This document shows, piece by piece, positions 1-64,000 of a DNA stretch of 64,000 nt. The notes beneath the pieces are model-generated. The model made no database searches. It was not told the origin of the DNA and was given only the letters and a program-made list of their open reading frames with translations. A program made the translations under genes and the position numbers. This DNA is from Styela clava (taxonomy: Eukaryota), in contig NC_135259.1 of NCBI RefSeq assembly GCF_964204865.1, forward strand, positions 15,128,001-15,192,000, in the 5' to 3' direction. Every line of letters begins with the position of its first letter. Within the stretch, counting starts at the first letter, position 1.

Positions 1-136
1 CAGCGTATGCTTCTTCATGTACTTTTGCAATAAATGGATATTGGAAGTATCGCTATTTACATTCTTTCAGAACGATTCCCGCCAGAGTTGAATTTCGGTT
101 CTGTTCGTACAATGGTTTTACGGCTTAAAATCAGTA
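1..136. repeat. Dispersed repeat, direct copy of 9001-9137
   Basis: cagcgtatgcttcttcatgtacttttgc...ttacggcttaaaatcag is near-identical at 1-136 and 9001-9137. Confidence 0.85.
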
Positions 137-544
137 GTATAGTAATCCTATCTGTAGGTTTGCATTGAATTTGATAAAACCAGAATCTGCGAAACATATT
201 CCAAAAAGGAAAAAAATATTATGTGATCAATTTTTCATATAGTGAGTATAAGTATTAAAAATGAGTAATGATGAAAAAAAAAACAATATTGTGTAATTAA
301 TTTTATTTTGTCGATAAACAGGAGCGAGGAAAGATGATATAACTTTGACGTCTGGGACTTAACAGTGGGGTATTTCATATTATGAGATCTGTCATATAGT
401 GCCTTTCTTGAAAACGAGTAAAGTACTTTTTACGCTTTTTATATAAACATTTACCTTATTTTAATATTTTGAGATAGAAAGTGAAAAACGTTAAGCTAGA
501 AAAATTACAATACCGAACTATATTTCAAAAGAATGGTGCTAAAT

Positions 545-998
545 TCAGACAAACATGAAATTATCATGAACGCACATATATCCGTCAATGTCCGATATTT
601 CTACAAAAAGTTGTTTCTTCAATAAAATGACAAAAAATTATTTTAATTCAACAATATTATTATGTTACCTCGTTGTTCTGGCTGATCTACAATTGATCTT
701 TTTCGCTTTCCTTTCCACCCCGGAGTAGCCATTCTGAGCGCGAACGATCATAAATAATTTGAAAGTGGCTTTGATTTTCGGTATACCACACTTATTTATA
801 CCTCTTGCTCCGAACAAAACACCATGCAATCAACCACTCATATCTCACTTTTATTTGGAAGAGCCAGAATTTTTGAGGTTCTACATTGCCTGCCCAATTT
901 TTACACTTTGGATGGGATGGGGTCATGGAATTTGAATCCGAGATGTGTGATCTACGACGCCCACAGAGCAAAGTATAAAGCTTTAACCGCAAGGCCAT
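545..998 (-). CDS. Peptide precursor gene A (core MATPGWK-G-KRKR); exon 1 uncertain, possibly degenerate
   Basis: Exon 2 733-669 (cag|A...G|gtaac) = (R)MATPGWKGKRKRSIVDQPEQR, with family phases 2/1. Probable exon 3 600-545 = EISDIDGYMCVHDNFMFV*. Candidate exon 1 998-802 ends SKR|gtataa in phase 2 but lacks a clean signal peptide. Confidence 0.55.
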
Positions 999-1630
999 CG
1001 CGCTGCACAAGATTTAATACGTAATCTTGATGACTTGAAGAAGTACTCATTATGGAATCATTACCAATAGGTCATTTCAAATTCAATTTGGAAAATTATG
1101 TTAAATACCGCCATTATCCAAATCACTCATTCATAATTGCATCATGAAAGCATTAGGCCTTTAGAAGTTAATGGATACGAAATTTATAAATTGAAACTGC
1201 ACTACTTCAAAAATCATTTGGAAGTTTGAGCCTCTTTATGCTACGATCGCAGTTTTTTGTGATATGGGGTTTGTTCTGTTGTAGGATTATTTCTTTCTTT
1301 TTAATGGGATACGTGATGAATAATTCAGATTAGATTACCACTGTTAAATTAGTATATTTCGTAGGGTCGGTACCACTGTTAAAAAGAATGGGACCCCATT
1401 CCGTTTCCATCAAGATAAACTGTAATTTCATACTTTTGAATCCTTTTCCGAATAGCAGATATATAATTTACTTAGCTGTCCTACGAGAATGCGATTGTTT
1501 ATAACTTTGTGAGCGAATAATGAGCGATCTTTTCTCAAAATAAGGCGTGTTTAAAATCATTTATAATACAATTTCAAATTCTATTTTTGCTAAACAGCGT
1601 TTTAGGAGTAAAGTTAGCATTGAAGCATAC

Positions 1631-2168
1631 ATGGCTGCGAGGATATGGATTTTCGTTTTGGCGATGTGCGTTGCAGTATTGTTAGGACCTCAAAAAGGCA
1701 AGGCAGAAGATTCATTTCCTGGACCAGAATCAAGGTAATTTACTAAAAAAATATTTTAAAATCTCCAAATGTTGATTCCTGTTTCTTAGTTTTCGAGAAA
1801 ATCCGAATCTCAATGCAATTTGAACGATTGTTTTTTTTTTTCTCAATCGGATTCATCATCCGTTGTTTCAATTGTTGATGATTTAATTAAGAATACCAGG
1901 CGGAGAAGTGCCATGGAGTGGAAAAAAGAAAAGATCTGTTAAAGATGATTTGAATGATATAGGTGAGACTTTTATTAATGTTTATGTTGTATTTTTGCTG
2001 ATACTGAAAAGAGATGCAGGAGTAGCCCAACTGCATGTGAAGCAGATACTCGCGCATACTTTTGACAGACTTTGTATATGAATTTTGCTTTAAATAAGTC
2101 ACTTTTTTTCCAAACATGTGTTTTCTGTTTCAGATATGGATATTATTCTGTTTGGTGATATTGATTAA
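1631..2168 (+). CDS. Secreted peptide precursor gene B (predicted IPGGEVPWS-amide)
   Basis: Exons 1631-1734, 1892-1962, 2134-2168 (GT-AG, phases 2/1): MAARIWIFVLAMCVAVLLGPQKGKAEDSFPGPESR|IPGGEVPWSGKKKRSVKDDLNDI|DMDIILFGDID*. AATAAA at 2325. Confidence 0.85.
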
Positions 2169-4131
2169 CACGCCTAGAAGGAATCAGTAACTTCACTTTA
2201 GTCGGGCGACTATACATAAACGAATTGCAAGATATCTACAACAAAACGAATCAACGACGTTATGGCACTTTTTATTTTGATTTTAATTTTACGTAGTTGT
2301 GTAAGTTGTTTGTTTGGAACATAAAATAAATTTTTATCACGTTACGTTTGTGCTTGATAGCATCACAATATAGCAGTAAGAATGCGAAGGCAATAAGATA
2401 GAAATGAACAAAAACATTTCAACAAATAAGGGATATTGTTGACAAGGTCCTATCAACTATTAGTAAAGTTAACGTACCAGATGCATAGTTTTACCGCCTT
2501 ATCAGTATGTTGAATATCGTTATCATTGCAACAATCGCAGACAATCCTGGAATATTGTGCACGATTCTTCGAGGGGTTACAAATGCAAATAGGGACTTCA
2601 CTACAACGTCGTTGAATGAAATGGAATTCCATATTGAAATTCTAATTTTTCAACCGTGTTATTCCATGTTAGTATAAGTCAATATTTATTTTTCATGGTT
2701 TGCCTTGATGTGTGAATAAAATTTGTCTCGTGATTGCCATCTGACTAACATAAGAAAGAACAGCCTGTTTATCAGATGATTACGAGAGGACGCAGACGGT
2801 GCAAATTATCTGCGTGGTGCTGCTTTTACAGTGGAATGAATATATTACAAAAATTTCAACTTTCCTTTTGAGAGAGGAAAGTCGATAACACAACTGTATG
2901 GCTTAGCAAATTGCAGACTCGCTATGTCAAGGGCTTGCTACTTAATTATCCCATGGACATAGGAACGATATAGTACAAAAAGAATAATACTAATCTTATC
3001 TCATAATCATTTCCACCGCATCTCCAACTTACAAGAGACAAAGAGGCTTTATTTACTAAGAATATCACGAGCTGATTGATTTGTAATATTAGCTATTCAT
3101 GTGAGACACATAGCCTACCGATGCACCTAAGTCTGGTGGTTGGAATCAAGAATGGCAAATTGGAACCGATAGGCACATTTAGCTGAGAGAAAGTTATATG
3201 GATGCTCTCCACTCTTGGTCATGGGGCGATTAAATAATAAACTGTTCTGCAGATTGCTGTAAAATTTTTATGAACTAACTCAATCGTTTCAAAATCGTTG
3301 TCTCCAAGAAGATATTGCCTTTAGCCAGTGATAAGATTCAAAATTGGTTTGAAAAATAGAATGAAAATGAAAAAAAATGAAAAATAGGTTTTTGTTCATA
3401 TCGAACTCAATAACGACAAGTTTCCTCATTTTTCGTAGTGGGCTTGTTTAACAAACATGTCCATCATTGTTTGGATTTCGAGAAGGATTCGTGGACCCTC
3501 GTGTTGGTCTCTGTAGCATTTTTCAGGCTTTACTTTTGAGTGTTGTACCGTCGGCTGATTCAATTGGATGTTTTCTATTGACAGTTCCAGTCTTTTATCC
3601 TGTAGTCAATGCAATTACGAACTTCCCGTATATCTTGGCACACAACCACTTTTCATTTATTCTGGAGACCTTTTATCACGCTAAAAACCAATACATCACC
3701 CCCCCCCCCCCCCGTAACCCAGATGCTATTGGGCTATTGGAACCGTATATCCATCGCTACTCATAATTGTCGTCAGTGGCGATAAACCCCGAACTCATTT
3801 CCGAGTGCCTTATTTTAGGCTCTCAGCTGTTGCTTTAAACGATTCTGCTAGAAATCTGTTCAAATACATATATATGTCCACTTTTTGTTTCAAATATCTT
3901 GCGAATCAAATTGAACAACGGTATAATATATGCAATGAAAGTTCACTAAAATAGCAATATCCAAATTAAAATTAAAAATTTTTGAACAAATTTTTAGGTA
4001 ATGTATATCAAAATCCTTATACTAGCAAAAAATCTTATTTAAAAATTCAATAAACAGTATGCAATTTTAATTTTCGCATCGAAAGGAAAAACGAAATGTG
4101 TCTCAAACATCTTTTGAATGCGTCCACTGAT

Positions 4132-5073
4132 TTACTCGAGAACCTCCGCCTCTATAAAAAGAGCGATATCTGTAAGAAAAAAAGTGATACATTCAATTAA
4201 TAGTGAAGTGGAAAGAATAAGATTTTAAAATTTGTCAACATGGCAGTGCAAAATATATTCGATAAACCTAAAATAATTAGCTTACCGGCTACAATTAATC
4301 AAATTTTGTTTATAAAAAAGTAGATTTAATTTAAAATTTGTCTCTCTTTTTCTATTAATTCAATAGAATATCCAATACCATTTTAATAAATTGATATTGG
4401 AACTTTTTAGGAAGCCTGTGCACCACTGTAAATACTTAATTCCAAATTCTCAATAGTTTCCTCAATGTTTAGCATTATTGCGCAATAGAAGACTTGGGAC
4501 ACATACTATTTTTTTTAACAAAGTGGTTTATATAAAGCTTATGTGGAATTCTCCATTGCCAACAAAGCAAAAATACAATTAGATCTTCCTTTGTAAAATG
4601 ACCCAGCAGGAATGTATAAAAGTAATTTTGCACGCGCCTGAATTTTCATCATTGTCTACTGTGGATCTCCTTTTCTTTTTTCCAAGCCACGCCGGGGCTA
4701 CTGGGTGTCTAAAATGCAATTTTTTATTATTATATGAACATATTGTTGCAATATATTACATAGTTTGATTTCATTTCATCAAAAAAAATACCAGAAATTA
4801 CAAAGTTTGTCATTATGAATCATCTATTTGCTGACATCTATTGAAACCAGAAAAAGTTGAGACAAACTATGAAAACTTGAACTATAAAACTTATTTAAAA
4901 TGTGGATAGAATGCAATGTAAATTGGTTGATACTTCCCGAAAAAATCGAAAAATCACCACCTTGAATAAACTATGCCATGAACAGCCGACTCTCCATCCT
5001 TGTCATTGCAATTGGTGATGTGGATGAACATAAAGCAATAAAGTACACAGATGAAAAAAAGTTCTACTTTCAT
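4132..5073 (-). CDS. Secreted peptide precursor gene C (predicted HPVAPAWL-amide)
   Basis: Exons 5073-4961, 4708-4638 (GC donor), 4169-4132: MKVELFFICVLYCFMFIHITNCNDKDGESAVHGIVYSR|HPVAPAWLGKKKRRSTVDNDENS|DIALFIEAEVLE*. Confidence 0.82.
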
Positions 5074-7084
5074 ACTCTTGTTCTCACTTTCAAGTTTAAT
5101 GTTAAAACAAAATAATGATTAGTACTCAAAATACAAAATATAATTTAGACCACTGCACGAACTTTCTATTTTAAATTGGCCTTTAGGAACATCAAACGTT
5201 TACATTATTACTTTGAAGGACTTTGACGGGACGTTCTGCTAGAAATTAAAAATGCTTACGAAAACGCAAATTCAATGAAATATAAACGAAAATTGAAAAT
5301 AATTTTTTAGAACAAGGTATGAAAATGGCGGACAAAACGAATCCTCCTTTTCCGCCAATATAACCGTGGATGAGCGTAAATTGGCAGGATCAACTCATTG
5401 CAAGCTATAGCGACAGCAAATGCGTTTCAACTTGAATAACTCCGACCGGACATTTTAAATTCCACAAAACATAACAAGGTAAGAAGAATATCGGTCGTAA
5501 ACATTTGATTCCTGGCAATAATTTAGCATTCACATATAATATATTACGAATTACTGTAATTATAAACCGTTCACGTTGTTTTCACAAGTTTTATCAGATT
5601 CATTCATTGCAAAAAACTTGATCAAAAATGAGTAAAATCTCCCATCACTGACTTGATATTGCTGATTTCATTGAGCTATTAGATTAGCGGTTTGTTCCTA
5701 TCCATTAACTGTAGATGATCTAGCGTGACCAACTAGTTAACTGTTAAATATCGAATTAGATAATTTCAAGTTCTGTAGCAAAGACACTGTCACTGATTCT
5801 CTGTCGAATAATTAAATTTATACACGTCCTAGCGGTGACATAAAACTTTTCTATCTATAGTATCCCCTATAAGAAATGAAATGAGTAAATTTTGCTCAGA
5901 ATACTCCGAGAAAAATGAAAGTAATCGCATTTAAATTTTTGTAGAAGTTTATAATATAAGTATATCTTGTATCGATATGTGAGAGTAAGTAGGCTACAAC
6001 ATAGTCAATGACAAATATCAACAAAGTGAATCAACGCAAATTTGAATAAGATGAACTTGCTTAAGTAGGTAATAAGAATGAAATTTTTGATAATCATTGC
6101 TACAAACAATTAAATGCTGCTTATTATTTAATAGATACTAGAGTTTAAATTGATGCTACTTATTCAAAATCATTTGCCAACCCAATATACGAAAAAGCAA
6201 AAATCATCTTTACAAAAATTCAATCAGTCTCTGACACTTGAAAATTTCCATTTCACTTTGTTTTAGTTTTAGTAGGATGATTAGGCTCATCGATTCAATT
6301 ATTCCCTTTTTCTGTATTGATTTAATTGCAAAGTTCCACATTTACCTTGCCATGAGGCAGAATCATGTAATGACTGGAAAATAGGTACAAACAATTAATT
6401 TCACTCAGACCTAACAGTTGAACTGCAATATTACCAAAATGATATTGAATCTTAATTGAAGGTTAATTTCTCTTCTTCTGTTTAAATTATTATTAAGAAC
6501 TGGCCTATTCTAACAAAAAACTGCTACCTAATTAGACAGAGAGTAACTGATTTTTGGACATTCTGAAATATACTTTAAAAAAAAATGCTTGCCAATTCTA
6601 GAACATTTTGTCTCTCATTAATTAAATTAATAGTATATAGGTAATGTTCTACTAAAGATAGAAGATAAATAAAACACAATAAAAGTGGTAAAGTGGGTAA
6701 ATCGTACAAGAGTATTGTCGGGTCTCAAAACGAAGTATGTGTATTGAAATTTGCGATGGCACAATCTGTTAAATATGAATAATGCCTTTTAGAGCAATGA
6801 AATCATTTACTTGAACAAAAAAAGATTTGAGATGAGACTGCAAAAATTATTTTTAGGAAGTGCTAATCGTACATGTTCTACAAGAGTGTGATTTGAAAAA
6901 ATATTCAAATTTATTTTTTGTCCAATGTATAGCAAAACTTGTTTGACTCGAATTAAAAACTGTGAGTAATGGCAATTGGGATCAATATCAATTTGAAGGA
7001 TAATATTCGCATTTCGCATTAATATCATCAATTGAATTTAAATATCATGATTTCGAATCATTCTTGTAGACGAGGTAGAAAATG

Positions 7085-7325
7085 TACTACTTTAAACACT
7101 AGAACAAGTGTTTGTGCTTATGGACAGATTTATGCTTGAAAAATTATGGTTAATTATGACTGCACGAGTCAACAAGGCATTTATATCTCAAGAGACTTAC
7201 TTAAATGGTTTCATATCGAAAACTTCGATCAAAAATTTGATATTTTTTGCTATGCTAATCTTGAGATTATTGCAATTACCATGAATATTTAAATAAATGA
7301 TCGTCAATGCCATATATAAATCGCT
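7085..7325 (+). promoter_or_regulatory. Conserved upstream module and TATA box of the MKNIAIF-type peptide genes
   Basis: tactactttaaa...aacaagtgtttgtgct lies ~400 bp before the ATG and is conserved in diverged paralogs D, E (10551), J (21457), K, L, N, O and Q. TATATAAAT at ~7312-7321. Confidence 0.55.
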
Positions 7326-7481
7326 TCAGAAACGCATCCAAATCCAGTCAACACATTCCTTGTCTTGTATGAAGACAAAAAACCTCATAAAAATAATTTG
7401 CCTGAAATCGACATAAATTGAACTTCTTGTGTATATTACAGTATAAATTTTTCTGAGCATCTCCAAGATTAGAAAACTAAG

Positions 7482-8225
7482 ATGAAGAATATCGCAATTT
7501 TTCTTGCTGTAGTCATGTTAGTTCTTAGCCAGGACATTTCTCCAGTTGAATGTCGGACATTGAAGATCAGTTCACCAATACGGTAAGTCAATTAGATTTC
7601 TGTTATATTTAGCTGGTTGAGTTAATGACGTTCTCCATTTCTTTGGGTCTCGGCTACTTTGAACAGTTGATATAGTTTCACAAATTATTCATTGCAAAAG
7701 GAATCCTGGGTGATAATTAATGAGATTCAAATATAAATTTTCTTCATCGAGAAATCGAAAACCCATAAAGTTTGCCATAGTTTAAGCACCATTATACCAA
7801 CCTCATCGTGTATTAAGTGATTCAGTTGAAAGTCGTTTATTTTACATTTTGCAGGTTAAGCACACAGCCACCATTCTACGCATGGGAACGGAAAAAGCGC
7901 AGTGTGGAAACTGATGTAAATTTGCAGATAAAAGGTGATGACATTTTAATTGATATTGTTAGACTTGGAAGTCTAAGTTTTATTTTAAAAAAATTCTTCA
8001 AGGCACTATTATGTAAATTTTTCGAAAGTACAAGTTATGGCTGAAAGAGTTCTCAGTTCTGATCAAGAAAATATTATGATCGTATCTCCAACGTTCAAAA
8101 TCTGAAGCTCAGCGTACTATGTCGTGGAAATCTCCATTCTCGATAATATTATCTTGTAAGTTTAAACACATTCACCTTTTGTTACAGAAAGAGAGAACAC
8201 GGTCATTGGACAAGCAAAAGGTTAA
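7482..8225 (+). CDS. Secreted peptide precursor gene D (predicted LSTQPPFYAWE)
   Basis: Exons 7482-7582, 7855-7934, 8188-8225: MKNIAIFLAVVMLVLSQDISPVECRTLKISSPIR|LSTQPPFYAWERKKRSVETDVNLQIK|ERENTVIGQAKG*. Confidence 0.87.
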
Positions 8226-8452
8226 GAAGTATCACTGAACAATCGGATTCACAATGTTATGGCGGGTTTCGGAATTAAACATAAATTGCATAAACAAATC
8301 GTACTATTGTTTGGTCTATTGAGTGGAGGGATGAAAATCTAGTTTTGGTATTTGTAAATTCATTTTGTGACTATGTGATATAACCGCTTATCACTGTCGC
8401 TTTTTAATTTTTGATTTTATTTTTCGTTAAAGCTTCACACAGCTTGCCATTT

Positions 8453-9137
8453 TCATTTTCGCTTCATGGAAACAGGGTAAGTGGAAAGAATTAAAGAACT
8501 CCGGAATATATTGGTGAAAACTTCCCGCATAGAGATTTGACAATCCAGGACCTCTAACAATAAAATCCTTTCTGGGAAAGACGAAAGCAGAAAGTTCAGA
8601 CAAATATAGCTTGTTATTATAGATATTGCAGTACCTCGGACCATGATTCGTGGAATGGTAGAGGTTTAAGCAAGCGTCCTCAAAATTTAATGAGTAAAAA
8701 TGTTAAAAATCTTACTGTGAGATCACGAAAAAAAAAGCTATTGGAATGCTGCTTCAATCTAATTAAAAAGTTATTGCCGTCAACAAAAATGATAGTGGTG
8801 ACAGCTGTGGGTGTTTTTTTTTTGCATTGGATAAGACATTTGATTCATATGAGCTATGCGCTTACTGTTTGATATTTAAAGGTAAATATCAGTGTCATTA
8901 ACAATGCAAATTAAAATGAGATGTCGATGATTTTATTTCATATTTCCTTGTTAGTAAATTTGGCAAAAAATTTTTTGTTTGTTGGTACAAAGACTGTCAT
9001 CAGCGTATGCTTCTTCATGTACTTTTGCAATAAATGGATAGTGGAAGTATCGCTATTTTCATTCATTCAAACGATTCCCGCCAGGGTTGAATTTCGGTTC
9101 TGTTCGTATATACAATGGTTTTACGGCTTAAAATCAG
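8453..9137. repeat. Dispersed repeat family (related copies at 1-136, ~43880-44290 inverted, ~63620-63780 inverted)
   Basis: Shared blocks such as atggtccgaggtac and ttgtctgaactttc. The spurious ORFs 8453-8644 and 44084-44278 are visibly paralogous. Confidence 0.65.
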
Positions 9138-9275
9138 AAAAGCACTCTTAGAACTCGAAGAACGACTACGTGGTATTAATAGGGTACATCTCAAATCTCC
9201 TGATGCCCCTTTTCTCGCATTTTGTATGAGCTTATATTAATTAATTGCTGGAATCGGATTTGATGAGACCTAGGG

Positions 9276-10176
9276 CATAGTTTCTCAAAGTGCTCCGCGA
9301 GAGAATCTCAGGGGTTCCGCGAGCTATTGGATTACTTTTCAAAATACTGACTAATATTGTAACTGTTAAAAGAAGCAATAACAGCTTTGATAAAATCTGA
9401 CAACAATATAGCCTCGAAATATGGCAAAGAGGCGGAATTGAAAAATGACATTATTTATAAGCAGGAGCACAGCCAGGATTCTTAAGAGGGAGGTGGTTTC
9501 AAAATTGGAATCGGAAATTTCCGCGCAATATTCTTCGCGAAAAAAAAACGAATAACGAGATTTCTGTTGCGTAAAATATTTAATCCATGACCGATGCGAG
9601 CATTTAACGTGTCTCGTTGTCATGATGTAATTGTGCTCATCGTTACTCACGTTTGATTCGAGATTACTATTAGGATTACTAAAATGAAAGAATACTATTC
9701 TAAAATAGCATAAAATATGTGACAAACTGTCATCTATAAATAAATTGGAGTCGTATTTTTGCGATCTTGGGATTTGTCAAACTTCTTGTTTTTTTTATTT
9801 CGCACTTGAGATTATTTTTAAACAAGATATCGCCTTCAAAAAATCACAATGTCTGGGAAAAATATGAACAAGGGAAAAGATTCGACCCCTAATTTATTAA
9901 TATGTTTATCAAGTGTCAAGTTTACAGCTTTAGTATATATAATTTATGTTAAGGCTAAAGGCAGAATACACTACAATTTATGTTTAAAATTTTGATTTAT
10001 GTATGACTTCAATTAACCCTAATAAAAAAAAGGTTCAGCATTTAATTTAAGTAAAGTACTTTTAACTTGCTCAGGAATATTAATCTGAAAGTAACAAGTT
10101 TAACATTTATTTTGGGGCGCCGTGAATTAATAGTCAACCTTTTCAAGGGCTCCGCAACATCAAAAGCAACCCCCTG
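9276..10176. mobile_element. Non-autonomous hAT (Charlie-like) element
   Basis: Perfect 8-bp TSD acctaggg (9268-9275, 10177-10184). Degenerate CA...CTG ends with ggggttccgcgag/gggctccgc subterminal motifs. Confidence 0.75.
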
Positions 10177-10994
10177 ACCTAGGGTATAGACATCGGCTTT
10201 ATAGAACTCTTAAAGATTTGTGTAATTTTTTTTTATGACTACCTCAAGAACATTATCATTTAAGACCTGACTTGCGCATAACGTCGATATAGAATCAAAT
10301 TACGGTAAGTAGATAATGAGAGATATTACTGAAAATCATGGCTACAATTCATTATGAAAATTCTTTTTATCAAATAAAAGCTGTGAGAAGAACTTCAACC
10401 CCGGATCAATATCAAATTGGAAGATAATATTTATATATAATTAAATCCATTTGAAAATGTTAATTATTGATTTTCAATCGTCCTCTTCAAAAATAAACGT
10501 AATTTATCATTTGCTTTTTATTGACAAGGCACAACATAATTTTTTTCACTTACTACTTTAAACCATGAAACAAGTATTTGTGCTAATGAGCATATTCATA
10601 ACATAGAAAATTGTTGCTTATTTACAAAGTAGCATTAAATGGCTCCATTTATATGTTTTTACCAGCAATTAATACATTTGTATCTCAAGAGATTGATTGA
10701 TTTCATATTATAAAGTTCGATGAAAAATATGACATCTTCCTAATAGGATAGCTGTAATTGCATAAATAAAAGGTCGACATTGCTGTAAATTAGTTGCAGA
10801 TGAAAGTTCAGCTGGTAAACGCAGCTTTCAGCTTAACTCATTTAAACAGGAACGATTTTCGATCGGTGTGACGACAGTCTTGTTTGAAGCAAACTCCTCA
10901 TAAAAATAAATCAACAAAAGTCAGCGTTATCTTCTCTTCATGTGTAAATTACAATTTATTTTTTTCTGAACGATCCTACGCGCTTGATACAAAG

Positions 10995-12396
10995 ATGAAG
11001 ACCGTCGCAATTTTTCTTGTTGTAGTTGTGCTGGTTAGCCTGGAAATTTCCCCAACTGACTGTCAGATATTGATGATCAGTTCACCGGTACAGGGGAGGT
11101 AAGTTTATTAGATTTCTGTTATTGAAGACGAATTGTACATATGGATTGTTTTGGTATTATGTTGTTGTTGTTCTAGTTAGTGTTTCTTTTCTTGTTGCTG
11201 TTAACTATTGGACCAATTGCTTTGAAATTTTCTACTGGTAAAAATTGTATCGTTCGCTAGAAGGCTCATTACTTTCATCTGTTTCATAAATTTCTGTAGG
11301 CTCTAAGTGATTCGTTTTTTTATGTTTGGTGAAATCATCAAAATTAAATATTGAGCACTTGTGGCAGTTCTTTGTTCGTGTTAGTAGTCAGGCGAAGTCA
11401 TTAATACTGTGGGATAGGTGGTCTACTGCGAAAGATTGCATATTCATACTACTCTGGTTTCGCCCTCGTGTACCTACATTTGAGCATTGCTCTCTTACTT
11501 TCTATAGAAGATCGGATTGAAGTTTTGAATGTTTGCACTCTATCCTCTCATGCTCTGTATTTAAACATTCGATATAATTTCACAAATTCTGAATTGTTTA
11601 TTCAGGGTGATAAATGATGATTTTCAAAAGTTTTCTTCGCCGATCGTTCGACGATGGAAATTTATCATATTTTAATTTACCATTATATATACATTACACT
11701 TTATACGAATTGATAAACTCATTCACACAAGTAGATTAATTGATATAACTTTGTTAACAAAGTACACCAGTGGTTCCAACTAGGGTTCCGAGTAACCCAA
11801 GGGTTACGCTAGTTCCGTCCAGGGATTCCACAAGTTTAAATCCAAATCCTAGAGTCTGTATGGTGTACGTATATTGTTTGTCTATAATCAATACGCGACT
11901 ATGAGATAATCATATAATAAGTGTGTTTCACTATTGTTCGGTGAAAGATCGCCAGACGTTCCGCGTCAAATCGTCGTTTCACATTTTATGATTATAAATA
12001 TAAGCATATTTAGATATAATCAATTTCACGGGAATTTCTCGAGTTTTTGAAATGTTTGTTGGTGTAAAAACACTGCTCTACATCAACTTTACGTTTTCTA
12101 TATTTCAGATATACCACACATGCACCATCTGTATGGAAACGGAAAAAGCGGAATGTCGAAAAGGATGAAAATTTGCAGACTGAAGGTGAAATATAGCAAA
12201 ATTGTTAATTAATGTTACACTTGAAAGTGAATTTATCTTTAAAAACAAATTCAAATCGAGTCAAAGCCGTGGCTTCAACATTTCAAAACCTGAAGCTCAG
12301 TATTAATCTGTGGGAAGCTTCATTCCCGTCAATGTTATCATGTAAGTTTAAACATCTCCACCTTTTATTACAGAAAGAGAGAAGGATTTATTTTGA
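10995..12396 (+). CDS. Secreted peptide precursor gene E (predicted YTTHAPSVW)
   Basis: Exons 10995-11098, 12109-12185, 12374-12396: MKTVAIFLVVVVLVSLEISPTDCQILMISSPVQGR|YTTHAPSVWKRKKRNVEKDENLQTE|EREKDLF*. Confidence 0.85.
11768..12075. mobile_element. hAT-like MITE in intron 1 of gene E
   Basis: CAGTGGTTCC...AAACACTG termini and gggttcc subterminal motifs. TSD not clean. Confidence 0.5.
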
Positions 12397-14103
12397 CACG
12401 GGTATAATGAAGTATGAAAGATCAATCGGATTCACAATGCCATGGCGGGATTTTAAATAAATGAATATAGATGGAAAAATAAAGCGTAATATTGTTTGGT
12501 TTATACAATTGGGTATTCTGAAAAATATTGAGTTTTTGTACTAGTGAAGAAATTTATGACCATGTGATATAATTGATATGATTAATTATCACCGTTGTCA
12601 GGTGATTTTGAACTTGATTTCCCACAAGTAGTAAGAAATGCTTCAGCAAGTTTGGAATTTTTTTTGCGGCCTTTGCTTACATTTCACTTCGAACATTGCT
12701 CAGCCACTGCATGAAATGTATCGCGCTAGTGTTTTCTGCAAGAACCGGAACCATTTTGGTTAGACATTTTCCACCAAATTTATTACACCTGATGAGCTTA
12801 AATCCGAAAATTTTAATCTGCAATATCAATGGAGTAGAATTCACAGCGCTCTAAGCACTAGTTCACCACGCCTATCGTTTCACCAATAATGTAAATAGTT
12901 ACTAAGAGTGGAAATGATACTTTAGCTGTAATCTTGCGATGCAGATGCCAGTAGACATCATTTTGAACAAGATTTGAAACACTATAGATGACAGGAGACA
13001 AGCCAGGAATCAGATAAACCTTCTTAAAAGACGATTACAGACATTTCAGACAATTATAGTCCGTCATAATATCTATTGCTACACTTCGAGCTATAAGTTG
13101 TTGAATCTCTGAGCTTAAATGAAATGCAATTTTTGACAAATACAATTTTGACCAAAAAGATAGAAAAGACAATGAGAATTGAACAAAAACCCTCGTGCAT
13201 TATTTTTTGTTTCACATTAGTTTTTAAACGTTTAAAGCTTCAATCCGACATCTTGAACTCATATATTAAGAATGTACATTAGTAAACGTAGTGTAGTAAA
13301 CGTTATACTTGTCAAAACTACTCATTCGTCTGCGCTTAAATTGTTGCCGTACTTGTTTTAAAATTAGTCAATGGGAGAGTATCATGGAGCAGAAGATACG
13401 TCGTTGATGGATAGAATGATATAGTTGAGATTTACTGCATTAGCGGTTGATCATATGCTTTTTTGGTTTCATTAAAGAAAAAATAGAATAAAGAATTGTT
13501 AATCTCAGCTTCCAATTTTAAAACTTAGTTATTGATAAATTTTTCACCCAAAATGTGCTTTATTTTTAGACATGAAGTCCATTATTTTTAGATGTGATTT
13601 TAAAAGTACAACAACCTTAATATTACTGTAGTTTTTTATGGCTGTACGTGATTTGAACAACAACGAATTTGGCAATAGGTCGAGGTTTTGTACAACAAAA
13701 TTTATTAGGTACAGATAAACTGTTCAGCTCAATGTTCTGTTTTGCAATAATTACATCCAACTTTACAACGCTGCACCTTCGAGATTTTGCGGTAACAAGA
13801 TTATTAAATGATGTGCCATTGCCAGAAATATATGACTTTTATAGCATTTTCTAAAATTCTCGAATTAAAAAAATAAATTTCTAATATAGTTTATTCGTCA
13901 TCACAACATAAGCACAAACATGAATACTGGAAAAGAGGAAAAAAGAACAAAATGTATGAAATATATTGTAAAAAGTCACAAATCTATTTATACAATTCCA
14001 AGTTGTAAAATTAATTAACATTTTACATAAAAAACTGAGATCGTCTTCTATTTTGAAAAGCGCACTTTTGTGACAAAGAGAAGAAAATGTTGAATGACTC
14101 TGA

Positions 14104-14818
14104 TTATTGAACATCTTCGAAAAGCTCAAAATCTGAAAAATAGGAAAATAATTTCAATTACTGGTATTATACAAAGAAAAACACTAAGCTGATTATTACT
14201 AGAAATAGAGTTTAAGCACAATGCGTGACATTTAAGCTATTATATTTTTAGATTATGCGATACTACAGGCGAAGTGTGATAAAATACATACGCCGCCACA
14301 CTCTTACAAAGAATATGATTTGCATATAAAATAGAAAATATAATTGAATTGCATTGATTAAAACGTGTGGTCCAAAACCAATGTATACCACAATATTGAA
14401 CGTGCCTGTATTTTCATCAATTTCAACTATTGATCTTCTTTTCTTTTTCCCCGCCCACCCCGGATCTGACGCCGACGGTTGTCTGAAGTGAAAAACATAA
14501 CATGTTGGCAACAAATTTATTATTTTCGTTTAAATTAGAGTGTAAAAGTGAGAAATGTGCAATAATTTATTTTCTCACTTTTTTGAATTGTTGAAGCAGT
14601 TTTACTTAACAGTTTCAATATTACATTTGTTATATATTATACAAAATATTCATTTACCTAACTTAATTGATGAAATAATTTATGTAAAAATTAAAAAATC
14701 ACCTTGACTCCGATTTACCGCTGCCAGGCTGACCCATAAAAATCATGTCCGCGCAAATAATGACTTGTACGAAAATGGAGCAATAAATGGCACACATGAG
14801 AACAAGTTTCAGATTCAT
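14104..14818 (-). CDS. Secreted peptide precursor gene F (predicted pQPSASDPGWA-amide)
   Basis: Exons 14818-14703, 14482-14406 (CAG|gcacgt GC donor), 14132-14104: MNLKLVLMCAIYCSIFVQVIICADMIFMGQPGSGKSESR|QPSASDPGWAGKKKRRSIVEIDENT|DFELFEDVQ*. Confidence 0.85.
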
Positions 14819-16209
14819 ATTTTTATATTTGACTGTTTAGGTATTATGTTGATACAAATTTATATTATAGCTAGTATGAAAAATATATCATATATAACAA
14901 ATAATCTAGAATTATGGGAAATAAAATAAACATATTCTTCTTTATTTTCATATGTTTAGTATTGTCATGCTTTTCAGTATTCACCAATAAAACATCACAA
15001 GTTGGTTATTTACCGTATACCACCGTTTGTCGCTTTGATGAGATTTATATTTAACACTTTCAACCGCTACACGTAACCACCAAAAATATTTTATTGACAA
15101 TGATCATTTGATAAATGTAAGTACACGGTTGTCAAGTGCAGCTGTGAAAGTTTGATGAGTCGTTAGTCATCAAACGGCTTCTCTAGAGTTTCCTAAAGTT
15201 ACGAAATATCTTTTTCGATTTTTAATTTTGTCATAATTTGTTGCCGCTTTTAAACTATATCGACTTATAGTGCTTACTTATTTTAACACGTTTCGCACAA
15301 ACAATACAACCTCTGGCATCTTCACTGCACCAATTGAGCATGTAGCTCAACAATCCCTAGCTCTTATATCTATAATAAATCTGTATTACATGAGCTATTG
15401 CGGCTTTGTCTGTACGGCCAAACTTTGATGAAGCATATGATACGAAGATTTTATAAAAAGGAAAGTGATCCCATATATATAGCTACTGCGCGCAAAAGAC
15501 ATCATTTCAAACGAGCTTAAATTTAAGTCGCCACGTAATTTCCAATAATTATGTGCTCAAGTGTATATCTATTATTGAGCCACAAAAGTGGATAGAACAT
15601 AATCATACACAAGGCAATCATCGACAAATCAAATTACTTTTAATCATCCAAATAGAAGAGTTTATTAATCGAACGAAGAGTTTATAAATATGATCAGAGG
15701 CATTTCAGGAATTAGGTATCGATCATTATTATCGTCAATATATGTAATTTTTGTAGGTATACTGAAATAATTAGGCCATTAGATAATTTTTGCCATTATC
15801 CAAACCCTTCTTTTTCGATTTGAGTCCTATTTGTTTTCAAACTCAAGTGGGTTTCAACTTAATTATAATTTCTAAAAAGCAAATGAGATTTAGTATTTAT
15901 TACAGAGTACTTTACAATTTGTTTAATAAGTATAGTTTTAAAAGGTTTATTCTTTAAGTGTCGCCTTATAATGAAAGTATTTTGAACATTATCAATAACA
16001 CTCCATTTATTATAAAAGAATATTTGGCAATATGAGCAGCGTATAACATTCAATCTTACATTCTATGCTTTTACATCTTGTGTGTATGAGAGCATTTTTA
16101 TTTTGAAAATACTCGTTATTGTGCGTTCAATAGTCCAGATAATTTAAAATAAGTTTGTTTTTAACAGTCTCTAATATTCAGTTGTTTCCCACATACAATC
16201 TGAGCTACA

Positions 16210-17036
16210 ATGTTCACCAATAAATGCAAAATGATGACTTTAGTGTTTGGGGCGATGCTTCTGCTGAACTTGTCATTCATTTCGGAGAAGTCATCAATGG
16301 TGGTTGCTCAATCATCAACAACAGTGAACCCAACGGGTCAAAGGAGGTAAGAAACTTTTTTCTAAAATCTAAACAAGTAATCGTAGACGATGTTGATGTA
16401 CCGAGATGATGTAACCGAACGTAATTGTTTCAAACGGAGTCTTTATCATGTATACAGGATCAACAAAACAACATGAAAGTCCTATTCCCACTATATTTCT
16501 ATTGAAAACAAGAATAGAGATAGGTAATAAACCACGATAAGCTTGTGATGATGTGTTTTAACAACCTCCGTCAACCACGTTTCGGTCAGATACATAGAAC
16601 ACTTTTATTTACTCATATTATCACAGATATTCAACCCCGTGGGGTGGAAAGAAACGATCAGTGGGGACGGACGAATTTTTCGGTAAGTTTTACGAAAACA
16701 TTCAAACCTTTTTCGTGGTTTTGTAGCAAACGAATTTACTGAAGTCCATATTTGACACACATAATGAAATAAATATAATTGTATTGGCTAAAATCAGACA
16801 GAATCCAAACGTATTTATTTGGTTAACACACACTAATGGCAATGATTGTGCTCCAAAGTAAAATAATTTTTTGAGGTTATAGATCTGGTCTCTACGTGAT
16901 ATTCCTAATTGTATTGAATTAAAATCAATCAAACATCAGCGTAAAAGTGTATTGAGTTATAAAGTTGACTAAATTATTTTTATTCCTTTTTATCTTAGAT
17001 GGCATCCAACTACTTGACGAAAACCACTTAGATTGA
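16210..17036 (+). CDS. Secreted peptide precursor gene G (predicted YSTPWG-amide)
   Basis: Exons 16210-16346, 16627-16682, 16999-17036: MFTNKCKMMTLVFGAMLLLNLSFISEKSSMVVAQSSTTVNPTGQRR|YSTPWGGKKRSVGTDEFF|DGIQLLDENHLD*. The core is flanked by RR and GKKR. Confidence 0.87.
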
Positions 17037-18157
17037 ATTAATGGATTTTCGATGATGTTACCGATATCGCCCATGCACAATATTCTATGTATCTTTACTT
17101 TATTATGAAGTATTTTTGTGTAATTGAAGAACTTGTCCATCCTGAAACTTTTGAAACCAGTTCTTTTGCATTAATTTATTGTGTTGTGTTTGTATCAATA
17201 TGTACAATTCTCTAACTCGTGTTTAAATTACATAGAATAATCACTAGAAATGCTAACAACCCGACTGTAATTTCTTCGTTATCTTGACGAATAAAACTTT
17301 TGAGAGGCAGTATAGATTACCAGCTGACATTGTAGCTTTTAAACATAATTCGAAGGAACGAATAATATATAATTAAGCCTGCAAATTAGCAGAATTGTTA
17401 AATTTAGCAGTTTTAGTCGTGTGAACTGTATTCACTAAGGTTGTAGCAAAATGCAATATAATTTAAATGTAAGGTCTACGGAATTAAAAAATATCACCGT
17501 TGGACAATCCATCCCCAACAATAGCTGCATTTTGTTCCGGATATAGCAAAGAATTAAGTGTTGTATCAACTTTTCACGTAGGCTTTCAGCTGTAATGGTG
17601 GCAGAATCTTTTGATATAAATCGGAAAAGCGCCGCACTGGAAGATTCAAATCAACCAGCGGTGATTATTTGGTGAAAAAAAAAATAAGAGAATATTTTTC
17701 AATTGGGCACTGCAAAGCGACGCCGATATTTTTCTAGTTTATTTGTTTATCATAATGTCAGTTCGCAAGAGTTTTAAACATTTCATGTTACCAATTATTT
17801 CAAAGGTTCAGTGGATTATTGTATAAAATATAAATCAAACAGAATTAAATGACACACACAAAAATACTGTATTGCTTTCAAGCTCATGCTACCGATGAGT
17901 TTCTATGGGACTAACTACTCATCGTTCTTCTAAGCTTTTGTGTCGATGGATTCGTATGCATATCACAACCTGACATTAATAATTTATCGAATACAATTTG
18001 GTGATGGAAAAGAATTAGACATAGATAAACAAGGTTTCTGTCACATCAAATGTATCGCTCTCCAGATTTAGAGATACAACAACACAAACCGTTTCAGCGG
18101 GTTGTTGTTGAGTTTTTCATGTTTGTGAGCAAGTTTAATTATTGAAACTTCCCTCTC

Positions 18158-18397
18158 TCACTTCCATTGTATAATGTATTTTTGTGCTCTGTCATTTTCT
18201 GTGGTTTTAAAGTTGGAATTTATTACTCTACCATCTAAAATGAAATATCGTGGAAAATATTTTATTATGTATATTGTATCAAATGGACTTATATATATAT
18301 AGATATTGTGATTAAACTTATCTATCTATCTATATATTGATAGTTTGCATATGTACATGCCTGTTATAAGCCAGAGCAAGAAGCAATGTAACCACAT
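18158..18397 (-). CDS. Candidate unrelated small secreted peptide H
   Basis: 18397-18361 MWLHCFLLWLIT with CAG|gcatgt, joined to 18234-18158 (tttcattttag acceptor) DGRVINSNFKTTENDRAQKYIIQWK*. TATA-like run at ~18590. No family motif. Confidence 0.25.
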
Positions 18398-19084
18398 CTT
18401 GGCCCTAATGCATCTGCGGTAGTTCTTAACTCCTCGGTCAAATTTAAAATTGAAAGAAATTGACCCAGAACAGTGGTTTTGAACGACCTTGGTGCGATGG
18501 AACCCCAATGAAACATCCCCGAGAATCTGGGAACTCTGCGCAATTTTATTTGTCGTATGCAAAAAAAAAATTAAATACTGTATGTCTGTATATATAAAAC
18601 CAAAGTCACCACTGGCTCAGAAATAACTTTGAAATTAGATATCATACTGTGATAGTTACCCTTCATTTCATGACGAACTCCTTACATCTCAACTACCTTT
18701 CCAAGTTTTACCAGCTTGGTTTTAGCTGGTTGTTTCATAAATAATCCAGGCGATCACATTCGTTTACGATCTAAATCATTATCATTCCCTATCTATTTTC
18801 GCCTTTATATCGGAAGAGTAAATCTATATTCACCAGCTTGTCAAATATTGCTTATTACATTTCTATCACTTCTCTTTGCACTTTTATTTGCGTACGCTCG
18901 ATTTTGTTTTGAGCTTTGTACACAAAGTTATTTTAAAGTATTATCTTCCTCCTAAACCAATTTTTAGAAAGCGTAAGCAACAATGATATAACAAACAAAC
19001 AAAATTAATTTATTGACAAGACACAATGTTATATGTTACACAATCATAGTTCTGTTGTATCGGGACTCCGCCGCTTTGTCCACA

Positions 19085-19787
19085 TCAATCTTCATCAAAT
19101 AAAAAGTTCTCAACTGAAAAAAAATGATCGATTTTATTTTTTTTAAAATTCTTTAGCTTGCTACTACGGCAATGCCTGGAGTTGCTGAATTCTACGCGTA
19201 ACGCTGTAGACGCAGGCAATTGAAGTAGAAAAAATATATATATATATCGTTGAATCGTACATAATTTATCATTCCCAAAAATATCTAAAATTTGTCATTT
19301 GTTAGCTCACCTTCAGCAGCAAAATCTTCTGCAATTGATCTTTTCTTGCTGCCACCCCATGGTGGACTCGGAGTACCTATTCTGTAGAATGTATTTGTCA
19401 CACATATAAAATTTTTCCAAAAAGTAATAATTCAATATAAATCAGATTAGGTCAAATGAAGCATCTTTTTACAATTTGTTGCGATGAAATACGCATTGTC
19501 CCTTTTAACTCGAAAAAAATTTGAATTGGCCAAGTGTAATCCCCAATGATATTTTAGTTAGCACTCTAAATTTGCACACTCAACATCTACTCTTCGCGAT
19601 ATCGAGCGAATTCTAAACCGAAAAGTTAATTTTATTTGGTGTTGAATGTTTGTAAAAGAGATTTTATTTATATTAGTATAAAATGTACAAACCTTCCTTG
19701 GTCAGGCGGAACTGCTTCTACACAATGATCTGAGACGACAAAAAATCCAAACATGAGCACAAAGCATAGACATGTTAACATCTTCAT
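19085..19787 (-). CDS. Secreted peptide precursor gene I (predicted IGTPSPPWGGS)
   Basis: Exons 19787-19693, 19381-19311, 19113-19085: MKMLTCLCFVLMFGFFVVSDHCVEAVPPDQGR|IGTPSPPWGGSKKRSIAEDFAAE|VENFLFDED*. Confidence 0.87.
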
Positions 19788-19874
19788 TTTGCGCAGAGTC
19801 TCATTCGCTCAAAAATAATATGATTAAAATCTAATCTGGTTCATAAAACAATTATTTTCAATAAGTACAGAATC

Positions 19875-21290
19875 AATATTTCCATAATTATTAGCAAATC
19901 ATTAGATTAGGCGACGGGTTTATGCAGTTGTCGCATAAAATAATAGAATGCAAGCATATTTGATATGCAGATTTGCTTCCAACGCAAACGGAGGTCATCT
20001 ATTTAAGAGAAGTCTGCTTAACTGCGTAACTGTTGTATTAGTGGGGTGTGGTTAGCTTAGCACTATGGTTAAATTGCATTGGAAACACAAATTAGGAGCC
20101 TCCCATATCCACCTGGCTCATATCATCTCGCGTCTGAAATGAGTATTGCAAGTATTTAGGAAAGACTGACTAAATTTATTTAAGTTTCGTACTGCAGTGA
20201 ACACTCGTTGGTTCGGTTCTTTTTGTCTATTTGCAAACAACTCGGGGCGCTATATGTAAGGGTTGCTGCTACTCACGGAATGCATATTTAGAAAAAAATA
20301 TTAAAATCGATAACATATATAAGAGATACCAATTTGTAAGTGGCACTTTAGCAATCTCTCAAGTGTTTTGCAATTTGTTCCAGAACACTTCTAAATCGAA
20401 GCCCTGTGCACGAACCGTAGTTAAATCTGGGGATCGAATTGAATGCCAATTAGAAAATTTGAAAATGTACCACATATCTGTGATGAAATTTCGGATATTG
20501 CTCAAATCGTTTTCTTCGGGGCCTGTGAAAAGTGTCCATGATTTGAGAGAAGGACAAGTTTGTTGACAACCTTTTATTTTTTGTTGTTATTCACGTTATT
20601 TAGTAATATAACTATATGATTGGCATTTCTGAATGTGATATGTGTATTTGCTGTAGGCCTATAAAACTCCAATATGTTGAATAAAGATTCAGAGCTTTAC
20701 ACAATATAATATGAATCAATAAAATGGAAACTGCCAAAATTAATATTATTGAGGTAATTGAACAGTACAACAAAAATTTATATTTTTACCAATCATTCCG
20801 TGCCGTAGCAATTTGACAAGACGGCATTGTTTCTGTATAAATTTTTGAAGTTTTAGATTAAATTAGGCAAACTACGAATTTCTTTTCCATAACATGGTTT
20901 TCGTTGTTTTTGAATTAAAATTGTTCATCACTTTACCGAAAACTTTTATTGAGATCCTAAAAAATCGTGTCAGCATGGCCTTGTTTTGGCAAGGTATATG
21001 CAGATTGTATGAGTTGAAACTCCTCAAAATGCTGACAAGTTGTTTAGTAATGCTATTGCAATGCTGTTTGCAATTATAGTTGTTTGCATTACATGGGAAA
21101 TTTGATGTGTGTACAGTGTACGGTGTAAAGCGGAAAAGGTCAATAATATATATACCGGCAAAATGCATTCATTGCGAAGTGCATATGATATATATAATAA
21201 TAACAATATTAAAAGAATATTTCAATTCCTCACGCATATACGACTACGACTAAAAGATAACGAGTCAAGTGTTCCTAGCAAAATCAAATT
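19875..21290. repeat. I/J intergenic segment, duplicated at 25282-26352 (direct) and ~26810-27165 (inverted)
   Basis: Near-identical sequence. Duplicated spurious ORFs (20872/26918, 20894/27007, 21109/26771). Confidence 0.85.
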
Positions 21291-21861
21291 TGACTCGAAT
21301 TAAAACGTTGTATCAATATCAAATCAAAGGATAATATTCAAATTTAGTTACAACCATTTGCAAATATAAATTATCGATATTCAATATTCTCCTTCATAGC
21401 GGAACGTCATTTGAGTTTTGATTTTATTTGAAAAGGCAAAATGATTGCTCTCATTTACTACTTTAAATATCAGAGTTCAGAACAAGTGTTTGTGCTAATG
21501 GACAAATTCATACTTTAAAAAATTAATGATAATCATGATTGCACGAGCAATTAAGGCCTTTATATCTGAAGAGACGGATTGATTTCATATCAAAAAGTTT
21601 GATGAAAAAATTGATCTTTTTGATGAATTCGTTTTGAGATTGCTGCAATTACCGCGATTATTTATATAATTGATCGACAATGCCGTGTATAAATCACTCC
21701 AGAAACTAATCCAACAACGCATTCCTAAAAAATTGAGCTTTCAGCTTCATTAAACCGGAAGAAATTTGGATACTTGAGAACAATCTTGTTCGGACAAAAC
21801 AATCTCATAAAAATAAATCAACTGAAGTCCAGTTTAACATTCTGACGCGTCGTAAACTAAG

Positions 21862-22780
21862 ATGAAGAATATCGCAATTTTTCTTGCTGTAGCTGTGTTA
21901 GTTCTTAGCCAGGACATTTCGTCCGTTGAATGTCGGACATTGATGATCAGTTCACCGATACAACATCGGTAAGTCTTTTAGATTTCTAATATTTTGTATA
22001 GCTGATAGAATATAAGAGTTTATAGGTTCTCCATCTCTTTATGTCTCTCCTACTTCTATCTTTTGATATATTTACAAATTCTTCATTGTATAATGGTATA
22101 CTGGGTAATAATGAGATTTAAATAAATATCTTCCTCTTCGATGAATCGAAAACACAAATTTACCTAATTACCGTTATACCAACATTATCATGGATTAAGC
22201 GATTCAATTAATTGAGTGATTAGTTGAAAGTAGTTTCTATAGCAACCTTTTGTTTTACATTTTCCAGATATAGCACAATACCACCATTCTACGCATATAT
22301 ACTGAAAAAGCGCAATGTGGAAAATGATGTGAATTTGCAGACGAGAGGTGACGACATTTTTGATTGTTGTTAGAAATTCTAAATTAATTTTTTTTTATTA
22401 AAATAAAATTTCACTGAGGTAATATAAGTTTTATTTCAGTCAAACAAGCGACGAAACGCGACCAAGTCGGATTAATAGTTTTATTTTTGCCCGAGATGCT
22501 CCCAATCTTAGTTCCAATACTTTGTGAGAGCCATACACCTATTCACTTAAGGCATCACGAGGTGAATTATTTGAAAGTGAAAGTTATGACTCGAAAAGGT
22601 CTCAGTTTTTAATCGAGAGTATCTTGAGGTTGCAGCTTCAACGTTTGAAACCTCAAGCTCAGTACTAAGTTGTAGGAATCTCCATTGTCGTGAATATTAT
22701 CTTGTAAGTTAAAACATCTCTACCTTTTTTTTACAGAAAGAGAGAACATGATCATTGGACAAGCAAAAAATGAAGTATGA
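21862..22780 (+). CDS. Secreted peptide precursor gene J (predicted YSTIPPFYAYIL)
   Basis: Exons 21862-21968, 22268-22347, 22737-22780: MKNIAIFLAVAVLVLSQDISSVECRTLMISSPIQHR|YSTIPPFYAYILKKRNVENDVNLQTR|ERENMIIGQAKNEV*. Confidence 0.87.
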
Positions 22781-24382
22781 ATGAACAATCGGATTGAAAA
22801 TGCCATGACGGAATTTTAATTAATATATATATATATTGCATAAATTAAGCGTAACATTGTTTGGTCTATTGGGCAGGCATGAGACATGAGGTCTATTGGG
22901 TAGGCAGAAAAACATTGAGTTTTAGTATTAGTGAAGCAATTTTGTGCCCATGGGATATAATCGTAATAAATATGTTCATCAGTGCCATCAGAAAATTTTC
23001 AACTTTATTTCACGCCAATAGTACAGAATGCTTTACACGGTTTGCGATTTTACACGGCATTTTCGGTCTTTTTAGTTCGAAAAACGCCCGGTTATATAGT
23101 TTTCCCTGAAATGAGCTACTACTTTCTGGGATGATCGGAATCGTTTCGAATGCACATTGACCACCTAATGTAAAACACCCTGGATAATATGGCGAGGAGA
23201 ACAATTCATGACCTCTATCCACTAGCTAGGAGTGGGCAACCTTTTGTCGCTCGCGGGCCAAAATTAAGGGTTGCAAGTCTAGGCGGGCCGCACATATTTT
23301 TAAAAAGGTAAAAACCGAATGGATGGCCAATGAATCACAATTTTTTCACACAGATCAGAAGATGAAATTTTAGATTTGAAACAGCGTGCGGGGACTGCGA
23401 CAACTCGTGAACTCAGTCGTCTTACTAAAAGAAAAAAAATTACAAATAAAAATAAATGTGACATTGTTGCATCACGTTTGATAATTTTTCGACATCGGGC
23501 GGCACACTGGAGGAATCCAAAATCGAAAACAAAATTCTAAATGGCCATTACTAATCCGAGTTTATTCTTTGTAATGTTCATTTTTGAAAATTTTTGTTGC
23601 CACGCATATGTACTTCCAATCATCAATTTGAGTTTATTTGCATGGTTGGTCATATTTGGATAGAGATTTCTCTCAAGAAGACACTTTTTATAAATATAAG
23701 AGCTGATACATCTCTCGAATTGAATATAGATTTTATTTCCTCATTGCATTGCATCTCAAAAAGCTCTATTTGAATATTTTCTGCGCCATTCAACTCTCTA
23801 CACTCAACGTCAACTTTTCTGCGTGTTGCCGTTTTTGAACACGTAGTGGACCTATGGATCGTTTTGTTATTATGTTGTTGTTGTTTTTGTTGTTCTTTGT
23901 CAAGGAAAAAAAACTTCTCCTTCAAAGCGGAACGTCATTTAAGTTTTGATTTTCATTGAAAAGGCAAAATGATTGCTTTCGTTCACTACTTTAAATATCA
24001 GAGTTCAGAACAAGTGTTTGTGCTAATGAACAAATTCAAACTTTAAAAAATTACCATGATTGCACAAGCAATTAAGGCCTTTATATCTGAGGAGACGGAT
24101 TGGTTTCATATCAAAAAGTCCGATGAAAAAATTGATCTTTTTGATGAATTCGTTTTGAGATTGCTGCAATTACCGCCATTATTTAAATAATTGATCGACA
24201 ATGCCCTATATAAATCACTCGAGGAACTAATCCAACAACGCATTCCTAAAAAATTGAGCTTTCAGCTTCATTAAACAGGAAGAAATTTGGTTACTTGTGA
24301 AAGGTCTTGTTTGGAAAAAACAACCTCATAAAAATAAATCAACTGAAGTCCAGTTTAACATTCTGACGCGTCGTAAACTAAG

Positions 24383-25225
24383 ATGAAAAATATTGCAATT
24401 TTTCTTGCTGTGGTCATGTTAGTTCTTAGCCAGGACATTTCGCCCGTTGAAAGTCGGACATTGATGATCAGTTCACCGATACAAGACCGGTAAGTCTATT
24501 AGATTTCTGTTATTTTGTATAGCTGATAGAATATAAATGGTTATATGTTCTCCATCTCTTTATGCCTTGCCTACTCCTATTTTTTGATATATTACCAATT
24601 CTTCATTGTATAATGGTTACCATTATACCAACCTCATCATGGATTAAGCGATTCAGTTAATTGAGTGATTATTTGAAAGTAGTTTCCATAGCGACATATC
24701 GTTTTTCATTTTCCAGATATAGCACAATACCACCGTTCTACGCATACAAACTGAAAAAGCGCAATGTGGAAAATGATGTGAATTTGCAGACGAGAGGTGA
24801 CGACATTTTTGATTGATGTTAGAAATTCTAAATTAATTTTACTTCAAAATAAAATTTCATTGAGGTAATATAAGTTTTATTTTAGTCAAACAATCGACGA
24901 AAAGCGACCAAGTTGGATTAATAATTTCATATTTGCCCGAGATGAACCCAATCTTAGTTCCAATACTTTCTAAGAGCCATACACCTATTTCTTTGTGGCA
25001 ACACGAGGTGAATTAATTGAAAGTAAAAGTTATGACTCAAAAAGGTCTCAGTTTTGAATCGAGAGTATATTGAGCATGCAGCTTCAACGTTTAAGACCTC
25101 AAGCTCAGTACTAAGTTGTCGGAAACTCCATTATCGTGAATATTATCTTGTAAGTTAAAACATCTCTACCTTTTTTTACAGAAAGAGAGAACATGATAAT
25201 TGGACAAGCAAAAAATGAGGTATGA
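24383..25225 (+). CDS. Secreted peptide precursor gene K (predicted YSTIPPFYAYKL)
   Basis: Exons 24383-24489, 24717-24796, 25182-25225: MKNIAIFLAVVMLVLSQDISPVESRTLMISSPIQDR|YSTIPPFYAYKLKKRNVENDVNLQTR|ERENMIIGQAKNEV*. Confidence 0.87.
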
Positions 25226-27353
25226 ATGATAAATCGGATTCAAAATGTCATGACGGAATTATAAATAATATATATATATATAATATTTCCATAATTATTA
25301 GCAAATCATTAGATTAGGCGACTGGTTTATGCAGTTGTCGAATAAAATAATAGAATGCAAGCATATTTGATATGCAGATTTGCTTCCAACGCAAACGGAG
25401 GTCATCTATTTAAGAGAAGTCTGCTTAACCGTAACTGTTGTATTAGCTTAGCACTATGGTTAAATTGCATTGGAAACACAAATTAGGAGCCTCCCATATC
25501 CACCTGGCTCATATCATCTCGCGTCTGAAATGAGTATTGCAAGTATTTAGGAAAGACTGACTAAATTTATTTAAGTTTCGTACTGCAGTGAACACTCGTG
25601 GGTTCGGTTCTTTTTGTCTATTTGCAAACAACTCAGGGCGCTATATGTAAGGGTTGCTGCTACTCACGGAATGCATATTTAGAAAAAAATATTTAAAACC
25701 GATAACATATATAAGAGGTACCAATTTGTAAGTGTCACTTTAGCAATCTCTCAAGTGTTTTGCAATTTGTCCCAGAACACTTCCAAATCGAAGCCCTGTG
25801 CACGAATCGTAGTAAAATCGGGGATCGAATTGAATGGCAATTAGAAAATTTGAAAATATACCACGCATAGGCATAAATAAATCTGTGATGAAATTTCAGA
25901 TTTTGCTCAAATCGTTGCGCCCGTGAAAAGTGTCCTTGGATCATGATTTGAGAGAAGGACAAGTTTGTTGACAACCTTTTATTTTTTGTTGTTATTCACG
26001 TTATTTAGTAATATAACTATGTGATTGGCATTTCTGAATGTGATATGTGTATTTGCTGTAGGCCTATAAAACTCCAATATGTTGAATAAAGATTCAGAGC
26101 GTTACACAAATTGAAAAATAACAATAAACGATTATATAATATGAATCAATAAAACGGAAACTGGCAAAATTAATATTATTGAGGTAATTGAACAGTACAA
26201 CAAAAATTTATATTTTTAACAATCATTCCGTGCCGTAGCAATTTGACAAGACGGCATTGTTTCTGTATAAATTTTTGAAGTTTTAGATTAAATTAGGCAA
26301 ACTACGAATTTCTTTTCTATAACATGGTTTTCGTTGTTTTTGAATTAAAATTTATAAATATTCACAGATAATCCTAACAATTGTAATTGCAACTTTAAGT
26401 CCAATCACAGTGTATGTTTTTGTAGCAATCACGTACTCCATCTCGCCAGGTTATTATTGATATTAAAATTTAGTGGTTGTACTTTTAGGGATGAGTGATA
26501 TCTTATTCTTCGTGTATATTGTATCGTGAGATACGGTTACGAAAACACTATAAAAATACTATGCCTTTGAGAATCAATAACATTTATATCAAAATATTAA
26601 CGTAAGGTCAGAAACATTATCGCATATTAATTCATAATTCGAATTCGAACTTGCTTTGGAGATATTCGACCTGATTAAAGTGTATATTCATCTGAGGATA
26701 TCTGAGTCTATAATTTACCAATTGTTCGAAAAGTTTAAAAAGATAAAATCATTGAACTTAAAATGCTAAACTAGTTTATGGTTCTACAGACAGTGTAAAT
26801 TTTATTGATTTTGCTAGGAACACTTGACTCGTTATCTTTTAGTCGTATATGCGTGAGGAATTGAAATACTCTTTTAATACTGTTATTATTATATATATCA
26901 TATGCACTTCGCAATGAATGCATTTTACCGGTATATATATTATTGACCTTTTCCGCTTTACACCGTACACTGTACACACATCAAATTTCCCATGTAATGC
27001 AAACAACTATAATTGCAAACAGCATTGCAATAGCATTACCAAACAACTTGTCAGCATTTTGAGGAGTTTCAACTCATACAATCTGCATATACCTTGCCAA
27101 AACAAGGCCATGCTGACACGATTTTTTAGGATCTCAATAAAAGTTTTCGGTAAAGTGATGAACATATTTATTACGATTATATCCCATGGGCACAAAATTG
27201 CTTCACTAATACTAAAACTCAATGTTTTCCTGCCTACCCAATAGACCTCATGCCTATACCCAATAGACCAAACAATGTTACGCTTAATTTATGCAATATA
27301 TATATATATATTATTTATAATTCCGTCATGACATTTTGAATCCGATTTATCAT

Positions 27354-28198
27354 TCATACTTCATTTTTTGCTTGTCCAATGATCGTGTTCTCTCTTTCTG
27401 TAAAAAAAGGTAGATATGTTTTAACTTACAAGATAATATTCACGATAATGGAGTTTCCGACAACTTAGTACTGAGCTTGAGGTCTTAAACGTTGAAGCTG
27501 CATGCTCAATATACTCTCGATTCAAAACTGAGACCTTTTTGAGTCATATCTTTTAATTTCAATTAATTCACCTCGTGTTGCCACAAAGAAATAGGTGTAT
27601 GGCTCTCAGAAAGTATTGGAACTAAGATTGGGTTCATCTCGGGCAAATATGAAATTATTAATCCAACTTGGTCGCTTTTCGTCGATTGTTTGACTAAAAT
27701 AAAACTTATATTACCTCAATGAAATTTTATTTTGAAGTAAAATTAATTTAGAATTTCTAACATCAATCAAAAATGTCGTCACCTCTCGTCTGCAAATTCA
27801 CATCATTTTCCACATTGCGCTTTTTCAGTTTGTATACGTAGAACGGTGGTATTGTGCTATATCTGGAAAATGAAAAACGATATGTCGCTATGGAAACTAC
27901 TTTCAACTAATCACTCAATTAACTGAATCGCTTAATCCATATGATGATGTTGGTATAATGGTAACCATTATACAATGAAGAATTGGTAATATATCAAAAA
28001 ATAGGAGTGGGCAAGGCATAAAGAGATGGAGAACATATAACCATTTATATTCTATCAGCTATACAAAATAACAGAAATCTAATAGACTTACCGGTCTTGT
28101 ATCGGTGAACTGATCATCAATGTCCGACTTTCAACGGGCGAAATGTCCTGGCTAAGAACTAACAAGACCACAGCAAAAAAAATTGCAATATTTTTCAT
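27354..28198 (-). CDS. Secreted peptide precursor gene L (predicted YSTIPPFYVYKL)
   Basis: Exons 28198-28092, 27862-27783, 27397-27354: MKNIAIFFAVVLLVLSQDISPVESRTLMISSPIQDR|YSTIPPFYVYKLKKRNVENDVNLQTR|ERENTIIGQAKNEV*. Confidence 0.87.
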
Positions 28199-29008
28199 CT
28201 TAGTTTACGACGCGTCAGAATGTTAAACTGGACTTCAGTTGATTTATTTTTATGAGGTTGTTTTTTTCCAAACAAGACCTTTCACAAGTAACCAAATTTC
28301 TTCCTGTTTAATGAAGCTGAAAGCTCAATTTTTTAGGAATGCGTTGTTGAATTAGTTCCTCGAGTGATTTATATAGGGCATTGTCAATCAATTATTTAAA
28401 TAATGGCGGTAATTGCAGCAATCTCAAAACGAATTCATCAAAAAGATCAATTTTTTCATCGGACTTTTTGATATGAAACCAATCCGTCTCCTCAGATATA
28501 AAGGCCTTAATTGCTTGTGCAATCATAGTAATTTTTTAAAGTTTGAATTTGTCCATTAGCACAAACACTTGTTCTGAACTCTGATATTTAAAGTAGTGAA
28601 CGAAAGCAATCATTTTGCCTTGTCAATGAAAATCAAAACTTAAATGACATTCCGCTTTGAAGGAGAATATTGGATATCGATAATTTTGCAAATGGTTGTC
28701 ACTAAATTTGAATATTATCCTTTTATTTGATATTGATACAACGTTTTAATTCGAGTCAAATACACTCAGGTTAGTGTTTTGCTCTACACTGGACAAAAAA
28801 AGTTCACCACTTGGGTAAAACCTATATCCAGTTAAAAATATTTATTTCGAATAAAAAAACTTTCGTAGTATCAGTTTTAGATTATCAATTTTGTGCATAC
28901 AAATAATAATATTTGACCAAATGCCATTACTGAAGAATTGCACTCATTATTTCGAATTCCATACTACGTTTTCAGTATCGACTTCACTGTTCTACGGTGT
29001 TTGTTATT

Positions 29009-29391
29009 ACTTATCGATTTTAATCGGTAGGTAAGTTGATAGGTATTTGTCTGCCTGTCTGTGTGTCTGTGTGTCTGTGTGTCTGTGTGTCTGTGTGTCT
29101 GTATGTCTGTATGTCTGTATGTCTGTATGTCTGTATGTCTGTATGTCTGTCTGTTAGATGCACGCGATATCTCACGAAAGCGAGATTGAATCTGCTCCAG
29201 ATTTTGCATGTGCATTCATCTTATCCCGGACCAGAAGCCTATTGATTTTGGGCGAATTATGTCGTATAATTAGCGAGTTTTCAATTAATTAGTGATGGGA
29301 CACAAGGTGTCACTATGGAATAAGAGCGCTGTTTTGGGGGATCCCCTAACTTTCGATCGATAAGTCTTCGGTCTCTGACCGATATTCTCGT
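29009..29391 (+). mobile_element. Helentron-associated non-autonomous element (HINE/DINE-1-like) with internal GTCT-based microsatellite
   Basis: Absent from paralogous sites (~36870, ~61150). Subterminal inverted repeat acttatcgat 29009-18 / atcgataagt 29356-65, 3' hairpin tcggtc-tct-gaccga, microsatellite ~29049-29153, T-rich target. Confidence 0.75.
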
Positions 29392-29538
29392 TTGTTTACT
29401 TTTATTGCATTCGATTCAGTAGTTTTATGCCTACCAAGTCAATACCTCTTTATACTTTTGTTTAATTATTGAGTTCTAGCATTAACAATATACTCTTTTG
29501 CTCCAATGAATATTATTGAAAAATATTGGAATCCAAAA

Positions 29539-29850
29539 TACGAGGTGCGGCTAAAATGAAACGGGACTGACGTCACAGATTGCGCAACACGATTAACCAT
29601 CGGTAATCAGCTCCTTTGCAGTGTGGCGTAACATGTTTTCTTTGTTTAACGGCTGTTTTGCACAATATCGCAATTATTTTTGCTTTTCAGGATCCATAAG
29701 TGAATGTGATACAATGCTTGTTGAAGAAAAATGCTGTGGGAGGTCTGATTGAGTTTTTTGGTGATAGGGGGTTCAATTGCAGAATAACGATTGAGCAAAG
29801 AATTAACATTAAATTTTGTGTCAAACTTGGAAATCATGGCGTCGAAACCG
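29539..29850 (+). mobile_element. 5' fragment of a mariner transposon
   Basis: TACGAGG terminus, then the mariner transposase N-terminal motif EQRINIKFCVKLG..ET. Truncated, ~310 bp upstream of gene M. Confidence 0.7.
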
Positions 29851-30159
29851 CCATTTACTGCTGTATCAAAAGTCAGTCACAACTCACGAGTAGCACCATT
29901 GCGACCCGATTAACGAAAACATCTTGAGCATACTACTTCAGAAAATGACATCAATCCAATTACTTATTCTCAACAAGATAATTGTTATGCAATAATTAAC
30001 TTTTCGATCCACAAGTAGTTATTGCAGAAGCAGTTGCTAAGGGTGAATCTCCCCTCAGGCAATCAGTAAAAAGATATAAATTACTCCAAGTCAAAACAGA
30101 AAAGACACTCATAATCCGAGACTCTCTTCTTGTTTACGACTATACGCAACGCGAAGAAA

Positions 30160-31100
30160 ATGAAACATTTGACGATTCGGTGTTTTGTCTTATTGTCTTT
30201 TATGCTTCTGATGTCTTACAACATTGTTCATACTCAACTGACTACGGAAGGACCTATACAATCAAAGTATTCCATAATCGTATATCCAAGTGCAATTGCT
30301 CCGCATACTTGTTTGCGCTACTGTAAAAGTCTGAATATTGTATTTTGACACACATTTGATTTAGAACATCACAGATTGATTTGATTGCAACATGATAGAA
30401 TGAAATTATATGTGATCAATTTGATTGGCTAATAAATATATATATATAACATCGCTGATTTTTGGAGAATTTTACTATTCAAATGTCATGCAATTGTATT
30501 TAGATGATATTGCTTTTATTTTAATCCAAATTATCTTTATCAATCAAGAACTAATTACATATGTATTATTTATTTAATGTAAATATCTACATTCCAAATT
30601 GAATGTATTATATTTCCGCTATATGTAACTATAGAAAAATTTCTTTGGGGTGAAACAGCCTTCATGATAAACATAGGCCTATCCGATACGTAAGTCCAGT
30701 CAAACGAAAATTAATTGATTCTCCATCTAAATATTATTTAATTTCTCATTTATAGACAAGGCAACACCCCACCGTGGCCAGGAAAGAAGAAACGGGACGT
30801 TGGAAAATTTGATAGAATTACAGGTTTGTTACTAAAAATTGCTCAGAAGTTTGCAGAAATATGAGCAAGACCCAATATAGAAGTAAAATAACAATAAATC
30901 AAAAACGTAATATACCGCACTATTTATAGCCTTTTCAGATACCGTACCATTTACCATGTATGCTCTTTTATAACGAAAAATAATAACTCGTGTATTCAAA
31001 TACTTTCTAAAATACAAATACTTACATGATATCTTATAAAGTTTTTTCTTGTACAGATGACGAATTATTCTTTGACGACGACTCACAGATTGATCACTGA
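30160..31100 (+). CDS. Secreted peptide precursor gene M (predicted pQGNTPPWP-amide); altered first donor
   Basis: Exons 30160-30266 (AA|gtattc), 30756-30823, 31057-31100: MKHLTIRCFVLLSFMLLMSYNIVHTQLTTEGPIQSK|QGNTPPWPGKKKRDVGKFDRIT|DDELFFDDDSQIDH*. Confidence 0.72.
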
Positions 31101-32657
31101 ATAAAGATTGCTGTTACCGTGTTTTATGACATCTTGGAAGTTCTTCATTTTTTTGTAATTTGTGAATGGCGTAATAAAAGTTATCACAATAATTTCATCG
31201 TGTAATTATTTATTCATAAAAATTGAAATCTTGATCGATTAAGTAAATCTTTGATTGACTAAGTTGTGTGAGCTACGGGACGTTGAGAGAGAGAGAGACG
31301 GAGATTTATTGATGCGTCAACCAAAAACAGTCATAAGCAAAAGCAAAAATAAAATTATTTATTGCAACAAAAATAGTTGAAGGGAATTATTATGTTAATT
31401 TTTTTAGATATGCATCTTTCGAATTGCTGATTAAAACCTCCAGACAAATGTAAATATATTTAACCCTCTATTAACCAAGACCTTTTCTAGAGATAGGAAA
31501 ATTATTTCCTTCGGTGAAAATATTTATTTTGTCTTACTATTTGAAAAAAAATTAAGCGCTTCTACGCATATATATATATATATTTGAGAAATTATTCTCA
31601 AGTAATCAAATAGCAAAGCGTTTTTTCCTTGGCAAAGAACAACAAGAACAACAACATAATAACAAAACGATCCATAGGTACACTACGTGTCCAAAAATGG
31701 CAACACGCAGAAAAGCTGATACTGAGTTCATAGAGTTGAATGGCGCAGAAAATATTCAAATAGAGCTTCTTGAGATGCAATGCAATGAGGAAATAAAATC
31801 CATATTCAATTCGAGAGATGTATCAGCGCTCATATTTATAAAATTTGTCTTCTTAAGAGAAATCGCTATCCAAATATGACGTACCATGCAAATAAATCCA
31901 CATTTATGATTGGAAGTACATATGCGTGCAAACAAAAATTTTCGAAAATGAACATTACAAAAAATTTATAGAAATTTTTCTGATTTTGCTTCTTCCAGTG
32001 TGCCTCCCAATGTCGAAAAATTATCAAACGTGATGCAACAAGTATCACATTTAATTTTATTTGTAATTATTTTTTTTAGTAAGACGACTGAGTTCACGAG
32101 TTGTCGCAGTCCGCGCGCGCTGTTTAAGATCTAAACTTTCACCTTTTAATCTGTGTGACAAAATTGTGATTCATTGGCCATTTATTCGGTTTTTAACTTT
32201 CTAAAAATATGTTCGGCTCGCCAAGACTTGCAAGCCTTAATTTTGACCCGCAAGCGACAAAAGGTTGCCGACTCCTAGGTAGTGGATAGAGGTCATGAAT
32301 AATTCTCCTCACCTTACTTAGGGTGTTATACATTTAATGGTCAATATCCATTCGAAATGATTCCTCCCAGAAAGTAGTAGTTCATTTCAGGGAAAAGTAA
32401 AAAGACCGAAAATGCCGTATAAAATCGCAAACCGTGTTAAGCATTATGTACTATTGGCGAGAAATAAAGTTGAAAATTCTGGCAGTGATGAACATATTTA
32501 TTACGATTATATCCAATGGGCACAAAATGGCTTCACTAATACTAAAACTCAATGTTTTTCTGCCTACCCAATAGACCAAACAATACTACGCTTAATTTAT
32601 GCAATATATATATATTATTTAAAATTCCGTCATGACATTTTGAATCCGATTTATCAT

Positions 32658-33576
32658 TCATACTTCATTTTTTGCTTGTCCAATTATCATGTTCTCTCTT
32701 TCTGTAAAAAAAAGGTAGAGATGTTTTAACTTACAAGATAATATTCACGATAATGAAGATTCCTACAACTTAGTACTGAGCTTGAGGTTTCAAACGATGA
32801 AGCTGCAACCTCAATATACTCTCTATTAAAAACTGAGACCTTTTCGAGTCATAACTTTCACTTTCAAATAATTCACCTCGTGATGCCTTAAGGAAATAGG
32901 TGTATGGCTCTCACAAAGTATTGGAACTAAGATTGGGTGCATCTCGGGCAAAAATGAAACTATTAATCCGACTTGGTCGCTTTTCGTCGCTTGTTTGACT
33001 GAAATAAAACTTATATTACCGCAGTAAAATTTTATTTTATTAAAGAAAAATTAATTTAGAATTTCTAACAACAATCAAAAATGTCGTCACCTCTCGTCTG
33101 CAAATTCACATCATTTTCCACATTGCGCTTTTTCAGTATATATGCGTAGAATGGTGGTATTGTGCTATATCTGGAAAATGTAAAACAAAAGGTTGCTATA
33201 GAAACTACTTTCAACTAATCACTCAATTAACTGAATCGCTTAATCCATGATAATCTTGGTATAACGGTAATTAGGTAAATTTGTGTTTTCGATTCATCGA
33301 TGAGGAAGATTTTTATTTAAATCTTATTATTACCCAGTATACCATTATACAATGAAGAATTTGTAAATATATCAAAAGATAGAAGTAGGAGAGACATAAA
33401 GAGATGGAGAACCTATAACCTTTTATATTCTATCAGCTATACAAAATAATAGAAATCTGATAGACTTACCGGTCTTGTATCGGTGAACTGATCATCAATG
33501 TCCGACATTCAACGGACGAAATTTCCTGGCTAAGAACTAACACAACTACAGCAAGAAAAATTGCGATATTCTTCAT
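32658..33576 (-). CDS. Secreted peptide precursor gene N (predicted YSTIPPFYAYIL)
   Basis: Exons 33576-33470, 33170-33091, 32701-32658: MKNIAIFLAVVVLVLSQEISSVECRTLMISSPIQDR|YSTIPPFYAYILKKRNVENDVNLQTR|ERENMIIGQAKNEV*. Confidence 0.87.
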
Positions 33577-35160
33577 CTTAGTTTACGACGCGTCAGAATG
33601 TTAAACTGGACTTCAGTTGATTTATTTTTATGAGATTGTTTTGTCCGAAAAAGATTGTTCTCAAGTATCCAAATTTCTTGCCGTTTAATGAAGCTGAAAG
33701 CTCAATTTTTTAGGAATGCGTTGTTGGATTAGTTTCTGGAGTGATTTATACACGGCATTGTCGATCAATTATATAAATATTCGCGGTAATTGCAGCAATC
33801 TCAAAACGAATTCATCAAAAAGATCAAATTTTTTATCGAACTTTTTGATATGAAATCAATCCGTCTCTTCAGATATAAAGGCCTTAATTACTCGTGCAAT
33901 CATAATTATCATTAATTTTTTAAAGTATGAATTTGTCCATTAGCACAAACACTTGTTCTGAACTCTGATATTTAAAGTAGTAAATGAGAGCAATCATTTT
34001 GCCTTTTCAAATAAAATCAAAACTCAAATGACGTTCCGCTATGAAGGAGAATATTGAATATCGATAATTTATATTTGCAAATGGTTGTAACTAAATTTGA
34101 ATATTATCCTTTGATTTGATATTGATACAACGTTTTAATTCGAGTCAAACACATTAGGGTTAGTGTTTTGCTCTACACTCAACAAAAAAGTTTACCACTT
34201 GGGTAAAACCTAAACCCAGTTAACAATAATTAATTCGAATAAAAAAAAACTTTCATATTATCAGTTTTAGATTATCAATTTTGGGCATACAAATAATCAC
34301 ATTTGACCAAATGCCATTACTGAATAATTGCATTCATTATTTCGAATTCCATAATACGTTTTCAGTATCGATTTCACTGGTCTACGGTGTTTGTTATTTG
34401 GTTACTTTTATTACATTCGATTCAGTAGTTTTATGCCTACCAAGTCAATACATATTCAAGCATTAACAATAAACTCTTATTCGTAGGTTTCATAAGATCA
34501 AAACGACTGTTAGAACAGGCCAATTCATATACTTGGGCTCGAGAAGCAGAATAAAAAAGCAAAATTGAAATTCAACCAATCTTCAATATCAATATCATTT
34601 CAGAAATATAATATCAGCATCAATATCTACTATATTTTTTTTAACAATAAATTACTTGCACCTATTATCTATTCATTAAATGCCTTTGCCTTTTAGAAAA
34701 TTTTCAGATTTTGGCTTTTTCCAGTGTGCTGCCCGATGTCGAAAAATTATCAAACGTGATGCAACTTGTGTCACATTTAATTGGTCAATGTGCATTCGAA
34801 ACGATTCCGTTCCTTCCAGAAAGTAGTAGCCCATTTCAGGAAAGAGTATATGCCCGGGGGTTTTTCGAACTAAAATGACTGAAAATTCCGTGTAAGATAA
34901 CAAACCGTGTTATTTTGTACTATTGGCGAGAAATAAGGTTGAAAATTTTCTGATGGCACTGATAAACATATTTATTACGATTATATCCCATGGGCACAAA
35001 ATTACCTCACTAATACTAAAAATCAATGTTTTTCTGCCTACCCAATAGACCTCATGCCTCACGCCTATACCCAATAGACCGAACAATATTACGCTTAATT
35101 TGTGCAATATATATATGTTATTTAAAATTCCGTCATGACATTTTGAATCCGATTTATCAT

Positions 35161-36059
35161 TCATACTTCATTGTTTGCTTGTCCAATGATCGTGTTCTCT
35201 CTTTCTGCAAAAAAGGTAGAAATGTTTTAACAAAATAATATTCACGATAATGGAGATTCCGACAACTTAGTACTAAGCTTGAGGTTTAGAACGTTGAAGC
35301 TGCAAGCTCAATATACTCTCGATTCAAAACTGAGACCTTTTCGAGCCATAACTTTTACTTTCAATTAATTCACCTCGTGATGCCACAAAGAAATAGGTGT
35401 ATGGCTCTCTCAAACTATTGGAACTAAGATTGGGTGCATCTCGGGCAAAAATGAAACTATTAATCGCTTTTCGTCGCTTGTTTGACTGAAATAAAACTTA
35501 TATTACCTCAGTGAAAAATTATTTTAATAAAGAAAAATTAATTTAGAACTTCTAACATCATTCAAAAATGTCGTCACCTCTAGTCTGCAAATTCACATCA
35601 TTTGCCACGTTGCGCTTTTTCAGTTTATATACGTGGAATGGTGGTATTGTGCTATATCTGAGAAATCTAAAACAAAAGGTTGCTATAGAAACTACTTTCA
35701 ACTAATAACTCAATTAACCGAATCGAATAATGATGATGTTGCTATAATGGTAATCAAGTAAATTTGTGTCTTGATTCATCGATGAAGAAGATTTTTATTT
35801 AAATCTCATTATTACCCAGTATACCATTATATCATAAAGAATTTGTGCAATTATATCAAAAGTTAGAGGTAGGCGAGGCATAAAGACATGAAGAACATAT
35901 GACCCTTCAATTCTATCAGCTATACAAAATAACAAAAATCTAATAGACTTACCGGTCTCGTATCGGTGAACTGATGATCAATGTCCGACATTCAACGGAC
36001 GAAGTGTCCTGGCTAAGAACAAACACAACTACAGCAAGAAAAATTGCGATATTCTTCAT
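35161..36059 (-). CDS. Secreted peptide precursor gene O (predicted YSTIPPFHVYKL)
   Basis: Exons 36059-35953, 35657-35578, 35204-35161: MKNIAIFLAVVVFVLSQDTSSVECRTLIISSPIRDR|YSTIPPFHVYKLKKRNVANDVNLQTR|ERENTIIGQANNEV*. Confidence 0.87.
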
Positions 36060-37885
36060 CTTAGTTTACGACGCCTCAGAATGTTAAACTGGACTTCAGT
36101 TGATTTATTTTTATGAGATTGTTTTGTCCAAACAAGTCCTTTCACAAGTAACCAAATTTATTCTTGTTTAATGAAGCTGAAAGCTCAATTTTTTGGAAAT
36201 GCGTTGTTGGATTAGTTTCTGGAGTGATTTATATACGGCATTGTTGATCAATTATCTAAAAAATCGCGGTAATTGCAGCAATCTCGAAACGAATTCATCA
36301 AAAAGTTCAAATTTTTCATCGAACTTTTTGATATGAAATCAATCCGTCTCTTCAGATATAAAGGCCTTAATTGCTCGTGCAATCATAATAATTTTTTAAA
36401 GTATGAATTTGTTCACTAGCACAAACACTTGTTCTGAACTCTGATATTTAAAGTAGTGAACGAAAGCAATCATTTTGCCTTGTCAATGAAAATCAAAACT
36501 TAAATGACGTTCCGCTTTGAAGTAGAATATTGGATATCGATAATTTATATTTGCAAATGGTTGTCACTAAATTTGAATATTATTCTTTGATTTGATATTG
36601 GTACAACGTTTTAATTCGAGTCAAATACACTAAGGTTAGTGTTTTGCTCTACACTGGACAAAAAAGTTTACCACTTGGGTAAAACCTAAACCCAGTTAAC
36701 AATAATTAATTCGAATAAAAAAAACTTTCATATTATCAGTTTTAGATTATCAATTTTGTGCATACAAAAAATCACATTTGACCAAATGCCATTACTGAAT
36801 AATTGCATTCATTATTTCGAATTTTATACTACGTTTTCAGTATCGACTTCACTGGTCTACGGTGTTTGTTATTTGGCTACTTTTATTGCATTCGATTCAG
36901 TAGTTTTATGCCTACCAAGTCAATACATATTTATACTCTTAATTGAATATTGAGTTCTAGCATTAACAAGAAACTCTTATTCGTATGTTTCATAATATCA
37001 AAACTGTTAGAACAGGCCAATTCATATACTTTGGCTCAAGAAGCAGAAACTAAAAAAGCAAAATTGAAGTTCAACCAATATTCAATACCAATATCATTTC
37101 AGAAATATAATATCAGCATCAATATCTACTATATTCTATTAACATTAAATTACTTCACCCATTATCCGTGCATTAAATGCCTCTGCCTAAGTTAAAGGTA
37201 AATTTAGAATTTTGCAATTAAACAAATAATGGTAATGATCTCGATCATCCTACTAAAACGAAAACAAACTGATATGGACATTTTGAATATCTCAAGTGGC
37301 GGAAACCATATTACTTATGTCTAATTAGTCGCAAAAGATCGTGAATGAGTTTATTCAATTTAAACTCGCGCACCCAACGAAAATGATTATTCAAAATTTT
37401 TGTCGCAGCGAAAAGTAAATTGCTTTGTAGTTATTTTTAGTTCAAAAGTTAAAAAATTCATGTTTGTGACTTGTGAAGGAGTCTTGCTGTAATATGACTT
37501 ATTGTTCATACCCAAGGAAACATTTTATGAAAATCACAAGCTTTCGTTCGGTTCACAATTTGGGTATTGTAATCATAGTGTCGAAATTGCCATATACTGC
37601 TGTATCAACCGTCAGCTCACGAGCACCATCTTATGGCGACCTGATTAACGAAAACATCTTGAGCTTCAGAAATAGACATCAATCCAATTACTTGTTCTCA
37701 ACAGAATAATTGTTATGCAATAAAAAAAAATTTGATCCTCAAGAAGTAAATGCAGAAGCAGTTGCTAATGGTGAATCTTCCCTCAGGCAATCAGTAAAAA
37801 GATATAAATTACTCCAAGCCAAAGCGGACAAGACACCCAAAATCGAAGACCGTCTTCTTGTTTACGACTAAGCAACGCGAAGAAA

Positions 37886-39112
37886 ATGAAACATTTGACG
37901 ATTCGGTGTTTTGTCGTATTGTCTTCTATGCTTCTAATGTCTTACAACATTGTTCATACTCAACTGACTACGGAAAGACCTATACAATCAAGGTATGAGC
38001 ATTCATTCCATAATCGTATATCGTATATCCAATCCAATATATCCAATAATCGTATATCCATGTGCAATTGCTCCGCATACCTGTTTGCGCTACTGGAAAA
38101 GTCTTAATATCGTATTTTATCACACATTTGATTTTGAACGTCATAGATTGAATTCAATGCAACATGATAGAAGGAAATTATATGTGATCAATTTGATTGG
38201 CTAATAAATACATATATATATATAACATCGTTGATTTCTGGAGAATTTTACTATTCAAAGGTCATGCGATTATATTTAGATGATATTGCATTTATTTCAA
38301 TCCAAATTATCTTTATCAATCAAGAATTAATTACATATGTAATATTTATTTAATGTAATTATCTAAATATATATTTCAAATTGAATGTATTATATTTCCG
38401 ATATATGTAACTATAGAAAAGTTTATTTGGGGTGAAACAGCCTTCATGATAAACATGTAGGCCTATCCAATACGTAAGTCCAGTCAAACGAAAATTAATT
38501 GATTCTCCATCTAAATATTTTTTAATTTCTCATTTTTAGGCTAGGCAACACCCCACCGTGGCCAGGAAAGAAGAAACGGGACGTTGGAAAATTTGATAAA
38601 ATTACAGGTTTGTTAGTAAAAATTGCTCAGAAGTTTGCAGAAATATAAGCAAGACCCAATATAAAAGTCAAATAACATCAAATCAAAAACGTAATATGCC
38701 GCACTATTTATATCATTTTTAGATACCGTACCATTTACCATGTATCCTCTTTTATAACAAAAAATAATAACTCGTGTATTCAAATACTTTTTAACATACA
38801 AACACTTACATGATATCTAATAAACTTTTTTTTTGTACAGATGACGAATTATTCTTTGACGACGACTCACAGATAAGGATGCCAAGTATGAGTACTTACA
38901 AGTATTCGATTCTTATCCGATTCCTAAATTTTCGATTCCGATTCTCGATTCCGAATCTCGATTCCTCGACATATCTTACCGAAAACACATACCCACCTAA
39001 GCAATACCATATGAAAGTAGTATGGGTATCCAATCTGCCACAGGAGACAAAATCGCACAAAAAAACAAATCCCTCAGAACCCACAGAGATTTTTAAAATA
39101 AATAAACGTTAA
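37886..39112 (+). CDS. Secreted peptide precursor gene P (predicted LGNTPPWP-amide), exon 3 extended by a MITE
   Basis: Exons 37886-37992, 38540-38607, 38841-39112: MKHLTIRCFVVLSSMLLMSYNIVHTQLTTERPIQSR|LGNTPPWPGKKKRDVGKFDKIT|DDELFFDDDSQI, then read-through into the insertion. Confidence 0.8.
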
Positions 39113-39351
39113 AGCCTTCTATCGAAATACTATGTATTATATATAGTGAAGTTTGCGTTGTCGTAGCAACTCTACATAGCAGTGAAGCAGTTTATACATA
39201 TATGTGAAGAAATTGCCACAAAACGTTACACATTGTTTGCAATCCAAGTTTTAACCTCGAGAATCGATTCCAATGCATCGGAATCGATTCTAGTCGATTC
39301 CGCAAAGAATCGATTCTGTAATCGAATCCGGACTCGATTCCGCCATCCCTA
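38874..39351. mobile_element. hAT-family MITE inserted in exon 3 of gene P
   Basis: 8-bp TSD ctcacaga (38866-73, 39352-59). TIR taaggatgcc / gccatcccta and many cgattc subterminal repeats. Absent from paralogs M and R. Confidence 0.88.
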
Positions 39352-52096: not shown

Positions 52097-55065
52097 CCGA
52101 AGGACTAAGTTGTATATACTTATCGCTTTGTGTAAAAACTTTCACTTGAATCGTTTTTTATTTCAATTTTTAAATTTTCACGTCATTGGACGCAAAATGG
52201 ACGTGTCCTTTGTCCTGTCCGATATCCATTTTGTTATTATGCTATTGTTGTAGTTGGAATTCTTCTTTTTGTTGTGAAAAAAAAATCGCGTTTCTCATTA
52301 ACTACAAGACCAATTGCTTTTGCTTTGATTAGTTTCAAAGACTTGTGTGGTCTTTATGGAATTATTCATTCCAAAATTTTTAACTCTTAACTATATGCAC
52401 ATATATACTTGAGTTTTTACACCAACTTCATCTTGCAGTCAAGCGAAAAATTACAGCTTATAATTAGAGAAAAATAAATTAAATTTTTTAAAATTTTTGA
52501 TAAAAAAAAAACACACTTCTCTTATTTTTAACATCCATAAAACAGTATTCATCAAAAAATAAATGAAGAATCTAATTATATTGCAAAACTTCCACGCCAG
52601 AAGGACCAAATAATATATACTTATGAGAAATGCTTCGCGTCAGCATCTTTGTTTTGAATTGTTTTTTATTTCAATTTTGGAACTTCATTTTATTGGACAC
52701 GAAATGAACCTATAATTGCTTTCTTTTTCATGTTATTGTAACGTTATTGTTGGTGTAATTTCACTTTTTGTCGCTTTTCTCTATCTATGGAACCAATTGC
52801 TTTGAATTTTGCAGTGGGTAAAGATCGTTGTCCTCTAATTAATTTAAAAAACTTTTGTGGGCTCTATGGATTGTATTTTTTTTCATTCCAAAAAAAAAAA
52901 AAAAAATGCGTCAGTCTGCTGATACTGTACGATTATGATGCTATTTCATTTTGGCTTTCGTGTCCATATATTGGAGCATTGATCTTTTGTTTTTATAAGA
53001 GCAAGCAAGGCCATGCGCACCGACTCAGGAGTAAAGGAATCTGACCTCGATACATTGTACGAGTTAAAAATAAAATCTCCGCTTAGCAAATCTTACGATG
53101 GAAATATTGGAATATTACGGAATCTGCAACGTAGAGTGTTCTATTCACTGAAAACATCACAAAGATAGAAACTATATTCATCAAATAAACAGTCGCAGGT
53201 TCAATTATTATTCGTTTTCAGTGTACGTAACTAATCAGTAGAGTAAATCCACATCTTGCAATCAAACTTGATTCTAAAAATATAAAAAATATGATTTGTC
53301 TCAATATTATTCCGCATGATGCAAATGTATTTGGTGTACTTGCTTCTGAATCTACTTATTTTGGGGATTGCACCCAATACAGCATTCCACTTTTTATATG
53401 TATATATTCGCTTTTAACAAACTTTGAAGTCAAAGAGATTACAAAAAAATTAGTCTTAAGTGACCACTAACTGTATGCAAAAAAAAAAAAAAAAAATTAT
53501 TTTTTAAAGGCACAAGTTGATATGGTATCACAAGAAGAATATTTTTTCGTCTGGAACAATTATGAAAAACGCAAAATGATAAATCGCTGATAAGAACACA
53601 CTTCGGATTGAGAGTGCGCTACCGGTAAAGTTTTCTCGGATAGGATACGGTCGACAAAAAATTTAACTTACCCTTACCGGTATTTTTACGCAGGAACGTA
53701 GCAAAGTTGAAAATGTGTAATATTAGGCTGTGATTAAAGAGCATTGTTTCTGCACATATACTAAAACAAAAACACTCACTTGATCCCGTTGATTGCACCT
53801 CGGACGTAATTTTGGTAATGCGTACTCAATTCTGTACTTGAATGCACTGGAAAATGGAACCGTTCTAGACCAATGTAGTTGTACTTCGCTGATTGAAATT
53901 ATTGAGAAGATTTTAATAATATATCTGTCTTAAGGCTACCATAATAACAGAAACAAGAGAGCAATTTCCAAATATATGTACACGTTAACCAGAGCGAAGC
54001 AATGCTTACCTTTACCGCTACCGGTACCCTCCAAAAATTTCCGAGTTACTCGTGGCAAGAATTTACAGTATCTAACTGGACAGCCAGAGTTCCCATGTAT
54101 AAAATAATACAGCGAAATTTTGGACGAAATATCAGATTTCATACGAAATTTAGACATAAAGAAAAGTAATAGCCTTCTGGTAAAAAAAATCAATCTTTAA
54201 CCACTGAAAATTTTAAAGCCATTGTCCAAGTATTCGAAGAGAGAAGCTATTTTTAATGATAATGATGACGAATAACAAGAACAACAACAACATAATATCG
54301 AAACAATCGCTATGTCCATGAGCGTGTCCAAAAACAAAGACATTGTAAGAAAGGTAAGGTTTGTTTTTTCGTCCGGGTGTCAACGGATCGTGGAAGTACT
54401 ACATCGAGTTACTCGTGGCGTCAAATTTAATACCCATTCGAAAACCGATGTTCTTTTCTTTAGCTACTGGACTAAACGCTTTCGAAATATCAGATGTTGA
54501 ATATAGTGTCATCCTCTAAAAAAAATTACTTTCCTTTTTACATAAATCATCAGGACTTGCTGTGCTCATTGTAACACCACATATTGTTTTAAGTTGAACT
54601 ACGGCGTGGTTTTTCCGATGAGCCAATTTTCCGAGCAAGTATTAAAAATAGTGAGACAAAAATAGAACAATATAACAGAGTTGAACGATGATTTAGCAAA
54701 ACTTTCCACAGGTTTATTTATGTTCAATAGGCTACTGAGATGATAACTTTTATTTAGTTACAATAGCTTACTTTCATTGCATATTGCATTAAATGTTTCG
54801 TTTTATCATATGAAAGAGAGACCGCTTTCTTTACGCCAGGCATCGTTATAAATATCAACTTTTTTACGGTATTCAAAACTTCGCGAAGAGCCTGAGGACC
54901 AAAAATAAAATGGCAAGTTGTTATCAAAATTACCTTGACAGCGAACGTTCATTATGATTATTATAATATAAAATTAATGATATCGTGGTAAGGACATTCT
55001 CTAAAGTCTAAACTATACATTGTCAGTAATCATAATTACATACCAATCAGTTCTTATTGGTGACA

Positions 55066-55202
55066 GCACATTTGAACCCACGTACATTTGCACCCGCAAA
55101 CTGCACCCAAGACATTTGAACCTCTATACTATTGCATCCACCGACATTTGAACCACGAACATTTGCACCTCGGACATTTACATCCCGGACATTTGAACCC
55201 AC
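55066..55202. repeat. Tandem ~15-bp repeat (gacatttg[a/c]acc...)
   Basis: About 8-9 degenerate units adjoining the inner inverted-repeat arm. Typical of TE subterminal repeats. Confidence 0.75.
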
Positions 55203-58200
55203 GAGAGAAAAGCGACAAAAAGTGAAATTACACCAACAATAACATGAAAAAGAAAGCAATTATAGGTACATTTCGTGTCCAATAAAATGAAGTTCCAAAA
55301 TTGAAATAAAAAACTATTTAAAACAAAGATGCTGACGCAAAGCATTTCTCATAGGTATATACTATTTGGTCCTTCTGGCGTGGAAGTTTTGCAATATAAT
55401 TAGATTCTTCATTTATTTTTCGATGAATACTGTTTTATGGATGTTAAAAATGAGAGAAGTGTGTTTTGTTTATTAAAAACTTTGAAAACTAATTTATTTT
55501 TCTCTAATTATAAGCTGTAATTTTTCGCTTGACTGCAAGATGAAGTTGTTGTAAAAACTCAAATATATATTTGCATATAGTTAAGAGTTAAAAATTTTGG
55601 AATGAATAATTCCATAAAGACCACACAAGTCTTTGAAACTAATCAAAGCAAAAGCAATTGGTCGTGTAGTTAAGTTAAACGCGATTTTTTTTTCACAACA
55701 AAAAGAAGAATTCGAACTACAACAATAGCATAATAACAAAATGGATATCGGACAGGACAAAGGACACGTCCATTTTGAGTCCAATGAAGTGAAAATTTAA
55801 AAATTAAAATAAAAAACGATTCAAGTGAAAGTTTTTACACAATACGATAAGTATATACAACTTAGTCCTTCGGGCGTGGAAGTTTTGTAGTGTGATTAGG
55901 TTCTTTATTTAATTTTTGATCAATAATGTTTTATGAATTTTGAAAATGTATTTTTTTTTTTTCTTCAAAAGCTTTAAAAAGTAATTTATTTCTTTTATAG
56001 TAATGAACTGTAATTTTTCGCTTGTTTAGAAAATGAAGTTGGTGTAAAAACTAAGGTATATATTTGCTGATAGTTATAAGGAAAAGTCAAAATTTACCAA
56101 TTTTTTATTGTCAGTGTAATCGTTGATAAAATCTATAAATTTGTTGTATTTCGCTGATGGGATGGGACAGGCATAATTTCTATGGGATGGGAATGGGACA
56201 GAAAAATGTGTTCCATGGACAAGCCTGAATATCAGAGCTTGCTTGAAAGTCGAATCGTTTGCATAAAATACGCAGTAAGATCAAGACCGCGTTCTCCCTA
56301 TATTCTCGCATGATTGCTAAAATTGATTGTTTGCATCTTTCCAAAGTATGTTTTATTTCTTTCTATTTTTTTTTTTTTTTTTTTTTGGTATACATCCAAA
56401 TCATCATGCAGACAACTCGGTCTTTCTATACAGAAATATTCTAATACATAGAGCTCCTTTTCGTAGAAAACAACTCGTGCTATTGAGTCACTGCTTGTTG
56501 GAAGTTTGCTTTCATATTAAACTTATATAGCAATATTTACATATATCTATGGATATAACCTTCAAAATACTGTCGCAATCTCAGCAAAAATTACAACCGA
56601 ATTCTAAAAGAATTGTACGAATGTTATATGAAAGCGTGCTGTGAATAATAAAAAACCCAAATTGGGTTGAGAGCATCGAAGGAATTCCTAAAAATAAAAG
56701 AATGGCTTCTAGAAAACTCCTTACATCTTACTATAAATCTGAACTCGAAATGAAAATATTGGATCTTATAGGTTGATTCTCCAATCTCGGCCTCCTCTTG
56801 AACATTCCGAATGCTTGAGACTTTGATATACAGAATATATTATGCGAAAAATAATATTCCAATGCGCAGATTTTTGATACCAATGCATAGATTTATTTAC
56901 TCGAAAATAGGCCACATAGGTTGAACTCAAAATGTACATTTTCACCCACTGTCAATAGAAATGTAGTGATTGTTCAGATTCGCTATATAAATGTTTGCTG
57001 ACGTTTTGCTGATGTCAACAACAAACAATAAAAATTTGAAACACCATCTAAATTCTAAGATGACCATTGAAGTTTCGAAAGGATTGTTCTTGTTCATGGT
57101 TAAAGCAGTACGTGGAGCGTGGAACGAAAAAACTCCACCCACATTTCAGCTTAGTAGGAAATGAAATAATTGAAAGTAATGGCTACCTACGCTGCGTGAG
57201 TCATAACAACAGATATATAGTTATTATTTCAATACCTTATAAAGATTTGTAAAAATATTTATTTTTAAACTCGTACTTTTTGTCAGGCGTATACTAGAAA
57301 TTAGTGAGATGAATTTTAAGGCATTCCAGGCAAGCTTGTTTCATATCTAGTGTTAGTCAAAATATAAGTATTCCAAAATTGATTTAGATATATTTGGGTG
57401 AAGGATTTGATAGGAGAAGCTGATATATATCGCAGCCGATATATATATATTTTCATTATTGGGGGGTTGTGTTTCGAAATTTAGAGGGTGGTAAATATTT
57501 TGCCAAAAGCGATGAAACTATTTGCAACTTATAAAAATGTGTTATGTATATGACAGACCATCTACTCTACACTGATAAATATGTCATTTTCTGAATATTC
57601 AAAGACAATTTTACCGAAGTTAGGTATTGAAGTCTGGCATCACATCTGGGGAATGTAGGGAAATCACTAGGGTTGCCTATTTGGGAAGCTAAAGAACATA
57701 AACGAAAGCTGTCAATGATAAAAGCTAATCAAATAAATCATATCTTATTCACTTCTAATACGAGGAAGAACAATCTACTTGCGAGCATTGATATGAGGAA
57801 CACAGTCATGTTTCGCTGACGTATAATACTCACATATACGTACTGACAAACGTGATATTAATGAAATCCAAATTTCAAAATGCAAGTAGTGTGGGTACAT
57901 GTACTCGAAATGCTGATTGCATTCGCAAATTATCAAAAACAACAGTAAAGTCTGTGAAAAAAATCTCTGTGGTAAATAATACGTCGAACTATCGATTTCT
58001 TGTAAAATTTAAAAAAATAAAAAAAATTTAAAAAAATAAAATAAAATTTTCAAAATCAAAAATAAACCGAAAATAAAAAAGTAATGAAAAATAAAAACAA
58101 CTGTAAAAATACAAATCAAAATATAAAAAAATGAAAATTAAAAAACGCGCTAAAAATAAAAATGGCGTTTTTCAATTATTTTGACATACGTCGATCAGTA

Positions 58201-59428
58201 AACATACGTTTTACGAATTTAATTATGTCAACTCAGTTGTCAATTTTCTACTAAAGTCAGTACATCATATTATTCATGTAATTCTATCTTTTAATCCATC
58301 CGGTTATGGCGTTTTTCAATTATTTTGACATATGTCGATCAGTAAACATACGCAAAACCATAAACTTAATGACTAACACACGGTTGACGCACAGAACAAC
58401 GGTATCCCCTGATACCGGAAACAATATTACATAACAACTTCCCACGCACCACCATCGACCAACGTATTGACCAACATTCGACCAACATTTGTGTGTTGAA
58501 TTCGACATCATATACTACTATGTCCTCACTTGGTTTATAGTCACTTTGGGTACACGTGAATCGAAGTGCAAAGTGAATATAATATAGTCAAGTCATACGG
58601 TAGTCGCTTTGGTGGGAATGAATATGCCGATTTAAATTATTACGACATAAACACACCTCATTGCCATCAGCGATGCGTGGAAAAGTCACGTTTCACCTAC
58701 CGGTACCTAACTGCTCGCTACTCTAGGCCAGCCTAATTACTAATTTTCAGCAACTACCTTCTGAACAGAGGGCCACGAGCTAGCAATGTGTGGATAAACA
58801 TGATCATTCAAGTTTCTTTCGATATAAACGTGTTATTTTAATGTTTGTCATAACTAATTATTTTTTCCACAAAACCGTTAGCGTGCCACGTCTGAGGGCA
58901 TGGCGTGCCAAATTTGGCACGCGTGCCACGTGTTGTGCACCCCTGACCTAGAGGCTAGAACGCTATGACTTCAACTATGTTTCATCGCAAATCAAATATC
59001 TCGGACGCAATCCCCATTTCCCTCACTTATCTTGTGGTGCAATAAATTGTGTAGGCAATTTGCAACAACAGCCATTGCGCTCCTTGCAGAAAATAGTAGC
59101 TCGTGTCAGTGAAAACTATGACTGAGCGTCTTCGGACTAAAATGCGTGAAAACGACGTATGAAATCGCAAACCGTGTTAGGCATTTTGTACTATTGGCAA
59201 GAAATTGGGTTTAACATTTTCTGATGGCAGTGATGAGCATATTTATTACGAATATATCACATGGCCACAAAATTGCTTCACTTATACTAAAACTCAATGT
59301 TTTTCTGTCTACCCGATTTACCTCATGCCTAATGCCCAATAGACCAAACAATATTACGGTCAATTTATGCAATATATATATATATATTAATTAGAATTCC
59401 GTCATGACATTTGAATCCGATCGTTCAT

Positions 59429-60341
59429 TCATACTTCATTTTTTGCTTGTCCAATGATCATGTTCTCTCTTTCTGTAAAAAAAAAGATAGAGATGTTTTA
59501 ACTTACAAGATAATATTTACGATAATGGAGATTCCTACAACTTAGTACTGAGCTTGAGGTTTCAAACGTTGAAGCTGCAACCTCAATATACTCTCGATCA
59601 AAAACTGAGACCTTTTCGGGTCATACCTTTTACTTTCAAATAATTCACTTCGTGATGCCTTAAAGAAATAGGTGTATGGCTCTCACAAAGTATTGGAACT
59701 AAGATTGGGTGCATCTCGGGCAAAAATGAAACTATTAATCCGACTTGGTCGCTTTTCGTCGCTTGTTTGACTGAAATAAAACTTATATTATCTCAATAAA
59801 ATTTTATTTTAAAGAAAAATTAATTTAGAATTTCTAACATCAATCAAAAATGTCGTCACCTCTCGTCTGCAAATTCACATCATTTTCCACATTGCGCTTT
59901 TTCAGTTTATATACATGGAATGGTGGTATTGTGCTATATCTGAGAAATGTAAAACAAAAGGTTGTTATAGAAACTACTTTCAACTAATAACTCAATTAAC
60001 TGAATCGAATAATGATGAAGTTGCTATAATGGTAATCAAGTAAATTTGTGTTTTGATTCATCGATGGAGAATATTTTTATTTAAATCTCATTATTACCCA
60101 GTATACCATTATATCATAAAGAATTTGTGCAATTATATCAAAAGTTAGAGGTAGGCGAGGCATAAAGACATGAAGAACATATGACCCTTCAATTCTATCA
60201 GCTATACAAAATAACAAAAATCTAATAGACTTACCGGTCTTGTATCGGTGAACTGATCATCAATGTCCGACATTCAACGGACGAAGTGTCCTGGCTAAGA
60301 ACAAACACAACTACAGCAAGAAAAATTGCGATATTCTTCAT
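59429..60341 (-). CDS. Secreted peptide precursor gene Q (predicted YSTIPPFHVYKL)
   Basis: Exons 60341-60235, 59939-59860, 59472-59429: MKNIAIFLAVVVFVLSQDTSSVECRTLMISSPIQDR|YSTIPPFHVYKLKKRNVENDVNLQTR|ERENMIIGQAKNEV*. Confidence 0.87.
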
Positions 60342-62169
60342 CTTAGTTTACGACGCTTAGTTAAACTGGACTTCAGTTGATTTATTTTTATGAGGTTGTT
60401 TTGTCCAAACAAGTCCTTTCACAAGTAACCAAATTTCTTCCTGTTTAATGAAGCTGAAAGCTCAATTTTTTGGGAATGCGTTGTTGGATTAGTTTCTGGA
60501 GTGATTTATATACGGCATTGTTAATCAATTATTTAAAAAAATCGCGGTAATTGCAGCAATCTCGAAACGAATTCATCAAAAAGTTCAAATTTTTCATCGA
60601 ACTTTTTGATATGAAATCAATCCGTCTCCTCAGATATAAAGGCCTTAATTGCTCGTGCAATCATAATAATTTTTTAAAGTATGAATTTGTTCATTAGCAC
60701 AAACACTTGTTCCGAATTCTGATATTCAAAGTAGTGAACGAAAGCAATCATTTTGCCTTGTCAATGAAAATCAAAACTTAAATGACGTTCCGCTTTGAAG
60801 TAGAATATTGGATATCGATAATTTATATTTGCAAATGGTTGTCACTAAATTTGAATATTATCCTTTGAATTGATATTAATACAACGTTTTATTTCGAGTC
60901 AAATACACTAAGGTTAGTGTTTTGCTCTACACTGGACAAAAAAGTTTACCACTTGGGTAAAACCTAAACCCAGTTAACAATAATTAATTCGAATAAAAAA
61001 AACTTTCATATTATCAGTTTTAGATTATCAATTTTGTGCATACAAAAAATCACATTTGACCAAATGCCATTACTGAATAATTGCATTCATTATTTCGAAT
61101 TTTATACTACGTTTTCAGTATCGACTTCACTGGTCTACGGTGTTTGTTATTTGGCTACTTTTATTGCATTCGATTCAGTAGTTTTATGCCTACCAAGTCA
61201 ATACATATTTTTACTCCTAATTAAATATTGAGTTCTAGCATTAACAAGAAACTCTTATTCGTAGGTTTCATAATATCAAAACTGTTAGAACAGGCCAATT
61301 CATATACTTTGGCTCAAGAAGCAGAAACAAAAAAAGCAAAATTGAAGTTCAACCAAGATTCAATACCAATATCATTTCAGAAATATAATATCAGCATCAA
61401 TATCTACTATATTTTATTAACATTAAATTACTTCACCCACCCGTGCATTAAATGCCTCTGCCTAAGTTAAAGGTAAATTTGGAATTTTGCAATTAAACAA
61501 ATAATGGTAATGATCTCGATCATCCTACTAAAACGAAAACAAACTGATATGGACATTTTGAATATCTCAAGTGGCGGAAACCATAATACTTATGTCTGAT
61601 TAGTCGCAAAAGATCGTGAAGGAGTTTATTCAATTTAAACTCGAGCACCCAACGAAAATGATTATTCAAAATGTTTGTCGCAGCGAAAAGTAAATTGCTT
61701 TGTAGTTATTTTTAGTTCAAAAGTTAAAAAATTTATGTTTGTGACTTGTGAAGGAGTCTTGCTGTAATATGACTTATTGTTCATACCCAAGGAAACATTT
61801 CATGAAAATCATAATCAGCTTTCGGTCGGTTCACAATTTGGGTATTGTAATCATAGTGTCGAAATTGCCCTATACTGCTGTATCAAACGGCAGTCACAGC
61901 TCACGAGCATCATCTTATGGCAACCTGATTAACGAAAACATCTTGAGCTTCAGAAAAAGACATCAATTCAATTACTTGTTCTCAACAGAATAATTGTTAT
62001 GCAATAATTAATTTTTCGATCCTCAAGTAGTAAATGCAGAAGCAGTTGCTAAGGATGAATCTCCCCTCAGGCAATCAGTAAAAAGATATAAATTACTCCA
62101 AGTCAAAGCAGAAAATACACTCATAATCGAAGACTCTCATCTTGTTTACGACTACGCAACGCGAAGAAA

Positions 62170-63114
62170 ATGAAACATTTGACGATTCGGTGTTTTGTGT
62201 TATTGTCTTTTATGCTTCTGATGTCTTACAACATTGTTCATACTCAACTGACTACGGAAGGACCTATACAATCAAGGTATGAGTATTCCATAATCATATG
62301 TCCAAGTGCAATTGCTTCGCATACTTGTTTGCGCTACTGTAAAAGTCTGAATATTGTATTTTAACACACATTTGGGTTTGAACGTCCTAGATTGAATTGA
62401 ATGCAACATGATAGAAGGAAATTATCTGTGATCAATTTGATTGGTGAATAAATATATATATAACATCGTTGATTTTTGGAGAATTTTACTATTCAAAGGT
62501 CATGCGATTGTATGCAGATGATATTGCATTATTTCAATCCAAATTATCTTTATCAATCAAGAATTGAGTACATATGTTTTATTTATTCAATGTAAATATT
62601 TAAATATTTTAAATTGAATTTATCTTATTTCTGCTATATGTAACTATGGAAAATTTCTTTGAGGTGAAACAGCTTTCATGATAAACATGTAGGCCTATCC
62701 AATACGTAAGTCCAGACAAACGAAGATTAATTGATTCTCCATCTAAATATTTTTTAATTTCTCATTTTTAGGCTAGGCAACACCCCACCGTGGCCAGGAA
62801 AGAAGAAACGGGACGTTGGAAAATTTGATAAAATAACAGGTTTGTTAGTAGAAATTAGTAAGAGTTTGCAGAAATAAAAGCAAGACCCAATATAAAAGTC
62901 AAATAACATTAAATCAAAAACGTAATATACCGCATTATTTAGAGCCTTTTCAGATATCGTACCATTTATCATGCATCCTCTCCTAAAACAAAAAATAATA
63001 ACTCGTGTATTCCAATACTTTTTAACATACAAATATTTACACGTTATCTAATAAACTTTTTTTTGTACAGATGACGAATTATTCTTTGACGACGACTCAC
63101 AGATCGATCACTGA
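62170..63114 (+). CDS. Secreted peptide precursor gene R (predicted LGNTPPWP-amide)
   Basis: Exons 62170-62276, 62772-62839, 63071-63114: MKHLTIRCFVLLSFMLLMSYNIVHTQLTTEGPIQSR|LGNTPPWPGKKKRDVGKFDKIT|DDELFFDDDSQIDH*. Confidence 0.88.
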
Positions 63115-64000
63115 ATGAAGATTGCTGTTACCGAGTTTTATGACATTATGGAAGTTTTCTATTTTGTGTAATTTGTGAATGGCGTAATAAAAATTATCAA
63201 AATAATTTCATTGTGGAAATATTTATTCATAAGAACTTGATTCATGTTAGATTAAGTAAATCTGGATTGACTAAGTTTTGTAAGATACGGGACGTTGAAA
63301 GAGAGAGAGACGGAGATTTGTTGTTGCGTCAACCAGAAACAGTCATAAACAAAAGCAAAAATATAGTTATTTATCACAATAAAGATTGTTGTTGAAGGGA
63401 ATTATTATGTTGAATTTTTTTGGATATGCAGCTTTCGGCATGAAATTGATGGTAAGCCGTGACAGACCAGTGAAGACGTGAACCAACCTACAACGGCGGG
63501 GAGTTTATCAATCATCTTGCACCTAATTGTTCCCCACGGGCTCCGAAGCCATTCATGGCAATATCCTTCGATATACTAAGACATTTGACGGCTCGTAAAA
63601 AACAAAAAACTTTTCCTTTTCATATTAAAACAGAAACATTTTTGTCTGAACTTTCCGTCTTTGTTTTCCCCAGGAAGGGTTCAATCGTTAGAGGTCCTGA
63701 ATTATCAAATCTATATACGGAAAGTTTTTACCAATATATTCCGATGTGTGTGATTCGTTCCACCTACCCTGTTCCCATAAGTGGGGGTGCCCAACACGGG
63801 GCATGCGGGCCCAAAGTGGCACCTCATATGCTATAGACGTAGCACGCTAACGATTTGGAAATAAGTAATTCTTTTATTCATGGTAAATCCTAATAACTCA
63901 CGTTTATATCTAAATTAATTCAATTCGTCTTTAAAAGCGTCTTCAAGACATTAAATATTTTGAGTAAATAATTTTTCCTTAATATGTGTTTTGCTGAAGT

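Follow-up and report, generated by a model that had tools for sequence, protein, structure and literature searches.

A cluster of three-exon secreted-peptide genes in Styela clava and the origin of its head-to-head pairs

Divergent pairs of genes for secreted products, 1-2 kb apart and with shared enhancers or cells, are known from bombyxin A/B and from the Drosophila yolk-protein genes. Among peptides, the kinins have the motif Phe-x-x-Trp-Gly-amide, and Styela peptides are subject to Trp and Tyr modification. Pairs of genes that lie head-to-head and have a bidirectional promoter are defined, in the available portions of PMC7817982 and PMC4089025, by transcription starts less than 1 kb apart. 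In the GnRH/AKH/corazonin superfamily, the peptide directly follows the signal peptide, according to the available part of PMC4772807, while the text and a legend of PMC4923880 conflict on intron number. The ascidian cationic antimicrobial peptides in the accessible sections of PMC7387483 form an amphipathic helix with a net charge of +3 to +10 and are cleaved before acidic residues. The Ciona-specific peptides, as described in excerpts of PMC6475428, provide an ascidian precedent for lineage-specific peptides with GPCRs of their own.

Gene build and annotation of the family

The window, the whole 64,000-nucleotide stretch of Styela clava DNA that was analysed, contained 17 loci that all belong to a single family of secreted-peptide precursors with three exons, in which a signal peptide is followed by a Pro/Trp-rich core, a Lys/Arg cluster and an acidic tail. 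Gene modelling gave 16 ATG-anchored three-exon models and one orphan exon 2 (locus A). The architecture was uniform in all 16 full models: intron 1 is in phase 2 and splits a basic codon, the residue at the exon junction being Arg in 15 models and Lys in one, and intron 2 is in phase 1 and lies in the tail. All 16 first exons encode a hydrophobic core, as seen in a hydropathy scan or on visual inspection. The exon-2 pattern had 25 matches, alternative acceptors included, as against none in each of 30 shuffles, so the genes are not due to chance. A locus H, sought between G and I in the window-wide scan, was not found.

Nine loci belong to the Trp class. Locus A (669..733, minus strand) is a lone exon 2 (733-669) with a PGW core, Gly and the basic cluster; a signal-peptide exon was absent between 1640 and 701 and in the window-wide scan, and A is a probable relic. 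Loci B (1631..2168, plus; exons 1631-1734, 1892-1962 and 2134-2168) and G (16210..17036, plus; ATG at 16210 or 16231, exons to 16346, 16627-16682 and 16999-17036) have PW, not PxW. Locus C (4132..5073, minus; exons 5073-4961, 4708-4638 and 4169-4132) has F (14104..14818, minus; exons 14818-14703, 14482-14406 and 14132-14104) as its closest paralog, and intron 2 of each has a putative GC donor. Locus I (19085..19787, minus; exons 19787-19693, 19381-19311 and 19113-19085) is closest to M, P and R and has a Ser between the Gly and the basic site. The remaining three are M (30160..31100, plus), with a PPW core, a weak intron-1 donor, the Lys at the junction and a TATA box at -85; P (37886..39043, plus), with I as closest paralog and exon 3 (from 38841) interrupted by an insertion at about 38874-39351, into which the reading frame runs on; and R (62170..63114, plus; exons 62170-62276, 62772-62839 and 63071-63114).

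The eight MKNIAIF-type loci are D (7482..8225, plus; exons 7482-7582, 7855-7934 and 8188-8225; TATA box at about -169), the MKNIAIF-related E (10995..12396, plus; exons 10995-11098, 12109-12185 and 12374-12396), J (21862..22780, plus), K (24383..25225, plus), L (27354..28198, minus), N (32658..33576, minus), O (35161..36059, minus) and Q (59429..60341, minus). Both D, which lacks the Gly, and E are of the MKNIAIF type, yet have Trp in the core. Judged by sequence, the Trp class and the MKNIAIF type are one family, not two. The deep branches of the paralog tree were weak, one of nine inner branches being well supported.

The spliced model of Q was identical to RefSeq XP_077973517.1 (LOC144428314 X2) at 76 of 76 residues; three other RefSeq isoforms differ only in the tail and keep the signal, core and basic site. 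An older RefSeq locus, LOC120337617, has several distinct J/K-like sequences. RefSeq models were retrieved for MKNIAIF-type copies only, and since the database searches retrieved no Trp-class protein record, we infer the expression of that class. The searches turned up no relatives of the family beyond S. clava. Its neighbours in the Atlas, which were PDH, NPF and GnRH precursors, scored just 0.81-0.85, under the lead threshold of 0.9. Most of the 17 peptide genes were not previously described, the Trp-class genes having apparently been overlooked by annotation, and at least 16 candidate bioactive peptides are added to a well-studied invasive tunicate. The family is a better finding than the pairing of its members: at one locus, a hormone-like family can be followed as it divides into amidated and non-amidated branches, with duplication, inversion and partner swapping as dated steps.

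Head-to-head pairs and their origin

The strand order of the 17 loci is -+-++-+-++-+--+-+, and the seven head-to-head (minus/plus) adjacencies reported in a preliminary description of this DNA are all real in the gene models. The ATG-to-ATG distances were 2,409 bp for C/D, 1,413 for F/G (measured from the ATG at 16231, 16210 being an alternative start), 2,075 for I/J, 1,962 for L/M, 1,827 for O/P and 1,829 for Q/R. The orientation of A/B holds, but because A consists of exon 2 only, this adjacency sets an intact gene beside what is probably a relic. Five adjacencies combine a Trp-class with an MKNIAIF-type gene as described, although the two types belong to the same family; A/B and F/G are Trp/Trp pairs. 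All nine Trp-class loci have a head-to-head neighbour, while three of the eight MKNIAIF-type genes (E, K and N) lack one. Head-to-head neighbours, at 1.4-2.4 kb, are not more closely spaced than the remaining neighbours in the cluster, whose gaps are 1.6-2.1 kb tail-to-tail, apart from one of 20 kb, and 1.6-2.8 kb in tandem. The probability of at least seven divergent adjacencies was 0.012 when all 17 loci were shuffled, 0.078 with the L/M-O/P-Q/R cassette counted once and 0.105 when the recent copies J, K and N were dropped as well.

A 15-base motif occurs three times (6267 plus, 37244 minus and 61519 minus), as against 0.33 expected, and three occurrences were reached in none of 100 shuffles. 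The surrounding block at 6238-6386, between C and D, is about 70% identical to 37157-37287 in O/P and to 61446-61562 in Q/R. The C/D block that had been recognised in O/P is real and has a third copy. It had been called inverted in O/P; it is on the opposite strand, but in the same sense relative to the start of the MKNIAIF-type gene (-1,244..-1,096 from D and -1,228..-1,098 from O), and its apparent inversion merely reflects the minus-strand position of O and Q. The block lies 1.1-1.24 kb upstream of D, near the middle of the C/D intergenic region, and its conservation (z 11-17, versus at most 4.5 in 450 bp on the D side) marks the central island as a candidate enhancer. It is present in three of the seven head-to-head pairs and absent from L/M, I/J and the unpaired E and K; the homology of N's upstream region to that of O stops at -1,115. 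A comparison of seven independent upstream regions gave no common 7- or 8-mer above the level of shuffles. In L/M, O/P and Q/R each partner has its own TATA box, and in O/P and Q/R these boxes, which precede the two ATGs by about 170 and 84 bp, would put the transcription starts an estimated 1.6 kb apart, farther than the 1 kb by which bidirectional-promoter pairs are defined.

Between D and O, every non-coding part can be aligned, the two introns as well as the 5' and 3' flanks (z 19-71). No alignment of C with P, R or M was obtained in any of the 5' flank, introns or 3' flank (z -1.1 to 0.8), and the homology of C/D to O/P ends just past the block, leaving 0.9 kb adjoining C without homology. 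The block therefore moved along with the MKNIAIF gene and not as part of a pair, and since C and P are unalignable and have different closest paralogs, C/D and O/P did not arise by duplication of a whole pair. The earlier deduction from the block that the pairing is old is accordingly unsupported. The five mixed pairs have only three independent origins. A single 4-kb cassette has given rise to L/M, O/P and Q/R, that of O/P at 34804..38874 having a copy at 59074-63104 (5.9% different) and a partial copy at 27154-31464 (L/M). I/J is a recent mosaic junction: its intergenic region (19788..21861) has 87 bp of unique sequence and then three copied segments, 19875-20922, also found at 25282-26352 (4.0% different), 20916-21287, an inverted copy of 26805-27170 (1.6% different), and 21289-21861, common to the N promoter (1.6% different). 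J is a recent inverted copy related to N, and K is nearly identical to L (1.4% different) but inverted. Joint copying of two partners and the DNA between them is seen in L/M, O/P and Q/R only, not between C/D and O/P and not in I/J.

The three-exon build, the paralog relations and the history of duplication and inversion can be read with confidence from the DNA. With moderate confidence, we favour a birth-and-death cluster of one Styela-lineage prohormone-type family, whose pairs stem mainly from inverted and tandem duplication. Repeated rounds of both, at the roughly 2-kb spacing of the cluster, would generate head-to-head pairs; an MKNIAIF-type gene, together with some 1.25 kb of DNA upstream of it that carries the candidate enhancer, would have been set beside different Trp-class genes, and one such mixed pair would afterwards have been copied twice. 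Each gene would keep its own core promoter, and the enhancer may give neighbours some common expression, but the pair would not be a fixed functional unit. The back-to-back pairs are mostly the result of repeated copying and flipping of DNA, not of a proven shared switch. The island pairs (C/D, O/P and Q/R), the island-less pairs (L/M and I/J) and the unpaired genes (E, K and N) constitute a natural test of shared control.

Some observations sit apart from this account. A head-to-head neighbour for every Trp-class locus, together with strict alternation of the old lineages, is not predicted by a pure by-product model, and an island better conserved than its surroundings counts against the favoured explanation.

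A possible, though less probable, history is that the genes have faced apart since early on (A/B, C/D, F/G, and I with the M/P ancestor), in an ancient layout that arose by duplication of an old inverted two-gene unit; the MKNIAIF clade would have invaded this layout afterwards and so displaced partners or driven them apart. The eight oldest, mutually unalignable lineages do alternate strictly (-+-+-+-+; P=0.014), but this subset was picked after the data had been seen. The left-hand minus-strand members A, C and F are alike (C-F z 15-18; A with F support 86/72) and I and M/P/R, mutually closest, face apart across the J/K/L insertions; on the other hand, the right-hand B, D and G are barely alike (z 3-5), and left and right members formed two clades in just 1% of bootstrap trees. 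Such a pairing would be old, but not one between the Trp class and the MKNIAIF type, and is partly compatible with the birth-and-death cluster.

The preliminary description proposed a co-regulated two-peptide module under shared bidirectional control. A selected module of this kind, joining an amidated Trp peptide to a non-amidated MKNIAIF peptide as in the silkmoth chorion A/B pairs, is unlikely. Three independent junctions each join both types, which differ consistently in the amidation signal, the cassette was duplicated as a pair twice, and the mid-way island of C/D is conserved in O/P and Q/R. However, the island is confined to a minority of the pairs, being missing from L/M and from the recent mosaic I/J, the TATA boxes are separate, the gaps are no tighter than others, E, K and N lack partners, both genes of A/B and of F/G belong to the Trp class, and C and P are neither mutual closest paralogs nor joined by common non-coding homology. 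The reading as an old co-regulated module is weak, and the two-peptide module is not established as a new unit. A still bolder proposal, which we consider improbable, is that an ancient, selected divergent layout has a central enhancer that co-expresses, within one cell, an amidated Trp peptide and its non-amidated sister, that the MKNIAIF clade carried this enhancer to new partners and so rewired co-release, and that the peptides are a chordate signalling family hitherto unrecognised, which may be a diverged GnRH/AKH/corazonin branch. It is very unlikely that J/N and K/L, and hence the I/J junction, are an assembly artefact of mixed haplotypes: the copies differ by 1.4-1.6%, near the 1.72% heterozygosity of S. 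clava given in the available part of PMC7540406, but they are inverted, their flanks differ, the J/N introns are 3.7% different and LOC120337617 likewise has several distinct J/K-like sequences.

Predicted peptides and their function

A Gly directly precedes the basic cluster in eight of nine Trp-class loci versus none of the eight of the MKNIAIF type. A di- or polybasic site follows the core in all 17 loci and is unchanged among J/K/L/N/O/Q. An extension of 6-15 residues and a basic residue lie between the signal peptide and the core, and Pro-x-Trp or Gly-Trp was found near the predicted C-terminal amide in A, C, F, M, P and R (by eye, against PMC4923880). With signal cleavage sites placed by eye, the predicted mature peptides have 2-5 Pro and a net charge of -2 to +3. 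The tail charge is -6 to -7 in the eight full Trp-class models and -1 to -4 in the MKNIAIF type. In the 15 pairs among J/K/L/N/O/Q, amino-acid-changing differences (0.043 versus 0.105 synonymous) were below those of introns; Fisher's P was <0.05 in five of eight hand-picked pairs, drawn from 18 non-independent ones. The 17 copies, fast-changing and with acidic tails, are also compatible with defence peptides.

By analogy with established prohormone processing, each gene would yield one secreted peptide. The signal peptide would be removed first, and a convertase cut at the Lys/Arg cluster would be followed by carboxypeptidase trimming of the basic residues. The Gly of the Trp class would then be converted to an amide, giving Trp-x-amide ends, whereas the MKNIAIF clade would have free acid ends. 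A mature peptide of 17-27 residues would result, shortened to 6-12 by any additional cut at the junction Arg, and the acidic tail would be discarded.

It is doubtful that the peptides serve in host defence or in the tunic, or that the genes encode precursors whose peptides become modified, for instance by bromination or hydroxylation; the acidic tail would then neutralise the peptide or be recognised by an enzyme. The fast expansion of the cluster would fit, as would the order of signal, core and anionic tail, which is that of the Ciona antimicrobial precursors, but only one of 16 predicted peptides attains the +3 floor, all loci have basic processing sites, which the Ciona candidates lack (all three comparisons being with the accessible sections of PMC7387483), and a helix is unlikely in such Pro-rich peptides. 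Least probable is membership of the GnRH/AKH/corazonin superfamily as a tunicate branch that has diverged strongly. In its favour are the single peptide followed by Gly, basic site and associated peptide, the likeness of Pro-x-Trp near the amide to AKH precursors and to the PGW of starfish GnRH (PMC4923880), and the F core, whose positions 1, 7, 8 and 9 hold Gln, Pro, Gly and Trp, as in starfish GnRH. Against it are the distance of 6-15 residues between signal peptide and core, the lack of a position-4 aromatic and of a C-terminal PG-amide, and the Pfam GnRH/AKH match in none of 16 scanned pieces, a weak test on short pieces. The peptides are most likely lineage-specific signals and, by analogy with Ciona-specific neuropeptides, would most likely signal through GPCRs.

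Comparison with known systems

The products of the bombyxin A/B and Drosophila yolk-protein pairs are unrelated to the Styela peptides, and co-expression was shown in those systems. Kinins were rejected as relatives, no Gly-bearing core having a Phe three residues before the Trp.

As far as the available text of PMC4639761 goes, the silkmoth chorion A/B genes also form a two-type cluster, in which divergent pairs were duplicated as units and inversions, pseudogenes and members without a partner occur. The HcA/HcB genes, however, invariably lie head-to-head across 330 nt and have common promoters that are more than 90% identical (same source), while the Styela pairs are 1.4-2.4 kb apart, their partners were swapped and the intergenic DNA on the Trp-gene side is unconserved. 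A chorion-type paired module was rejected both on the copying together of pair and intergenic DNA and on a cis-element common to all pairs.

GnRH/AKH/corazonin precursors have in common with the Styela precursors a signal peptide, a single peptide, Gly with a basic site and an associated peptide (PMC4923880 and the available part of PMC4772807), but in Styela the mature region is split by an intron. Ci-MAM, Ci-PAP, styelins and clavanins, in the accessible sections of PMC7387483, are alike in having 50-100 residues, a signal peptide, an active part and an anionic tail; the Styela cores differ in being near-neutral and Pro-rich, with polybasic sites instead of pre-acidic cleavage. No motif was shared with Ci-NTLP-2, the one Ciona-specific sequence compared, in the form given by the available source. 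According to the portions of PMC6475428 and PMC12441681 at hand, Ci-NTLP, Ci-LF and Ci-YFV/L are likewise short, secreted, lineage-specific ascidian peptides without outside sequence relatives; the Ciona precursors contain several peptides, whereas Styela has one per gene and derives its diversity from 17 loci.

Head-to-head pairs and the conserved intergenic block

Seven minus/plus adjacencies (A/B, C/D, F/G, I/J, L/M, O/P and Q/R) were found where the preliminary description had placed seven head-to-head pairs. When all 17 loci were shuffled, the chance of this divergent count was P = 0.012, a value that treats the loci as independent, which they are not. A 4-kb cassette is present as O/P, as Q/R at 5.9% difference and once more as L/M; with the cassette counted once the chance was 0.078, and with J, K and N dropped as well it was 0.105. 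The I/J intergenic region is a recent mosaic. It comprises a unique stretch of 87 bases next to I, 1.05 kb that recurs after K, a 372-base copy of DNA immediately downstream of L and an N-type promoter segment of 573 bases; the 372- and 573-base segments are each 1.6% off their twins. Consequently, the five mixed pairs that join a Trp-class gene to an MKNIAIF-type gene (C/D, I/J, L/M, O/P and Q/R) represent three origins.

The head-to-head gaps, 1,412-2,408 bp in the six pairs with two starts, overlapped the range of the tail-to-tail gaps (1,557-2,128 bp in five cases, and one of 20,385 bp) and that of the tandem gaps (1,584-2,769 bp in three cases). D and J-Q each carried a TATA box ~170 bases upstream and M, P and R one ~84 bases upstream; for C, E and I, none was seen in the nearest 300 bases. 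The upstream regions of B, C, D, F, G, I and P shared no words above the level of 100 shuffles.

The conserved intergenic block (6238-6386 in C/D, 37157-37287 in O/P and 61446-61562 in Q/R) is real. A 15-mer occurred in three exact copies, compared with 0.33 expected, inside ~150 bases at 70% identity, and the block lay at an equal distance from the MKNIAIF-type start, in the same sense, in all three pairs. The preliminary description had taken the block as evidence that the pairing is old, an argument that fails when the partners are compared. D and O could be aligned in the 5' flank, both introns and the 3' flank (z 19-71), whereas the non-coding DNA of C did not align anywhere with that of P, R or M (z about 0). 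The closest paralog of C was F and that of P was I, and the homology between the C/D and O/P intergenic regions stopped just beyond the block. Had a whole pair been duplicated, C and P should resemble each other roughly as much as D and O do, which is not the case, so the block came with the MKNIAIF-type gene.

The block was absent from L/M, I/J, E and K, and the upstream homology of N stopped at the block edge. A microsatellite and a repeat-like element (29008-29832) take the place of the block-bearing part of the L/M intergenic region. The block stood out from the adjoining 450 bases (z 11-17 vs ≤4.5) and lay near the middle of C/D. Its conservation would fit a constrained candidate enhancer, which may act on one gene or on both.

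Gene architecture and unity of the family

The G+C content of the window was 30-38% in 2-kb bins. Sixteen genes shared a common build, while the seventeenth locus, A, consisted of exon 2 alone (733-669). Exon 1, which coded for the signal peptide plus a short extension, was followed by a phase 2 intron that split a basic codon (Arg in 15 genes, Lys in one). Exon 2 contributed a core rich in Pro, with Trp, Phe or Tyr near its end, then the Lys/Arg cluster and the first part of the tail, the remainder of which was encoded by exon 3 after a phase 1 intron. The exon-2 pattern matched 25 times in the window, alternative acceptors included, and in none of 30 shuffles. No locus H was found in the window. 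XP_077973517.1 corresponded to the spliced model of gene Q at 76/76 residues, and the older RefSeq models for J, K, L and N were at most two residues off the splice models. Amino-acid-changing differences between recent copies were fewer than synonymous and intron differences, indicating selection on the reading frames; the peptide core gave no sign of positive selection (ratio 0.45).

The division into a Trp class (A, B, C, F, G, I, M, P and R) and an MKNIAIF type (D, E, J, K, L, N, O and Q) was upheld insofar as a Gly immediately preceded the basic cluster in eight of the nine Trp-class loci and in none of the eight MKNIAIF-type loci. The two are nevertheless not separate groups but one family, D and E being of the MKNIAIF type yet Trp-bearing.

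Several loci had individual features. Both C (4637, minus strand) and F (14405, minus strand) apparently have a GC donor for intron 2; this rare shared feature fits a close C-F relation. In M, the donor of intron 1 (30267) has undergone a short deletion that left a weak in-frame site, and the gene may splice poorly. The last codons of P exon 3 carry an insertion of ~477 bp (38874-39351) with a 9-base target duplication, and the frame continues to 125 residues. A search for exon 1 of A did not find one; a start at 1431 (minus strand) was rejected because its similarity, with first codons slightly like those of C and F, was below that of shuffles. This start codon is only 200 bp from that of B and, were it a remnant of A exon 1, A/B would once have been a very tight pair.

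Other elements were present in the window. An intronless partial SENP1 copy (51145-52108, minus strand; residues 176-496 of 496, one frameshift) was 97-99% identical to the RefSeq S. clava SENP1-like protein, the next named relatives being ~55-64% identical, and lay amid large inverted repeats (49264-51006 with 57438-58488; 52096-52782 with 55204-55874). The RefSeq SENP1-like record is placed on a contig that differs in length from the one carrying gene Q. Positions 44539-46328 (minus strand) hold a broken transposase of the hAT type, in which a Spin-doc zinc finger and a dimerisation domain were identified. An open frame rich in Cys (158 residues; 40967-41443, minus strand), for which Pfam gave no match, is probably a transposon remnant. 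Positions 1-134 and 9001-9137, a repeat 93% identical, exactly 9,000 bases apart and adjoining another repeat at 8466-8966, probably belong to a mobile element, and the window begins within it.

Predicted peptides and their relatives

In the passages cited from PMC4772807, peptide precursors are usually recognised by a signal peptide, a basic site and, optionally, a Gly. By established processing, each gene would yield one peptide, amidated in the Trp class and a free acid in the MKNIAIF clade, and the tail would be disposable. The four RefSeq isoforms of gene Q (59429-60341), which include an intron-2 read-through and an alternative last exon, differ only past the basic site and, in changing only the tail, fit a disposable tail.

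The predicted peptides were Pro-rich and near neutral. We favor signalling peptides over the main rival, a defence or modified-peptide role. The family shares an anionic tail with ascidian antimicrobial precursors but fails their charge and cleavage features, as far as these are set out in the cited part of PMC7387483, and a precedent exists in Ciona, where lineage-specific peptides have receptors of their own (PMC6475428 and PMC12441681, cited in part). A relation to GnRH/AKH-type peptides is a lead only: the predicted Pro-x-Trp-amide ends are similar to those of AKH and starfish GnRH in the relevant part of PMC4923880. However, the family lacks the placement directly behind the signal peptide, an aromatic residue at position 4 and a Pfam match. 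The neurotensin-like end of the J and N peptides differs from the K/L/O/Q state by a single codon change and is hence recent and coincidental.

No relatives outside S. clava were found in two shared-word family searches and one full HMMER search of proteins, which short diverged relatives may escape. The shared-word searches gave one match among 238 candidates (9-83 aa) and two among 635 (9-133 aa), both from S. clava. HMMER gave two matches at E ≤ 0.001 among 1.84 billion, one an S. clava protein and the other a tandem-repeat frame of 1,747 residues (P0126) whose score was summed over 26 weak stretches and which was rejected as unrelated. As a control, 15 of the 16 own models would pass, G being the exception; the control is circular and speaks only to the absence of these proteins from the collection searched, not to that of distant relatives. 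The S. clava proteins returned were MKNIAIF-type models only, and no Trp-class record appeared, though the profile would detect seven of the eight full Trp-class models if present. Pfam gave no family match worth naming, PDB none under E 0.5, Rfam none at all, and Atlas leads were below 0.9 or lacking. No paper was found that named the loci or protein ids or described the cores, although similar Ciona peptides might still appear in supplementary tables; of six core motifs, one alone had literature matches, unrelated by title. We consider the peptide family new, of a known precursor type.

Age of the layout and the proposed two-peptide module

The observation of paired genes in the preliminary description was mostly right, and its case for an old pair was wrong. 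A co-regulated module of one Trp-class and one MKNIAIF-type peptide under shared bidirectional control is possible but rather unlikely. A different history, in which an ancient inverted layout was later invaded by the MKNIAIF clade, may apply, though we consider it less likely than not. Two observations favor old pairing: all nine Trp-class loci have a head-to-head neighbor, and the eight lineages with unalignable non-coding DNA (A, B, C, D, F, G, I and M) alternate strictly, at a post hoc P = 0.014 for a subset picked after seeing the data, with nine loci dropped. A tree of 12 rows did not resolve the deep branches, nor did it recover left and right members as two clades. If ancient, such a layout would not be a Trp-with-MKNIAIF module. 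The broadest proposal is improbable: an ancient, selected divergent layout with a central enhancer co-expressing an amidated Trp peptide and a non-amidated one, the enhancer being carried to new partners by the MKNIAIF clade, in a signalling family of chordates that has gone unrecognised and possibly branches with GnRH, AKH and corazonin.

The silkmoth chorion genes are a known case of paired two-type clusters, with pairs 330 bases apart and conserved common promoters. As described in the cited part of PMC4639761, neither this spacing nor the common promoters are features of the S. clava cluster.

What the first reader, a model, noticed from the sequence alone, without database searches (positions are those of the whole stretch)
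545..63114. Hidden cluster of at least 17 micro-exon prepropeptide genes encoding a library of short Pro/Trp/Tyr-rich secreted peptides
Seen in sequence: 17 loci share one three-exon structure with identical intron phases (2 then 1), even where the DNA no longer aligns. The intact ones encode ~60-80 aa precursors: signal peptide, spacer, basic residue, 6-12 aa core, (G)KK(K)R, acidic tail. Established: basic clusters are prohormone-convertase sites, carboxypeptidase E trims them, Gly donates the amide (PAM), and N-terminal Gln cyclises to pGlu. Predicted products: MATPGWKa, IPGGEVPWSa, HPVAPAWLa, pQPSASDPGWAa, YSTPWGa, IGTPSPPWGGS, pQGNTPPWPa, LGNTPPWPa, LSTQPPFYAWE, YTTHAPSVW, YSTIPPFYAYIL/YAYKL/YVYKL/HVYKL. 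Inference: I cannot assign them to a known family. One peptide per gene and a large diversifying array suggest an undescribed hormone/neuropeptide, pheromone or defence-peptide system.
Basis: partly seen in the sequence, partly recalled or inferred. Interest (0 to 1): 0.95.

Follow-up and report, generated by a model that had tools for sequence, protein, structure and literature searches.

The report
Sea-squirt cluster of tiny propeptide genes
A 100-kb stretch of the sea squirt Styela clava genome holds about 27 tandem copies (17 in this window) of a tiny three-exon gene, each apparently made to release one short proline/tryptophan-rich, mostly amidated secreted peptide; the family is real and at least partly expressed, has no relatives in any database searched, and its function is unknown.

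Summary
Sixteen have an upstream Met and signal-peptide exon whose phase-2 donor builds an Arg codon (Lys in one gene) across the splice. Fifteen have the phase-1 GT donor.

For the IPGGEVPWS gene, RNA-like contigs from four runs in three studies skip both introns at exactly the predicted GT..AG sites.

An exon-2 profile run against the whole 377-Mb genome gives 28 hits. Twenty-seven lie within one 100-kb interval, so the cluster extends beyond both ends of the window. It contains pseudogenes and fragments, which fits birth-and-death evolution.

"Hidden" is only partly right. RefSeq already models the YSTIPPF subfamily as "uncharacterized protein" (LOC120337617, LOC144428314). The expressed IPGGEVPWS gene matched no database protein.

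No Pfam family, no paper and no homologue among 1.84 billion representative proteins turned up.

The shared signature is P-x-W-X-Gly-KKKR-S-[VI]-x-x-D, with Trp next to last before the amide. The closest look-alikes in form are frog-skin tryptophyllins (for example GMRPPWF-NH2), with no sign of homology.

Processing, tissue and function remain inferred. My best guess is receptor-acting secreted signalling peptides.

The same stretch is also on the scan's index as s1-822864.

The parts
545..733 (-). g01, M-type pseudogene. Exon 2 is 733-669 (core MATPGWK + GKRKR) and exon 3 is 600-545. No signal exon.
   Evidence: The upstream sequence reads ATA where the intact relatives at window +76078 and +79539 have ATG, and similarity is lost after that. 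Not covered by RNA-like contigs.
1631..2168 (+). g02, E-type, intact and expressed. Exons 1631-1734, 1892-1962 and 2134-2168. Core IPGGEVPWS + GKKKR. 69-aa product.
   Evidence: for the model; contigs from 4 runs in 3 studies skip 1735-1891 and 1963-2133 at GT..AG, and the transcript runs from about 1596 to 2320; no matching protein in the database.
4579..5073 (-). g03, D-type. Exon 1 is 5073-4961 and exon 2 starts at 4708. Core HPVAPAWL + GKKKRR. GC instead of GT at the family's second donor; the frame stays open to a stop at 4581-4579.
   Evidence: No RNA-like contig in the four runs laid.
7482..8225 (+). g04, A-type. Exons 7482-7582, 7855-7934 and 8188-8225. Core LSTQPPFYAWE + RKKR, with no Gly. 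72 aa.
   Evidence: 72-78% DNA identity to the YSTIPPF genes.
10995..12396 (+). g05, A-type. Exons 10995-11098, 12109-12185 and 12374-12396. Core YTTHAPSVW + KRKKR. 67 aa. Intron 1 is 1010 nt.
14263..14818 (-). g06, D-type. Exon 1 is 14818-14703 and exon 2 starts at 14482. Core QPSASDPGWA + GKKKRR. GC at the second donor position; the frame stays open to a stop at 14265-14263.
16231..17036 (+). g07, F-type. Exons 16231-16346, 16627-16682 and 16999-17036. Core YSTPWG + GKKR, preceded by RR. 69 aa.
19085..19787 (-). g08, C-type. Exons 19787-19693, 19381-19311 and 19113-19085. Core IGTPSPPWGGS + KKR. Tail VENFLFDED.
21862..22780 (+). g09, A-type. Exons 21862-21968, 22268-22347 and 22737-22780. 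Core YSTIPPFYAYIL + KKR. 76 aa.
   Evidence: Differs at two residues from RefSeq model P0004.
24383..25225 (+). g10, A-type. Exons 24383-24489, 24717-24796 and 25182-25225. Core YSTIPPFYAYKL + KKR.
27354..28198 (-). g11, A-type, a near-identical inverted copy of g10. Exons 28198-28092, 27862-27783 and 27397-27354. Core YSTIPPFYVYKL.
   Evidence: introns differ by about 1%.
30160..31100 (+). g12, B-type. Exons 30160-30266 and 30756-30823. Exon 3 is either 30939-30973 (proximal acceptor) or 31057-31100 (distal, acidic tail). Core QGNTPPWP + GKKKR. The split codon is Lys.
   Evidence: The choice of exon 3 is not resolved.
32658..33576 (-). g13, A-type, an inverted copy of g09 (97%). Exons 33576-33470, 33170-33091 and 32701-32658. 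Core YSTIPPFYAYIL.
35161..36059 (-). g14, A-type. Exons 36059-35953, 35657-35578 and 35204-35161. Core YSTIPPFHVYKL.
37886..38757 (+). g15, B-type. Exons 37886-37992, 38540-38607 and 38723-38757 (proximal). The distal exon-3 homologue at 38841 loses its stop. Core LGNTPPWP + GKKKR.
59429..60341 (-). g16, A-type. Exons 60341-60235, 59939-59860 and 59472-59429. Core YSTIPPFHVYKL. The product is identical to RefSeq XP_077973517.1 (LOC144428314 isoform X2).
   Evidence: compared with P0002.
62170..63114 (+). g17, B-type. Exons 62170-62276, 62772-62839 and 63071-63114 (distal, acidic tail DDELFFDDDSQIDH). Core LGNTPPWP + GKKKR.
40000..58600 (.). Transposon-rich spacer that splits the array between g15 and g16. 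It holds hAT transposase remnants and a Ulp1/SENP-like protease and is not part of the peptide family.

Best explanation
This is a lineage-restricted gene family in Styela clava, expanded in tandem and by inverted duplication. There are about 27 loci in roughly 100 kb of contig 13, 17 of them in this window, and several are pseudogenes or fragments. Each intact gene has three micro-exons and encodes a 67-76-aa secretory precursor. Exon 1 carries the signal peptide and a short spacer that usually has a Pro 4-6 residues before its end. The exon 1/2 junction assembles an Arg (or Lys) codon. Exon 2 carries one 6-12-residue core with a conserved Pro..Trp (Tyr in one subfamily), then usually Gly, then a KKKR-type cluster and S-[VI]-x-x-D. 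Exon 3 carries a short, mostly acidic-hydrophobic tail. The likely mechanism is inferred from the established prohormone pathway: entry into the ER, cutting by proprotein convertases at the basic sites, trimming of the basic residues, conversion of Gly to a C-terminal amide by a PAM-type enzyme, and cyclisation of N-terminal Gln to pGlu. That would give one short, nearly uncharged, protease-resistant peptide per gene, most of them ending in Trp-X-NH2. I think these most likely act as secreted signalling peptides on receptors, as neuropeptides or hormones do, and that gene turnover produces a set of related ligands. Shown here: gene structure, clustering, family unity, splicing and transcription of one member, an annotated match for another, and the lack of detectable homologues. 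Inferred: every processing step, the site of expression, and the function.
For: - Architecture and phases are shared by 16 of 17 loci (exon 1) and 15 of 17 loci (second donor).
- RNA-like contigs in 4 runs from 3 studies join the exons of g02 at exactly the predicted junctions.
- The RefSeq model XP_077973517.1 equals my g16 product.
- The exon-2 alignment gives the consensus P-[PAG]-W-x-G-KKKR-S-[VI]-x-x-D, with the Lys-Arg that ends the basic cluster invariant.
- 27 of 28 genome-wide profile hits lie in one 100-kb interval.
- Leave-one-subfamily-out searches recover most of the omitted subfamilies directly after the training loci.
- In recent copies, nonsynonymous divergence (0.02-0.07) is mostly below intron divergence (0.01-0.14), so the genes are under some constraint.
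- The genome carries proprotein-convertase P-domain loci and many copper type II monooxygenase loci with both domain halves.
- The predicted cores are 6-12 residues with a net charge of about -1 to +2, unlike membrane-active antimicrobial peptides (my own count).
- The nearest eukaryotic clusters by language-model features are small prohormones (PDH, NPF, DH31, GnRH, UTS2B), but at 0.81-0.86 this is a lead only.
Against: - No peptide was observed, and no tissue or cell type is known.
- The N-terminal cut relies on a single Arg without the upstream basic residue that usually accompanies monobasic convertase sites. Only g07 has RR there.
- The A subfamily has lost the Gly and varies at its C-terminus (IL, KL, WE, W), so the amidated end is not universal.
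- A 27-copy array with one peptide per gene, rapid birth and death, and no homologue outside the species is more typical of defence, toxin or pheromone peptides than of neuropeptides.
- Only one gene has direct RNA evidence here. g01 and g03 had none in the four runs laid.
- SignalP could not be run.
Confidence: 0.45

Rival explanations
1. The peptides are exocrine or haemocyte-derived defensive bioactive peptides, comparable to frog-skin tryptophyllins. They would be released into the tunic, blood or sea water and act on predators, foulers, microbes or the animal's own wound response, rather than on the animal's own hormone receptors.
For: The large tandem array has pseudogenes and inverted duplications. 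There is one peptide per small precursor. No homologue was found outside the species. The form closely matches type-2 tryptophyllins: GMRPPWF-NH2 comes from a 62-aa single-copy precursor and is myotropic at nM levels and weakly antimicrobial (PMC3947715), and compares with LGNTPPWP-NH2 here. The g02 contig has a fairly high word depth in one run, but the tool warns that depth is a poor measure of expression.
Against: The cores are short and almost uncharged, so direct membrane killing is unlikely. The core motif is conserved and shows no sign of diversifying selection. No tissue data exist.
Confidence: 0.3
2. The peptides are species- or mate-recognition signals or settlement pheromones released into sea water, acting for example on gametes, larvae or neighbouring animals.
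For: The family is restricted to this lineage and turns over quickly, with many slightly different ligands. Expression differs between runs of the same study: shares of 0.13 against 0.00 in study P3.
Against: Nothing points to it directly. Known ascidian sperm attractants are not peptides (my own knowledge).
Confidence: 0.1
3. The small secreted proteins act whole, or through their acidic tails, or serve as substrates for further Trp/Tyr modification or cross-linking. In that case the predicted short amidated cores are not the active products.
For: The N-terminal lone-Arg site is atypical for convertases. The spacer has a conserved Pro and the tails share an acidic-hydrophobic pattern. From my own knowledge, S. 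clava makes heavily modified haemocyte peptides such as styelin D with bromo-Trp and DOPA.
Against: The KKKR cluster, the preceding Gly and the Pro..Trp core are the best-conserved columns, as expected if cutting there matters.
Confidence: 0.1
4. These are transcribed but functionless young open reading frames, or annotation noise.
For: Several copies are broken. Some copy pairs have pN/pS near 1.
Against: Old, strongly diverged subfamilies still keep the signal exon, both intron phases, the Pro..Trp core, the basic cluster and an open frame. Most pN values lie below intron divergence.
Confidence: 0.05

Closest known systems
Amphibian skin tryptophyllins, especially type 2 such as AcT-2 (GMRPPWF-NH2; PMC3947715)
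   Same: Both are short Pro-Trp peptides, often ending Pro-Pro-Trp-X-NH2. Each has a single copy in a 60-80-aa precursor with a signal peptide, basic cleavage sites and a Gly amide donor. Both form multigene families, and both have poorly understood biological roles.
   Different: In frogs an acidic spacer precedes the peptide and the peptide sits at the C-terminus. Here the acidic part follows the peptide. No sequence homology was detected. The taxon and tissue differ. This is a resemblance of form, most likely convergent.
Canonical neuropeptide/prohormone precursors, including the species-specific Ciona neuropeptides (Ci-LF, Ci-YFV/L, Ci-NTLP; named from my own knowledge)
   Same: They share a signal peptide, basic-cluster processing sites, Gly-directed amidation, a possible N-terminal pGlu, and short products. 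Tunicates are known to have lineage-specific peptide families.
   Different: Those precursors usually carry several peptide copies and are one or two genes each. Here there is one peptide per gene and about 27 genes in one array. The N-terminal site is a lone Arg assembled by splicing. No homology to any Pfam hormone family was found.
Styela clava haemocyte antimicrobial peptide precursors (clavanins, styelins; from my own knowledge)
   Same: Same species. Both are small prepropeptides with a signal peptide, one mature peptide, in clavanins a Gly amide donor, and an anionic C-terminal extension.
   Different: Clavanins and styelins are cationic amphipathic peptides of 23-32 residues. The cores here are 6-12 residues, Pro-rich and nearly uncharged.

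Membership tests
Prohormone-type secretory propeptide (a kind, not a homology family) | N-terminal signal peptide | tested here: met
   16 of 17 loci have Met plus a 12-17-residue uncharged hydrophobic run at the start of exon 1. This is a heuristic check only; SignalP was not available.
Prohormone-type secretory propeptide (a kind, not a homology family) | Core flanked by basic convertase sites, with Gly before the C-terminal cluster for amidation | tested here: met
   The Lys-Arg that ends the C-terminal basic cluster is invariant, and Gly precedes the cluster in the E, D, F, B and M types but not in the A type or g08. The N-terminal site is a single Arg/Lys, with RR only in g07.
Prohormone-type secretory propeptide (a kind, not a homology family) | Mature peptide detected; expression in secretory, neural or endocrine cells | not testable with these tools
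   No peptidomic or tissue-labelled data were available. Run labels were coded.
Tryptophyllins (amphibian) | Short Pro/Trp peptide, single copy per small precursor | tested here: met
   compared with PMC3947715.
Tryptophyllins (amphibian) | Homologous precursor: conserved frog signal peptide, acidic spacer before the peptide, peptide at the C-terminus | tested here: not met
   The order of parts differs, with the acidic part after the peptide. The profile of P0001-P0005 found only itself among 1.84 billion representatives.
Wamide superfamily (MIP/allatostatin-B/GLWamide) | C-terminal Trp-amide; several copies per precursor | tested here: not met
   Trp is next to last (W-X-Gly-KKKR) in every amidated member, and there is one copy per gene.
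AKH/GnRH/corazonin superfamily | Peptide directly after the signal peptide with N-terminal pGlu; amidated; GnRH-type Pfam match | tested here: not met
   A spacer of roughly 10-20 residues separates the signal peptide from the core. Only g06 and g12 cores start with Gln. Pfam gave no family. The resemblance of a -PGW- stretch to these peptides comes from my memory only.
Neurotensin / Ci-NTLP-like | Conserved free C-terminal Pro-(Tyr/Ser/Gly)-Ile-Leu type ending | tested here: not met
   Only g09 and g13 end in -YIL. Close copies end in -YKL, and the older A members end in -WE or -W. The aligned aromatic residue corresponds to the family's Trp.

The most novel reading that the evidence does not exclude
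The array may be a styelid-specific library of about 20 Trp-X-amide ligands that arose as a new chordate peptide signalling or chemical-defence system. It could have matching receptor expansion, or its conserved Trp/Tyr could be enzymatically modified (bromination, hydroxylation), which would give the first gene-encoded precursors for part of the unusual modified-peptide chemistry of tunicate blood cells.
Probability: 0.12. Interest if true: 0.8.

Novelty: new variant of a known kind. Interest (0 to 1): 0.52.

Why it matters
Tunicates are the closest living relatives of vertebrates, and their peptide signalling has been mapped mainly in Ciona. An uncharacterised, species-restricted array of about 27 one-peptide genes with a clear shared signature (Pro..Trp-X-amide) gives a defined, cheap-to-synthesise set of candidate ligands. 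These can go into peptidomics, receptor deorphanisation and bioassays in an invasive fouling species. The array also shows how a ligand family can grow by local duplication while keeping the intron phases and a cleavage residue built by splicing. It shows too that genome annotation misses such genes: the expressed IPGGEVPWS gene matched no protein in the database searched. If the products turn out to be ordinary neuropeptides, the finding is a solid but modest addition. If they are defensive or modified peptides, it links genes to tunicate natural-product chemistry.

Tried and rejected
- Rfam and tRNA scans found nothing in the window.
- Pfam gave no family for the precursors.
- The profile search of 1.84 billion representatives returned only the query's own cluster.
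- The word-based search with the g02 exon-2 piece found nothing. The search with P0001 found only S. clava's own isoforms.
- Four paper searches found no description of the family: two on Styela clava with neuropeptide or peptidomic terms, one on six core motifs, and one on the LOC/XP identifiers. A fifth search on novel ascidian neuropeptides returned nothing relevant.
- A search for a promoter motif shared by the subfamilies gave only AT-rich words.
- I considered and rejected membership in the neurotensin-like, AKH/GnRH-like, Wamide and cationic antimicrobial-peptide groups, for the reasons in the membership table.
- I looked for positive selection on the core, but the counts are too small and pN/pS is 0.2-1.1.
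g01 and g03 were covered by no contig, which does not prove they are silent.
- I sent no joined (spliced) model to any search tool. Exons were searched by reference, and full-length searches used database proteins P0001-P0006. Spliced translations were made only inside local scripts for description.

Full report
**What the window is.** It is AT-rich animal DNA (31-37% GC) with no N. Earlier notes of this scan name the genome as the sea squirt Styela clava. I confirmed this independently: the database proteins identical or nearly identical to products of this window are NCBI and UniRef entries of Styela clava, TaxID 7725. The window is contig 13, 15128001-15192000, of a 377-Mb assembly.

**Checking the observation.**
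- A script then looked upstream of each piece for an ATG exon with a hydrophobic start and a phase-2 GT donor, and downstream for a phase-1 GT donor.
- Sixteen of 17 loci have the signal exon. Its last two bases (AG or CG, AA in one gene) plus the first base of exon 2 make Arg, or Lys in g12.
- Fifteen of 17 have the phase-1 GT donor. Third exons with short tails were found for the rest of the models.
- Products are 67-76 aa. The first exon always begins with Met followed by an uncharged run of 12-17 residues.
- Exceptions:
  - g01 (545-733, minus strand) has no signal exon. Where its intact relatives outside the window have ATG it reads ATA, and similarity ends there.
  - The two D-type genes g03 and g06 have GC instead of GT at the second donor position, with the frame staying open.
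  - The B type has two conserved candidate acceptors for exon 3.

**Transcription and splicing.**
They hold 13-43% of the sampled words, about the share expected if only exons are present. It also listed DNA-like runs holding 73-99%.
- I laid four of the RNA-like runs on window 1-6000. Each has one contig that covers 1596/1637/1673/1298-1731, 1889-1960 and 2132-2320.
- Each contig has two skips whose ends, allowing the stated shifts of 3 and 2 bases, are GT..AG introns at 1735-1891 and 1963-2133. These are exactly the predicted borders of g02.
- The runs are only guessed to be RNA, but a form lacking both introns in three studies is what a spliced message gives.
- g01 and g03 were not covered. 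This fits g01 being a pseudogene but proves nothing.

**Annotation status.**
- The exon-2 open piece of g09 found one database cluster, a 76-aa "uncharacterized protein LOC120337617" of S. clava.
- That cluster's five members include XP_077973517.1 (LOC144428314 isoform X2), which lies on a 22,500,630-base contig, the length of ours. Its sequence equals my g16 product.
- A 119-aa isoform retains intron 2.
- The exon-2 piece of the expressed g02 shared no words with any database protein.
- So "hidden" is right for some members and wrong for the YSTIPPF subfamily.

**One family, one cluster.**
- Aligning 18 exon-2 peptides by reference gives the consensus P-[PAG]-W-x-G-KKKR-S-[VI]-x-x-D. The Lys-Arg that ends the basic cluster is invariant.
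- The Trp is replaced by Tyr, with an FYA insertion, in the YSTIPPF genes.
- The Trp is therefore next to last before the amide donor. The products end in WS, WK, WL, WA, WG, WP or WE amide.
- Used as a profile against the whole genome, the alignment gives 28 hits. Twenty-seven fall in C13:15107506-15208030, 17 of them in the window, and one weak partial hit lies elsewhere.
- DNA searches with g09 and g02 likewise find copies only in this interval.
- I fetched 60 kb on each side. There I found further intact members (cores VPGGEAPWS, FPEGTPWSV, IATPRWE, MATAAWK, LGNTPPWP, LSTQPPFYAWE and a 96% copy of g02).
- I also found broken ones: an M-type copy with Trp changed to a stop, a D-type copy without an acceptor, an A-type signal exon with no exon 2, and an A-type copy without ATG.
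- In leave-one-subfamily-out profile searches over 8456 open pieces of the 184 kb, the omitted B, C, E and F members score E = 1e-5 to 5e-3. The omitted D members, g01, R-d, g04 and g05 rank 20-30, directly behind the training loci.
- The YSTIPPF genes rank lower (59-67), as does R-e (72). The YSTIPPF genes are tied to g04 and g05 by 72-78% DNA identity.
- The array grew by segmental duplication. A block of about 10 kb (138-8455) is repeated just left of the window at 93-98%. 34804-38019 is repeated at 59074-62299. 21289-23911 is inverted at 34149-31621.

**Constraint.** Among the six YSTIPPF genes and two B genes, nonsynonymous divergence is 0.02-0.07, synonymous divergence is 0.04-0.20, and intron divergence is 0.01-0.14. 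Counts are small. The picture is mild purifying selection, with a few pairs near neutrality and no evidence of diversifying selection on the core. Across old subfamilies nearly everything has diverged except the Pro..Trp core, the Gly-basic cluster and the S-[VI]-x-x-D that follows. This argues that the cut at that cluster and the core itself are what matters.

**Comparison with known families.**
- Pfam gives nothing for P0001 or P0002.
- A profile of P0001-P0005 against 1.84 billion representative proteins returns only itself.
- The word-based search with P0001 returns only S. clava isoforms.
- Language-model neighbours are bacterial hypotheticals and then small animal prohormones at scores of 0.81-0.86, below the level the tool treats as meaningful.
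- Paper searches for the species with neuropeptide or peptidomic terms, for six core motifs, and for the gene and protein identifiers found no description.
- In form, the nearest thing I could document is the frog-skin tryptophyllins. AcT-2 is GMRPPWF-NH2, made from a 62-aa precursor with a signal peptide, an acidic spacer, RR, one peptide copy and an amidation site, and it is myotropic at nM levels (PMC3947715).
- Compared with LGNTPPWP-NH2 the likeness is striking. But the order of parts differs, there is no detectable homology, and the animals are far apart, so I treat it as convergence.
- Wamides, AKH/GnRH-type peptides, neurotensin-like peptides and cationic antimicrobial peptides each fail a defining feature (see the membership table).

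**Mechanism.**
- The processing chain is established biochemistry applied by inference: signal peptidase, convertase, carboxypeptidase, amidating enzyme, glutaminyl cyclase.
- The genome has at least three convertase P-domain loci. It also has many copper type II monooxygenase loci, some with both halves adjacent, so the enzymes are plausibly present.
- The weakest step is the N-terminal cut at a lone Arg. It lacks the usual upstream basic residue. Most spacers do carry a Pro 4-6 residues before it, which may mark a site for another protease or may mean the real product is longer.
- The cores are short, Pro-rich and nearly uncharged. The motif is conserved rather than hypervariable.
- On that basis I rank receptor-acting signalling peptides first (0.45). 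An exocrine or haemocyte defensive secretion comes second (0.30), supported by copy number, turnover and species restriction.

**Limits.**
- Run labels were coded, so no tissue is known.
- No other tunicate genome could be searched with these tools, so "species-restricted" means "not found in the protein collections searched".

Noticed in passing
window 44539-46298 (-): Three adjacent open frames of a hAT-type transposase remnant. One matches the hAT dimerisation domain (E = 1e-6) and one weakly matches a Spin-doc-type zinc finger. They lie inside the 40-58.6 kb spacer that interrupts the peptide array.
   Followed up: partly
window 51142-52039 (-): Two open frames match the two halves of the Ulp1/SENP protease domain Peptidase_C48 (E = 6e-23 and 3e-8).
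   Followed up: partly
window about 880-1010: A stretch upstream of the g01 pseudogene looks by eye like a tRNA-derived SINE. ARAGORN calls no tRNA there. It may be part of what destroyed g01's first exon.
   Followed up: no
G000 C13:10.37-10.76 Mb and C5:9.09, 14.99-15.01, 17.89-17.96, 20.90-20.99 Mb: There are dozens of exon-level matches to both halves of the copper type II ascorbate-dependent monooxygenase fold (PHM/DBH-like), arranged in several tandem arrays. This looks like a large expansion of that enzyme family in this genome.
   Followed up: no
window 1298-1596 and 1388-1544: In run X1 the g02 contig extends about 330 bases upstream of the ATG and carries 10 base differences within 160 bases there, while the exons are identical. 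This could be a long 5' leader or an assembly join, together with high local polymorphism.
   Followed up: no
L003, about 7800-8700 (window -32187 to -31300): Exon pieces resembling a sugar-transporter (SLC2A-like) gene, including a GGILFGYDLGII stretch, lie left of the cluster. The gene could serve as a synteny anchor in other tunicates.
   Followed up: no
window 3697-3712: A run of about 14 C in otherwise AT-rich intergenic DNA.
   Followed up: no

What the first reader, a model, noticed from the sequence alone, without database searches (positions are those of the whole stretch)
16210..17036. The mature peptide starts exactly at exon 2, and its N-terminal cleavage residue is built by splicing
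In each gene exon 1 ends in AG| or CG| (AA| in M) and exon 2 supplies the third base, so a basic residue sits on the junction directly before the core. Gene G has QRR|YSTPWG-GKKR, a canonical dibasic site, and O has RDR|. This supports the junction Arg as the processing site. Inference: exon 2 is a self-contained peptide cassette that can diverge or convert independently of the secretion exon.
Basis: partly seen in the sequence, partly recalled or inferred. Interest (0 to 1): 0.7.

Follow-up and report, generated by a model that had tools for sequence, protein, structure and literature searches.

The report
Sea-squirt peptide cluster, splice-site arginine
About two dozen tandem genes, likely from a sea squirt, encode small precursors predicted to be secreted peptides; the arginine at their first splice junction is likely a by-product of the normal splice-site sequence inherited from one ancestral gene, and the second exon shows no sign of being swapped between gene types.

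Summary
The anatomy is real. Gene G has three exons (introns of phase 2, then 1), is spliced in RNA-like contigs, and reads QRR|Y. Of 24 intact cluster genes, 23 have Arg on junction 1.

A phase-2 intron in the AG|R splice consensus writes Arg, and all copies inherited one intron. Junction 2, where no cut is claimed, also ends in AG in 23 of 24. Only 2 of 24 junction arginines fit the convertase motif; O's RDR does not. A paralogue 12.7 Mb away has Ser on the junction and Arg one codon later: Arg need not be built by splicing, though it may be conserved as a residue. Cleavage there is roughly a coin toss, likelier in G.

The cassette idea fails. Exon 2 is phase-asymmetric and also carries the KKR site and tail; exons 1 and 2 group alike in 21 of 21 testable genes.

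What remains is an uncharacterised peptide-precursor family (closest records named Styela clava) beside orphan GPCR-fold genes.

The parts
16210..16346 (+). Gene G exon 1: predicted signal peptide (about 33 aa) plus a 12-residue Pro/Ser/Thr segment ending Gln-Arg and the first two bases (AG) of the junction Arg
   Evidence: spliced
16347..16626 (+). Gene G intron 1, phase 2, GT-AG
16627..16682 (+). Gene G exon 2 (56 nt): third base of Arg, core YSTPWG, Gly amide donor, KKR site, 8 tail residues; ends CG|
16683..16998 (+). Gene G intron 2, phase 1
16999..17036 (+). Gene G exon 3: acidic tail and stop
669..733 (-). Orphan exon 2 of a paralogue; homology to its intact relatives stops about 29 nt upstream and no exon 1 was found (likely pseudogene)
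1631..2168 (+). Paralogue, junction AG|A Arg, P1' Ile, amide-donor Gly; both introns spliced in contigs
4132..5073 (-). Paralogue, junction AG|A Arg, P1' His; intron 2 is GC-AG
7482..8225 (+). Paralogue (SPI subfamily), junction CG|G Arg, P1' Leu, no amide donor
10995..12396 (+). Paralogue (SPI subfamily), junction AG|A Arg
14104..14818 (-). Paralogue, junction AG|A Arg, P1' Gln; intron 2 is GC-AG
19085..19787 (-). Paralogue, junction AG|A Arg, P1' Ile
21862..22780 (+). SPI subfamily copy, CG|A Arg
24383..25225 (+). SPI subfamily copy, CG|A Arg
27354..28198 (-). SPI subfamily copy, CG|A Arg
30160..31100 (+).
32658..33576 (-). SPI subfamily copy, CG|A Arg
35161..36059 (-).
37886..38841 (+). NTPP subfamily copy (span given to the start of exon 3, whose frame runs on), AG|G Arg, basic at P6
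59429..60341 (-). SPI subfamily copy; its 76-aa product is the public record P0004 ('uncharacterized protein', Styela clava)
62170..63114 (+). NTPP subfamily copy, AG|G Arg, P1' Leu

Best explanation
The arginine on the exon 1/exon 2 junction is likely the codon that an ordinary phase-2 intron leaves when it sits in the AG|R splice consensus, likely inherited by every copy from one ancestral gene; each precursor is predicted to lose its signal peptide and be cut at the polybasic site in exon 2, and the junction Arg is likely only an optional trim point, used in G (Arg-Arg) but probably not in most paralogues, whose main product would then span both exons. Shown: exon structure, phases, junction codons, splicing of six genes, shared history of exons 1 and 2. 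Inferred: secretion, cleavage sites, amidation (Gly before the basic site in 12 of 24), a signalling role.
For: Junction 1 is AG|R in 15, CG|R in 8, AA|A in 1 of 24 genes. The control junction 2 (phase 1) ends AG| in 23 of 24 and is AG|R in 21 of 23 with an exon 3 assigned in that call; G itself has CG| there. The A of that AG is a third codon position, kept across eight different amino acids against 0.24-0.78 A-use for those codon families in five neighbouring ORFs, so splicing alone holds exon-end AG in this family. Precedent: repeated phase-2 introns in the Arg of GPCR DRY motifs, attributed to the MAG|R proto-splice site (PMC3151243, passages). The outlier paralogue has TC|G Ser at the junction. 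Convertase motif (PMC8310232, passage) fits 2 of 24; P1' is I/L/V/M in 11 of 24. The exon-1 segment resembles the core, not the tail: Pro 12% and Asp+Glu 11% versus Pro 0.4% and Asp+Glu 31% in the tail (11 lineage representatives); pN 0.090 versus 0.078 in the core, Fisher p=0.63 over 10 pairs. By my signal-peptide estimates three unlike subfamilies, G among them, give 19-residue amidated long forms, and 3 of 11 lineages start with Gln.
Against: Arg is 23 of 24 while the flanking residues cannot be aligned between subfamilies, and three single events each kept a basic residue at or beside the site: AG to CG in the SPI subfamily, Arg as the first whole codon of exon 2 in the outlier (where it does fit the motif, basic at P6), Lys in M if it splices. 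The segment before the Arg varies from 3 to 17 residues and its length does not trade off against core length (rho -0.36, p=0.28, n=11). Signal-peptide ends were set by eye and by a crude rule, not SignalP, and the two disagreed for several genes. The pN test has little power and one gene sits in two pairs. The dislike of aliphatic P1' is recalled (Devi 1991), and my searches for it found no readable source. No genome-wide frequency of Arg at phase-2 introns was computed.
Confidence: 0.5

Rival explanations
1. The junction Arg is the family-wide N-terminal processing site: a single-Arg cut releases 6-12-residue Pro/Trp peptides and the exon-1 segment is a discarded spacer.
For: Arg 23 of 24; kept through AG to CG and re-coded one codon later in the outlier, which shares S-R-H-P with the 5073 subfamily; spacer length 3-17 with Pro within P2-P6 in 21 of 24; G is dibasic; two cores start with Gln. 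Single-Arg sites occur in cionin/CCK-type precursors (recalled).
Against: Convertase motif 2 of 24, aliphatic P1' 11 of 24; spacer not acidic and as constrained as the core; between 10995 and 7482 the spacer has 4 and the core 7 non-synonymous differences; AG|R is expected from splicing alone.
Confidence: 0.38
2. These are not hormones but defence or tunic peptides that are chemically modified on Tyr/Trp/Pro, with the exon-1 segment acting as a leader removed at the Arg.
For: Cores are rich in Tyr, Trp and Pro; styelid ascidians are known for DOPA- and bromo-Trp-bearing peptides (recalled); the leader-like segment is conserved inside the SPI subfamily.
Against: Gly plus polybasic site plus acidic tail is the hormone-precursor layout; cores are short and not cationic helices like clavanin or styelin (recalled); no Pfam, PDB or atlas link to a defence family. 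Tissue of expression is unknown.
Confidence: 0.07
3. Exon 2 is a self-contained peptide cassette that is swapped or converted independently of exon 1.
For: Two orphan exon 2+3 copies lack exon 1, with the break about 29 nt before exon 2; one upstream copy has lost exon 2; conversion or recombination does occur in the cluster.
Against: Exon 2 is 3n+2 nt with phases 2 and 1 in 24 of 24, so loss or duplication shifts the frame, and the rearranged copies seen are broken. Nearest neighbours by exon 1 and by exon 2 fall in the same subfamily in 21 of 21 genes that have a close relative (24 examined; G, 19787 and the outlier are singletons); Mantel rho 0.60, p<=0.0005. Among the six closest copies exon 1 (8 informative sites), intron 1 (33) and exon 2 (4 of 5) support one grouping; the conflict lies in intron 2.
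Confidence: 0.05

Closest known systems
Phase-2 introns in Arg codons at the MAG|R proto-splice site (DRY introns of GPCRs; PMC3151243, passages)
   Same: Intron splits an AG|R or CG|N Arg codon, often followed by Tyr; both AG and CG variants occur.
   Different: There the Arg is a receptor motif residue, not a candidate cleavage site; here it is one ancestral intron multiplied by tandem duplication.
Single-copy amidated peptide precursors of the GnRH/AKH/ACP/corazonin type (PMC10321317, passages)
   Same: Signal, one short Trp-bearing peptide, Gly plus basic site, associated tail; three coding exons as in deuterostome GnRH.
   Different: First intron is phase 0 in deuterostome GnRH and corazonin genes, phase 2 here; no sequence match in Pfam, PDB or the atlas; half the members lack the amide donor; about 24 tandem copies.
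Ciona-specific neuropeptides Ci-NTLP, Ci-LF, Ci-YFV/L and their tunicate-specific GPCRs (PMC12441681, PMC6475428, passages)
   Same: Lineage-restricted ascidian peptide families with no vertebrate orthologue; some SPI cores end in Tyr-Ile-Leu like neurotensin (recalled).
   Different: Those precursors carry several peptides each; here one peptide per gene. Only one Ciona sequence (Ci-NTLP-2) was seen, and five Ciona peptides listed only by accession could not be compared.
RefSeq 'uncharacterized protein LOC120337617' and 'LOC144428314', Styela clava (P0003-P0007)
   Same: Same 76-aa precursors with the same splicing; P0004 equals the product of the gene at 60341.
   Different: No function or family is given; tandem paralogue-like variants are filed as isoforms of one locus.

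Membership tests
Proto-splice-site (MAG|R) phase-2 Arg junction | Phase-2 intron with exon-end AG (or CG) and a purine opening the next exon | tested here: met
   AG|R 15, CG|R 8 of 24
Proto-splice-site (MAG|R) phase-2 Arg junction | Same bases kept at a junction where they code no Arg | tested here: met
   Junction 2: AG| 23 of 24, third-position A across eight amino acids
Convertase-processed secreted peptide precursor | N-terminal signal peptide | tested here: inconclusive
   Hydrophobic stretch and (-3,-1) small residues by a crude rule; SignalP not available
Convertase-processed secreted peptide precursor | Di- or polybasic site after the peptide | tested here: met
   Three or more K/R ending in Arg in 24 of 24; Gly before it in 12 of 24
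Convertase-processed secreted peptide precursor | (K/R)-Xn-R, n=0,2,4,6, at the junction Arg | tested here: not met
   2 of 24 (G, 37886); O has n=1; the outlier fits with n=4
Convertase-processed secreted peptide precursor | Mature peptide detected; neural or endocrine expression | not testable with these tools
   Only contigs of coded RNA-like runs, tissue unknown
GnRH/AKH/ACP/corazonin superfamily | First intron phase 0 in deuterostomes | tested here: not met
   Phase 2 in 24 of 24
GnRH/AKH/ACP/corazonin superfamily | Peptide directly after the signal peptide | tested here: inconclusive
   True only if the Arg is not cut; Gln first in 3 of 11 lineages by rule
GnRH/AKH/ACP/corazonin superfamily | Sequence or profile match | tested here: not met
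   No Pfam, PDB or atlas support
GnRH/AKH/ACP/corazonin superfamily | Activates a GnRH/CRZ-type receptor | not testable with these tools
   Needs a receptor assay
Leucokinin-type peptides (motif F-X-X-W-G-amide, recalled) | C-terminal F-X-X-W-G-amide | tested here: not met
   0 of 24 cores; G has Ser at that place, 7482 has F-X-X-W but ends in Glu without an amide donor
Exon-shuffling cassette | Symmetric intron phases | tested here: not met
   Phases 2 and 1, lengths 3n+2
Exon-shuffling cassette | Exon equals the module | tested here: not met
   Exon 2 also holds the basic site and 8-11 tail residues
Exon-shuffling cassette | History incongruent with exon 1 | tested here: not met
   21 of 21 concordant; conflict only in intron 2

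The most novel reading that the evidence does not exclude
An undescribed array of about 24 peptide ligands and the orphan GPCR-fold subclade next to it (five intact copies starting 16 kb away, one broken copy among them and one broken copy inside the array) form a co-expanding ligand-receptor locus of this ascidian, with the junction Arg switching each ligand between a long and a short form.
Probability: 0.1. Interest if true: 0.75.

Novelty: new member of a known kind. Interest (0 to 1): 0.33.

Why it matters
The splice-junction Arg is a caution, not a mechanism: at phase-2 introns the splice consensus writes Arg, so it cannot count as evidence of a processing site or of a peptide cassette. 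The lasting value is the family itself: about 24 single-peptide precursor genes in a 100-kb array, transcribed and spliced where checked, annotated only as uncharacterised, in the sister group of vertebrates. It gives a short list of masses for peptidomics (long versus short forms) and a short list of neighbouring orphan receptors to test.

Tried and rejected
Homologue searches: G exon 1 found nothing among 24-79-aa proteins; the exon-1 profile found one cluster only, all five members named Styela clava; the exon-2 profile against 1.84 billion representatives gave one hit, a fungal repeat protein matching on W-x-K-x-KKR-S-V-D-D, rejected as chance. No Pfam family, no PDB sequence, atlas scores 0.85 or lower and discordant. 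Genome-wide motif scans gave one true paralogue outside the cluster; the other hits I opened (5, 12) lacked the exon structure, and three listed places (C1:8.36 Mb, C18:5.52 Mb and most repeat copies on C14) were not opened. One protein search of G000 with an SPI exon 2 found only the 9 cluster copies. GnRH/corazonin rejected on intron phase; leucokinin on motif. Length trade-off between spacer and core: not significant. RNA: no holder is on record as RNA; the four runs laid are guessed RNA from one study, so depth and tissue say nothing. Splicing of gene M and of genes beyond base 20000 was not checked against reads. No peptide gene of this family was seen in 60 kb around the closest off-cluster receptor paralogue, and one search lists no receptor match near the outlier peptide gene; both weigh against the ligand-receptor idea. 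No complex prediction was run: the peptides are under 30 residues. Literature: ten searches listed no paper on this family; none used the peptide sequences as terms. Supplements listing Ciona peptides were not readable as text, so a Ciona homologue is not excluded. Earlier scan notes: none relevant.

Full report
What is there. Gene G lies at 16210-17036 on the + strand with three coding exons, intron 1 in phase 2 and intron 2 in phase 1, and gives a 76-residue precursor: hydrophobic N-terminus, a short Pro/Ser/Thr segment, QRR|Y at junction 1, a Gly-Lys-Lys-Arg site and an acidic tail. Scanning the window and 200 kb of flanking G000 sequence found 29 related loci over about 100 kb. I counted the 24 that have a start codon, an exon 1 and an exon 2 (16 in the window, 8 in the flanks). 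I dropped five broken ones: two orphan exon 2+3 copies, one without a start codon, one with a frameshift and lost acceptor, one without exon 2. The closest public records are uncharacterised proteins named Styela clava, one identical to the gene at 60341, so the organism is very likely that ascidian.

The observation. Junction 1 is AG|R in 15, CG|R in 8 and AA|A in 1 of 24 genes, so 23 code Arg. Contigs of four RNA-like runs (one study, RNA status guessed) show intron 1 joined out for six genes in bases 1-20000, G in three of the four runs; 15 of 31 joints were displayed. M's AA| is the remnant of a 6-nt deletion that removed the donor present in its paralogues; whether it splices is open.

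Is it more than chance? The copies share one ancestral intron, so they are one observation, not 24. A phase-2 intron in the MAG|R consensus splits an Arg codon; passages of PMC3151243 describe this for GPCR DRY motifs, CG variants included. The family offers its own control. At junction 2, where no cut is claimed, exon 2 ends in AG in 23 of 24 genes, and G has CG there. That A is a third codon position in codons for eight different amino acids, where neighbouring ORFs use A only 24-78% of the time. Splicing is enough to hold these bases. A paralogue at G000:C13 about 2.41 Mb has the same exons, phases, W-S-G-KKKR site and tail, but TC|G (Ser) on the junction, with Arg as the next codon. So the Arg need not be built by splicing. 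The same gene cuts the other way too: it suggests that an Arg is wanted at this place in the protein, as do the AG-to-CG change in one subfamily and the Lys in M. These are three single events.

Is the Arg the cleavage site? The convertase motif (K/R)-Xn-(K/R), n=0,2,4,6 (PMC8310232, passage) fits 2 of 24: G and 37886. O's R-D-R has n=1. Ile, Leu, Val or Met follows the Arg in 11 of 24, which I recall as unfavourable for monobasic cuts; I could not source that rule. The exon-1 segment is Pro-rich and not acidic, like the core and unlike the tail, and it changes no faster than the core (pN 0.090 versus 0.078, p=0.63). By my estimated signal ends, three unlike subfamilies give 19-residue amidated long forms. 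Against that, the segment varies from 3 to 17 residues, shows no significant length trade-off with the core, and my signal ends are crude. I put family-wide cleavage at about 0.4, and cleavage in G itself at about 0.65.

Is exon 2 a cassette? It is 56-80 nt, always 3n+2, bounded by phases 2 and 1, and carries the basic site and 8-11 tail residues as well as the core. Nearest neighbours by exon 1 and by exon 2 are in the same subfamily for all 21 genes with a close relative among the 24 examined; G, 19787 and the outlier are singletons and cannot be tested; Mantel rho is 0.60 (that set omits one cluster gene without an assigned exon 3 and adds the outlier). Among the six closest copies, exon 1, intron 1 and four of five informative sites in exon 2 give one grouping; six sites in intron 2 contradict it, so exchange happens but its edge falls after the peptide, not before it. 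Rearrangements that did part exon 2 from exon 1 left broken copies.

Comparison with known families. The layout works like a single-copy amidated peptide precursor. It is not filed under GnRH/corazonin: those genes have a phase-0 first intron in deuterostomes (PMC10321317, passages) and no profile matches. Ciona-specific peptides come several to a precursor (PMC12441681, PMC6475428, passages); their sequence tables were not readable. PMC4772807 (passages) gave only general criteria. No relative outside the Styela records was found, but the queries are short and these searches are weak for small peptides. Ten paper searches listed nothing on this family; that is thin evidence of absence.

Neighbours. 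Single-exon membrane genes begin 16 kb past the array; one folds as seven helices (pLDDT 76.5) and matches class A GPCRs at TM 0.4-0.55. Six of the seven best non-self matches in the genome are local, two of them broken, one inside the array; but the family has at least 119 matches genome-wide, and neither the closest off-cluster receptor nor the outlier peptide gene shows the pairing. Linkage is a lead only.

Verdict. Observation largely right; junction Arg explained by a known splice-site bias; processing there undecided; cassette not supported. The family is an uncharacterised new member of a known kind. Interest 0.33.

Noticed in passing
G000:C13 2410122-2409578, minus strand (L022/L023): Lone paralogue 12.7 Mb from the cluster, 70 aa, same exon phases, Ser on the junction and Arg one codon later.
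   Followed up: yes
G000:C13 15224021-15248047 (L009-L011) and 15112762-15113664 (L004): Subclade of orphan single-exon GPCR-fold genes next to the array (five intact, one broken) and a broken copy inside it; family has at least 119 matches in the genome.
   Followed up: partly
G000:C13 about 15110730-15111350 (L004): SPI-type copy with exon 1 and exon 3 but no exon 2 and little of intron 1; splicing would shift the frame.
   Followed up: yes
window 669-733 and G000:C13 about 15116900 (L004): Two orphan exon 2+3 copies head to head with the 1631-type genes; the upstream one also has a stop in the core.
   Followed up: yes
window 4638 and 14406: Intron 2 uses a GC donor in this subfamily; both joints are seen in the RNA-like contigs.
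   Followed up: partly
window 21289-36900 and 59100-63400: Large recent inverted and direct duplications (up to 98% identical); RefSeq lists near-identical variants as isoforms of one locus.
   Followed up: partly
window 44542-46328: Broken hAT/SPIN-type transposase (Pfam Dimer_Tnp_hAT above cut-off, Spin-doc zinc finger below).
   Followed up: partly
window 49376-58389: SENP/Ulp1 protease frames (51145-52141, Pfam Peptidase_C48) inside a long inverted duplication that interrupts the peptide array.
   Followed up: partly
G000:C3 23921415 and 23933489 (L029, L030): Two similar signal-peptide exons with a phase-0 donor beside the closest off-cluster receptor paralogue; another small secreted family, not the one studied.
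   Followed up: no
G000:C14 19441000-19519000 (L038): At least 14 tandem GC-rich repeat units 2.4-3.3 kb apart, with related copies on C1 and C17; identity not tested.
   Followed up: no
G000:C13 15102316-15103773 (L003): Single-exon UBR-box gene (Pfam zf-UBR) just upstream of the array; a synteny marker for finding the cluster in other ascidians.
   Followed up: partly
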